Of a stretch of DNA of 64,000 bases, positions 1-64,000 are shown piece after piece. The translations under genes were made by a program, and so were the position numbers. Source of the DNA: Mobula hypostoma (lineage: Eukaryota); NCBI RefSeq assembly GCF_963921235.1, contig NC_086108.1, positions 76,758,001 to 76,822,000 of the forward strand, written 5' to 3'. The first letter of the stretch is position 1. Each line of letters starts with the position of its first letter. The notes beneath the pieces were generated by a model. That model was not told the DNA's origin. It searched no databases and was given only the letters and a program-made list of their open reading frames with translations.

Positions 1-54
1 GTCCTTCAGCTGACTCTAACCGTTCTAGGCAGGCTTGAAATAGATCTTTAACCT

Positions 55-400
55 TGGACTTTTCCAGAGTCAAAACTGTTTCATACTGCTGCTATTCCCT
101 CAGGTGAAACTCCAGTATTCCAGGTGTAGTTCAATTTTTGATGAGCCTGTTCTTCAAAACTGCAGTTATCTGCCAACAATCTTAACTGTGTAAAGGAACT
201 ATCTAAGGATTCTCTAAGCTCTTGATTGCATACAAGGAATCAGAGATGCTCAAATGTTTCATTTCTAAATTCTTGTAATATATCTCATGCATTCTCCAGA
301 GTCTCATATGAGAGTTTTATGGAATAGTACAAGATTCTCCCCTTGTGACCAATAAGATACAATAATGCCTTTACTTTTGTCAGGTCTGGTTTATCCACCG
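55..400 (-). mobile_element. Degenerate Gypsy-type LTR retrotransposon gag relic
   Basis: Manual minus-strand translation gives VDKPDLTKVKALLYLIGHKGRILY...DILQEFRNETFEHL*FLVCNQELRESLDSSFTQLRLLADNCSF, followed by VLTLEK. This fits the Gypsy gag pattern (LL.LIG..G / NET.ER..F..R.Q...ES.D...T.LR.LA..C.F / LTLEK). The stops are TGA, consistent with CpG decay. Confidence 0.7.
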
Positions 401-491
401 TTATCGGCTCAATACTGCCTGTAACTGTTTCTTGCATTGTTCTCATTCTTTAAACAGATTACTTACCTGGAAATTGAGAGGCTCCTCAACT

Positions 492-590
492 ATAGATAAA
501 ATAAAGAATACTACAGCACAATATCAACCATTCAGCCCACAATGTATTGAACTTTAAACCTACTCCAATCTAACCCTTTCCTTCCACATC
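492..590 (-). mobile_element. CR1-type 3' tail remnant
   Basis: TACAGCACAATATCAACCATTCAGCCCACAATG resembles the CR1 3' end seen at 46000-46610. Confidence 0.5.
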
Positions 591-1039
591 TTAGTGTTTC
601 TGTAGTATCTCAGTTTAGTCACACAGCTTTCTGATTTCAGGCACATATTTATGCATCATCTGAGGTGGGAGGCATCACACCTGAAATTCAACCATTAAGG
701 TTCGAGTACAGAATGTTAAACTTTTTAGTTTCTTCAGCAAGGACTTCTGATACCATGTCCTTGGTACCTTCTTTCATTCATTCTCATCAGGCACTGGGGC
801 ATAGCCAGTGATTTAAACCAATGAGCAAAGATCCTTATTTATAAAATAATTCACATTATGCAAAACAGTATTTCTTACAGCAGGTTTTACTACAGGGGAG
901 GACAACTTTCGGTCACTTTTCCGCTGACTCAACAGTGGAGAGCAGTTGGTCACATGCCAAAATTCTTACAGTGGGACCAACCAAAATTGTATATATCTCA
1001 GAACATAATTATTTTACTATGCTATTGCATTGTGCTATA

Positions 1040-1206
1040 TGTAATTGTGCTTTTGTTTCTTGTGAAAATTGTGTATAATTTATGTTTTTTTTCTTGTGAA
1101 TGCTGCTTATGTGATGCTCTGTGCCTATGAAACTGCTGCAGTATGTTTTTCACTACACCTGTGCAAGCGTGTACTGGCACATATGACAATAAACTCGACT
1201 TCGACT
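1040..1206 (+). mobile_element. LINE 3' UTR remnant (Rex1/L2-like)
   Basis: T-rich UTR ending GACAATAAACTCGACTTCGACT, a polyA signal followed by a short tandem tail. Confidence 0.5.
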
Positions 1207-1828
1207 GAGTGCAGTTAGCGTTCAGTGAGAAAGGAAATTAATACGTTGATGCGACTAAACAAGGAATCATAGAATTGATATTGCACAGGTGGAGGTCATT
1301 GTCCAAACAAGCCCGCATTAGATGTCCATAAGGCAATTCAGGAATTTTCATTCCCATACATTTTCCTTGAAGCCCTGCAAATTATTCTTCTTCAAGTGTC
1401 TGTTCTCAAATGGCTAAATGGCTACACTGCTGATGTCCATTCTGCTGTGCCGGAAGGGGTGAGGGCCTGAAACTTGTGGTCATGATGACTTTGACTGGCA
1501 GGCAGGTCTTTTGGAAGTGGGGTCCTCGTTCAGGCTCATGTTAAACTCAGTCAGCCATGTCTGGCTGTCCATTTTTCCAGTATGCCCAGAACCACACTCC
1601 CAAAATAGACTTTTGGGTTCATTCATTGGGAGTCATTTGCCCTTTCAAGCACTTTTTTGCTCCACTTGTGGGATATGGGTCTCAGTAGCCTCTTCAGAGC
1701 CCACAGACCTGGGATGTAAATAAGTAATCACTGGTTCTGAGGGACTGCCTGAGAAGAAGTAGAGGAAGCCATAACCCTCAAGCTGACTTCCTGCTAAACC
1801 TATAAGGGAGGACTACTCATATATTACT

Positions 1829-2046
1829 AGGCTGGCTGGTGGCGTAGTGGCATCAGCGCCGGACTTTGGAACGAAGGCTCTGAGTTCAAATCCAGCCGGC
1901 TCCCTTGCACACTTTCCATCCGTGCTGGGTTGAGTGTCAAGCTAGCAACTTGGCCTCATAAAAATAAGAAAGCCTGCTAAAAAAATGCCGTTATGGCGCT
2001 GTCCTGATGACTCCACTTGGAGTTAAGGGCTTTCTTCTTCTTCTTC
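1829..2046 (+). mobile_element. tRNA-derived SINE, full length
   Basis: A box TGGCGTAGTGG (1840-1850), B box GAGTTCAAATCC (1882-1893), 3' stem-loop and (TTC)n tail. Flanking TSD ACTCATATATT(A/T)CT at 1815-1828 and 2047-2060. Confidence 0.85.
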
Positions 2047-2532
2047 ACTCATATATTTCTGCACTATATCTGGGGCTATAGAGATATCTGGAGACACAGG
2101 GAGTGCCACATCAGGGCATGTGAGGGCACTAGTATTGTGAGGGCACTAGTACTGTATAAAACTTTAGGAATCCCTTATCACTTCCTCATTTGTTTCCTTC
2201 CATGAGCTTAAGTAAAAGGTTGTATTGAAATTCATCTCCATAGTTTATCATTTCAGCACCAAAAAGTGAATGAATAGAGTTGGAATTAATGTTTCAATTC
2301 CTGACATGTGTAAACTTGGGTCCTTATCTCTCAGTGGGGCATTTGCCATTGATGACCTCCTGTCTCCGTCTTCTGAAGTCGTTGGAGTTCATCAATGTTT
2401 CTGTAATCCGTTACATCTGCTGTGCAAGGGAATGGCCAATATATAACTTCACCAGAGCCCAGTTGGTCAGTTACCCATTTTGACCTCTCACGACAGGGAC
2501 GTAGGGTCGGACTTCAAGAGGCATGTGTAAAC

Positions 2533-3035
2533 AAGCTGATTTATACTTCTGCGTCAACTCGTCGCCGTAACCTATGCAAGTGGCCTACACACGTTGTCAG
2601 CATTTATACTTGTGCATTGGTGTGTCTGCGTCGCTCTGAAATTCAGGCACGTCACGCATGCGCACACACCTGCCCATGCAAGGCTTCATGGTCATGGTAG
2701 TCTTTCTCGGGGTAAACAAGCTTAAAGCAAGCGTCTTTTCTCGTAAAAGCGAAATGTGTCCTTCATAATTTTGAAGGACTGTAAAGCTTTATGGAAAGCA
2801 TTGCAGCCAGAGTTCCTTCCCTGCCCTTCAGTTGCCCAGTGGGAAGCTATTGCAGCGTAGGAGGAAATGCGATGCTACCAAGCGGACCAGTCACACTTGT
2901 TTGGTCTGCATTGCTGCGACGCGCAGTTACATTTTGGGAGAGGTGCGCGTCAGGCTACGGCGTAGGGATCCGCGTAGGCTCTGCGTAGGGTTTGCGGCGA
3001 CGCCGTCGAGTTGACACCGAAGTATAAATCAGCCT
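2533..3035. mobile_element. Non-autonomous DNA transposon (MITE), PIF/Harbinger-like
   Basis: ~30-bp terminal inverted repeats AAGCTGATTTATACTTCTGCGTCAACTCG and CGAGTTGACACCGAAGTATAAATCAGCCT. The interior is CpG-rich and non-coding. The TSD is not clean, so the superfamily call is tentative. Confidence 0.8.
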
Positions 3036-3507
3036 TTAGTTGGTGTTTAAAGCCCAAGATTTGCATTGCTTGCATTCCATATGAAAACAGGAAAATCATG
3101 GACTCTCCCTTAATAAATATTCAGCAACTGATTTGCATTTCTGATGAGAGTGTAACACATTCGCGTGAGAGTGTATACTTGCTGGAGAAGCAAAAAAGAT
3201 TCAAGAACAGAATTCAGTGGGTGGGTAGGAAGGCATCAAATTGAAAAGCATTCTGACACTTGCACCATCCCATTAACAGGAATTTCCAGAGAATAGTTAC
3301 AGCCTTCACTGTAATATGTGAGGCATTCAGCAATAGCATTGATATAGACTGACTCTTTGGTTTTGGATATTGTTTAATAATATGGTTGCCAGGAAGATGA
3401 TAAAAATACCAAATTAAAAATCATAATTTATTTTTACATAGGATAATTTCCCCCTTAAATTGCAGGGTGAAAACTATATTCCCCAAAATGGAAGCGAAAT
3501 ATTGTTG

Positions 3508-3670
3508 GAAAAGAGTACTGTCGAATTTTCGGGCTGAAGGCCCTTCATCAGTGTCTTGGCTGAAACGTCGACTGTAGTCTTTTCCATAGATGCTGCCCGA
3601 CCTGCTGAGTTCCTCCAGCATTTTGTGTGTGTTGCCTGGATTTCCAGCATCTGCAGATTTTCTCTTGTTT
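3508..3670. mobile_element. Penelope-like element terminal fragment, head-to-head inversion with hammerhead remnants
   Basis: Minus arm reads CTGATGAAGGGCCTTCAGCCCGAAAATTCGAC. Plus arm runs from GTCTTGGCTGAAACGTCGACT to the 3' end CAGCATCTGCAGATTTTCTCTTGTTT. TSD GC(G/A)AAATATTGTTG at 3494-3507 and 3671-3684. Confidence 0.8.
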
Positions 3671-4825
3671 GCAAAATATTGTTGTCAGATTGCAAGAAGC
3701 CATCAAATAAGGTGTGATGGTAGCATTTCCTTTGTGTCAGTTTCCCACAGCAATCTGATTAAACTGTGGAATTTACCACAGGGAAATTAGTGAATGCCGC
3801 TTGGGGAGGAAGATGTGTGTAAGTAAAAGGACAAAATGTGAAGAATGCTACAGTTGCTCAAATAATCCAGATAGATCACCTATGACTCTAGTGTGCTACC
3901 TAATGAATATTTTTCACTGAAATAGCAGCTTTCATACTATCTGTTCTAGGAATGGCATCCAGCCAAAAACTCGGTGGTATTTGATAATGATGCTATGGAC
4001 AAAACCTGAGGTGTTTTCATTATTGTTCCTTACTGCTGACTGCTACTGAAGTGCTTACTCCCTTGGCCCACTGTTGAACCTGGTTAAAGGGTAGAGTCAC
4101 CAGATAAAAAACTAGATTGTGGGGTTTTGGTTGTTTCATCATGAAGCAATGAAAAATATGATTTACCCAGGTACCCACTTCAGACATTAAACTGGCATTC
4201 CCAGCATATGTTACCCTCATATGTCTGACAAGACTAACACAGCAAAATGTCTCATTCTGTATTAGAGGTTGGGACATATGGGTACAAGTAGACCAAGTCA
4301 ATCCATATTAACTACGGTTGAGTATTTGCAGGAAACTAGCCCTTCTAGTTCTTTGTGGTGAAGACCAGATTGAAACCCAGCATCTGTAAGTCCCATGACA
4401 TATTTCAGTCTTTACAGCCCATTGTTCCCCCATTGTATAGACTCATCATATTCCTATCCCCATCCCTGACCCCTCAACTCCTCGATGATCCACTAAACTC
4501 CCATTCCAGGTTACTGATGGATCCAACCCCAATTCTCTTGTCCTGCCCAATTGATTTTCCAGGGCTTCCAGTGGAGACCCCAATCTCATCCATACTCCTC
4601 CCTAACTCCATCAAATTACTTCAGGCAGGCCTCTGATACCAGCTTCTCTCATCCCACCCTCAGCCTCAGGGCCTCTATTTTTGTCCAATGCCCATTCATT
4701 TGTGGTGTTATTTGGCAGGAATAACAGAAATTATCTTTGGCAACCATTCCTGTGACCTTTCAGAATTTTGAGGCCATCATGTCAGATGAATTTTAGGGAA
4801 CAGCCATCTCCAAAACACGTTTCCT

Positions 4826-5122
4826 CTATTTACTTTATACTTTATTGTCGTCAAACAATTGATACTAGAGCGTACAATCATCACAGCGATATTTGATTCT
4901 GTTCTTCGTGCTCCCTGGAGTACAAATCGATAGTAAATATTAAAAATTTAAATTATAAGTCATAAATAGAAAATAGAAAAGGGAAAGTAAGGTAGTGCAA
5001 AAAAAACCGAGAGGCAAGTCCGGATATTTGGCGGGTACGGCCCACATCCGGGTCAGGATCCGTCAGCAGTCTTATCACAGTTGGAAAGAAGCTGTTCCCA
5101 AATCTGGCCGTATGAGTCTTCC
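4826..5122 (-). mobile_element. Rex1/Babar-like LINE 3' end
   Basis: Reverse complement of the 25187-25548 element: RT C-terminus, 3' UTR and AATAAAGTATAAAGTA tail. Confidence 0.8.
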
Positions 5123-6772
5123 ATCAATTAACGTGATAGCCCACAGATTTAAGTGCTGATCGCTCTGCCTCGGCATGTTGTGAGGTAGTGACTCTTGTAG
5201 ATTTGAATTAATATGTATATATAAAGTTTTCCAAAGAAGTAGTTGTGCATTGGATTAACAAAAAAATAATTTGTATTAGTATTGCTTCCTGACCAAATGA
5301 CTTGGGCAAATAATTTGATGAATGTTGCTGATTGTTACAGGATACCTGTGAGCTATATTTCTTTATAAGTTCCAATTAGTTTCCACTTCATTGAAGAATT
5401 TATTTTTATTAATTAGATAGATGTAATAGTAATGTGCTGTTTCAGCCCACCTGATAATGAAGAGATTTTCCACTGCTTCCGACACCAGCTGGCTATTAAG
5501 TTGACAAGTCCTCAGCTTCTCAGTGCTGTTTAAAATTGGAATTTGTATTGGCATCTCAGAAAGCAGAGAACAGCTGACTCTAGGAACAGCTATTACATTA
5601 GTTTGGGTTTTCTAAGATGGGCAATCCAGCATTTTAAGATCTGTATTACCGATTAAAACTGAAGTACTAGGGAAACTGATTGTGAAGGTTGTGTTGTTTG
5701 ATGGAAATTGCAAGATTTGTCATAAACGTAGTCTGATGTATAAAGAAATAAGAGGGTCTGAAAATGATATGGTCTTTAGAAACGAAAGGATGCTTATTGA
5801 GTAACTTGCATTATAATGACTCCTTTTTTAAAAAATGAAATAGACATAAAGAAACGCCATTAACTTTCATTCTGGTGTCTTCCATGCTGTTTACAAAATT
5901 GATTAGGCAATGAGTGCTGACAGCATCATAGAGTTATGAAACTTGATGTGTGACAGAGTTAAACTAACATGTACAATTGAAATTGAAGCCGTTCCAATTT
6001 GTTTTCTTGGAAATTCTCTCCCCAGTCATGCCATCCATACACAATACTCAGTGTAAATGCAAGCAATGATATAAAATAGCAGTCATTAATGGTAATTTTT
6101 CAGAACCAGAGTTTTCAAAGGGTGGCTCTAGTGTTAAAGCTGAATTGCAGTATCCAGTATTGAATGCAGTGACAATTGCTGCTAATTCAATTAAAGGAGC
6201 CTGTATGAAACAGTGGCCGGGACCTGGCTGGTGGGAGACAACCTTTCTTAAATGACGTGCAGTTGTACAGCTAATCCTCTCTCTAATAGATGGAGCAGGG
6301 AATTGCTATGCTCTGTAATTGTTGAACGGTATCGGAAAAATAAAACTGTAAACTCAGTCAGGAGTCAGAGGTTTGAAAAGTTTATTGCTCAAGGTCACCT
6401 CCATAAATCATGGTTAGGAGGCAGGCACTCCAGTGATACCCTTTTGCTCAGGCTCTGAAGCATTCAGGTGTGGCTCTGCAGGCAGCTAAAGGAGGTTAAC
6501 CCTCAGAGGCCTGGAGCAGCATTTTCACATGTTTTTAAATTCCTGCCTTCCAAAGGGAGTGAGGTTCCTCCCTACAGATTTATTGTTTCCTAATGCGGTT
6601 CGAAAATAGCTTAATGCAGGTCTCTGAGCTGCAAGGCAAGTGTGGGAGGGTTGGTCATGCACATCTTTAAGCATTCTCCAAAGGGTGTAAATATTACATC
6701 AACGTTAGGGGAAGATGGATGAAAGAGTGAACTAAATATGTTTTTTAAAAGCTCCTGTGATTGGGTGAGAAT

Positions 6773-6815
6773 GGGGAAGTGGGCTTGGGAGAAAGGGTGG
6801 GGGTGGGGGTGGGGG
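6773..6815 (+). other. G-quadruplex-forming G-tract cluster
   Basis: Seven runs of at least 3 G in 43 nt, including GGGTGGGGGTGGGGGTGGGGG. Confidence 0.6.
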
Positions 6816-7279
6816 TGGAAAGTGAGAAAAAATACCATTAAGATGCTTTTACAAAAAGTTATAAGTAGTAAATGAGCTATTCAGTTTATAGCTGGAAAGA
6901 CTGTACTTCCTAGTTAGCACCCAGTTCAACTTGCTAAGCTGGTATTTATTACTGGGTGAGGAGAGAAAACATTTACATTTCTATGCAGTCAAAATATATT
7001 GATAACTATTTTAAAATCTACATTTCTTGAACTTGCTGCATACTTTTACTCTTTCAGCATTTTGTACTTTCCTATATCTTTCTGACAGCTTCAGACAGAA
7101 TTTCCATTTGCCAAATTTTGACTGCTTGCAAAGTTTCAAATGATTGATTGTTCCACAGGTCATAACCTTTTTAAGATAGGTCATTATACCAAAACTTTGC
7201 CAGTGAGAAGTTCTAGGTTTACATATAGTAATCCAGGTAACATGTTTCTACCTTTCCTTCAAGACAACAACTAGTATAT

Positions 7280-7860
7280 AAACACAAGAGATTCTCAGAT
7301 GCTGGAAATCTAGAACAACACACACAAAATGCTGGAGGAACTCAGCAGGTCAGCCAACGTCGATGGAAGTGAATAAGCAGTCAATATTTTGGGCCAAGAC
7401 CCTTTATCAGGATTGGAATGGAAGGGGAAAGATGCTGGAATAAGAATGTGAAGGGGGGGGGTGCAGAAGGAGGACAAGCTGGAAAATGATAGCTGAAACC
7501 AGGTGGAGTGGTGGGAATGAAGTATGAAGCTGGGAGGTGATTGGTGGAAAATGCAAAAGGCTGGAGAAGAAGGAATCTGATAAGAGAGGACAGTGGACCA
7601 TGGGAGAAAGGGGAAGAGGAGGTGATAGGCACGTGAGGAGAAGAGGCAGGAGGCCAGAGTGAGGAACAGAAAATTATTAGGAGTTAGAGAAATCAATGTT
7701 CATGCCATCCAGTTGGAGTCTACCTAGGCGGAATATGTGGTGTTGCCCCTCCAACCTGAGAGTGGCCTCATCCAGGCAGAAGAGGAGGCCACGTGTCAGA
7801 ACAGGAAAGGGGATAGGATTTAAAATGGTCAGCCACTGGCAAATTCAGCCTTTTACAGAT
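7280..7860 (-). mobile_element. Penelope-like element 3' fragment (GIY-YIG C-terminus plus pLTR with decayed hammerhead)
   Basis: Colinear with the left arm at 56710-57338. The hammerhead has decayed to CTGATAAAGGGTCTTGGCCCAAAATATT. Confidence 0.8.
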
Positions 7861-9601
7861 GATACATTTCATGGACAAAGGCACCTTAAATGTAGTTTAA
7901 ATCCATACTCCTCAATCCTCATCTGGGAGAATGCAAATGAATGTAAACGCTGCTGCTGATAATAATGTACAAGCTTCCATTAGGAGTCATTTGATAAGGA
8001 CTGGTAGTTAGAACCTTAGTTACTTTCTCAGTGGATTTGCCCAGGTTCAGAGATTTGAAGGATGATTTATTCAATGTGGTCAGCGTTTACTTCAGGTAAG
8101 TTAAATTTGTTTTCTCTTGCTCGATATCAAGGGCCCAAATTTTAGAAGGAGTGAAGCTTGTTAAGGTGAACCATTTGCCTTACTCTAAACTAATCTTTTA
8201 AGTTCAACAAGAATTTTTTATTTTGGCTGAATGGTAAAGAGAAAGTGAGCCTTGAATCAAGCTCAAACACCTTCGCTAACTCATTCAGTATGAGGAAAAT
8301 GCAACGGGCAAATTTCTGCCAGGGATCTGAGAAACCACTCAAAACGTGAATGGGGTAGACAGAGTTTGTAGGGAATCTACCTAGACTGGGAACTTGCTGA
8401 GATTGAGTTCCATGTTAAATTCCAAATTCCGCCTGAATCCAATCCTTCATTTAAGTGGATTCAAGTTGCTTCAAAAGGGGGAAAAAATCTGAAAGATGGC
8501 TAAGCGGAAATGAGACAAATCCTTGACAAATCATAGTCTATATTTGGTATATGTTGGGATATAACATGATGGAAATAACGTAGAAACCTGTTTACTGGCA
8601 CTGAAATTCTAATTTTTGATTGGACTTTGATTAAAGCTGCAAACACAGCAACTTTAACACAATCTTCAGAGTGCTGAATTAGGTTCATCTAACTATATTC
8701 ATGTTATTCCACCTTACTACCACTGAATACTCTGTCTACCTGCAAACTATGGCTTGTCCAGGTCAGGAGTCAACCACTTATGATGTAGTTTACGGGGAAT
8801 ACTTAGCAGCAGTCAGAGAAAGCTGGAGCGGGTATGGCACTCATATTTCCATCGTTCCTTCGGGAGCTTTGAGCTTTAAATGCTTCCTTAACTCTAACTC
8901 CTTGCTGCAGGGCACGCTTGTTAATTTCCCTGATGCTGAAATCTGCTGCTGGATTTAACCCCCAAAGTTTCCAGCCTTCCCCTTTAAATGGTTGCTACAG
9001 GGCCACTATGAGCAGATGTTTGATCGTATTTCCTGCTGCCCAAATGCTGAGGTTTCCTGTGACGGTGGAATTAGTGCTAGCAATTTGTGGTGAGGCCATT
9101 GTGTGGAGAGAGTGGTCATCTCACACGTCCAGTGTGAAACTCAATCAGAATAGATACCTATGGTTCTTTGTGAATTTCAATTACAGTTAATTCTAATGAA
9201 AGGTCATCAGTTTAAAGTACTAGTGCTGTTTCTTTCCCAGCTGATAGCATTTGACCTGTTCAGTATTTCCAACGTATTCTATTTTTACTTTGAATTTTCA
9301 GTATCTGCACTTTTTTGCTTTTTATTTAAACTTCCTTTCTTGCTTCTGCCCTGAATGTCCATTTGGTTTCTGTAAAGAGAAATGTTTCTTAAAGTCTACT
9401 CACATAAAGATGCTACTTCAAGTAGATTTCTCATTTATTATGAAAATCGCTGAGGGTTCTCAGTTTGCAGAGCGAGGTCAGAGTGACCTTACCATTCATA
9501 GAGGACCTGGCAGAGAGAAAAGTGTATTATAGAATGCATATGGAGAGTTGCCTCAGCTGCAAACGAAAGACAGTGCCAGGACCACTGCTTTTTTATAGAG
9601 G

Positions 9602-9737
9602 TACAAGAGACTGCAGATACTAGAATCTGGAACAATAAACAATCAGCTGCATTAACTCATCAGGTCAAGCAGCATCTGATGGGGGAAAAGAATTGTAAAC
9701 CTTCAGGATGAAACTCTGCATTAAGTCTATTGTTTGT
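9602..9737 (-). mobile_element. Old Penelope-like terminal fragment
   Basis: ACAAGAGACTGCAGATACTAGAATCTGG...CAGGTCAAGCAGCATCTG resembles the PLE 3' terminus. There is a short inverted piece at the right end. Confidence 0.55.
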
Positions 9738-9829
9738 TGCCCTTTTTTGAGGCATATTAATGACTTGGATATGTTTGGGCAGGATAAAATTTCAAGCTAT
9801 ATTTCCGATCCAGTGAAAACTGTACCAGG

Positions 9830-10570
9830 ATAATAAATTACAAGAGGTCTTGGGCAAACCGAAAGAGCAGGCAAGAGGCAGATGAAATTAAATGCAGAGG
9901 ACTGTGGTGAAAAGCATTCCATATAGCATAAATAATTCATTACTGAAGGAGGTATAAAGAACCTGTGATAGTGTCCATAAATCTTTGAAAACGGCAAGAC
10001 ATGTTGAGAGAGCAGTTGGTAAATCAAATGGGATCTGGGCTTCATATATAGGGGTAAAATTAAAGAACTGTTGAACTTCTCTAAAACATCGGTTAGCCAC
10101 ATTTGGAGTATTGAGACCAATTCACTTTATGTAAGATGTGAAGATCTTAAACAAGCTGCAGAAAAGATTAATTGCAATGATTGCAAAAGTAAGGAGTTTC
10201 AGCTCTCATGTTCGACTAGAGATGGTGGATGCATTTCTAAAATAAAGAAGGTTGAGAGAAGATTTGATAGAAGTGTACAAAGCCATGATTGATCTGAATA
10301 TGTCATACACATAGAGATTATTCACATTAACAATAGACCAGAGGATACATACACAAAAGTGTTGGGTAAAAGGGGAATGTGAGGTAAAATACATCTATAC
10401 AAAGGGTGGTTCTGATCTGGAGCTCCCTGCTTGTAATAGTGCTACAAACAGTGTCAATCAAAGCCATCAGAAGGGAATTTATAATGTACTTGAGGCAAAG
10501 TAAATTAAAATGGCAGAGGTTCAATGGGCCAGATGCCCTCTTCTGTGATTCCGTGGTTCTAGGATTCTAT
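9830..10570 (+). mobile_element. Degenerate CR1 LINE, RT C-terminus and 3' end
   Basis: CAGATGAAATTAAATGCAGAGGACTGT matches the WQM.FN..KC motif. Ends AATGGGCCAGATGCCCTCTTCTGTG...TTCTAGGATTCTAT. Confidence 0.65.
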
Positions 10571-11249
10571 TCAAATGTAACACTTGTATTGGGAATATAA
10601 TAAAAATATATGGACTGCTTGGAGTCAAACTCAGAAGTAATTGTAATAAATGGTTTTTATTACTGTCCTGATTATTACAAATATTTGGCAGCAAGCAATT
10701 AATTTTAAATGTATTGCGTTTAGTCATACAGTGTATGCTTTGCTGTTTGCTTTTTTGTAATTCTGAATTTTGAGGCAAAGTTCCTCAGTCACCTCTCTAA
10801 TAGGATAAGACATCTGTTACGAGACAATAAAGTTTCAAAATGGATTCATCAGATTCCTGTTCGGAGTCTGGTCTTTCCCACAAAGTTACACTTACAGAAT
10901 TTCTATTGCAATACTCTGTAAATAAAGGATTCCCCTTATTCCCCGACTCCAGTTCATATGCTGTTGTTTATGGTGCTCAGCTTAAGTCATGAGTACAGTT
11001 GGTAATTTGCATTCTTTAGCCACATACCTCACACATTAGTGGTATTATTTTTTCTAACTTGGTTAGGTCGAAGACTAAATACATGTCAGTAGAAAGAGAA
11101 TAAGCAAACCTTTTTCTATAAGCTGATATTTGCATTCCTTATATAGTTTATGAATCCTTAGTGGATTGGAAAGTTTCAAACAGTTCTAACAGTACGCTGT
11201 CAAACTGCTCAAAGAACTTAGGAATCATTCCAGAGTGGTTGAGTCTGAC

Positions 11250-11406
11250 AATGTGAGTGTGCTATGCTGGTGCTGGATGTGTGGTGACACTTACAGGGTG
11301 CCCCAGCACTTTTTAGGTTGTGTTGGTTTTCGATACAAATGACGTATTTCACTGTATGTTTCGACGTACTGTACACGTGATAAATAAACCTGCATCTGAA
11401 TCTGAA
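11250..11406 (+). mobile_element. SINE 3' portion with (TCTGAA)n tail
   Basis: Ends GATAAATAAACCTGCATCTGAATCTGAA. A related inverted copy lies at 44307-44427. Confidence 0.55.
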
Positions 11407-11454
11407 ACCAGTTACAGATAGGCATTCTGTGATAGATTTTTTAATATAGATTTA

Positions 11455-11690
11455 AGTACGTATATGTATCTATATGTGAGCAAGTCGTAGTTACTTCTGA
11501 ATGAAAGTGTGTGGCAGTGTATGTAAATTTGTGTGCTTAGATATGATGTGTATATGTATGTATATATGTGTGTATATGTATATATTATGTGTGTGTGTGT
11601 ATGAATTCTATACATGGGTGTGGTATGTATTCATGTGAGATATGTATTTTAAATATATACATATATGTATATATTTACGTAGATACTCAG
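11455..11690. repeat. Degenerate (TA)/(TG) microsatellite, low complexity
   Basis: Interspersed TATATG and TGTGTG runs. Confidence 0.85.
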
Positions 11691-12949
11691 CGTACATGTT
11701 TGATTATCAATACTAAGGGGTCAGACATTGAGAAGAAAATCCCTTCAATAAAAGTCAATACTCTATTTAAAGAGTTTAGTTTTATTTCAGAATTTATTCC
11801 ATTTTCAAAAGTGAGAACTATTTGAAGGCAACCAAGACTATTTATTACTCCCCAGGGAATCAATTTGAGGAAGGAAGCTGATTCTTTGCAAAATGAAGCA
11901 CAAAAAATTCTTTAATAAAGAAAAAAAAGGTAAAAAGATACTATTGCAAGGCACTGAATATTTAACGACCGAAGCACTCACAGCGTTCTCCAGTGGTGTA
12001 TAAATGCCTGACTGTTTTTTGTTTAGGCAACAGTCGTTGTAATTGGAAGCCTGAGCTTTGTGCTTTGTACTGTGTTACATTCTCTAATAGAGTGAAAAGA
12101 ACACAACTACAAGCATCTGCTGAATGAAACAGTATCCAGCATGTCTCACAGCATGCAAGCAGAGAAATAACAAATAATATAAGTGCTACCACTTTGTGCC
12201 AAGACCTGGGTACAATAAGAACGAGGCTTCTGTTTCACTTTACAGTGTTTACTGATTCAGCTTGGGTCTCAGTCTTTCTTCTTCACACTCTCTTTCTTAT
12301 CAATCAATAAAGATCAGCTGGATGACATTCCGTACCAGTAAAAATAAGCCACTTAGTAAAAGGACTAATACAATCCTCATGTTATCACCATAGCTAGATT
12401 AATAGTGTTGCTATTATTTGCTTCAATAACTTATCACTACAGCAGGCTGTAAAACAGTATTTAACACTTTGATACAAAGACTCATCGTGGGTTTCATTTT
12501 GCATTGTACCAACAGATCCTTAGGGTAACTTTTTATTTTGAAGAACTGCAAGAACAATTAGAGGAATATTATAACCTTTTATTCAGATGAAGGGGCTATG
12601 CCATAATTGACATTTTTTTAATTTTAAAAAATTATACTTGAATAATATGCTTCAAATTAGGAAATCCCTTCATGGACAGATATGTAACACTTCCATTCAA
12701 AGGTATATTTAATGGTCAGGAAAAAAAGTGAGAGGTTCATAGTGTATCACAAAAACATGACACCTTAGAATTAATTCTCACATCTCCATTTCCTAGTTCC
12801 TAAGAGCTTTTCCTCCATGATATTTTGCACTATCTTACTGAGTGCTCCAAGGTTGTGACTCAAAATAATTCTTTATTACTTTCCCCTTGGAGGGATTGAG
12901 CCTGTGCATTCTGCCAGCCATTTAATTGTTAAACTTATCCACAAGGTTT

Positions 12950-13579
12950 AGATTATGAAGACATGCAGTCCTCTTTTATTGTCATTTAGTAATGCATGCA
13001 TTAAGAAATGATACAATATTTCCTCTGGTGTGCTATCACAAAACACATAAGACTGAAAAAAGACTGAAAAAAAACTAACAAAACCACATAATTATAACAT
13101 ATAGTTACAACAGTGCAACAATACCATAGCTTGATGAAGAAGTCCATGAGCACAGTAAAAGTTCAAAGACTCTCAAATTGTTCACATCTCACGCAAACGG
13201 GAGGAGGAAGAAAATCTCTCCCTGCCATGCCGACCACAGTCCGACTCTGAGTCATCCAAAAGCTTCGAGCCTCCGATCAGCTCTTCAACACCGAGTACTG
13301 AGCGCCATCTCTATCTGAACGATTCGACCTCCATCTCAATCGCCAACAGCAGGCAAAGCCGGGGATTTTGAGGCCTTCCCTCCGAAAGGTTCCCGACTGC
13401 GCAGTAACGACAGCAGCGAACGGCGTTTCAGAAATTTTTCCAGATGTTCCTCTGTGCTTTCACATCTATCTCCATCAAATCAGAATTGTCCACGGCCCCT
13501 ATTTAATGGATACGATATCATTTTTCACCGGAGGGCTGCGCACGCGTGGCACGCTACTTCTCTCTCCTCCCGCCGAGAG
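12950..13579 (-). mobile_element. ~630-bp non-autonomous retroposon, copy 1 of 3
   Basis: Highly similar to 38050-38671 and related to 15016-15696. The minus-strand 3' end is AATAAAAGAGGACTGCATGTCTTCATAATCTAA. Possible TSD A(C/G)AAGGTTT at 12941-12949 and 13580-13588. Confidence 0.85.
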
Positions 13580-15015
13580 AGAAGGTTTTATAAAACAGTT
13601 GCTTTATTCTGTAGTTCTTTTGTAAGTTTTGAGTGGAAATATTATTTATATATGTTCTCCTGCTTGCATTAGTACTTTGAGCCCCTCACCAAACGATACT
13701 AGTAAAATTTTAGTCATTTTGGATGTGTGTAAATGAAATCTAAGGGCAAAAATATAATAATGTTGATTTTTTATTGACTTTGTATATACTCTTCCAATAG
13801 AGGTGAAAGTAAAGCAGTATTTTAGAGTTACTGCACTGCTGAATATTTCAGCAAATATATAAATGTTATAGACCATCACAAGTAGTTTGCAAACGGCATG
13901 ACCTACAAACTCCTGCAGGACTCAAAAGGTGTGGCTTTCTGCATGGTTCCTAATGGCAGCAATATTCTATCTCACTCAAAGCCCAGGTTTTGTGATAATA
14001 AGCAGGATTTAGAGAAGCTTTCCTCTGTCCACTTACTATTGTAATGTTCATAGAAGAAATCAGGTAGATTGCAGGGCATGGTGTTGAGGTTACGGAGTGT
14101 TTTGTCAGTACAAGTGCAGTGGAGGGATGGACGAAAAAGTGGGAAGTTAGTACTTAGGGGTCAAGCTGAGAGAATGAGCTCCGAGGAAAGATTTCTGGAA
14201 ACAATGTAGCTGGGAAGACAATCAGGGCTGGTTGAGAACCTGGTAGTCGGGCATGATCCGATGGTGGGAGAGGTGATCGATACTACTCGGTACATGGGCA
14301 TCTGGGAACATTTCTAAGCAGGACTGAGGCTGAGGGGGTGATTGGTGTTAATTAAATGATCAGGTTGAAGTCTGGTGATGGTGAGTGTCTTAGAAAGACT
14401 AAAACCAGGGTCAAGAACTGGGAGCTGGGGAGTACTGAAGAAGTGGAAAGTTCTAGCATCTGGTAATGGTTGAGTAAGTGATTTAGGGAAACTTATACAA
14501 TGCAGTGAACAGTATGAAACAGTTTTAAAACAGGACCTAACTGAAAGAGGATCAATCCCTCAGATTCAATGGCCAGGATCCGGGTAAAGCTGGAACCTCT
14601 TTATTAATGAAGAAGTAGGTTTTAGTTACGACCAGCTTATGAGTAAGTGGTACCACACTTCACAACCTTGGCTGCATGGATTAACTTGGAGCAAGTGACG
14701 TCAAAATATGCTTTGCTTGTCACTGTGCATGCTATAGACATGCCTGGAACACATTTAGCAAACTTTGCAACCCAGCTGCAGAGATTAAATATATTCACAT
14801 CGTGTGTAAAAGCAGGGAAAGTGCCTGGAAACAGAGCCCTGGTCACAGAAAAAAGTGCAGGATAAAGGCTCCCAGTGACTATAAAATAAGTGTGGGAAAC
14901 AGGCTCTGTAAGCTTAAATGAGCAGTTAGTTTAAACAAAGAGCAGAGAAATAAAAGTTTCTATAGGTTAGGTAAAGCTGGATGTAATCTAATAGTAATAA
15001 TACTTAAAATATATT

Positions 15016-15696
15016 AGATTAGATTAGATTATGAGGACATACAGTCCTCTTTTATTGTCATTTAGTAATGCATGCGTTAAGAAATGATACAATGTTCCTC
15101 CAGAAAGATATCACAGAAACACAAGACAAACCAAGACTAAAAAAACTGACAAAAACCACATAATTATAACATATAGTTACAACAATGCAAAGCAATACTG
15201 TAATTTGATGAAGAACAGACCATGGACACGGTAAAAAAAAGTCTCAAAATCTCTCGAAGGTCCCATCATCTCACACAGACGGTAGAAGGAAGAGAAACTC
15301 TCTTCCTGCCATGAGCTTCCAGCGCCGCAAACTTGCCGATGCAGCACCCTGGAAGCACCCGACCACAGCTGACTCTTGAGTCCGTCTGAAAACTTCAAGC
15401 CTCCAACCAACCCTCTGACACCAAGCACCATCTCTGCCGAGCGCTTCGACCCTGGCCCCAGCAACAGGCAATAGGCAAAGCCGAGGATCTGGGGCCTTCC
15501 CCCCCAGAGATTCTCGATCGCACAGTAGCAGCGGCAGCAAAGCAGGCATTTCAGAAGTTTCTCCAGATGTTCCTCCGTGCTTCTCACGTCTGTCTCCATC
15601 AAATCAGGATTGTGCATGGTACCTATTTAACAAATACGATATCATTTCAGAGCAGCTGCGCACGCTGTGTCGCGCCGCCATCTTCTTCTCCCCTCT
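15016..15696 (-). mobile_element. ~680-bp non-autonomous retroposon, copy 2 (sister subfamily)
   Basis: Same 3' end and (TCTAA)n tail as 12950-13579. The 5' end reads AGAGGGGAGAAGAAGATGGCGGCG. Inserted into the CR1 relic. Confidence 0.85.
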
Positions 15697-17821
15697 ATTT
15701 TCTATTAACAGAGACATGGTAAGTGGTTTGCACTTGCTGGCTGTTGTGGCAGCTCTGGGATGATCCTGTGTATTGGATAACCATAGATTCAGGGACTCTT
15801 GTTTGCTGGGGGAGCTCAGGCTCTGGGTTTTGGAAGCTGAGTAAAAACTGACATGACTACAGCCCATCATGTTACCTTATGATTCATGGACGTTACGTTT
15901 CAGGGGATAGTCACATCAAAGCTCAAGAGAGTGCAGGCTGAGTAGAGCTAGTTGATAGACAACGAGACAGAAAAAGAAGTGGGCAGGTAGTTCAGCATAG
16001 CCCAGAGAGCATCTTGTTCTTTAACCAGGCTCAATTCTGAGCACTGACTGGGGAGAGGTTCCCTTTGAGGGGACAGACAGATCCACAGCCAAAACCAAGT
16101 CTAGCACTCCTGCCTTCTTCATTGCACCAGCAAAGTATGAACTCCGGAAGCTCTGAGTAGCTGGACTCTTCAGGGAAGGAGTAGAAAGTAATAGCTAGAG
16201 GGAATTCTGCAGTTAGAGGAGCATACATGCATTTTTATGACTTTATGGGATGGTAGGTTGCGTCATTTTTGCTTGTGCTGAATTGTAAAGCCTCAGGAAA
16301 TCCTTACTGAGGACTATGAACAGTACAATCCATACCTGCAACACTCTCTTGAGCTTTGACCTGACTGCAACAGATTTTAGTGAGTTAAGGTATGGATTAG
16401 AAAACAAAATCTCAAAGATGGTAATCTCTGAATCACTCATTAGATATGCACCAGTGAGGATAGACCAGGAGGATGATACAGGGAAAAATGTGTCTATAGT
16501 GAGAGAGCAAGACAAAGGACTTTGGATTCCTAGGGGGATTGGCACCAGTTCTGGGAGAGATAGGACCTCTATAATACTGGATGGACTGCACCTTGAGAGA
16601 GCAGGGTCTTAGAGCTAGGCAGCGTCCTCTTGAGAAGGTTCTCTTGTCCTTTGGAGGGAGATTTAAAATAATCTGACAGGAAGGAAAGCAGAGGATGGAC
16701 AGCACTGAGCAGAGGTGCAAAAAGAATTGCACGGGACCAAGAAGTAGAAGGTTTTAGACAAAACTAGGCTAAGAGAGATTACAAATTGTGTAGAATAGGT
16801 TCACTGTGCATATACTTAAAGGTAAGATACCACAACACAAATACAACTAAACTCACGGAATTATGACGTCAATACAGTAACAAAGATATAGCTAAAAAGG
16901 ACAGGAACGGACATTAAGTTTCCATATACAAGGTTTCCTGAAAAGAGCAAGAATAGAAAGGAAGGAGTTGCAGTACCAGTATTGATTAAGAAGAATATTT
17001 ATGTGCTGGAAGGAGATTGTTCTGGAATTTATCCGTTTTGACTTAAGAAATATCAGAAGTGTGATACACTGCCTGGATTGTTTTATTAGGCACCAAGGAT
17101 AATGAACTAATTTGTGGAGAAATAACAGAGATGTGCAAAAGCCATAGAATAGTGATAAAGGAGGCTTTCATTATGCAAGTATAGACTGGGGTAGAAACAA
17201 ATAAGGTCTAAAAAGGATGGTAAGTTTCTGTATTTAGCAGAACTTTTTTGATTAATATGTTTCAGATGCAACAAAAAAGAAGTAGCATTATCTGACTTGG
17301 TTCTGGAAAATAAGATGACTCAAATGAGGCAGGTAGCAATGGGGAGCACCTAGGAAACAGCAATCAGAATAACACATAGTTAAGGAAAAACCACAATGTA
17401 AAAATATCCATTTACCAGTCTCAATGAGATAAGAGCAGATTTAATTCAGGTGAAAATCCAAGTTTGGCAGGCAAACGTTACTTAAACAATCAGAAGCTTT
17501 TTAGGTGGAGATATAGTATGTCAACCCCAGTTTAGGTTTATTCCCATGAGGGAAAAAGAGTTGGGAAATGAAAGGCAGAGCTTCATGGATGATCAAAAAT
17601 ATAGAGTGTGAAATGGATTTAAAGAAAGAGCTTAACAATAAGAACAAAGCTGATTATCAAAAGTTCAGGGAAGAAATCGCGAAGTAAGTCAACAGCATCA
17701 GCAAAGGCAGGCAGCAAATGAAAATGGGAAGGCAAGAAATAATTCTACAGACATGTGAACAAGTGAAGGACTGGAAGAGGAGAAATTGGTCAATCAGAGA
17801 TCTAAGAAAGTTTGCAAAGAT

Positions 17822-18601
17822 CTAAACCTTTAACAAGCTTCTATAGATATGTAGTGGAGAGTATATTGACTGCAAACAAGAGAAAATCTGCATTTTTTCA
17901 TCTTTTTTCCAGTACTGATGAGGGGGTCTCAGCCCAAAACATTGACTGTACTCTTTTCCATAGATGCTGAGTTCCTCCAGAATTTTGAGTATATTGACTG
18001 GTTGCATCATGACCTTGTGTGGAAACACTAATCCCCTTGTATGGAAAAGCCTAAAGTAGTGGATGTGGCCCAATCCATCACGGGTAAAGCCCTCCTTACC
18101 AATGAGCACATCTACACGGAGTGATGTTGCAGGAAAGTAGCATCCATCATCAAGGACCCCCACCATCCAGGCCATGTTTTTTTCTTGCTGCTGCCGTCAG
18201 GCAGAACATACAGGGGCCTCAGGACCCACACTGTCAGGTTCAAGAATAGTTATTACCCCTCAACCATCAGGCTCTTGAATCAGAAGAGATAACTTCACTC
18301 ACCCCATCACTGAAGTGTTCCCATAATCAACGAGCTCACTTTCAAGGAACCTTCATTTCATGTTCTTGATATTTATTGCTTATTTATTTCTTCTTCTTAT
18401 TTTTTCGTCTGTTTGTTTTTGTATTTGTGCAGTTTGTTGTGTTTTTGGGCATTGGTTCTTTGTCCTTCCTGATGGGTGTGGTCTTTCATTGATTCTATTG
18501 TGTTTCTTGTATTTACTGTGAATGCCTGCAAGAAAATGATTCTCAGGCGTGTATATGGTGACATATATGCACTTTGATAATAATTTACTTTTGAACTTTG
18601 A
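17822..18601 (+). mobile_element. Rex1/Babar-like LINE 3' fragment
   Basis: Encodes FYRYVVESILTGCI...ASIIKDPHHPGHVFF, the Rex1 RT C-terminal region. Tail AATAATTTACTTTTGAACTTTGA. Confidence 0.85.
17873..17986. mobile_element. Penelope-like fragment with inversion and perfect 14-bp TSD
   Basis: TSD GAGTATATTGACTG at 17859-17872 and 17987-18000. A 20-nt antisense 3' terminus is joined to a sense arm containing CTGATGAGGGGGTCTCAGCCCAAAAC. Confidence 0.85.
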
Positions 18602-20229
18602 TCTTTTCTGCCTAAAATAACTTGGATTTAACAGTGCAGGGCATAATTTACAAATTCACTAAACTTGGAGTTATAGAGAATTGTGAAGAGGAAGGTGATA
18701 GACTTCAAGCAGATATATAGACAGGCTGGTAGAAAAGGCAGATGCCTGGCTTGATGAAATTTAATGCTGATGTAAATGTATGGTTCATTAAAAGTGGCAG
18801 GCCGGGTTGAGAAATGGGTTGAAAAAAAAACATGAAGGAATTCTCAGTTTTGTAAACAAAGGTTCAGAGCCTAAGAGCAAGGAAGTAATGATGAATCCTT
18901 ACCTAGCCACAGCTGCAGTTTTATGTCTAATTCTGGTCATCACACTTTATAAAAATGACCAGATTTAGACATAATTCTAATTATGTTTAATTCTGGAAAG
19001 GATTATCATGGTAATTCTGAGGGTGAGTAACAGTCTTATGCGGATAGGTTGGTGAAGCTAAGTTATTCCCTTAGAAATAGAGAGGGTTGAGAGAAGATAA
19101 TCACGACAGTGTGAACAGAGTAACTAGAGCAAAAATATACCATTTGGGGAAAGGGTCAGGAACTAAGGTAAGATAACAAAAAAGGACATGACGAAAAATA
19201 TTGTCTTGAGTAGTTATCACCTGTCAAGTGTAGACAAGAAAACAGAATCTGATTATGCAGGGTGGACTGTGGAACTAGCTGGTGCAAATTAGACAACAGC
19301 AATGTAACCATTCTGTGATTCTGTGAATAGCAAGGCAAGAGAAAAGAGTTTTCACAGAGTTCAAAGTAAATTCCAGTGTCAAAGTACATGTATGTCACCA
19401 TATACAACCCTGAGATTCACTTTCTTGTTGGCATACCTTATAAATTGATGGAATATTAACCATAATAGAATCAATGAAAGACCGCCCAACTGGGGTACGC
19501 AACCAGGGTGCAGAAGGCAGTAAACTGTGCAAATGCAAAAAGGAGAGACAATAATAATAAATAAGCAATAATATCGAGAACATGAAGAGAAGAGTCCTTA
19601 AAAGTGAGTCCATTAGTTGTGGGAACAGTTCAATGACGGGTCCAGTTATCCCCTTTGGGTCAAGAGCCTAATGATTGAGAGGTAGTAATTGTTCTTGAAC
19701 CTGGTGGTGTGAGTCCTGAGGCTCCTGATGGCAGTGCTGGGGAAAATGCACATTCTGGTGGTGAGTGTCCTTGATGATGGATGCTGCTTTCCTGTGACAG
19801 TGTTTCATGTAGATGTGCTCAGTGGTTGGGAGGGCTTTACCCATGATGGACTGAACCGTATCCACTACCTTTTGTAGGATTTTCCTTTCAAGGGTATTGA
19901 GCTTCCATACCAGGCTGTGATGCAGCCAGTCAGTATACTCTCCACCACACATCTAAAGAAATTTGTGGAAGTTTTACAAACCATCATGGCTGATCCCAGA
20001 TCCCACTCAACCCATACTCCTGTCTTTTCGCCATAACCTTTGATGCCCTAACTAATCAGGAAACTATCAATTTTCACTTTACAGTTGTCTGTGGCACAGC
20101 ATTCCACAGATTCACTATTCTCTGGCTAAAATAGTTCCTCCTTACCTCTGTTCTAAAGGGTCACCCCTTAATTTCTTCTCTGGGTCATATCTATCCTGTG
20201 TCTTGTGAACTATTTCTAGAAACCTCAGT

Positions 20230-20999
20230 CACCTCTGCTCTGCTGTCATCCCCACCAGTATCCCCCTCCATCTGGGCATGCTCCTCTTTCATGCCTCCAA
20301 ATTCCCTTTATTCCATTGTGATAGTGAGACTTGTGTTTCTCTCTCTCAAATTGCAGTATGCATTCAATCATATTACGATCACTGTGTTCTAAGGGTTCCT
20401 TTATCTTAAGCTCCCCAACAAAATCTAGATTATTACACAATACCTGAGCTAAGATAGCCTTTACCTTAGTAGGCTCAAGCACAAGCTGCTTTAAAAAGCC
20501 ATCTTATAGGCATTCAACAAATTCCCTCTCTTGCCATCCGATAGCAACCTGATTTTCCCAATCTCCTCGCAGATTGAAGTCCCCCATTACACTTCTAACA
20601 TTACCCTTATTACATGCCCTCTCCAGCTCCCTTTGCAATCTCAACCCTACATCTTGATTACTATTTGGAGGCCTATATATGATTCCCATAATGGCTTTTA
20701 TTACCCTTGCAGTTTCTTAACTCCACCCACAAAGATTTAACATTCTCTGGCCCTATGTCACCTCTTTCTAATTCCATCTCTTATCAACAGAGCCACACCA
20801 CCACCTCTGCCTACCTGCCTGTCCTTTTGATACAAAGTAGATCCTTGATATTAAGCTCCCAACTATGACCTTCTTTCAGCCATGACTCAGTGATGCCTAC
20901 AACGTCATACCAACCAATCTCTAATTGCGCCTGGAGTTCCTCTACCTTATTCCAAATACTATGTGCATTTAAATACAGAGCCTTCAGTCCTGCAATCAT
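20230..20999 (-). pseudogene. CR1 ORF2 apurinic-like endonuclease domain, frameshifted
   Basis: LKALYLNAHSIWNK...YDVVGITESWL; IYRPPN...VMGDFN; EPLEHSDRNMI. Confidence 0.9.
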
Positions 21000-21149
21000 T
21001 GCCCTTTTGAATTTTTACAATTGAATTCTTTGCCCTGTCTGCATTTGCTCCCAGTCTTTGGCTTGCCCTTCCTTACATTCAGATTGTACCCATCATCTAC
21101 TTGTAAATCTCCTGGCTCATCCTACTGGTTTCCACCCCCCTGCCATATT

Positions 21150-22069
21150 AGTTTAAATCACTCCCAACAGCTCTAGCAAACTGGCCTGCAAGGATATTGG
21201 TCCCTCTCGGATACAAGTATAATCTGCCCCTTTTGTACAGGTCCCATCTGCCTCAGAAGAGCTCCCAATGATCCAGAAATCCGAGTCCCTGCTCCCTGCT
21301 CCAGTTCTTCAATGACACATTTATCTACTACTTCATTCTATTCCTATCCTCACTGTTGCGTGGCACAGGCAGCAATCATGGGATTACTACCCTTGTGGCC
21401 TGCTTCTCAACTTCCTTCCTAACTCCCTGTATTCTGTTTTCAGGACCGCTCCCTTTTTCTACCTAAGTCGTTGGTGCCAATATGTCCCACGATTTCTGGC
21501 TGCTCACCCTCCCTTTCCAGGATGTTGTGGACACGTTCAGAAACATCGCAGACCCTGGCACCTAGGAGGCAAACTGCCATCTGTGTTTCTTTTTCATGTC
21601 CACAGAATCGCCTATCTGTCCACCTAACTATAGAGTCCCCTATTACTGCTGCCCTCCTCTTCAGTTCCCTTATCTTCTGAGCCACAGGACCAGACTCAGT
21701 GCCAGAGGCATGGCTGCTGTTGCTTCCTCCAGGTAAGTCCCCGCTCCCAACAGTACTCAAAATGGAGTACTTACTGTTGAGGAGGATGGCTACAGGGGTA
21801 CTCTCCACTATCTGGTGTTTTCTCTTCCCTCTCTGGACAGTCACCCATTTATCTGTCTCCTGTAGCCTCCCTGTAGCTCCCGTCTGTCACCCCCTCACTT
21901 TCCCTAACAAGCCAAAGGTCAGCGAGCTGCAGCTCCAGTTCTCTAATATGGTCTCTGAGTAGCTGCATCTCGATCCACCCCTGGTGCAGATGTGGCCATC
22001 GAGGAGGCTGGAAGTCTTCTGGAAATCCCACATTTGACACCCAGAAGAGAACACTGGATCTGCAGACAT
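21150..22069 (-). pseudogene. CR1 ORF1 (zinc finger/leucine zipper plus SGNH esterase), frameshifted
   Basis: CQMW...HICTR; LLRDHIRELELQL; AVIGDSIVR.TDRRFCG...CLLGARV.DV...HIGTND. Confidence 0.9.
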
Positions 22070-22196
22070 ACCCTATTCTTCCAAGAGTTAAATAAGAAAA
22101 ATAAATAAGAAATCAACTTACCTCACCTCCACCTATAGAGCCAAAGCCTTACCACTGACTCAGACCACTCCACTAGACAGTACCTCTCTTTTATGG

Positions 22197-22397
22197 AGAC
22201 TGGGTTTTTCAAGCTCCGCTCTGGACCTGCGCAGGAATGCTTCTACTGCATCTGCGCCGCTGTACAGTCAAAGACTCCGCTGAAGACTGGCAGTTTTTTC
22301 AAGTTCCGCTCCGGACCTGCACGGGAACATTTCTACTGCCTCTAAGCTGCTGTCCAATCAATGACTCCCTCTGAAAACTGGCTGTTCTTCGAGCTCC
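22197..22397. repeat. Tandem repeat, 90-bp period, ~2.2 units, in the CR1 5' UTR
   Basis: AAGCTCC at 22211, AAGTTCC at 22301 and GAGCTCC at 22391, with colinear units. Confidence 0.85.
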
Positions 22398-23899
22398 GAA
22401 TCTCCACAATATCCTAAGGAAATAGAGGTGCTGTTGTGCTTCCTTTGTAATTGCACTTGCATGCTGGGCCCAGGACAGCTCTTCTGGAATAATAACACCT
22501 AGGAATTTAAAGTTGCTAGCCCTCTCCACATCTCTGATGAGGACTGGCTCATGGATCTCTGTTTTCCTTCTCTTGAAGTCTATAATCAGTTCCTTGGAGA
22601 TCATGGAGAAGATGTTATTGACAATCCAAACTGACTGGGTCTGCGAATGAGGAAATCCAGGATCCAATTGCACGAGAAGGTATTGAGGCCAAGGTCTTGG
22701 AGCTTATTGAATACCTTTGAGGGAATGATGGTATTGAATGCTGAGCTGTAGTTGATAAAGAACATCCTGATGTTTGCATCTTTGCTGTCCAGATGTTCCA
22801 GGGTTGAGTGAAGAGTCAGTGAGATGGCATCTGCTATGGACCTGTTGCTCTGCTAGGCAAATTCGAGTTGATCTAAGTTGCCTCTCAAGCAGGAGTTGAT
22901 CTGTTTCATCAGCAGTCTCTCAACACACCTAATCACTGTGGATATAAATGCTACTGAGTGATAGCCGTTGAAGCAGGTCACCCCACTCTTCTTGGGCACT
23001 AGTGTAATTGAAGCCTGCTTGAAGCAGGTGGATACCGCACACTGCCAAAGTGAGAGGTTAAAGATTATTGATAACTCTTAATTGTTGATAACTAACTATG
23101 GCTGAATCATCTCAAATGCCTGTCATCAATCAAAACATATTGTTATTGTGTCTAGCAGTAATGTGTTGACAAAAAGAAAGAAAGGTATACGTTTATTTTT
23201 ATGTTAAGTAGCAGTGAGACTTTAGATCACTTGAATGGTGGGTGGGTTGAATTTAAATATGTTTGAAATGCATTTTGACTTCTGTACTTTTTAAATCTGC
23301 TTTGACTTCAAATGACATGCAGTGACTCAATCAGATGAGTACAGCTACAGATATTGTTCAGTACAGCTGCTGCAGTTTTTCCCAGCTCAAGACAAGCTGT
23401 TTAAAATGAGACTGGATCTTAGTAACTTAGTCACAGGTGGTCTTAAATCTAGGTGTTCACTGCAAAATATCATCAACAAAAGAGTGGCCATGTTGGGTGC
23501 ATTTAAATATATGGTGGATATGGTATACACAGGAATGAAACAGTGGAATTAACGATCGATTTTGCCACTTAAAGTTGAGATACAGATTCGTAGGCTGACA
23601 ACACAATTTTAATGTTTACTGGGAACTGTAAATGAAGTGTGCCATTATGGAGTGAACTGAACTCCAATATGGTGTACTACATGCTATCAAGAGACTGCAA
23701 TCATTCTCACATATTGATAACCCACCTCCAGTAAACTCTTATGGAATGACAGGAAGATCTCAGCACTGGATATGTCTATCATATACTCACTAGCTTTCTT
23801 GTGCTGTTGTCTTGCAAATTTTCTTCTCCATTTATCCTGCCCTACTTTGAAGGTCACAATGGAACCAACACAGCTGCAGGTAGTCAGGCTCCAGGCTGC

Positions 23900-24260
23900 A
23901 TAAAAAAAAAGCAGCCTTGTCAGTCTTAATTCTCTTCCTTTTTAAAGAATATCTGTGACCTCTGGTCCTTGAACCCTCCACCAATAAGAGCAGCCTCCCA
24001 CTAACCACTCCATTCAGACGCCTCATCATTTTATATACTTAGATCAGATCTGTCTTCAGCATTCTTTTCTCCAAAGAAAATAAGTCCACCCTTTCTATTC
24101 TGTCCAAATAGTTGCAGTCTGTCATCCTAGGAGCCATATTAGTTCATCCTTTGCTGTCCATCCCCAAGGCTTCTGATTAGAATTGAACATAATATGGTCA
24201 GAGGCATTGAATGGGAAATCATGGAGCATCTTTGGGTTGTAAAAACCTCCTGATAAGTAG
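23900..24260 (-). mobile_element. Old CR1 RT C-terminal fragment
   Basis: GSRTRGHRYSLK motif in ORF 23832-24029. Confidence 0.6.
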
Positions 24261-24879
24261 AACGTATTTTTCCTTGTATTCTGGAAAAGCAGGAGAATTG
24301 GTGCAAGTAGAAGCAGAAGAGATCTGGAGTGGGTTGCATCTCTGATCTCCCTGCCATAGTTAATTCTCAAAACAGGGAATGGGAAGTGAAAACTGCTTTG
24401 AAAATGAGAATGCCATTCCCTCAGGTGAATCGAAGGTATTCTTGACATTATAGAATGAATGACATGTTTACTTATTTCTTATTCAATAGAAAGTCTTTTG
24501 TTTTTGATTTTTTTCAATGGAAAAGTCACCATTTCGTGCATCAAATCACAAAGGTACACTGGTGCATTACAGGACCCTAGTGACTCTATCAGTTATTAAT
24601 TATTATTTAGGAGGGTGAAATAAGACTTAAACACATGAAACAAGCAAATCTCAAAAGGTTATTTATTGCACAAACTGTTAAATGTTTCAAGTACATCAGG
24701 AAAATCACCATGGTCAAAAAAGTGTGGAAAAAGAGTAGTCAAACTACAGGTAGTGAATAGAGTGATAAACTATGACCTGTAACAAAGCTCGGTGGCATGG
24801 CTCTTTGGCTAATCTATTTTATATTAATAAGTTTAACATAACTCCAGAATGTGAGGTACTGATAATTTTGTTATTTCTG

Positions 24880-25180
24880 GGTAATGCAATTTCCAATTAA
24901 CTGCCCTTGAACTGGCTAATTTGGTGGGCATTTTAAAGTCAATACAAGTGGGTCTTGATTCACATATTGGTCACACTGGCTATGGATAGTAGTTATCTTT
25001 CCAAAGTGGACATTAGTGAATTAGACGGAGTTTTACAATATCATTTCATGTTCAGCATTTTGAGTATTAGATTTTAATTCCAGATATATTTACTTTGATT
25101 TGAATTCCTCAGCTGTTGTGGGGCGATTCAAACAAACCTCTACATTGATACTGTAAGGCACTAATCTAATAAGGTAACCA
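24880..25180 (-). mobile_element. Old tRNA-derived SINE
   Basis: GGACATTAGTGAA...TTCCAGAT...TTGAATTCCTCAGCTGTTGTGGGGCGATTCAAAC, with a B-box-like element on the minus strand, resembles an elasmobranch SINE. Recognised from memory only. Confidence 0.45.
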
Positions 25181-25186
25181 TACTTC

Positions 25187-25548
25187 CATTGACCCATCCA
25201 GCCAACACACTCTTTGTCCCTCTTCCCTCCGGGAGAAAGCTCAGGAGCTTGAAGACTCGTACGGCCAGATCTGGGAACAGCTTCCCTCCAACTGTGATAA
25301 GACTGCTGAACGGATCCTGACCCGGATCTGGGTCGTACCCTCCAAATATCCGATCCTGCCTCTCGGTTTTTTTGCACTACCTTACTTTACATTTTTTTAT
25401 TTTCTGTTTATGATTTATAATTTAAATTTTATATACTTACTATCTTTTTTACTATTTTTAATATTTTTAATATTTAATATTTGTAAACCAGGGAGTGGAA
25501 AGCACAGAATCAAATATCGCTGTGATGATTGTACTTTCTAGTATCAAG
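25187..25548 (+). mobile_element. Rex1/Babar-like LINE 3' fragment
   Basis: Translates as TLFVPLPSGRKLRSLKTRTARSGNSFPPTVIRLLNGS*. The 3' UTR is shared with 4826-5122. Confidence 0.85.
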
Positions 25549-27220
25549 TGATTCTTCAGTTTCACTGCTATCAACACATGATAAGACTGAGCTGTGATGC
25601 CTTGATGGTTGAATATCTTGCTTACTCTTACTATCCAGGCTCAAGAACAGTTGCCACATGGGCTAGACACCAGGAGCAAGCCAAAGGTCGTGCTGACATA
25701 CATCTTGAAAACATCAACACTTAAGACAGGAAGGAAAAAAAAATCAATTAGGAAATAAAAATTCAACCTGCTCTCAAATCAGTTAAACGGATTTCATATT
25801 AGTTTGAAATATCTCAAATCTTAGTTCTAAATATCTCAAAGCCGTGTTTTTCCTCTAGCTTTATTAGCCCTCTTGTAGTATATGAAGACACAGAAAAATA
25901 AAGACATAGGAGGGCAGGGAGTTATAAGTTAATAAAACAGTCCCTATGTTCAGATGACATAAACCATATTTGATTCACAATCTTTGTCCAGATGTCATCA
26001 AACCCCCGAAACTGTTGCAGCACCTTTAATTGTGCCTGAGTCTATTAGTGTTTTAATACTGAATGTAAAGAACTGATTTTGAATCAAAGATCCACTGAAG
26101 TTTTAGTAACTCACTCATATTATTTGCCCTTTTTTAACATCAGTCTGATTATATGTACTTACAAGTAAGTGACTACTTCAGCAATTGTACAATTTGACAA
26201 ATATATTGAGTGGGTAGTGTTTTCTCAGAGAAATACTCAGGCATTTATATTAAAACAAATGTCATGGTATTTCTTTCTGACAAGAGAAAAACCTAATCTC
26301 TATTGGATATCTATTTCTCTGCTCTCTTTTTTTGTAGTGGAAAAACATCTACCAGATGTTTTATGATCAAAGAGAGGGGAAAAAAGTCTGAAAACACCAT
26401 CACTTTCCCTGACCCTTGTCCTCTATCCCATAAGCCCACACAGTTGAGCGCCAAGTCTTTTAATCAATCTCAGCCGAGAATGATAAGTGTCTCTTATCTC
26501 CATTGTCATTGTAATAGCTTCCAACATTTTAAGATTGAAATACGAAGCCAGGCAAACCTCAGTTATCAGCAGATGGGACTACAGCACATCTAACGGCACT
26601 GGCAATAAAGTCAAGTATAAATTGCTCTGAGACTTGGGTCTCCAGCTGCACAGGCAGCCTGAAAATCCTATCTCTTTCTTGCTTCTGATTTTCTCCACTG
26701 CTCACTCTCCACTGCCAAGCTGGGTCTCAGGGCTTCTGTAACTGCCCCTAATAACTTTGCTGTTCATGTATTCTGGTTGTATTTACAAACCTGAGGACGT
26801 CTTGTATACTGCCTGAGGGATATATATATATCCTTTCAGTATCTCTGCAAAGAGACACCCTCGCTGAAATCTGTCATCGGATGGTTTTATTAATTTTTAT
26901 TTCCTTCTGACTTTGACAGCTGCTCTGTTAATACCCTGGCAAGTGTGAATTGTGTCACTGCAGCAGAGAGCTTAGGTTTTAAATGGTAAGAGCAGGGAAG
27001 GTGACAACACTATCAACAGTGAGAGCCCTAAAGCAGCTGAAAAGCAAACAAGACTTGGGGTTGGGTGGAAGAAAGAGAAATTTTATTTGAAGTAAATATG
27101 CAGACCAGGGGAACCAATCTCACAAGAAGTATAAGATACATTTTTATTCAATTAAATAAATGTACGTAAGTACAAGTTGATATCATTATACTCTCGGAAA
27201 GAGAGCAGAAATACGGTGAC

Positions 27221-27262
27221 AAACAACAGGAGTTCTGCAGATGCTGGCCTGCTGTGTTCACG
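27221..27262. mobile_element. 42-bp Penelope-like micro-insertion with inversion
   Basis: Antisense terminus AAACAACAGGAGTTCTGCAGATGCTGG joined to sense CCTGCTGTGTTCAC. TSD AGAAATAC(G/A)GTG(A/G)C at 27207-27220 and 27263-27276. Confidence 0.7.
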
Positions 27263-28399
27263 AGAAATACAGTGGCTCAACATTTTGCAAGGTATGAAGG
27301 ATTGAGTACGTTATGTATAATTCTTCATTTTGAACCAAACTGGTGACAGACATCAACATTATCCTTCTCGATTTTTTTTTGATAATTAGTTCATACATCT
27401 GGCAGATTGTACTTTGCTCACATTTTTACTTCTTCTGTATGTCTTTTTTAATTAATATGTCTATAAGAGGAAAACATGGAGACAAATCGCACATTGATTA
27501 GTCAGTATTTCTGTAGAACTGCGTGGTATTTGGAAATAATTTGGCAGAGTCCCAGGGTTTAGTTTTGGTTAGAGGCATTGGACACCTTAGATAGGGGCAG
27601 AGGCTTTAAACACTGCGTCGAGCAATAGGAAGAAGTTTTGGATTGTGGTTTTCACCTTTCTTAGGGGTGGTTTTGTGTCTGTGTAGGTGGACTTTGGATT
27701 TTATGGACTTCAAGGAATGGCTTCTAGAGATACTGACTTTTCTTGATTTCCAGGACGAGTCCATATATTATCCTCTCTAACAAGCATGTGTCCCACACAT
27801 GCATCATTCACACGTTCCTCTGTAGTGTGAGTATGAATCACTCTGTAGCCAGCAGTGACAGTTGTGTGAGATGGACGTTTTAAATTGCCACCAATCATTA
27901 AACAAGACGTTGCTAGAAAATTGCATTAATTTCTATAAGAAGTAATTAAAGCACTGAATAGAAAACATTCAAGGGATATTGAATAGACATTTGAAAAAAG
28001 AGACAAGATAATGGGAAGAGTGCAAGAATAAGCAATAAGTTTTGGACTGCTCTAAAATCAACGAACCCTAAGTTTGATTGGCTGATCGTTTCCTTAAATG
28101 CAGTAAATGTCTCTTTTTTTTCTTCCTCTCATATGATAGATGCTATTCTCTTTGAGTTCAGGCTGAGCAGAATTTTGTTCAATTGTATGAATTGTGCATG
28201 AAACTCATAGAAACTATACAGACTGTGAGACTTAATCATTGTTATTTTATTTTACCAAAGTGGAAGTGTGTCTGTCCTGTTCCATATTGCTTCATTCCAC
28301 TTTCATTATTCTGTTTAACATTCTTTGAATGTTTTCTACTCTTTGCTTTTGACACTGATTATAACAATATATTACATGACCTCAAAACAACTAAAGAAG

Positions 28400-29010
28400 G
28401 ATTCGATGTACTAAGGAGTTTACCTTTAATCTTTCATTTAAATCCCTCATTCTTGACTTCCAGTAATTGGAAGCAGCGTTTTTTAATCTGCTCTGTTTTG
28501 CCCCTTTGTTATTTTAAACTCTTCCATGAAATCATCCTTTAATTTCCTCTTTGAATGAAAACAATGTGACTTTCAATGCTTTTTACTGTATTTTGTGGGC
28601 TTGAATTTGTGCTCCGTCCTTTATATTACCTCAAAAATCTTTCTGTAGAACTGACCATGAAACTACACGCAGGGGTTAGTTAAGGCTTAATATAATTTCA
28701 CTATTATATCTCACCTTTTATGTTTTATACTGTTTGCTATAAAATTCAGTATTCTATTAGCTTTCTTATCCATCTGAATTAGCACATTTAATGTAATGTA
28801 AATCTCATCCCTACATCTTATGCTCACCTACATCATGCAGATTACAATTTTTGATGAAACAATAAAACGTACCATCTCACACCTGTTGGCACTGTATTCC
28901 ACCGGCCACTATTTTGCTACGAACTTCTTGCAGCTGGCTTATTTATTTCCATTCTGACGTTGATTTCAAATTTGGTAGGTCTCCCTCTAGCCCTGTATCC
29001 TAACTATCGA
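28400..29010 (-). mobile_element. Highly decayed CR1 fragment
   Basis: Remnants such as ACCATCTCACACCTGTTGGCACTGTATTCCACCGGCCAC (reverse complement of the W...FN..KCE region). Confidence 0.4.
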
Positions 29011-29513
29011 TGTATGGAATGAACACAAAGCAGTCTGACAGACACATGAAGATTTTGAAAGATGAAATATTTATTGCCATGAAGGAACACAAGTAAATGC
29101 ATTGACGTGAATAAGACATGTTCAGAAATTGATGAACAAGATATCTACATCGCACATTATTACAGATGTCATATTATTTGTCATTCCTATCAGCTAGCTG
29201 CTGGTTTGAAATCACAGGCCCGCCCCATACATTTACCTAACACTAATGAGACTTATTGATTGGAAGTATGGGATTTGTAAAGGTTACAGGGTTAAAGTAC
29301 ATAAAACTGCTGTTCCTATCGCAGCAGATTTTTTGCAATATTGGGTTGGATTGGTCAGTAGGGAGATATTAATAGGTTCCAAGCAGGAAGACGTAGACAA
29401 AGCACAGTGTGATTTCAACAGTTAATAGTTCGCCTACCCTGCAGGACCACAGTTTCCTTGGTATACAAGGTTTTTACTACAGGGTGACATGCAATTAAAT
29501 ACTATTTTGCTAA

Positions 29514-29657
29514 CACAAGAAAATCTGCAGATGCTGGAAATGCAAAGCAAAACACACAACATGCTGGAAGATCTCAGCAGGCCAAGCAGCATCTATGGAA
29601 AAGAGTAAATGATCGATGTTTCAGGCTGAGACGTCTTGGCCTCAAATGTCGACTGTT
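29514..29657. mobile_element. Penelope-like fragment, head-to-head inversion centred in hammerhead stem II
   Basis: Antisense arm from the 3' terminus to ...TTTCAGGCTGAGAC, then sense GTCTTGGCCTCAAATGTCGACTGTT. TSD TAC(T/A)ATTTTGCTAA at 29500-29513 and 29658-29671. Confidence 0.8.
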
Positions 29658-30489
29658 TACAATTTTGCTAATGCAGAGGAACACATAGCAGAATGGTATG
29701 TGAATGGTATGTTAGATTTTAAATGACTTATTTAGATTTTCATGTGTATGGGCACAGATTGATGGAAAGGATACACTCTACAGTTGAATAGCCACTGACT
29801 CTTGCTCTCTCTGCTGATTCCAAACTAATAATCAGTTGGGCAAGATGATGGCAAGGATCCAGTTGTTTACATTTTACTTCTGAAAGCCAGAAATTTCAAG
29901 CACCAAAAAAGTGTGAAAAATAGTCAATCATGTTTTCCTAACAGATGGTTATGTTTATCCTGAATATTGATGGATCACAGAGACTACTCACTGTCAAAAC
30001 TATTTTTTGATTGTGGAGTTAGTAGCACTAAGATGTTAAATATTTTTACATATCAATAATTCCATAGCTCCAAAATGTTCTAAAGACTAAAGAGTTTAGA
30101 ACTAATCATTCTGGTTAGGTTTTTCCACTGTCTTCTCACAGATAAGAACGTGATGCAAAAAGAAGATCTTATTTTATTTTTCATCATTGTTTTTCCATCT
30201 TTTTGTTTCAAATCTATTTGCACTACATTTATCTTTTAGTTATATTAATGCTGGCAAGGATTGACTATTCTTCTCCAACTCTCTAAATTTTACAATGATG
30301 AAATCAAGACTCATTCCCCAGTCTGCTCCTTAATTTTTTTTGTATTGAAAATTAGAGAACTACTTCCTTCCCCAGACCTCTAATCATATCTATCTTCTCA
30401 AATTCCGACCATGGCATTACCTAATTTATCCTTTCGATTTTCCCCCTTTTGATTTTTCTCCTTCTCTTTTTCACATGTTATTCTTCATT

Positions 30490-31790
30490 TTTAAATTAAA
30501 ACAAATGCATTCCAAAGCCCAAGGTGGAATCTGTAGTAGGCAAATCCTTGAAGTATCAGGAAGTGAGTCACCTTCTACAGGATATCTTCCCCCTTTGAGC
30601 AGCTCTTGGAGCTGCAGTATGTATGTGGCTGGTCCAGCTGAGTTTATAGACATTGACATTGGCAAAGCTATGTCATTGAGTGTCAAATGAAAGTGGGTTG
30701 ATTCTTTCTTGCTGGAGATGGCCTGGCAGTTTCATGGCATGAATGTTACTTGAAAAATATCGGTCCGGGCCTGAGGAACTCCTGGAATGATGTCTCACCT
30801 CTGAGACCTTTAATCTCAGACAACCACAGCCATCTTGCTCTGACTCCAACTTGGAGTGCTTTCCGTCTCAAGCCTGTTGAATTCAATTTTGTCAGGGCAA
30901 CTTGCTGCCACAGTTCAATGACAAGGGCAGTAACACTCACTTAACCACAAGGTCTGTGTTTGGTGAGTAAGTGTCAATGGTGGCTTCCAGCTTTTTGTTG
31001 ATGATTGAGCTTCAACTGATTGGACAGTAATTAGCCAAATTGAATTTTTTTCTGCTTTTATTAAATGAACAGAACATACTGTCAGTGGCCCTTTAATAGT
31101 TTCCTGCTATACTAATAAAGTGGCCACAGAGTGTGAGTTTGTGGTCTTCTGCAGCTGTAGTCCATCCACTTCAAGGTTCAACATGTTGTGCATTTAGACA
31201 ACTCTTCTGCAAGCACTGTTGTAACACCTGGTTATCTGAGTTATTGTCATCATCCTGTCAGCTTGATCCAGTCTGGTCACCTTCCTCTGACCACTCTCAT
31301 TAACAAGGCATTTTTGCCCACAGAACTGTCACTCGCTGGATTTTTTTTTGTTTTATGCACCATTCTCTATAAACTCTAGAGACTGTTGTTCATGAAAATC
31401 CCAGGAGATCTGCAGTTTCTGAGATACTCCAACCACTCCTTCTAGCGCCAATAGTCATTCCACGGTCAAAGTCAGTCAGATCACATTTCTTCCCCATTCT
31501 GATGTTTGGTGTGAACAACAATTGAACCTCTTGACCACAGTTTTATGCATTGAGTTGCTGCCACATGATTGGCTAATTAAATGTTTGCATTTATGAGCAG
31601 GTGTACAGCTGTACCTAATGAAATGGCCACTGAGTATTTCTATGCAATTATTCACACTGTTAAGGTGATGCCAATATTATAATTACACTAGAACAGCTTG
31701 ACTGGAGGCACACTTAGTTCTGAATTGCTGTTCCTTAGTACTATTGCTGTGAAGTTGTCTGGTTCTATAACCTTTGATGTGGGATCAGAC
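30490..31790 (-). mobile_element. Old non-LTR retrotransposon RT relic, interrupted by Tc1
   Basis: Minus-strand remnants VSVTAL...WQQVALTKL.STG.R.K and TLNDI, plus an AIVL...PLVKLF region at 31640-31750. Clade not assigned. Confidence 0.6.
31079..31636 (-). mobile_element. Tc1/mariner internally deleted element with transposase N-terminus
   Basis: TIRs (CAGTGGCC...TTTAATAG and CCTAATGAAATGGCCACTGAG), with TA at 31077-31078. From ATG 31497 it reads MGKKCDLTDFDRGMTIGARRSGWSISETADLLGFS*TTVSRVYREW, a Tc1 HTH region. Confidence 0.9.
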
Positions 31791-33069
31791 AACGTTGGCC
31801 TGGGCTGTATTGTGATTAAATGCTCCCTAACCAACCCATGTATTGTCATAGCCTATTCTCTACAACAGACATGTTCATAAGTTTAGCTGATTATCACAAC
31901 CACCTCATGTAGTCTTTGATGCAACAAATGACTACTCACAAAGATAAGATTTCATTCTGCACTTTGCTTCATCCTGGAAAAACAATTAATCAATCTGTTG
32001 TTTTTCTATTTTTTTCCAGCTGACTTGCTGTCAGAATTCGTGTAATATTGATGGGGGTGCTATTGTGAGATATCTCAATGGAGTTTTGCATTTTTGCTTC
32101 ACTTCGCATGTACTATCAGCAGAGCTGCTACTTTTGCATGTTGACCCATGTCTTGCTGTAATAATCCCCATATGATGAAAATTGATGAGGACTGACATTG
32201 ATTATCGTGAACTAATTAATGGGCTGAACTTTATCCTGGCTGCTTTACATTGGAGCTACACTTTATATTTGCATTGCACCTTTAATGTAATAAAATGCCT
32301 CAGGACACTTTACTACAGTATCATCAAATTAAATTTGACACCAGGCCTCAGATTGCAAGCCTAAAGGGGATTTCTGCAAAGAGAGGGAAGGGTGAAGCCA
32401 TGGAAAGATTTGAAAATATGGATGAGAATTTAAAATTGAGGCATTTAGTTAAATTTTAACATGAACAAAAATCAACAGATTGTGGTGTATGGAATCATAA
32501 GAACTGGAAGAACAGGGCAGACAGCATCGGTGCAGAAAACAAGACCAGTTAACTTCTACTTTGTGATCTATTAATTTGTCTATTAATCCTCCAGTTAATA
32601 TGTGATCTACTACAAGTTTCACTGAAGTTACTATGCTTGGCAAATTGAGTGGAAATATTTGTGAGTGTACAGATTCAAACAATGTTCAATCCCTTTATAT
32701 TCCTTGTAAAGTTTAGAAATTACAATTATTTGTGCATTTTACCTTGATTTACTTCATGCTATTACCTTTTTAATAATTTCTTTTGAATCTTTTCCATTCT
32801 ATTCATGCTTCTTCTACAATGTTGATTGTTCCCCAAGTTGTGCTTGAGCTTTCAGCATCAGGCCAGGCTTCTCGCAAGACACCTTGCAAGCTAATTGGTG
32901 TTTCTGGCCAAAAACAAATAAAGCTGAGTGTTCTGAAATCTGGAACAAATAGAGAAATGTTGCCAGTATTCAGCCAGTCAAGCAGCATCCATGGAAAAAG
33001 AAACCAGTCAATGATTTGGGTCAGTAGCTCTTCCCTGGAATGCTGCTAAACTAAAAGTTGGCTGATATA

Positions 33070-33897
33070 TCCACGTGCGCATGCGCCGGTCGTGCATGCA
33101 GCCTGGTACAGTCGTTCCGATCTATTCTTACTTTCTTCTTCTTACTTTTTAATTTACGTTATTTTTTGTATTTTTTTTTCTCACGGTAACACGTCGAAGC
33201 TGCACCCTCTCTAACATGCTGGTAGAGAGAGTTTTATTTGGGTTTTCTTTAGCGCTGGAAATGGTTAAATCCCGACACACGGGACAGAAGCAAGGTCGCA
33301 TTGTGTATTCCACGGACCAGCAAATACCGGCCGGCTTAGCGAACGGAGCAGCGGACACCCCTGCTGAAATCTGGAGGAAAACACACAGAGGGGGATCACA
33401 AAGCCGAGGAAAGAGGACCGGGTCGAGACAACAGAGACTTTTGGAGAAGAGGAGTTCGGTGGGTAACACCGTTCCGGCTGACCGGAAGTGCACTGAGAGC
33501 GGTAAGCGTAAAGAAGTTGGGTGCCTACTGTTCTGGCTAACAACGGATGGTGCAATCCAGGATATATTATGATCGAGGAACGTGTCTGCAGACTGGATAT
33601 TGAACTTTTCACTGTTGGACTTCGGCCACATTCCACCGTGATACAACACTTGGTGGCACGGGAGGTCGTTCCTGCCTGGGGCCATCGAACGTGCATCTCC
33701 TGCCGTGGAGGGTCAGACACCCTGAGCCAATAGACTGGTCCTGGACTTATTTTCCATCTGGCATAGTTTGCATTTTGCTGTTTGATTGTTGGGGTTTTTT
33801 TGTATTGCTATATTTACACTCTATTCTTGGTTGGTGCAGCTGTAATGAAACTAAATTTCCCTCGGGATTAATAAAGTATATCTATCTATCTATCTAT
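33070..33897 (+). mobile_element. Young internally deleted Rex1-like derivative (5' end, ORF start, 3' tail)
   Basis: CpG-rich. ORF 33216-33572 contains IVYSTDQ...EIWRKTHRG..RGKRTG, a Rex1-type N-terminus. The tail AATAAAGTATA(TCTA)n resembles the one at 37791. Confidence 0.7.
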
Positions 33898-35514
33898 TTC
33901 ATTTTGCACTGGTGCAGCTTGATTGACAGAGTTCTTCAAGCCCTTTATAGTCATTGAAAGGAAACGATGTCCACGGCACTGTAACTAATTTGAATTTGTT
34001 TTCAGGGAGATGCATGCAATGTTCCACCTGTTATCGAGCACTAATGTTAATTTGGTGCCACCAGATTAAGCAGTAACTTCTGTTTAATCTCCTGTTTTAA
34101 CAGACTCCATATTCAGAACTCTCAGTCCTCTTCAACTCAGAAATGCTGACACACAAACAAGAACCGGTGGAATTATTATAACTTCTCCTCCAAAGCAGTG
34201 GATAGGTTGTGGTGAACATAGGGAGATGAAGAAGTGGAAAAAAAAGTTGTTTTTAAGCAAAAAAACTTAGCAAAGTAGAATATGTTTCACTACTTATTTC
34301 TTCCACAAGTGATCAGTGTGTCTTTTCAATCATGAAAAGCTTGAAGTATCAGAGCTGTAATGCAGGGTGAGCAGTATGCAGTGCTTTTGACAGTGTGTTA
34401 CAGGAGTAAGCCCTCAGTACTTCACAACATATCCAATAATCAAAGGGTGAGGATTAGGCTGATACCAGCATGAGCTTCCCAATGCTTGGCAGACGTTAGT
34501 GAGAAACCTGTCAATTAGGACCTGTTCTACTTTAAGGGACTGAAAGGATTCTATAGGTAGCCTCAATCATTTAAAAAGATCTAAACATGCTGTGCTTTTA
34601 CAATCTTTTACTTTTTTCTTCTTTAAAATCATTATGATTAAAATAAATAACACTTATAATATTCTTTGGAATTTGTAGAAGTATCCAATAATGCTAATTT
34701 AAAAAAAATCTAGTTTCCATAGGCTTTGCTTTATATTATATGAAAGTATATTTTCAATTGACTAAATTCAATTCTTCTACTACTTCTAATGATGTTATTT
34801 TACATGATTTTATCTCAAGTGTAAAAGTAGTCCGTTTGGATTTTAACAGTTAGATAAATTGCATCAGTAATTCCTACTGCTGTTCGTCTGCTTTCTTCGT
34901 GCTGTGTTTACCACAATGCTGAGAAACAGAAACGACCTGCCAGAAACTTATAAAATATTTTAATTGAGTGGTAATGATATCATCACATCATCAACATTTG
35001 ACACAGCAAGTGCTCAGCTGAGATAAAATGAAGTGGAAATGCAGCTGCTGTAGTGTTAGTGTAAGCAGAATAGCCTAATTATCGATGCTCTTATGATCCA
35101 AAGTGAATCTATTAGCTGATTTCAGTCATGTATATTTGTTTCATTGTTTTCTTGGGTAAATATATATAGTGAGAGAATTTCAAAGGCTTAAAAAGCACAC
35201 ACATATCCACATAACTTGTATACAGACATCCATTACATGCTCAATGATTATAATTTATGCCTCTGCTGTCCCTCATTGCTCTGTCCTCTGTATTTTTCCC
35301 AATAACTCTGCAATCAATTGCACTTTCTGGCATTATGTATTCTCCTGATTGCCATTTCCCTCAATTTATTTCACTTCTGCGTATCCAGTCTTTGTCAGAA
35401 CATCTCCAGTAATGTCCTCTCTTCCCATCACTACAATATTACTTCTGAAGGCTCCTCCCTCTCTATCAAACTCCACAAACATTTCAACTTCCTCCATGTC
35501 AACCACTGAACACA

Positions 35515-35960
35515 ACTACATCCATCACCAGGGACCCCCACTACCAAGGTCATGCTTTTTTCTCAATGCTGCCATCAGGAAGAAGGTAGAAGAGCCACAG
35601 GACTTTCACCACCAGGTTCAGGAACAGCTATTACCCTCAACTATCAGGCTGTTGAACCAAGAGGGTACCTTTACTCAACTTCACTTGCCCCAACATTGAA
35701 ATTATTCCCTCAACTAATGGACTCACTTTCAAGGACTCTTCATCTCTTGTTCTCAATATTTATTGCTTATTTATTTATGATTATTATTTCTTTATTTTTG
35801 CATTTGCACAGTTGTCTTTTCCAGTTGTTGTGGTCTTTCATTGATTTTATTATGGTTAATATTCTATAAATTTATTGAGTATGTCTGCAAGCAAATGAAT
35901 CTCAGGGTTGTAGATTGTGACATATATATTCTTTGATAATAAATTTACTTTGAATTTTGA
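35515..35960 (+). mobile_element. Rex1/Babar-like LINE 3' end
   Basis: Colinear with 18140-18601. Tail AATAAATTTACTTTGAATTTTGA. Confidence 0.85.
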
Positions 35961-35967
35961 AGTATCA

Positions 35968-36640
35968 GGATCTATTTTCCCCTTGCAGTTTCTTAACTCT
36001 ACCAACAAGAATCCTAAATCCTACATCTTCCAATCCTATGACACCTTTTTCTAAGGATTTGATTTCATTTTTTACCAACAGAGCCACCCCACCCCCTCTG
36101 CCTACCTGCCTATCCTTTCAATACAATGTGTATCCTTGGATATAAAGCTCCCGTCTATGATCTTCTTTCAGACTTTATTCAGTGATGCCTACAACATCGT
36201 ACCTGCCAATCTGTAACAGTGTTAGATGATTATCTACCTTATTCTCTGTACTTTGTGCATTTAAATATAACACCTTCAATCCTGTATTCATCACCCTTTT
36301 GGTTGCTACCCCCATGTTATACTGCTGCTCACCCCACTGACAGCAATGACTTGTATACTATTGCCCCATTCTCAGCCTTATCATTCCAGTTCCCATCCCC
36401 TTACCAAATTAAATTAAACCTTTCCTGACAGCTCGAGCAAATCTGCCCACGAGTGCCTTGGATCCCCTTGGGTTCAGGTGTAACCTGTCCTTTTTGTACA
36501 GGTCATACCTTCCCCAGAAGAGATTACAATGATACAGAAATCTGAAACCCTGCCCCAGCACCACTTCCTCAGCCACTCATTCATCTGTACCACCATCCTA
36601 TTCCTGCCCCGACTAGCACGTGGCACTGGTAGCAGTCCGG
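35968..36640 (-). mobile_element. CR1 fragment (end of ORF1, start of APE)
   Basis: Colinear with 20700-21390. Encodes VVQMNEWLRKWC. Confidence 0.8.
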
Positions 36641-37790
36641 GGGTACGTATTAGATCACAGAGGAAATAAATAAATGCACCAATTTTCAAAATTCTCTTCA
36701 TATTGTGACCAATATTGGAAAATTCCTTTAGCACCTATGGAGGTAGCTACTGACGTCTTTTACATCAGTGAGTGTTAATTAAGCACAACTGCATCTATTG
36801 TTCTATTTAATCTCAATTAATATCATCAATAATAGCTATTCCTAACAGTATTAAAATGACTGAAAGATAATTATAATGAATTAGAGTTTAAATTGTTACT
36901 TTTCTTGTAGTTTAACCTCCTTTAAACTTGTATGTTTATATAATCATCTGTTTATGCATGCATTTGTTAACTGGATTTTCAGTAGTTGTAGTACGGCATA
37001 TTCTGTACTTTTCCAGTAGTTTCTATATAGCCTGTGTCACACCATTGTATCTGGCTACATCATGGGTTGCTCCTTATCATTGGAATGTCTCCTAACTGTC
37101 TAGCTTGCCGAGGGCAATCACCACTTCTACTTTTTTTGTGTTTTCATGCTTTCTCACTCTTTCTTTGTTCTCTCACTTCATTCACTCCCTACAGTGAATT
37201 GGTTATTGTTATTTCCTTGTTATGGACACCTAATAAAACAGCAGTTAGCATAAGTTTTATGCCTCATTCCTAACTTCTGAAGAACCTTATGTATCAACGA
37301 AAATACAAGAAGTTTCTCATTCAATTTCTTATAATTTTAATCGAAATTCCTACTGATCTGTTCAACCATTACCTCAGCTTTTGAAATAAATTCTCACTAT
37401 CATCTTCTACAATCCATATCTTGCTCCTATAAACGAGCTTGAATGGATATGATAGTCTTCATTCATTTTGAGAACTGGTTGGACAAGAAAAAGGGTTATT
37501 GAAGCAAACTTTTCCTCCAGCTAATGATTGGGAAATCTGGTGCCATTTTCTTCGGGCTTTCTTCATAAGATTCATTCCATAACCACTAATTCAATCCCTT
37601 TCCCTGGCAACCCACTGATGCTGCGTGGGGGGCAGCCGAGCCATCAGAGTCACCGTCCTTAGGAACAAAATGGTGAGGTGTGTCCTTGTCTAGTTTCTCA
37701 CATGGAAAGGAAGTATTTCAGAGAAGTGCATGTGGATCTTTCCCTTGTGTCTTGTGAAATATTTGTCCGTCAATCATCAACAATACAATA

Positions 37791-40700
37791 GCTAGATAGA
37801 TACTTTATTGATCCCAAAGAAAATTACAGTGTCACAGTAGCATTACAAGTGCACAAATATACAAATATTGGAAGAGAAGTAAAAAAAATAAAAAATAACT
37901 TACCTCAACCAGTCTAATAGGAGGGGGTCATCACTCCTCTGCCTATAGATTGACTCATTATAGAGCCTAATGGCCAAGGGTAAGAATAACTTCATATAGC
38001 GTACTTTGGAACTGTGCAATTGTCTTAGTCTATTACTAAAAGTTATTATTAGATTATGAAGACACGCAGTCCTCTTTTATTGTCATTTAGTAATGCATGC
38101 ATTAAGAAATGATACAATATTTCCTCCGGTGTGATATCACAAAACACAGGACAGACCAAGACTGAAAAAAAACTGACAAAACCACATAATTATAACATAT
38201 AGTTACAACAGTACAACAATACCATAGCTTGGTGAAGAAGTCCATGAGCACAGTAAAAGTTCAAAGTCTCTCAAATGTCCCACATCTCACGCAGACGGGA
38301 GAAGGAAGAAAAACTCTCCCTGCCATGCTCGACCACAATCTGTCTTTGAGTCATCCGAAAACTTTGAGCCTCCAAGTCAGCTCTCCGACACCGAGTACTG
38401 AGCGCCATCTCTGTCTGATCGATTCGACCTCAACCTCGGTCGCCAACAGCGGGCAAAGCCGGGGATTTTGAGACCTTTCCTCCGGAAGATTCCCGACCGC
38501 GCAGTAACGACAGCAGCGAACGAGTATTTCAGAAATTTCTCCAGATGTTCCTCTGTGCTTTCACGTCCATCTCCATCAAATCAGAATTGTCCACGGCCCC
38601 TATTTAACGGATACGATATCATTTTTCACCGGAGGGCTGCGCACGTGCGGCGTGCTTCTCTCTCTCCTCCCACTCCTCTGTTCAGCTAAGGTGGCATGCA
38701 GATGGTGAGAAACATTGTCCAGAATTGCCAGACTTTTCCATAGGGTCCTTTGTTCTATCACAGCCTCCAGTGTGTCTAGTTTGATTTCTTTAACAGAACC
38801 TTCCTTTCTAATCAGTTATTGAACCTATTGGCATCATCTGTGTTGATGCCATTGCCCCAGCACACCACCACATAGAAGATTGTACTGGTGACAACCGACT
38901 GCTAGAATATGTGAAGGAGAGGCCTGCATACTCCAAAGGACCTCAGTCTCCTCAGGAAGTAGGGATGACTACTTGTTCACAGCTTCTGTGTTGGTGCTCC
39001 ACTCAAGTCTGTCGTCCAGGTGCACCCCCAGGTACTTGTAGGTCCTCACCACATCCACGTCCTCACCATCAATAGTAACAGGGATCAATGCAAGCTCAGT
39101 CTTCCTAGAGTCCATCACCATCTCCTTTGTCCTTAATGACGTTGAGCTGCAGATAATTCAGCTTACACCATTTGATGAAGTCCTCCACCGGTCCCCTGTA
39201 TTCATCCTCCTGTCCTCCCTTTATACACCCAACTATTGCTGAGTCATCAGAAAATTTCTGCAGATGACGTGACTCAGTGTTGTATCTAAAGGCCAAGGTA
39301 TACAGGGTAAACAGAAGGGAGTCAATACAGTCCCATGTGGGGCCCCAGTGCTGTGTATAGCCACTTCTGACATACAGCTCTTAAGCCGCACTAACTGTGG
39401 TCTGCCAGTCAGGTAGTTCTTTATCCAGGATATGATGGAAGTGCCAACCTGCATTGAACAGAGCTCCTCCCCCAGAAAACAGGGATGTATTGTATTGAAG
39501 ACACTTGAGAAATCAAAACCATAATCGTCACAGTGCTGCCCTGCTTATCCAAATGGGAGTAAGCTCTTTTCAGCACGTAGATGACATCATTGCCGACTCC
39601 ATTGTGCTCCTGGTAGGCAAACTGCAGGGGATCGAGGGCTGATCTGACCAGGGGTCAGGTGTGAACCAGGACCAGTCCCTCTAGGGTCTTCATGATGTGT
39701 GAGGTCAGGGCCACTGGACGGTAGTCACTCAAGACCTTTGGTTGGCCCTTCTTGGGTACTGGGACCAGACTTGATGTTTTCCATACAGTCAGGACACTTT
39801 CCAGGCTGAGACTCAGACTGAACTGCACTGGAGAACTCCACACAGCTGCTCAGCACACTCCTTCAGGACCTTGGGGTTCACACCATCCAGTCCCAATGCT
39901 TTGCTGTGTCTGGGTTTCCCCAGAGCCTTTCTCCGCTGCTCAGTAGTGAAGGTGAGTCCATGATGACTGGGGAGTTGGTGGAAGGTGGGGGCAGGGGGAG
40001 GTGAAGATCAGTACGATAGCAAGTTGGTATGTGGAGGTGTGGACGATAGGTGCAGGGCAAGGAAGGGATGTAGACAGCGGTAGCCTGTGTTGCTCATCCA
40101 CGTATTGAACTGGAGGGGGTAGGGGGAGGCATTGGTACTGAGCGAGCATTGGGTGCCTCAGCACCTGGACTGGTGTGCTGAGGTGGGTGTGAACAGGAGG
40201 GCAATTGTCAAACCTATTGAGGAATTGGGTTAACTCATTAGCCCATTCACGGCTGCACTCTGAGGCTCTGCAGCTGGGCTGATTGAAGCCAGTGATGGTC
40301 TTCATGCCTCCCCACACCTCCCGTGTGCTGCTCTGCCCGAGCTTGTCCCCTAGCCCTCTCCTGTATTCCTCTTTAGCCTCCTTGATCTTCTCCTTTAGCT
40401 CCCTCTACACGTTTCAATTCTTCCATCTCCTGATCTAAAGGCTCTCTTGTTGTGGTTGAGAAGAGCCTTTAGATCACTAGTGTCCCATGGTTTGTTGTTA
40501 GGGAAGCAGCGAACAGTCCGTTGATGGTATTACAGTGTCTACACAGAAGTTGATGTAGCCAGTGATGTAATCAGTAAGTCCGTTAATGTCCTCCCCAAGT
40601 GGTTCACAAAGCACATTCCAGTCAGTAGCCTCAAAGCAACCCTTCGAGGCCTTGATGGCCTCTGGAGACCATTTCCTTACTGTCTTGGTGGTAGTTCGCT

Positions 40701-40965
40701 GCTGCTGTGCTTTGCTAGACAAGGGCATGAGGTGAACCAGGTTACCATTTGATCTTCCAAGCAGGGGGAGAGCTGTGGAGCTGTATGCATCTTTAACATT
40801 TGCATACAAGAGATCCAAAATTTTACTTTCTCTTGTATGGCACTTGACAAACTGATCAAAGGCGGGGAGGGTTGTCGAGGGAGAAACATGGTTGAAGTCT
40901 CCTGATACTGCAATGAAGGCATTGGGGTGTTGAGTCTGGAGTCTCGCGATGGTAGTGTGTAGTAC
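37791..40965 (-). mobile_element. Rex1/Babar-like LINE, 5'-truncated APE+RT pseudogene
   Basis: SGDFNH...ILDLLYANVKDAY (APE); VPVPKK...DYRPVALTSHIMKTLE; STGAPHGTVL; LQKFSDDSAIVGCI (catalytic xxDD); (TCTA)n tail at 37791. Confidence 0.92.
38050..38671 (-). mobile_element. ~620-bp non-autonomous retroposon, copy 3, inserted in the Rex1 LINE
   Basis: Highly similar to 12950-13579 over its whole length. Confidence 0.85.
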
Positions 40966-41928
40966 CAGGTCATTACTACACTTGTGCCTCCAGGAGCTTG
41001 CGGTGCACAGTGGTTTCGTTACTATTTTCCACATCACAGCAGTGTCTATGCCTAAAAAATCACTTGTTTGCCTGTAAGCTGCTTTTATAGTGAAAGAGCA
41101 ATATAAATGCAACTATTTTGTCATATAGGTATTGCCTATATTTCTTGGTTTAATGCAGGGCACAGCTACCACTATTATCACTTTCTAATGATCCATTAAA
41201 AAAACATTCGGCTGAGGACTACGCACTGAAACCTACTGGTAAACTCCCACTGAACTTAATGAGGTTGTTGTAGGAATTAAATTAACAAGATTAGGCACTG
41301 TTGCCTGCATTTAGAGGTCATTAGTTAAAACATTGCAGTATAAACATCACATTGACCCTGGTAATTAATCTTACCACGCAAGCATGAGAGAGAATAAAAG
41401 GCAAAAATGGCCTCTCTTGTAAAAAAAACTCAACCTTCTCTCATGTTGCACTCTTATTGATTCCTTCTTTGCTTGTCTTTTTTTAAAAAGACAATACAAC
41501 TGTTTATACAATGTTTAAAGGAAACCTTTTGAACTATGAATTAATTATTTTAATGAATCAAAACCAGCTAATGGTGTGGTGATTCTGCGGGTATACGTGC
41601 AGCAACGTGTGCAAGCTGTGCATGTATGTCTTAGTTACGTGCTTGTGTCATCTGCCATGCTTTCAGCAGATAACTTGCATTAGTTTGCTGGGGCACCTCA
41701 AATGCCGTGTGTGCTGGAAACAGTCCAAAAAAGTCACTGTGACTGCTTTCAGGATATAAGGCATGCTTCGGGCAACCAGCATATTTCTTTTATTATTAAA
41801 GGCAAATCATGTTTAACTTATTTGATAAAGTTTTTTTGATGTGATAATTGCAAGGTAAATGAGGGACATTTGCTTGATGTGGTGTATATGCATTTTCAAA
41901 CGACTTGTGATGAAGTGCTCCGTTGTAG

Positions 41929-42319
41929 CCTCTGATCTGACGGTATTTACATCGATTTCTCTGATTTGCATTAATTTCTCCCCCTCCCCCTTCTTTTTCC
42001 ATTCCCCATTCTGGCTCCCCTTAACCCTTCTCTTCTTCTCACCCGCCCTCTGGTGCCCGTCATCCTTCCCTTTCTTCCATGGTCCACTTACCACTTCCAC
42101 CCCATCACCTTCCAGCTTCTCATGTCATCCATCTACTTCCCCCCTCACCTTGTTTCACCTATCACTTGAGAGTTTCCACCCATTGCCCTCTCCCAGGATT
42201 TTTATTCTCGTTTCTTCCCACTTCCTTTCCAGTCTTGATGAAGAGTCTCAGCCCAAAACACTGATTGTTTATTCCTCTCCATAGATGGATAGCTGAGTTT
42301 CCCTAGCATTTTGAGTGTG
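41929..42319 (+). mobile_element. Penelope-like fragment, single arm, 14-bp TSD
   Basis: Colinear with 57430-57906. Decayed hammerhead TTGATGAAGAGTCTCAGCCCAAAAC. TSD GTGCT(C/A)C(G/A)TTGTAG at 41915-41928 and 42320-42333. Confidence 0.75.
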
Positions 42320-42339
42320 GTGCTACATTGTAGACTTCT

Positions 42340-43205
42340 CATCAAGACTGAAGTTAATAGAATAAAAAGGACATTAGCAGAATGAAGAGAAAGTAAGCTA
42401 AGTGATAGGAATCAGGGGAATAGAAGTGAATAGTGGTTTTCAGACTGAAGATGGTGCACAGAGATGATAGGCAGGGTCAGTTCTTGGTCCGCTGCTTTTC
42501 TTAATGAATATATTAATGACTTGTATTTCTCTATAAAGGACACAATTTCCAAATATGCGGATAACACATAGCATATGGATAGCAGAACCATAGCGAGTTG
42601 TGAGAAGGTAGTAATTTACTTCAAGGGGATGTAGACAGTCTGATCACACCACAAATTAAATGTAATGCAGAGGAATGCAGTTGTTATATTTTGATAGGAA
42701 AAACTGAGGAGAGGCAAAATACTTCCTGGAATATAATTCTATACATACTTCTAGATCAATTCTTTGGACACATCCAGAGTCTTGTGTCCAGTTCTAGGCA
42801 CCACACTTCAGGAATGATGCGAAGGGCTTACAGAGATGATGGGACTGAGGAAAATGTTTCCAGAGATCGGGGACTTTACTTGTGTGAACGGAGTGGAGAA
42901 ACTACCGTTGTTCTTTTTGGAAAAGAGGAAGTTGAAATGGAATCTGATGGTAGTATTTAAAATCATAAGGATTGGATAGAGAGTGCCTGTTCCCACTGGG
43001 GTAGGTTCACAAAAGAATCGAAAGCTCTATGACTTTCTGATGCAATGAATAGTTAGCATTTTGGAATGCATTGCATGAAGAATAGTGGAGGCAGATTCAA
43101 TTGTAGTATTCAAAGAGATATTGGATGCGTTAGAAAAGACAGTAACTAAGGATGTAAGGAAGAGCTAGCACAAACTGATGGGCTGAATAGCTTATGCTAT
43201 TACCT
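42340..43205 (+). mobile_element. Old CR1 RT fragment
   Basis: CAGGGTCAGTTCTTGGTCCGCTGCTTTTC (QGSVLGPLLF, frameshifted) and TCCAAATATGCGGATAACACA (SKYADNT, decayed FADDT). Confidence 0.75.
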
Positions 43206-43649
43206 TTCAGTGATTTTGTTAAAGGATAGCAAAAGTATGGAAATCTCTTCCTAAGATGGTCCACTGAACAATTTAAGTGTAAGGACAGTACAGGAAATAA
43301 ACCCAAAACAGGTAAGTGGAGCTGAAATATAGACTAAGTATTATCTAATTAATTGCACAAAATGCTTGAGGGGCCCAAATGGTCTACTGCTATTTTCATG
43401 ATCCTCCCTATGGAGAGAACAAGTAATCTACTGAATGAAGGAGGTCTCACTCTAGAAACAGTTCTCTGTTCATAGAGTAGTACAGCCCCTTTGGCCCACA
43501 GTTTTGTGCTAACCTTTTGACCTACTCAAAGATCATTTAAACCTTCCCTCCCGCATGGCTTACCACGAGCCATATTCCTTGTAAAGATGAACCAAATCTG
43601 TTTGTACATTAGTATTTTATTTTTGTGCTGATTTCTACAATCTGCAATT

Positions 43650-43790
43650 GTTCAAAGTTCAAAGTAAATTTCTCATCAAAGTACGTATATACCAGCCGGA
43701 GATTAATTTTTTGTGGACTTTCACCGTTAATACTAAGAAACACATTGGAATCAATGAAAACTGCTTGCTAAGACAGACTAATAACAATAG
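43650..43790 (-). mobile_element. Rex1-like 3' tail
   Basis: TTCAAAGTTCAAAGTAAATTT...CAAAGTAC, as at 19357. Confidence 0.65.
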
Positions 43791-44306
43791 TTAGGTACTT
43801 ATAGAGGTTTAACGTACAAAAACCTTATGAAGTATAACTTAAATGCCTTTAGCTTAAGTAGCATTTCATAGTAGCCCATCATGTGAGGTGAAACATTAAG
43901 GATAAGATATTCTGTTATGCAACTTCCTTCTAAGGAAGTCCCACTTCAACTATAATCATAGGGCTTGTTGTCTGTGTAAATGCCCACCTGTTGCTGAACC
44001 TATTAAAATTTGTGAGTTCAGGGAAAAGCCACCTACTTAAATATGCTGAGTGTTTGGCCAGTCCATTTTTTTGGAATTTATTCAAGGAATGAGCAAAATT
44101 GAGCCATGCAGCTAGCTGCATTTCTGATCTTGCCTCCAGATGGTTCAAGTATCCGCATTTCAACATCATTTAGACATTCCCTATTGTGTGACATACCAGT
44201 CCATCAAAGTCCTGCCAGTCTGAGGCCATGGGATCATTTCGCCGAGGAGTTTCAACCCTAGCCTTGGGCCTCTGATATTACTGTGTTTACAATTGGAGAA
44301 GAATGG

Positions 44307-44427
44307 ATTAGATTAGCTTTATTTGTAACATACACGATGAAATGCATAATTTGTGTCAAAGTCCAAGGATTTGCTGGTGGTAGCCCGCAAGTGTTGTCAT
44401 GCTTCTAGTGCCAATGTAGCACGTCCG
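44307..44427 (-). mobile_element. SINE 3' portion
   Basis: Inverted relative of 11250-11406 with a GATTAGATTAGCTTTATTT tail. Confidence 0.45.
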
Positions 44428-45999
44428 CAACATTAGCATAAATTGGGAATGGGTATATCCAAGTTTGAACTCTTTGGATCCCATAGATCTATGTCCTTAA
44501 ACCCTAGAAAGGCACTAAACCTTCGGCCAATTGCAAGGCTAGGAAGAAGGCTCTTTCCTTTACTAAGCTGGCTGTGAACACGTGTGAAGCTCTTTGCTTC
44601 AGCCAGCCTACTCATTATCCTTTTATTCTCAAGTTCTATGGACTTCTATGAGTTAGTCTGTGGGGGTTCAGAAATCACCAAGATAATAACTGTGAATTAT
44701 ATTGGTATATTCATATTCAATATTTGTTTAATAAATATAATTTTGTGGCACCACAGGTAGCAGTTTATTATGAAGCATATTGAGTTGCCTAGGACATAAA
44801 AGTAAAGGACTTAGTAAATATTGAAAAATCATTATGTTAATCGCAATTCTCAATTTTTAAACATATATTCCTGATAATAAAAATGCTATGATATAATAAC
44901 AGAATAAGTTTATCAGCCAGTCTTTGGATAACTCTTGTTGCTGTTAATAACACTTAGGTAATTATTATTTTAACTATATCCAGCTAAAATATGTGCGCAT
45001 TATGGTCATACATCCAAAGGAAATAAACACAGCTTTTGTGATTCACTTTTAACTTCGTTTTTATTAGCTCAATAAAAGCATTTCTATTTTGTCAGTGCAT
45101 TTGAGTTAAAATTCCTAGCTATGAGTGAATTACAAGTATTTCTATGTTGTCTGCAGGCACTAAATTGTACAGTAAAGGGAGAATTCTGTGCTATATTTTA
45201 AAGCTATATTTAGACCCTGTGAGTCTAAGGATGAAATAAGAACTTCTGCACTGCCTTGGATTTGGAGGGGATTTGAAGTCAGTGCCCATATGTATTACTT
45301 AAAAATCTTAAAAGTGAGCAGAGTTTTATTCCTTTGAATGAGTGTGGCTGGTTTTTGCCTCATAAAACTGTGCTTTTGGCAAGTGTCTGACCTTGGCCAA
45401 TGCAAGCCTCTACAAAAGAGTGGATAAAGTTTTAGCGCTGTACAGATGTAATTCTTTCAAAGTATTATCAGAGCACATGTTGTTCAAATAAAATATTTCG
45501 ACTGCATTCAACTAGTCTGTTCTTTGCACAAACCTGAGTCATATCAGCATCTCAAGACACTGTTTGGGGTTTAGCTAAAGTGGATAATGGGACAAAAGTT
45601 ATTTGGAGAGCATAATTATTACCAGAGAGTGATACAATGATGAATGTGCATTGAGGATAGTGAAACTGTATGTAATTTAGAAATCAGTAATACAATTTTC
45701 CCTTTTGGGATGTTTTAAAACTATAATGGTTTCTATCTTTAGAAGAAGCAATTAGGTTTATCCTCTGCTTGTTTTCCTATCCTGACCATCTGAAAACATC
45801 ATACTTATCACAAACTATAATTAGTTGTCAATAGTGATATTTGAACAGTGAGGTGCCATAATCCTCACACACTGCCACCTCAAAGTTGAATATTGCAGCC
45901 AGACATATTAAACAATGTTGATGAAATATGCATTGAATGATGTGGCATCAGTGATTTGCATGTTGGTGTCAAACTTCAATTTCTTTAGCTTCTTTTGTG

Positions 46000-47036
46000 A
46001 ACATAGAACATAGAGAACCTACAGCACAATACAGACATCCCACCTCTCCCGGAAGTTCCAGGAGTCTCCCTGCATATTGATAGCAGCTCCCTGACGCCCG
46101 CAAATTATATACAATATCCCGGAAATCGATTTTTTTGAGAGGGAGAGGGAGAGCGAGAGAGAGAGCGCGGGTGACAGACATAGCGAGAGAGTGACAGAGA
46201 GAGCATCCTGATTGGTCTCTCTTTGTGCTAAGTAGACCTATCAGTTTTCTCTGTGGGCAGGCTTTACAGTCAACCTCTCTCTCTCTTTCATTGTCCATCA
46301 GTTCAGTTTAGTGTCCTGCAGCGCCATGGCAGAGTGTTCCAAAAAAATAAAATATAAAATGTACTTCATTCCAGGCTACACTAAAGTGTACCCCTGCCTA
46401 ATAAGGGTAAAAAATAATGACAGTGTTGCAAATAAATTGTTGTGTTCTTTCATAATCAAATGTCCTTTATACATACACCCTTGGAGGGTGACTGGAGGGA
46501 AGGGCTATGGGGTTGTAGGGGGCGGGGGTGATGGTGCTACCTCCCTGAAATGTGTTTTTGCAGGGTGGGAAGTCTGACAGTACAGGCCCTTTGATGCACA
46601 AAACTGTGCCGAAAATGTCCTTACCTTAGAGCTACCTAGGCTTATCCATAGCCCTCTATTTTTCTAAGCTCCATGTACCTATCCAGGAGTCTCTTAAAAG
46701 ACCCTATTGTTCCCGCCTCCACCACTGCTGCCGGCTGCCCATTCCGTACACTCACCACTCTCTGTGTTAAAAAACTTACCCCTGACATCTCCCCTGTACC
46801 TACTTCCAAGCACTTAAAAACTATGCCCTCTCGTGCTAGCCATTTCAGCCCTGGGAAAAAAGCCTCTGACTATCCACATGATCAATGCCTCTCATTATCT
46901 TGTACCCCTCTATCAGGTCACCTCTCATCCTCCATCGCTCCAAGGAGAAGAGGCCGAGTTCACTCAACCTATTCTCATAAGGCATGCTCCCCAATCCAGG
47001 CAACATCCTTGTAAGTCTCCTCTGCACCCTTTCTAT
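46000..47036 (-). mobile_element. CR1 LINE 3' end, split by a hAT element
   Basis: QRRLTRMLPGL..MPYENRLSELGLFSLERWRMRGDLIE.YKIMRGID; (CTATGTT)n tail at 46000. Confidence 0.92.
46032..46576 (+). mobile_element. Non-autonomous hAT-like DNA transposon with 6-bp TSD
   Basis: TIRs CAGACATCCCACC and GGTGGGAAGTCTG. TSD ACA(A/G)TA at 46026-46031 and 46577-46582. Internal truncated ORF MAECSKKIKYKMYFIPGYTKVYPCLIRVKNNDSVAN resembles a pre-BED-finger transposase start. Confidence 0.75.
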
Positions 47037-47174
47037 GGAGATTTGTGCTTCTGGATGACACTAGGATAAGGTTTATCATGTGAGATGTCAGTCTATATTA
47101 TCCTCACACTAAGCAGAATCTTGTTGAACAATTAAGAAATGGTGTTTGGTTAAGAGTATAATTTGCAATAGTTC

Positions 47175-47341
47175 ACTTACCAGCAAGCACATCTTTGGGA
47201 TATACTAGACCATCCAGATTCCGTACAAGAGTTTCAAAGAGGACACACACGCTCTACACGAACATCACCTGAAGTCAGGATTGAATCTGGGCTGCTGGAG
47301 TTGTGTGATAGCAGTACTTACAGCAGAACCACGGTGCCACC
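47175..47341 (-). mobile_element. Old tRNA-derived SINE (5' half)
   Basis: Minus strand GGTGGCACCGTGG...CCCAGATTCAATCCTGACTTCAGGTG, a tRNA-like head with a B-box-like motif. Confidence 0.6.
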
Positions 47342-48749
47342 ATTTCATAACTTTCCAATGTTGAAAAGAAAGTATCCAGGATTACAGCATGGAAAAAAAG
47401 CTCTGCCTTTATGTCAAACATTAGAAAAGAAAGTATTTGACAACATATGGCTGAGGATTGTATTTCTAAATGAACTTCTGATACTTAGCACTCTTTTGAA
47501 GTAACACAGAAGAAGTCCCTCTAAGGATTTCCTTGTTAATTTTCTGTTACCTGCCAGTATAAGGTAAGGACAAAATCCTCTTTTGTTACCAAGTCTGCTC
47601 AAGAGGAGCTTTGGCAGTGGCTTTGTAGCAAAATATCTGCCTGCTGGAAAATGTTAAACTAATAGTATAAATGTTCCTTCAATTATAACATTCAAAAAAT
47701 CTTTAATTAAAGTATTTATTGAAGTGCATCTATTTCAGTAGCAGAGTATGACACAGTTACAACTATTCATTTCAACTCAAGGATAAAGATAGTAGCATGC
47801 ATTAACATCATATCTAAATACAGTGTGTAGATAATTCAGTCTTCATAGCTGGTGGAAGTTAGTATATCTTTCTGTAGGACAGTTATTGATTTGAAGAGCT
47901 GTGTGACAAAACCACGTGGTTTTCAAAGTTTCAATAGACCTGGACTATGCTACTTCAGCCCTGCCTTCAGAGTCGGAAGATTTCGGAAGTTTGTTGAACA
48001 TTTCTAAAGTGTAGTTTGTTCCAGGATTATTCTCCGTTTTTACTACCTTTCATCTTGACTGTTTCTGAAAGATATTATTTTTAAACTTCATCCAAGCTGC
48101 ACAGTATCATTGCAGGTCCCTTGTGTCTGAAATAAAACACCAGATGTATCTCCCATTAAAAGAAAAACAATGACTTCACTGTTTGTAGACTGTTACTACC
48201 AACTGACCTCTTATCTTAAACACCATACAGTATATAAACATAGGGTTTTTAGAAAAATAAATGATTGTATTTTATCAATTTCTGTTTTATGTTCCATTGC
48301 TCCAAATTTTGAATAATTTTGAAGCCCAGTGTTAAAATTCTTACTTCTATTTGCCTTTTAAATATATAATCTAATGTTAAGGAATCTCAGTAAGTGATCA
48401 CTGTTGTTGCAAAAAGAGTTTCATAGAACTTTGTCTAAAAGAGATCTTAATATAAGAAATCTATCCCCTAAACCATAATCTCAATTTAGGTACCCACTCA
48501 GAGCCATCAAAATCATTGGCTAAGTGATGCAATGAATTAGGGCAGTTAGACCATTATATATTTATAATGATCTGTGAGCATTTAAAAAATAATATCGGTA
48601 GAACATGAAACATAGAACAGTCCTGCACAGTAACTTTTATACTCATTGTCTTAACAGATGATAACATTAGTGAGGGAGCTGTCATGGACTGACATATATC
48701 CAACTGAAAGAGTGAACTAATAAAAAAGGATCCAGTGCTTTCCTGGTGT

Positions 48750-49134
48750 ATATGATGAATAAACTGTTCTCGGGCTTCTTGATGGGTATAGGTATCGATT
48801 TTAACTGGCATTTTAATGGCAAGCTCCACCATCTTCATCAGGGATGCTGCTTGGGCATATCTCATCCGGTGGCATTTATACCTCGGTCGTCTGTCCCTTC
48901 TGATTGCTTAGTCCTCATCCAGTCCGGTCACTGCTATCCAACCTTGTTTACAATTGAATTCCAGCTTTTACTTACAGCGAGACTTTTGCCTTTGTTAAAA
49001 TTCTTTTCCTCTAGATGTATTTCAAAGGCTTCCTTCACCAGGCGGTCCCTAAAGCCATTGGTGTGGCACAGTAGTTTTGTGCTATCAAAGTCAATCCTAT
49101 GGCCATGGTGAATGCAATGTTCTGCTTCCGCCAA
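48750..49134 (-). mobile_element. Penelope-like element of a second family: GIY-YIG C-terminus plus decayed hammerhead
   Basis: AEHCIHHGHRIDFDSTKLL...RLVKEAFEI...NFNK...SKSW. Downstream is CCCTGATGAAGATGG-loop-CCATTAAAATGCC, a CpG-decayed form of CCATCGAAACGTC. Confidence 0.8.
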
Positions 49135-52100
49135 TTAATCATTTGAAAATTTATTTCAGGAGGGAGTTACAACAGGTAACAGATACTTTAGGTGTCAGCA
49201 AAAACATCAATCTCTACTTGCTGATGTTCAGGAAGAAATTACTTGTTGATGAAAGCCACGTTAGGTAATGCTGTTTCATTTTCACTTTTTATAACTAATC
49301 CAAGCAGTTAAGCCATGCAACTTCATTGAAATATATCCATTTGTCTCAAGACACAACTCAATTTACATACTCAGTGAGAGTAAAAGAAATATGAAGAAAA
49401 TCACCACTAGATTAAATAATTCCTTTCAATTGTCCTTGTATTACTCTCCAGTTAATCCAGCTTCAATTGATTCTGTGATGTTAACAAATAAAATGTAGTT
49501 TTCAAACTCAGTCTTGAAATGGTTGCAGCAGTTTCCAAACTCAGCCACTTGTTACACCATATAACCACAAAATTAATTAATAAGGCATGAAGCTCCTTAG
49601 AGTGTTTCAATATGATACTAGCATCATGTAAATACAAGTAGTATCATGCCATTTGATAAACTGAGCTTGGGTTTTCTCTTTTCATAAGAACATAATCAGA
49701 AATATGCCATTAAGCCCTTCATAGCTGCACCATTGTTCTTTAAGATCACAACTGGTCTTTTACCTCAGCTCTGCCTTCCATCACCAACCTCACTAACCCT
49801 ATACCCCTTGATTTCCTTATATAAAATTATTTATTATATTATCTACCAATTGCAGATAATGCACAGAATTTTACTAATGATTTCTTAATATCTTATTTTT
49901 CTAGTTATTTTCTATTGAGGGAATTGTGGGAAAAGAGAAAAAAACACGTTGAAGTGCTTTTTTGGATTGCAGTTTCTATGCTCATGTATCTGATAAGCAA
50001 ACTGAAAAAATTGCGGTAGTTTGACGCCTTTCTGATACTTGAAATTTCAAACTTTAATGACGGCAGAAACACCATTCCCACAGGCCAACCTGTTTGCAAT
50101 AAACTTAACCTGTTTTCACCAAATGCACTGATTTAATTCACAATACCCGGTGGGATTTTTGCAGTTTGCTTTCCAACATCAGATTTTCATGCTTTCACAT
50201 CGTATGAAAACTCTCCATGCTGACGTATTTTGTTGAGTAACCGTGGGTTACCAAAGTACGGCACAACATAGAGCTAAGAGATATTCTTCAGTTCCAATCT
50301 CCTAACAATGGAGAAGCACGAGTGCAATCTATGCATGAAAATACACAATGTGGCATCACAAAACCTGATACACTATTTCATATTTGTTACCACACACCCT
50401 AGAGTGCACGAAAGCAATTGAATTCTGCTCTATTCTATTGTCCTGCAGTGAGTGTCTGAAGGGGTCCACAGTGACGTGTATCTACAGTCTGACTACAAGG
50501 TTTTCCTAGTAACATCTAGTACAGGGTGTAAGTATACTTGGCTCATGGCCAGATTTGTCACAGTATTTGACCCAAGGAAGGAACACTAAGGACTTGGGTA
50601 GGATTGGCCAGATTACCATTGTGATTGTGAAGTTTCCCAAGTTTATTCCTTTTTTTTTCAATTTAAAGAGAATTAAAGGTACATTGAAGGAATGGAATCG
50701 GTGGCCACTAAATCATGCCTGCTTCTACATTCGGTGGCACTTGTATACTTAGATGCAGTTTAAAGCCCATCCATTGCTCCACTAGGAGGTGAGTAGGGGG
50801 AGCAAACAGAACACCAGTCACCTTGTGCTGCCTACTGATTAGTACAACAGTTGATTCTAAGATGATACTGACAGGAGTTTGGGACCACAGTGTGCTGCTG
50901 GCCACCTCGCCAGAAATGGTGCAATTGGGCCAGAGAGACCTAAGAGGAGGAAATGGAAAAAACATATCACAAAGCATGGTAAAATTCTTCAACAGAGATA
51001 AGAAGAGCCATTGTCTTGCTTTTTAAAAAAAATAGAGACAGCATTGGAATCTATAAATGATCTGGCATGTTGTCTTATCCCAAAAACGGCCTATAATTAA
51101 GGCTGCTTTATCTCTTTAGAAGGGGGTGGTGGTGGTGGTGGTGATGGGGGGGCGGGATGAGGATGTGGTGACTTAATTCTCTTCCCCGCAGCTACTGGTT
51201 AAGGTGAATATGTGAATAGCTAACCCAGCTCGGCACCTTCATTTTGTGGGTCACTGCTTGGGTAATGCTCTATTAATTTGCTCCATTTTCCCATGTGAGA
51301 CAAACTCAATTTCTTGGGTGGATTGTGAGCTAACTGTTGACACTGTGATTGATTGGTTGAACAAATGTTCCAGCCCACCTCCCCCCACCCACCTCGAGGA
51401 AAAAACTTACAGGCAGTATTTACTGCATGCTATAGTAAATGCCTCTCGCGTCATGAAAAATGACAAAAATATTGAACAATAAATAGGGTTTACAAACCCA
51501 ATTTAAAATTATTATGGTAGGCTGTCTTACAGATGGGGCTGCTTGATACTCATCTCAAACAAAATAGAATTTCCTTATCACTATTATTTTAAATCGCTAT
51601 CAAATGAGGAAATGCAATGATAAATTCAGTTTCTACTGATGGATTCTGCTGTTTGCAGTTGAATGTGGGATGACAGTGTAAACACTCGAATGCCTGTCAC
51701 ACAAATAATTTCCTACACTTGGGCACAGAATCCGATCTGAATTTGTCAAGGGCAAATGAAGTCACTATGTTTCAAGTCTGGTGGTGTATCCACACACAAA
51801 CATGAAACTTTTCTTCTTAATTTATTCTCATCATTTTACCATCCTTTGAATTTTCAAAAGTTTGTTTCAGATTCCTTTGCCTTTTTACTGAGGAAGCTTG
51901 CTCCCAGACCTCTTCAAATATTCTACTGGTTTAGGTAACATTACACAAGTGAACGGCCTTTAATTTTCTAGCTGCAAGAGTAGATAATAGGGTCCAGAGA
52001 AAAAGGCAGAAAGTGGAAATATGTGAATGATTATGTGGTTGGAAATATTTTAAGCTCCTGATAACAATTTCTCACTTTCTTTCAAAAATTCTCTGAAGTT

Positions 52101-52464
52101 TAAAGACCACAGTTGTTGGGAACAGTAGCAGATAGTGTAACTTATCCCAGATTTCTTATTCTTGAGCTAATCCTTTATAATGATCACCTCCAAGAATAAA
52201 ACTCAAAAGGCGGAAAAAGTAGTCAGCTTGTACATATTTATTAATCAGATGAATTCAGGACATTCTATAATGCCATACAGTCAATGTAATAGCGTAAGAT
52301 TTTTATAAGATAACGGTAGGTAAATATTTGATAAACAAGTGGATGACTTGTGGTTAGACTAGAATGTGGATTTACAATCAGATCATCACTGATCTTTTTA
52401 AATGTTAGAATAGGTTTGAGGGGCCAAATGGCCTACACCTTCTAACTCATGATTTTGTCCACAA

Positions 52465-53041
52465 AGAATGTGGCAGCCAGTTAGTGCACAGCAAAGTTGA
52501 GAAACTCCATTGAAATAATCACCAATTTCCTTTTTCAGAGATGCTAATTGTGGCTAGGGTGTGGGAGAGAACACTCTTAATCCTGCTTCTGCTCGTGTTG
52601 TGTCATGGGAAATTTTACCTCCACCTGAAAGGATATTCAGGGCTTCAACTTTAAATCTTATCTTAAATGTGGCATCTTTAGGAGTGAGATGGTCAAAAAC
52701 CTCTTCACACAGGGAGTGGTGAACCCTTGGAATTGTTTACCCAGAGACCTGTGGAGGCTTAGTAGTTGAGTCCTTTCAAAACAGAGATTGATAGATTTCA
52801 GATAACAAGGATGTCAACGGATATGTGGATAATGCAGGAATGTGGCTCTGAGGAAAAGATCAGCCATGATTTTGATGAACGGTGGAGCGGGTTTAGAGGG
52901 CCAAATGGCCAGTTCTGCACCTACTACAATCTTATCTGATACCACACCCTCTGGATCATCTGCTCAGGCGCTGGACTGAGTCTCAAATCCACAAGGTTTT
53001 TGACTCAGAGTCAAGAATGCTGTCACTGAGCCAAGACTGAC
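52465..53041 (-). mobile_element. Deu-domain SINE (DeuSINE/SacSINE-like), split by a CR1 tail
   Basis: GGCAGCCAGTTAGTGCACAGCAA...TGTCATGGGAAATTTTACCTCCACCTGAAAGG...TGACTCAGAG...CACTGAGCCA. Parallels 57919-58290. Confidence 0.65.
52685..52935 (+). mobile_element. CR1 3' end inserted in the DeuSINE
   Basis: CTCTTCACACAGGGAGTGGTGAACCCTTGGAAT (F.QRVV..WN region) and GATCAGCCATGAT...AGGGCCAAATGGCC. Confidence 0.75.
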
Positions 53042-54711
53042 AATAATAAAACTCAGTTAATCAGTGTGAATTACTCTTTGTTATTTACCAAGATATTAAA
53101 AAAAAGTAGGTAAACCCAACAATTTTTGTGAGTTATATTTAAAGAAAACTTTTAGCTATATGAGGGACCTGGGCCTCTTTTAATTGATGTTTTAGCAGTC
53201 TAGGTGAGGCTCCTCTCGAGATATACCAGGCTACATCTTGTTATCATATTGCTCATTCCCAGGTAACTCAATCAAGCAGTGCCCAAAAGCTTTGCACCCA
53301 AACAGACAGCTTTTTAAAATCTAAGCATTAGAATATGTCACTTTACATGTGTCAGTTTAAGGATGTTTTGTTGACATATAATCAGATACAGAATCAAGTT
53401 AGGGGGCTGGAGACAGAGAAAGGAGTGCCTAGATAATCTCATTTTGACATGGTTTTTAAGTTATTTTTAAAAGACAATGTCCAAATCTCTCTGCTGAGGA
53501 GAAGTTCAAGGGCTCCCATTAATTCAAAATGAAAATGACAAATTCATCTTCTGATGACAATTAAATGAAGTATATTGTAATTGATACTAATTGAGCCACT
53601 GAGAGCTATTTCTTACATTGTAGCCTGCACTAAAAACTGCCAACACAGCATATTTTTTTGACTTTTTTTGTCAGCAGTGAGATTTGTTCAGTCAAGCAGC
53701 TAAAGGTTTATGGGACACAGCAGTTCTTAAAAAAAATGCGACACGTGTATGATTAGTTAAAAATTTATATCAATGCCAGTCCCCGACATGAGCTTGCCTG
53801 CTGAGCTTTTCTGATCTCTACGGGTACTTGTTTCCACATCAAAAGGGGACCCCCCTTTAAATCAGCTCCTTTATAAATTTCATTTGGAATACAGGTAACT
53901 GACAATTTACATTTGTAACCAAAAATTTACTGCCTTCATCTGGTTATGTTTTTCTCCACATATTTTCCAGTCAGACATCAACCACTTGGTGCTAAAATAC
54001 AGCCATCTTTCTAACTATGACAATGTTAGCACATTTAGTTGATTTAAGAAGTTTTTTTTTCCTAATGAGCTGCTTTGTTCTTACGCCATGCTTTGTTATT
54101 TGAAGGGCAGACATGTACAGTATACTGCTCAATAATAAAGCTAATGGCATTAGACATTTGTGCCACTTTGGGGAAGAATAAAAGAAACAGGCATTAACTT
54201 CCTTAAAAATCGTTTGAAATGCTGAAGTTATTTTGATTTACTTTGGCCTGTCTCCAATTACTTCTATCAGCTAGGTTTTTCCGTTATGGCAAGAAAAGCG
54301 TCTGGTGCTGGGGACATGAAGTGGATATTTCATATATACACACACACACTTTTTCAGTGGAATAAATGGCAATTTTTGTAAAAAAATGAGGCATGAAAAT
54401 GTTGCCATATTAATTCAGTAGTATGGATTCGTATAAGGCATGTTAACAAGGTTATTTCAACATTCTGATTTCTCATAAAGATGAAACATCTGTGAAAAAT
54501 TGGTTTTAACAGCATTTTGTTTTTCTTTGAAAATATAAACATTGGTTGCAAGATACAGCAAGAGAGAAACCAGATTTGAAAAATTATTGAACCAGTGTTA
54601 ATGTAAGTTAACATGACTGAAAAGATGTGAATATAAACTGTGAATTACTTCAGTATCTGTACCTTATTAATGCTGAAGGCTCATTAATGGGTACATTTTT
54701 CTATCTATCTA

Positions 54712-54956
54712 TCAGAATAAGCCCTTCTTGTGCTTCAAGCTGCACCACCCAGCAACCCCCGGTCTATCCCTACCTTAATCACAGGACAATTTACAGTGAC
54801 CAATTAACCTAACAACCGATACGTTTTTGAAAAGTGGATGGAAACCCACATGGCCATGGGGAGAACATACAAAGTCCTCACAGACAGCGTCAGGAATTGA
54901 ACCTGTGTCGCAGGTTCTGTAAATCGCTGTGCTAAACGCTATGCTATGGTACTGCC
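54712..54956 (-). mobile_element. tRNA-derived V-domain (HE1-like) SINE
   Basis: Minus strand TAGCATAGCG...GGTTCAATTCC (B box at 54893-54903), then TTTGTATGTTCTCCCCATGGCCATGTGGGTTTCC. Confidence 0.75.
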
Positions 54957-56473
54957 TGTCAGCTCCTTGTAAGAGGAAACTTTCTATTTCTGTAGGGGCC
55001 ATTCAGTAATTGTGATATCTTCCAGATTTAAACATGCAGCCAAAGGAACAACATCAGGACTGCAGTGAAGTTTCCTCTCTGATTTTATGTCCCAGCCTCC
55101 TGTACTTCCCATGCATTAGCCAAGGGCCACACAAGGTACAGGTGTGCAGCTTGCCAATGTGTTATTGAGACAACATATGCTTGTGACTTCATCACAAGGT
55201 ATTGGCAGCACCCATGTTGCTCTCAAGGACGCCAGACCTATTGCATCAGCGGAAGAGGATCTATTTTCAGGAGATTCCAATGTTCGGTGAAACTCCAGTG
55301 TTCAACAAACACTCTTTCTGTTGTCTGGTGCATTACCCTGTTAGCAGCATCTTTCTTGAGGGATGTGAGACATCTAATGAAGAAAGCTTGAACTTGAGGA
55401 AGCTGAAATTTAATTTACAAGGCTTCTTGATTAGAAATAGACTTCAGGAATACATTTGCAATTCACTGGTGAGCTCCATTGTCATTTGGTTGTTTCAATT
55501 AAACTGTTGTAGAAGGACATACCTGTAATTGGAAGGGACTGTGGCTAGCAGAATTTTAGTAAGACTAGAAGAAGCATTCCACAGGCAATGATTTTGAATT
55601 ATTTTGCTAATATTCTAACTATTGAGCAAAGATGGACCTTATTATTCCAGGACATTGTTAATGAATGACACCCAAACTTGTTGAGTCATAGTACCTGAAG
55701 GATAGCGCTGAAATCCTCTGGTCTAAATTCCAGATGGCTGTGCAAACCATATTCCAAATGTAAATATGTTCATGCTTGTCAGTGCAGGAACCTTGTCTGA
55801 GTTCTACCCAAGTAGGGTTGTGTGGCTTTAACTTTTTCAGGCATCGGCAGGACTCCAGAGCAAATACTTTAATTCTAAAGCTATGGTATTGCTGTCAGTG
55901 CTCTTGGTTTGGACAAATAGAATTATCCTGGTGAAAGGTGATGTATATACCTCTCGCACAAGGAAAAATTATTAAATAGAGGCACAGTTTTCATGAGCTT
56001 TAATTTCTGCCTATGCCATACATCTCATTTCCCCTCCAAAAAAGGGATCTCGTTTAGAAGACAATAAAAGTGCTTGAAGAATCGGCAATCTTCCCTTGAC
56101 TAGTTTGCACATTTGGAAGGAGACAAATGGATGATTCGCCTGGCCACAGAGTATACTTAATGCTGGCTTCCCGTGAGACCAAATCAGCAAATGTTATGTA
56201 TGTTAAATCTCCTCAGAATCAGTATCAGGTTTATTATCACTGACATATCACTGAAATTTGCAAAATAGCAGTCATTCTTTCTTCACACATCATGCCTACT
56301 TCTTTCGCCCCGATGATAAGTGTCTCTCGCTCTGTATTCTTTCCTGTAAGTTGTTCTAACTATCCGATCTGTTCACATCTTCTTCATGTAAGTGGGTGAT
56401 AACATGCAATATTGAAACAAAGCTGTTAGCAGATCTGCAGGAACATTATTTGGCATATTCAGACAGATGCCCT

Positions 56474-56580
56474 GAACACACAAAACGCTGGAGGAACTCC
56501 ATGGAGGGAAATAAGCAGTCGATGTTTTGGATGGAGACCCTTCATCAGGACTGGAAGGAAAGAGGGAAGATAGCCAATAC
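56474..56580 (-). mobile_element. Short Penelope-like pLTR fragment
   Basis: Minus strand CAGTCCTGATGAAGGGTCTCCATCCAAAACATCGACTG, a hammerhead with GAAA lost. Confidence 0.7.
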
Positions 56581-56806
56581 AAAAATCAACCTCATTTGCA
56601 AAATCAAAGGATATGAAAAAAAGAATGACTTGCATTTATTCAGTATCACTGATGTCCCTATCAGGACATTCCACAGTGTCTTACAACTAAGGGTATACTC
56701 TTGAACTTCAAACATGAGGAAATCTGCAGATGCTGGAAATTCAAGCTACACACACAAAATGCTGGTGGAACACAGCAGGCCAGACAGCATCCATAGCAAG
56801 AAGCAC

Positions 56807-56842
56807 AGTCAACGTTTCGGGCCGAGACCCTTCATCAGGACT
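56807..56842 (-). ncRNA. Minimal type I hammerhead ribozyme, core apparently intact
   Basis: AGUC-CUGAUGA-A-GGGU(CUCG)GCCC-GAAAC-GUU^GACU: stem I AGUC/GACU, stem II, GAAA, palindromic ACGU stem III and a GUU cleavage triplet. Confidence 0.75.
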
Positions 56843-57811
56843 AACTGAAAGAAGAGATAATAAGAGATTTGAAAGTGGGAGGGGGAGGGGGAGATCCGAA
56901 ATGATAGGAGAAGACAGGAGGGGAAGGGATAGAGCTAAGAGCTGGAAAGTTGATTGGCAAAAGGGATACAAGGCTGGAGAAGGGAGAGGATCATGGGACA
57001 GGAGGCCTAGGGAGAAAGAAATGGGGAGGGGAGCGCCAGATGAAGATGGAGAGCAGGCAAGGAGTTATTGTGAGAGGGACAGAGAGAGAAAAAAAGGGGG
57101 ATAAATAAATAAATAAATAAATAAATGAGGGATGGGGTAAGAATGGGAGGAGGGGCATTAACGGAAGCTAGAGAAGTCAATGTTCATGCCATCAGGTTGG
57201 AGGCTACCCAGACGGAATATAAGGTGTTGTTTCTCCAACCTGAGTGTGACTTCATCTTTGCAGTAGAGGAGGCCATGGATAGACATATCAGAATAGGAAT
57301 GGGACGAGGAATTAAAATGTGTGGCCACTGGGAGATCCTATTCTGATATGTCTATCCACAGCCTCCTCTACCGTCAAGATGAAGCCACACTCAGGTTGGA
57401 GGGACAACACCTTATATTCCGTCTGGGTAGCCTCCAACCTGATGGCATGAACATTGACTTCTCTAACTTCCATTAATGACCCCCTCCCATTCTTACCCCA
57501 TCCCTCATTTATTTATTTATTTCTCTCTCTCTCTCTCTCCCCCCCCTCCCCTCTTTCTCTTTTTTCTCTCTCCGTCCCTCTCACAATAACTCCTTGCCTG
57601 CTGTCCATTTTCCTCTGGTGCTCCCCTCCCCATTTCTTTCTCCCTAGGCCTCCCGTCCCATGATCCTCTCCCTTCTCTAGCCTTGTATCCCTTTTGCCAA
57701 TCAACTTTCCAGCTCTTAGCTCCATCCCTCCCCCTCCTGTCTTCTCCTATCATTTTGGATCTCCCCCTCATCCTCCCACATTCAAATCTCTTACTATCTC
57801 TTCTTTCAGTT

Positions 57812-57847
57812 AGTGCTGATGAAGGGTCTCAGCCCGAAACAGCAACT
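57812..57847 (+). ncRNA. Hammerhead ribozyme copy, predicted inactive
   Basis: AGUG-CUGAUGA-AGGGUCUCAGCCC-GAAAC-AGC-AACU. The NUH triplet is lost and stem I is weakened. Confidence 0.6.
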
Positions 57848-58740
57848 GTGCTTCTTGCTATGGATGTTGTCTGGCCTGTTGCGTTCCACCAGCATTTTGT
57901 GTGCGCCTCTTGAACTTCGGTCACTGTTGAAATGCAGCAATGCAGCAGCCAGATTGTGCAGAGCAAGTTCGCACAACAATCGTACAATAAAAGACTGATG
58001 AAATATTTTTAGTCAAATCTAAAGGAGTATGAAATTAAGACTAAATCCTTCCCTTCTCTTAGTAGAGGCACCTTTTGTCATTTCTGTCTTCATTTGAAAG
58101 GGTAGATAAGGCCTTGGTTTAACATTTCATCTTCAAGTTAACATCACTGACAGTGCAGAACAACATCAGTGTCACCAAATTGTCATTGGAGTGTCCAGCC
58201 TAGACTGTAGTCTCAAGGCTATAGAGCATTAACCTGAAAATACAGCCTTATGACCAAGAGGCACGAGTTTAACCAAATGAATCACAGCTGGCATAACTTA
58301 TAAAGGTAACATGGGTAAACTGTGATAAATTAAGGAGGAAATTAGTCACCATTTCATTTAAGAGAAACGTGTTTTGTTCTTATATTTAATTTTGAGAAAT
58401 CGTTGAATGTTTGAAATGACTCTTATGATTCAGAGCCTAAGACCCGAATTTTCCTGAGTGTGGCCTGCCTGCAGCACTCACCGCATGTCTCCTATAGGTC
58501 TGAATTTGCGTCTTTTAGTTCTGTATAGTTGAACTCTATGTCTGAGATCAACATTACACATGAGCAGCAAGGCACTGAGCAATGGCTAAGGCTGCAGCAA
58601 GATAATCAGGTGACATGGGCAGGTCAGGTCAAAATTGCTCTGGACACCTTTATAGTGAAGGCAAAACTCTGACCTCAGCTTTGCCATCTTTTAAAATAGT
58701 CATGGATAATTAATGTTCCTGAAAGTCCCTCTCCTTAAGA

Positions 58741-58880
58741 CTAGAAGACATAGGAGCAGAGTTAGGCTGTTTGGTCCATTAAGTCTGCTCCACCATTCTA
58801 CCATGGCTGATTTCTTCTTCCTCTCATCCCCATTCTCTTGCCTTCTCCCTATAATCTTTGGCATCCTTACTAATCAAGAA
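58741..58880 (-). mobile_element. CR1 3' tail
   Basis: AAGACATAGGAGCAGAGTTAGGCTG...CCATGGCTGAT, flanked by CTTAAGA at 58734-58740 and 58881-58887. Confidence 0.75.
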
Positions 58881-61800
58881 CTTAAGATACATTAAAAAAA
58901 ATCTATCAGAAATGAAATAAAACATGTGATTCTTCATAAGTCTTTCCTTTAAAAATATTAACTAAAGCACTTTTGAAAAGTTAAAAAGATTAAAGCAAAC
59001 ATAAATAACAAAAAATATATAAGTTAGCTTATTCTCACTTTTTCTCCTTGCAACCTTACAATTGAAATGATTAGGCTTGAGGATCCGAGCTCAAGTTCAG
59101 CAGCATAAACTCTGAGTGATGTCAGCTTGCTCCTGAATTCAGCACAGAGCCCAGTGGCAGAGTGCAGCTGGGAAATCCCCAGCCAACTCAGCCAGCAGGG
59201 TCAAGAGTTCTACATTTATGTGTAAGTCATGACATTATGGGCACATATATAGTTAAATGCCAGCAGCGTGGAACTATCTGACAAAAGCTGAGCAATATAC
59301 TTTTCAACAACGAATATTTTTTTTAAAATAAATGCATAAGGAAGTGTGATGTGACAGTGGCAGGGGAAATTTATCCCCCCCCCCAAAAAAAGTTTTTACA
59401 TGATATTCCTTTGGAGCGATTAGGGTGGGACTGAATGCAGCCAAGTTGCAGTTTTGATTCTACAGATATCACAGGATTTGAGATCAACAAAAGCATCAGC
59501 GATGATCCCTAGTTTTCCTTGGGTAAAATGGGTATATAGCCACACATGAAGTCAATATTTATACAGTGTTTAAAATTCATTGGAGCACCTGTGCTGCAGA
59601 TCCAATAAGTACTTCCATCTGGGTCTGTGTGTGTAGTTAGAACCTTACCAACTCTTTATCCTGACAAATCATGACGCACAGATATGTAGTAAAACTAATT
59701 TATCATATGCGAACATTGCACTACGGAACCATAACAGAAGAACTAGACTTTGGCAAGTGTATTACACGGATAATGTATTTGACATTAATAAACTGGTGTA
59801 TAGCTCAATATCACAGATGTGGGATGCCGATAAAGTGTGACAGATTGCTTATTGATGAAATACATATGTTTGGAGTCATCAGCATAGGTTTCCGGTACAG
59901 AATAAGGTAGATTGTTACATAGTTTAGTGTAGTGGGACTAAAATCTTTTGCATGCTGTGATGAAAGAAACAGCCTGTGTTCTGGGATATAAAGTAGTGGA
60001 AACTCAAAAGGAACAAAAGGACTTCAAGATGTTAATGGGTGAAGATTCTGTTCACAGTGAACCGGTCAGGTTAACAGCTTGATCATGACGCAGCTGGTAA
60101 TATGGGGAAGGCATTATGTCAAAGTTATGTCTACTGCAATTAATTTATATGTTGTTTATTTTAATAAAATGCAGCCATTTTAAAGAAAAAAGCAGTACAA
60201 TTTCTCATACTGTGAAAAATCAAACTGACATAGTAACTGCAGCAAAATGTTCTGAATCTGTTTGTTACTGATGTGATACCGTCTGTTTTAGTATGGCAGA
60301 GGAATACAAGAACATTGATTAGTTTCAGTTATTTTGGATCAACTCCAAGTGAGACTCCACCTTTTTGTGATCTATGAGACAATGGAGTTGGATTCTTCCA
60401 TTAATAACTCTTTGGATAAATATATTTGAACCCGAAGAATTATTTTGTAAATGAGATTTTTGACTGGCTGTAGATGACTCATCTTCATGTACTTGCTAAA
60501 GGAGCTTTTTGTTCAAGTTAACAAGTTATACAATTAGAAGGGCTCATTGCAAAGAGTTCTACATGAATTGAGTATTTTGTTTGTTTTATTTTTGGTTGCT
60601 TATGTTGTTCAAAATTTCCTGAACTATTTAGACCTCAGGAACTATAAATTTTGATAGAGTTCAGTAACATTTAATTGAAAGTCAATGAATTCTGTAATAA
60701 TAAACGGGAAATTAAATTTATGCTTCACACATGTCACTTGGAAAAAATCTCTAGTGTCAAATGTTCCAGTGATTCTTGGGCTTCTTTTTAATAATACATG
60801 GAAGCTAAGGGTGACCCATTATTTGGTTCTTCTTTTCTATTATAAGCGGCACTGGTTATCCCAATCCTATTGTTGACAATTCTGTTAGATCTGTGAACGT
60901 TGGAAGTGCCTGTTAACAACACCAGCTGCATTCTCATCCTCTTCCTTGTCTGTGAAGCTGTTGGCTTGATTATGACTTGATAATGATATCTAAGTACATG
61001 TCCTCTCCATCAGTCATGGCTTCAAACTTCTCTTTCCTGTTTCTGCAAGCAATGGTGATGCCCAAAATCAAGACAGAGGTGTCCAGACAACACCAATATT
61101 GCATATTTACTTGACATCTGCACACGGAGACATTGAAGATTGCTTTGACTGGTCAAATTTGACAAAGATTCTTATCAGCTTCTTGTTTTCTGGGTAAGTA
61201 ATTGCTCAGTATGTACTTACCTGAGTCATCCACTGTCCACTGCATCCCTCAAGAGTTTATTTTATTTTGGTATAAGGAATATTTTTGCAGAACAATAGCA
61301 GAGGAGGGAACTCAGGTGATTTGCATCTTAAGATGTCATAGTCTATGGTCACATTTGCAATTCTTTGTTAAGCAATGAAGGAAAATAATATCAATAACAG
61401 TTGGTATGCTATGACTGCACCCATAGCTTATGCCCAATCCTGTAAACCGCAGGTCACTGTCCTTTGAAATTCCCCAAAACCTAACTACTCAATAGAATTC
61501 TGAGCAGTTTGATCTCCATTTTCCCTCCCAAAAGAGGACTCTCAGGAACTACCTGGAATGTAGTTACAGGTAGGTAATGATGAAAGGGGGATTTCAGGAT
61601 TGTGTCATATTTGTCTTAGAAAATGTTTTATTTTGAGAAGACGTTAAAATTTTCACTTTGTTTATGAGTCTTATCTGGTTTAAGGACTATAGTGCTTTAC
61701 TAACAACTTCAAAGGCTTTACATATAACTTTTATACGTTAAGTTCACAATATATTTAGACTTTCTGACTAGCAGAGAAAGAATCAGTTTTGAATGCATGA

Positions 61801-63289
61801 TTTTTGCCTTATGCTCTTATGTACAAACCTTTGTACTTGCTGCCTCTGTATATCAGGCTGAGAAGTTAAATTTTAAGAAATATTCATAGAATCATATGAT
61901 TATGAAGTATAGGATTGGGTCTGTTTGATCCACCACCTCCATGCCTACCTATGCAAATCCCACATATCCACATTAGGGTTGTATCCCTCTACTTTCTTGT
62001 CCAAGTATCTAAACGACAATGTTCACGCTATTTTTCTGATAAGTCATTCTGATGAACGCCAGTGATTGGGATGCAATATCGTGTGGGAAAGTGGGAGGAA
62101 AACATAGAGGGTTGGAAGTACTTCAGCCCTTTTGTGTGTGTTGCTTGTGGTTTGGAACTTTTTGCTGGCTTGGACTCAATGGGCCGAAGGGCCTGTTCTC
62201 ATGCTGCATTGCCCTATGAAAATGGTTCAAATGTGGGGAGGAACATGTACAGCCTTCTCTCAAAATAATTCTAAACATTGTACCTTTTAAACAAATTGTT
62301 CACATGAAATTGATCTGTAATTGCTCCTCCCACCCCCCCCACCCCCTCAAGTGTCTCATTTCATTTGCTGGAAATCCATGTCCATCAGGCTAGCAGTTTG
62401 CTTACATGCCGTCTATTGTATTTGTACAGTTATTACTGTTATTGGGCAGCATTGCTGGAAACTCAGTCGTCACATTGATCAGGTGTTGTGTCTATTAAGC
62501 AAAGCCCTCCACCACTGACACCAATCCTGACAATCAATTGGTGCCTGAAAAACGGAGGAAGGCCTCAATTAACTGGCATTGATGATATTTTGAGCACGCA
62601 GGTTTCCAGTGCAGGACTGTGCGACGATTACAGTCTTGATGGAAAGCAGCTTCCCGCTAGGGGTATATGCCCAGCTTTATGGCTGTTTACCTGGTTTCTA
62701 ACTTCTACCAAGCTGCAATATGATAATTGTACTGAAAGCATTAGTTTTTGCAATTAAAATTTCCTCAGGGTCTCATACTGAGCTGCAGGAACTGATGGAT
62801 ATCTACCACCTCCGCCAGTGTGTTGTGAATTTTGAAAGCAGATCCACAACTTTCACACTATCTGCACTTTGTTCCCGGAATTGCCATTGCAGTTTGCTGT
62901 ATCCAGTCTATTCTCACTCTCAGTGGCGAAAAAAAAGTTGGCGAGTAAAATGTCCATCCTCTTAGACGCAACTGAAACGTTGTTCTTTTCCCATGAAAAT
63001 CAATTTTGACTTGGAGCTGTCAAGTCAATCTATTAGTGATTCATTTGCTAACTGACAATAGTGCAACTACACCTGATAGGTATAAGTATGTATACGCGTT
63101 TTCTGTATGAAAGAGAAGCTTGTCGGTTTCAGATATCAGGCATAGCCTGCGATCTATAAGGGCTCATATAGCTTGCACTCTTGTTTGGGCTGATCTGAGC
63201 TGCCTCTCTCCTCCAGGGGAAACTCATGTCACTTTATGTTAGCCCATACAGCTGCTGGCTGTTAACTCAAACTGCACTTAGCAGAAACA

Positions 63290-63920
63290 GACCGAGAAAT
63301 TGAAACACGGAGCGTTCCTAAGTGTGCTGCCCAAGAGGTGGAGGCAGAGAAGAGGGCGAGCATTTTTGGCAGCCTGTGTTCAAATGAGCAGAAATTACTG
63401 AAATGATAATAAATGTAGATGGTCTGGACAAAATGAAATGATCCATCTCGGTGCATAAGCAGCACTTGAGCCGCATTCAATCAGCCTGTCAAACTTATTG
63501 CCTGGCATTTTTGTGAAGAATCTGTCCACTAAAATTTTTTGTCATTCCTATTTCCTTGTTATCAGTCCGCTCCTCAATGGCGACCAGAGATTAACAACAA
63601 TTCATAGAGCACATCCATTCCTGATAAACCTTATCCATTACTTCACGATCCGCGGGTCCATCCCATTTCACCTCAACCATTTATCATCTTTAACGCTGAC
63701 AGCTAAACAGAGTGCTTTAAAATTTATCTCGGTGTGTCGACAGGGCGGATCTATTCGTCAACCTGTAGAGGTGCAGTTTAGCCTCTTCCTCTTCTTATCA
63801 GGATTCCACAGTAAAAGATTTGGCAGAGATGCCCGATTAATCATTGGCCGCATCAATTTGCTTGATTTACTCTCTTGTGGGAAAAGGGTGTAAACACAGC
63901 GTACTGAGGCAGCGCGAAAC
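63290..63920. promoter_or_regulatory. Candidate conserved non-coding element / enhancer
   Basis: Unique sequence with about 20 CpGs in ~630 bp in a CpG-depleted window. Six WGATAA sites, two TGACAG, TGATTTAC and TGTAAACA. Confidence 0.45.
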
Positions 63921-64000
63921 ATAATGTGTCTGTCTATAGGAAAAACATTAGCAGATCATCCTGTCTTGTGATTGATGGAGAAGTGAAAGGCACAACTCTG

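Follow-up and report, generated by a model that had tools for sequence, protein, structure and literature searches.

The closest described systems are the EN+ Penelope-like retroelements (PLEs), whose complex insertions show partial tandems, an inverted 5'-truncated copy, a tail of 30-40 bp at one end only, a hammerhead in the pseudo-LTR (pLTR) and palindromic inner junctions (Craig et al. 2021, PMC8557442; Arkhipova et al. 2013, PMC3846280). In the passages of these reports that deal with insertion, the target duplication is described as variable and explained by cleavage of the second strand after TPRT, self-priming is invoked for the inversions, and the rotifer examples have duplications of 8-10 bp; how the tail and the inverted arms are formed is named as an open question (PMC8557442). 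The full-length Poseidon protein of Anolis carolinensis cuts both strands in vitro and extends them (Frangieh et al. 2024, PMC11167929); its reverse transcription begins at two neighbouring internal sites, which define the tail, a dimer is predicted, and hammerhead cleavage can be dispensed with. This is the one in vitro study of a full-length PLE protein, and it leaves the formation of the tail and the inverted arms open. The insertions described here share the general plan of the EN+ PLEs and differ in having a duplication of 13-14 bp with a symmetric motif, and in that a fold-back origin of the inversion is excluded in 33/63 cases.

The insertions in the window (the whole stretch of 64,000 nucleotides that was analysed) are copies of a Neptune-type PLE. 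The unit is 3512 bp long, with an open frame of 1043 residues containing RT, a CX4CX2C linker and GIY-YIG + CCHH. In the single ORF at 4162-7290 of locus L133, RVT_1 (residues 534-697, E 3e-5) is followed by a C-terminal GIY-YIG (946-1020, E 1e-3), as in EN+ PLEs; both matches lie under the Pfam cut-off, in the expected order, and DKG and YIDD motifs are readable. The CCHH motif, as defined for EN+ PLEs (PMC8557442), is present as VIY-CVRCSRC-GLLYIG (two cysteines between GIY and YIG) with histidines downstream, and the Neptune-type linker CKRNKCYTC is located upstream of the nuclease, unlike in Poseidon. A zinc-finger-like CX2-5CxxC linker between RT and nuclease is reported for Neptune and Nematis and as absent in Penelope/Poseidon (PMC8557442); the assignment to Neptune, made by this linker motif, is probable, with Nematis as a possible alternative. 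No solved structure was found that matches the ORF. Partial tandems (pLTRs) are present at loci L133 and L221, as in EN+ PLEs.

The pLTR contains, by sequence pattern, a minimal type I hammerhead. This core pattern, which marks a putative ribozyme, occurs 493 times in 1.99 Mb of loci (stem I fully paired in 339) and is intact once within the window; an Rfam search returned no hammerhead match in the window arm or in L133. The 3' ends of the family are bimodal, with peaks at 0 and about -35 from the tail end, and pile up at the tail end itself (146 at 0, 37 at -1). Genome-wide, more than 100,000 first-look candidates were counted, and the copies of the window alone are a mixture of at least three subfamilies. 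The family sample of ~2 Mb, mostly from one contig (C1), was selected by similarity rather than as an unbiased census; it includes 195 young insertions. A bias of Neptune toward microsatellite targets has been hypothesised (PMC8557442); a dinucleotide run was found in only 1/128 young targets, and such targeting was rejected for this family.

All six insertions with target duplications listed in the preliminary description were re-found, with lengths of 14, 14, 14, 14, 14 and 12 bp and 0-2 mismatches; five are head-to-head with both 3' ends outward, and the one at 41929-42319 is a single arm. The first, between duplications at 3494-3507 and 3671-3684 (14 bp, 1 mismatch), joins a short inverted arm of the hammerhead region (3508-3552, minus strand, 3' end outward, inner edge approximate), which stops ~86 nt before the tail end, to its head-to-head partner, a tail-ended arm of an older subfamily (3550-3670, plus strand). 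The exact 14-bp duplication at 17859-17872 and 17987-18000 (0 mismatches) encloses a tail-only arm of 20 bp (17873-17892, minus strand) and a shorter-ended arm (17893-17986, plus strand, inner edge approximate) that stops ~46 nt before the tail end. A 42-bp head-to-head insertion of the young subfamily (27221-27262) has its tail arm at 27221-27247 (minus strand) and an arm at 27244-27262 (plus strand) stopping ~56 nt before the tail end, with duplications at 27207-27220 and 27263-27276 (14 bp, 2 mismatches). The head-to-head insertion at 29514-29657, with a tail arm at 29514-29632 (minus strand) and a short arm at ~29630-29657 (plus strand) ending just past the hammerhead, is flanked by 29500-29513 and 29658-29671 (14 bp, 1 mismatch). 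The single arm without tail (41929-42319, plus strand) stops ~39 nt before the tail end, between duplications at 41915-41928 and 42320-42333 (14 bp, 2 mismatches). The largest insertion, between exactly paired 12-bp duplications at 56698-56709 and 57907-57918, consists of a tail-ended arm (56710-57345, minus strand) with the intact minimal hammerhead core (start 56842, minus strand), and a shorter-ended arm (57336-57906, plus strand) that stops ~38 nt before the tail end and encodes the last 44 ORF residues at 57342-57476.

Two further copies, missing from the preliminary description, have no detected duplication: a single tail-ended copy (7280-7839, minus strand) and a single copy without tail (56476-56573, minus strand). 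A degenerate seventh case had been proposed at 9602-9737; this is a decayed tail-ended copy (minus strand) whose proposed duplication scores at background level (best 8/10) and could not be confirmed. The claim that one arm always keeps the true terminus also fails: the tail is not the true RNA end, and the single arm at 41929 is tail-less. When the duplications are compared with the next bases of the element, agreement is 10/14 at 17987, 9/12 at 57907, 6/14 at 42320, and 5/14 both at 27263 and at the 3508 end. At 29658 it is 10/14 by eye and 3/14 by the automatic comparison, in which the anchor slipped on an indel.

Tabulated across the family, the signature holds beyond these six copies. Flank-swap controls matched the duplication score in 1/300 trials, compared with 63/70 young tail+core insertions (core denoting the usual shorter end). 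The duplication measures 13-15 bp in 53/63 young two-armed insertions, deconvolved to 13 (0.46) and 14 (0.40) bp, and the older set has its mode at 14 (15/38); the stagger of ~14 nt claimed earlier is therefore supported as 13-14 nt. Just outside both duplication ends lies a symmetric AA-nnn-A motif, with A at 117/180 and 114/180 of the positions -8, -7 and -3 on the two sides (0.29 in flanks). The same positions are A in 72/111 cases for single-arm copies and 64/108 for older copies. Single tail arms have shorter duplications (P 4e-6), with the far AA still at the 14-nt distance.

The RTE clade, whose nuclease is of the AP type, offers a partial likeness. Two features resembling the pattern here are reported for it: a T (A) stretch lying roughly one turn of the helix away from the nick, and a connection of the RNA 3' sequence with the first base of the duplication (Nishiyama and Ohshima 2018, PMC6007223); nuclease and clade differ, and the abstract of that study mentions neither a two-sided motif nor head-to-head arms.

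The empty-site check supports true duplication: one orthologous site and 51/60 paralogous sites hold one target copy, not two. The orthologous site is in a contig of organism C, where window position 27205 is joined gaplessly to 27262, so that 56 bases (42 + 14) are skipped. The 17.9-kb target is single in 8/10 spanning paralogues of the host repeat, one of which is in the window itself, near 19927-19940 (by matches). For the 56.7-kb insertion, none of the paralogues searched spans the target. The 29.5-kb insertion is apparently present in the relatives examined, whose contigs run into it, and in these relatives the site of the 17.9-kb insertion coincides with contig ends.

The two arms of an insertion are paired strictly. 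Among 80 young two-armed insertions, 76 have one tail-ended and one shorter-ended arm (70 tail+core, 6 tail+other), the others being core+core (2) and core+other (2); tail+tail occurs in 0/80, against 18 expected under independence (P about 1e-9), and in 0/62 older insertions. Single arms make up 110/195 young copies (68 tail-only, 42 core-only). The head-to-head layout with a shorter second arm is the published one-sided 30-40-bp tail, and the tail offset and second RT start site match those published (PMC8557442, PMC11167929). Of 86 clean shorter-arm junctions, 76 fall within a window of 9 nt that lies 33-41 nt ahead of the tail end. The earlier statement that the second arm stops internally where the target resembles the element is thus right as to the similarity and wrong in letting the arm stop wherever homology occurs. 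Tail ends run 2-8 bases into the sequence of the following tandem unit in 21/101 cases. Junctions are templated through the last three bases at 74/88 core and 92/104 tail ends, and inner junctions overlap in 36/63 insertions, by at least 3 bases in 25.

The arms of one insertion are discordant at 56/927 diagnostic sites (6%), compared with 42% between insertions, and share private variants at 2.2 vs 0.27 per kb. Two templates had been suggested as one option; unrelated ones are disfavoured by these shared subfamily alleles and by the fact that both arms never carry a tail. In 13/63 two-arm insertions, against 2.7 expected, the starts of the arms lie no more than 35 nt apart, and in most of these the tail arm contains the core arm. 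The start registers of the two arms are uncorrelated within insertions (rho 0.07, n=51), which gives no support to a rigid spacing along a single RNA. Folding of the initiation regions is not more stable than that of shuffles (z 0.02 and -0.29), and we therefore claim no RNA structure for the two start windows. Hammerhead cleavage was rejected as the source of the template 5' end: among 44 short arms outside DNA-targeted loci, only one starts within 3 nt of the cleavage site at -102, while 13 start at -126 to -142. This absence of a pile-up of 5' ends at the cleavage site may be set beside the dispensable hammerhead cleavage of anole Poseidon. Gene conversion between inverted arms is a possible cause of raised arm concordance.

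The targets resemble the next ~8 bases of the element at both outer ends (0/2000 permutations). Over positions 1-7, core ends show 3.41 matches against 2.18 expected (n=86) and tail ends 3.42 against 2.12 (n=101), each with 0/2000 permutations, which bears out the pairing above shuffled controls that had been proposed. The continuation beyond the tail end is matched as well (376 matches vs 260 expected, 0/2000). When only exact duplications of 13-14 bp are taken, the matches at positions 2-7 come to 2.79 vs 1.77 and 2.97 vs 1.85, and those of the wrong-end control to 1.56 and 1.74; the register used is the best-matching one in 57/76 and 62/95 cases. A common target consensus was rejected as the cause, as permutation of targets keeps the consensus and the signal still exceeds the permutations, and so was chance extension of the duplication, which cannot affect positions 2-7 or the wrong-end control, which still differ. 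Template G stands opposite target A in 100/179 mismatches (0.37 expected), an excess that would fit G.T wobble between a sense template and the bottom strand; the other wobble (template U, target C) shows no enrichment. The pairing is weak, with an exact run of 0 in 28/86 core and 38/101 tail junctions, and in the oldest, window-type subfamily alone it is not significant (n=15, 2.47 vs 1.98, 107/2000). The two-ended statistics and the 13-14-nt duplications suggest that both target ends act as primers, as was proposed. The further proposal of one primer at the RNA 3' end appears wrong, because tail ends reach up to 8 bases past the tail and resemble the target no less than the shorter ends do, so that both starts are internal.

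In L1 retrotransposons the first priming takes place at the poly(A) and the second primer lands variably upstream, with little overlap of the arms; in L1 twin priming, as Ostertag and Kazazian reportedly described it in 2001, the arms do not copy the same template stretch twice. As in L1-type twin priming, both target ends appear to prime here, with 3' ends outward and a single duplication, but poly(A) is absent, each of the two starts is internal, and the arms overlap widely in element coordinates, as the preliminary description had held. Pairing of primer and RNA and joining of cDNAs by short homology, both proposed here, are also part of the L1 process (PMC7617806); L1 duplications measure 7-20 nt, whereas the present family has two fixed windows 36 nt apart and largely overlapping arms in 80/195 young copies.

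To the directly observed narrow duplication, AA-nnn-A motif, two-end similarity, strict pairing of tail with shorter ends, and shared source of the arms, we add a reading that rests on genomic footprints and that we regard as probable: a staggered double cut of 13-14 nt, after which each overhang would prime reverse transcription by imperfect pairing, in windows ~36 nt apart. In a target with two-fold symmetry, the element's nuclease probably cuts each strand once, at positions offset by 13-14 nt, and each 3' overhang would pair with the element RNA at an internal start window, with one primer using the core window (-41 to -33) and the other the tail window (-4 to +5). The two-strand cleavage and extension and the two internal starts of the anole protein in vitro (PMC11167929) speak in favour of this reading. 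A dimer, suggested by the symmetric footprint and by the published anole prediction, would make both nicks and hold one RNA across two RT sites; within this reading a single RNA molecule is somewhat more probable than two sibling RNAs. Both cDNAs would end early, and their 3' ends would be joined with the help of added bases or short homology. Priming by one overhang alone would leave a single arm, and the unused overhang would often be trimmed, giving a shorter duplication.

A sequential, L1-like route is judged unlikely. In it one strand is nicked and primes; the same nuclease then cuts the other strand at a spacing fixed by its own geometry, and this end primes a further cDNA, which would amount to twin priming at a constant position without any dimer. 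Such a route would also place the same half-site at both nicks, it agrees with the stated view of sequential PLE cleavage (PMC8557442), with the top-strand nicks of human L1 at +7, +11 and +19 during first-strand synthesis (PMC7617806) and with the single arms in 110/195 young copies, yet it predicts variable duplications, contrary to the 13-15 bp in 53/63 two-armed copies. Moreover, each window primes alone (68 tail-only, 42 core-only), which makes neither obligatory as the first, and one template stretch is represented in both arms, which sets them apart from L1 twin priming. Fold-back or self-priming, proposed from palindromic junctions (PMC3846280), would have the tail-primed cDNA copy itself to about -36 and anneal to the other overhang. 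The shared variants of the arms and the near-equal arm starts in 13/63 insertions, several at palindromes, would be explained in this way, and the same core-end pairing and wobble signal would result. In 33/63 insertions, however, the 5' reach of the core arm exceeds that of the tail arm by >35 nt, so the core arm cannot have been copied from it; these 33 do not differ from the others in core window or duplication length (pairing 4.0 vs 4.6 of 8). With a core end lacking a detected tail arm in 42/195 young insertions and two RT start sites seen in vitro (PMC11167929), fold-back is excluded as a general route, and as the explanation of the family it is quite improbable.

Very improbable is the earlier version, in which one overhang primes unpaired at the RNA 3' end and the other internally wherever homologous, possibly on two templates. 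The sharp pile-up of 3' ends at the tail end and the 6/80 second arms that stop far inside (e.g., 3508 and 29657) speak for it; it is opposed by the 21/101 tail ends that pass into the next unit with matching targets, by the confinement of core ends to the 9-nt window and by the alleles common to both arms. The least probable of these alternatives is capture of free cDNAs by host double-strand-break repair via microhomology, without target priming: short homologies do occur at outer and inner junctions (36/63 overlap, 25 by at least 3 bases), but the fixed 13-14-bp duplication with its symmetric motif indicates a programmed staggered cut, and most core and tail junctions are templated through the final three bases.

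The staggered double cut with two paired primers may be extended, tentatively, to PLEs as a whole: these would integrate by their own concerted two-fold symmetric reaction, in which a dimer acts on AA-nnn-A half-sites, leaves 13-14-nt 3' overhangs and holds one RNA across both RT sites, while each overhang selects its start through imperfect pairing, as in telomerase, within either of two windows spaced by 36 nt. If true, one geometry accounts for the tail, the inverted pLTR, the trimmed single-arm copies and the absence of tail+tail insertions. The head-to-head layout and the one-sided tail are already published; the quantitative figures are new, and we found no paper giving stagger, motif or pairing statistics. 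A young, very abundant family here supplies a quantitative footprint, made up of the offset of the cuts, the half-site, the pairing of the primers and the asymmetry of the arms. This footprint goes against two claims in the literature, that duplications vary through late cleavage of the second strand and that initiation is free of homology, and it can guide the design of DNA and RNA substrates for experiments. With the duplication and the motif, copies of the family can also be annotated to exact boundaries. As telomerase and the RTs of PLEs are sister groups (PMC8557442), the primer-template pairing step, if true, would be a trait common to PLEs and telomerase.

A complete 3512-bp unit of the element, with a 1043-residue open frame, is located at the sampled locus L133, downstream of a truncated copy; the end of the ORF is also encoded by the right arm of the 56.7-kb insertion in the window, and a first look genome-wide gave 137,341 candidates. 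The frame contains an RT and a GIY-YIG domain, in that order, with a CCHH motif and a CX4CX2C linker. These features fit the definitions set out in the excerpted text of PMC8557442, so the element is classified, from domains and motifs, as an EN+ Penelope-like element (PLE) of Neptune type. The N-terminal domain of the frame (L133:4162-7290) shows no match in Pfam; it has 70 relatives, in which H, F, C, L, P and G positions are conserved and which mostly start at an MPTPKK methionine (residue 28 in the frame), so that the start codon likely lies just after the 30-40-bp tail carried by one type of element 3' end. The element carries a minimal hammerhead core some 100-135 nt ahead of the tail end, and the window holds at least three subfamilies differing in age. 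In another copy (L031:4922-6544), an in-frame internal duplication of ~80 codons is found in the RT domain, and its 541-residue frame stays open.

All six insertions of the preliminary description are present in the window, at 3508-3670, 17873-17986, 27221-27262, 29514-29657, 41929-42319 and 56710-57906, with duplications of 14, 14, 14, 14, 14 and 12 bp (1, 0, 2, 1, 2 and 0 mismatches, respectively). Five show the head-to-head layout described for them, and 41929-42319 is a single arm without the tail. The degenerate seventh case suggested at 9602-9737 scores only at background, and for two single-arm copies (7280-7839 and 56476-56573) no duplication was found. The 27221-27262 insertion is present in the related organism B; in organism C, one contig connects window positions 27205 and 27262 without a gap and so skips 42 + 14 bases. 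In total, 189 sites were rebuilt as empty, 60 of which fall in other repeats with spanning paralogues; a single target copy (±1 base) is the commonest paralogue length in 51 of these 60, the 17.9-kb site included. Since both orthologous and paralogous empty sites show a single target copy, the flanking repeats are confirmed as true target duplications. Contigs with the tail of the young subfamily (window 26774-27707) are numerous in organism B, and organisms C, E and F have almost none, which indicates that this subfamily expanded after those lineages split. Another repeat at ~25190-25550 (window 24906-25839, 4853-5121) is covered by contigs far more deeply in organism B than in C, where a contig appears to skip it, and is possibly a second lineage-specific young family. 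An unrelated ~620-bp repeat is present in three copies (12948-13571, 15023-15675 and 38048-38671), two of them 91% identical.

The sample comprised about 2.0 Mb in 320 loci, picked by similarity to the nuclease end or the terminus and mostly on contig C1, together with whatever element copies fell in their flanks; given this choice of loci, the class frequencies apply to the sample and are not genome-wide estimates. Non-redundant insertions with both flanks numbered 371 in the first 250 loci plus the window, 195 of them with an identity of 92% or more to L133; when all loci were scanned again with an older reference, 265 older insertions were recovered. All end positions are counted from the last base of the tail (coordinate 0). 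The element 3' ends are bimodal in BLAST, at 0 (tail ends) and about -27 to -39 (core ends). With exact anchoring, 76/86 clean core junctions lie at -41 to -33 and 95/101 clean tail junctions at -4 to +5 (2/88 and 3/104, respectively, were dropped as unclean). The offset of the short arm is the one already published for the tail: excerpts of PMC8557442 and PMC3846280 describe inverted arrangements with a 30-40-bp tail on one end, and those of PMC11167929, an in vitro study of Poseidon of Anolis carolinensis, map the tail to two internal RT start sites, so that layout, tail and start sites are already in print. The 80 young two-armed insertions divide into 70 tail+core, 6 tail+other, 2 core+core and 2 core+other. 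The tail+tail class is absent from these 80 (18 expected from independent arms) and from 62 older two-armed insertions. Either window can prime alone, as seen in 68 tail-only and 42 core-only insertions. The 5' ends of short arms (loci L031-L250) cluster between -126 and -142, at the hammerhead's front edge and away from its cleavage site (-102), which may mark a transcript start or RT stalling at a hairpin.

A duplication score of at least 10 was obtained for 63/70 young tail+core insertions (1/300 flank swaps), and the length is narrow, 13-15 bp in 53/63; after allowing for chance extension, the weights are 0.12, 0.46 and 0.40 for 12, 13 and 14 bp. This differs from the PLEs in the excerpted text of PMC8557442, where the duplication is variable and set by second-strand cleavage after target-primed reverse transcription. 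Older tail+core insertions show a duplication in 38/44 cases, with a mode of 14 (7/200 swaps). The same half-site, with A at -8, -7 and -3, is found outside both ends (117/180 positions on the core side and 114/180 on the tail side, vs 0.29 further out), and it follows each end in 13-bp and 14-bp duplications alike. It is also seen in single-arm copies (tail-only 72/111, core-only 36/69) and on the core side of older copies (64/108), being weaker on their other side (51/108). Tail-only insertions have shorter duplications of 10-16 bp (37/68 scored, P 4e-6). In 19 of them, with 12 bp or less, the far AA still keeps the 14-nt offset, and for this reason the shortening is read as trimming of the unused overhang.

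Pairing was assessed by comparing the far, purely genomic duplication copy with the bases next in the element. At positions 1-7, core ends have 3.41 matches and tail ends 3.42, where permuted targets give 2.18 (sd 0.13) and 2.12 (sd 0.11), respectively; 0/2000 permutations reach either value, and the excess fades out by about position 9. The similarity between target and element reported earlier for the second arm therefore holds at the core end, and its restriction to that arm does not, as the tail end matches too. In 39 exact 13-14-bp cases (positions 2-7) core ends give 2.79 (1.77 expected) and tail ends 2.97 (1.85 expected), and the wrong-end controls reach 1.56 and 1.74. The register used is the best-matching of its window in 57/76 core and 62/95 tail ends, and the match of real targets slightly exceeds what adjacent DNA could offer (4.49 vs 4.12; 4.67 vs 4.10); the signal is thus mostly register choice, with a little site choice. 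Template G stands opposite target A in 100/179 mismatches (0.37 expected), the excess that G.T wobble would give, and the other three transitions, U.G wobble included, show no enrichment among mismatches. The pairing is loose, the first base lacking an exact match in 28/86 core and 38/101 tail ends. Older core ends also pair (2.81 vs 1.97, n=36), and in the oldest, window-type subfamily alone pairing falls short of significance (n=15, 107/2000). For the anole protein in vitro, PMC11167929 reports an absence of homology; since one target was used there, such loose, register-choosing pairing may have been hidden.

The tail had been taken for the true terminus of the element. In 21/101 tail ends, arms over 3 kb among them, the arm runs 2-8 bases past the tail; the template therefore extends beyond that point, which makes the tail an internal start. 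Arms of 1-3.3 kb primed past the tail are found at L206, L161, L247, L175 and other loci. Element sequence thus flanks the tail on either side in their template, which calls for a tandem transcript of several units, a circular RNA (as proposed in the excerpted PMC4209133) or a template jump.

The two arms of an insertion are closely matched, which points to one source for both. In the 57/76 insertions with at least 6 scorable diagnostic sites (6/31 variable sites being left out as noisy), arms are discordant at 56/927 sites, vs 42% between insertions, and private variants common to both arms occur at 2.2 per kb vs 0.27. Four insertions with arms differing at 4-6 subfamily sites (L248:2393-7302, in one block; L218:2414-5603; L220; L117) may have had two source RNAs or gone through template switching or gene conversion. 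For 33 of the 63 simple two-arm insertions, the core arm extends >35 nt beyond the tail arm, which rules out for them the simple fold-back proposed in the Discussion of PMC3846280; in another 17 it is the tail arm that extends further. The other 13 have arm starts no more than 35 nt apart (2.7 expected), in most of them with the core arm contained in the tail arm; fold-back may have produced these, as may two cDNAs that both ran off the same RNA end. Long two-arm insertions show such starts in 5/45 (1.8 expected, 162/5000). Start registers of the two arms within one insertion are not correlated. The 63 inner junctions comprise 36 overlapping, 8 blunt and 19 with extra bases. Stutters of 30-50 bases or short repeated element pieces are seen at the inner junctions of L129:4428-7680, L167, L235, L066 and L038, and internal inversions inside a single duplication are also seen.

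Both element 3' ends point outward within the duplication, a geometry that requires a 3' overhang on either side of the target. Together with the small spread in duplication length, the half-site outside both ends, the target-element pairing seen at each end and the strict association of a tail arm with a core arm, this favors as the simplest, and probable, reading a 13-14-nt double cut that would leave two 3' overhangs, each of them priming reverse transcription within one window of a shared source RNA, with the two cDNA ends then joined. A sequential route with one nuclease would leave nearly the same footprint, and we regard it as unlikely. Alongside the double cut, a dimer holding one RNA would best account for the absent tail+tail class; for the anole protein, a dimer is predicted and both strands are extended in the excerpted PMC11167929. 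Earlier PLE literature or repeat-database notes may give duplication lengths; in the published full text searched, no fixed PLE stagger, two-sided target motif, primer-pairing statistics or tail+core exclusivity was found.
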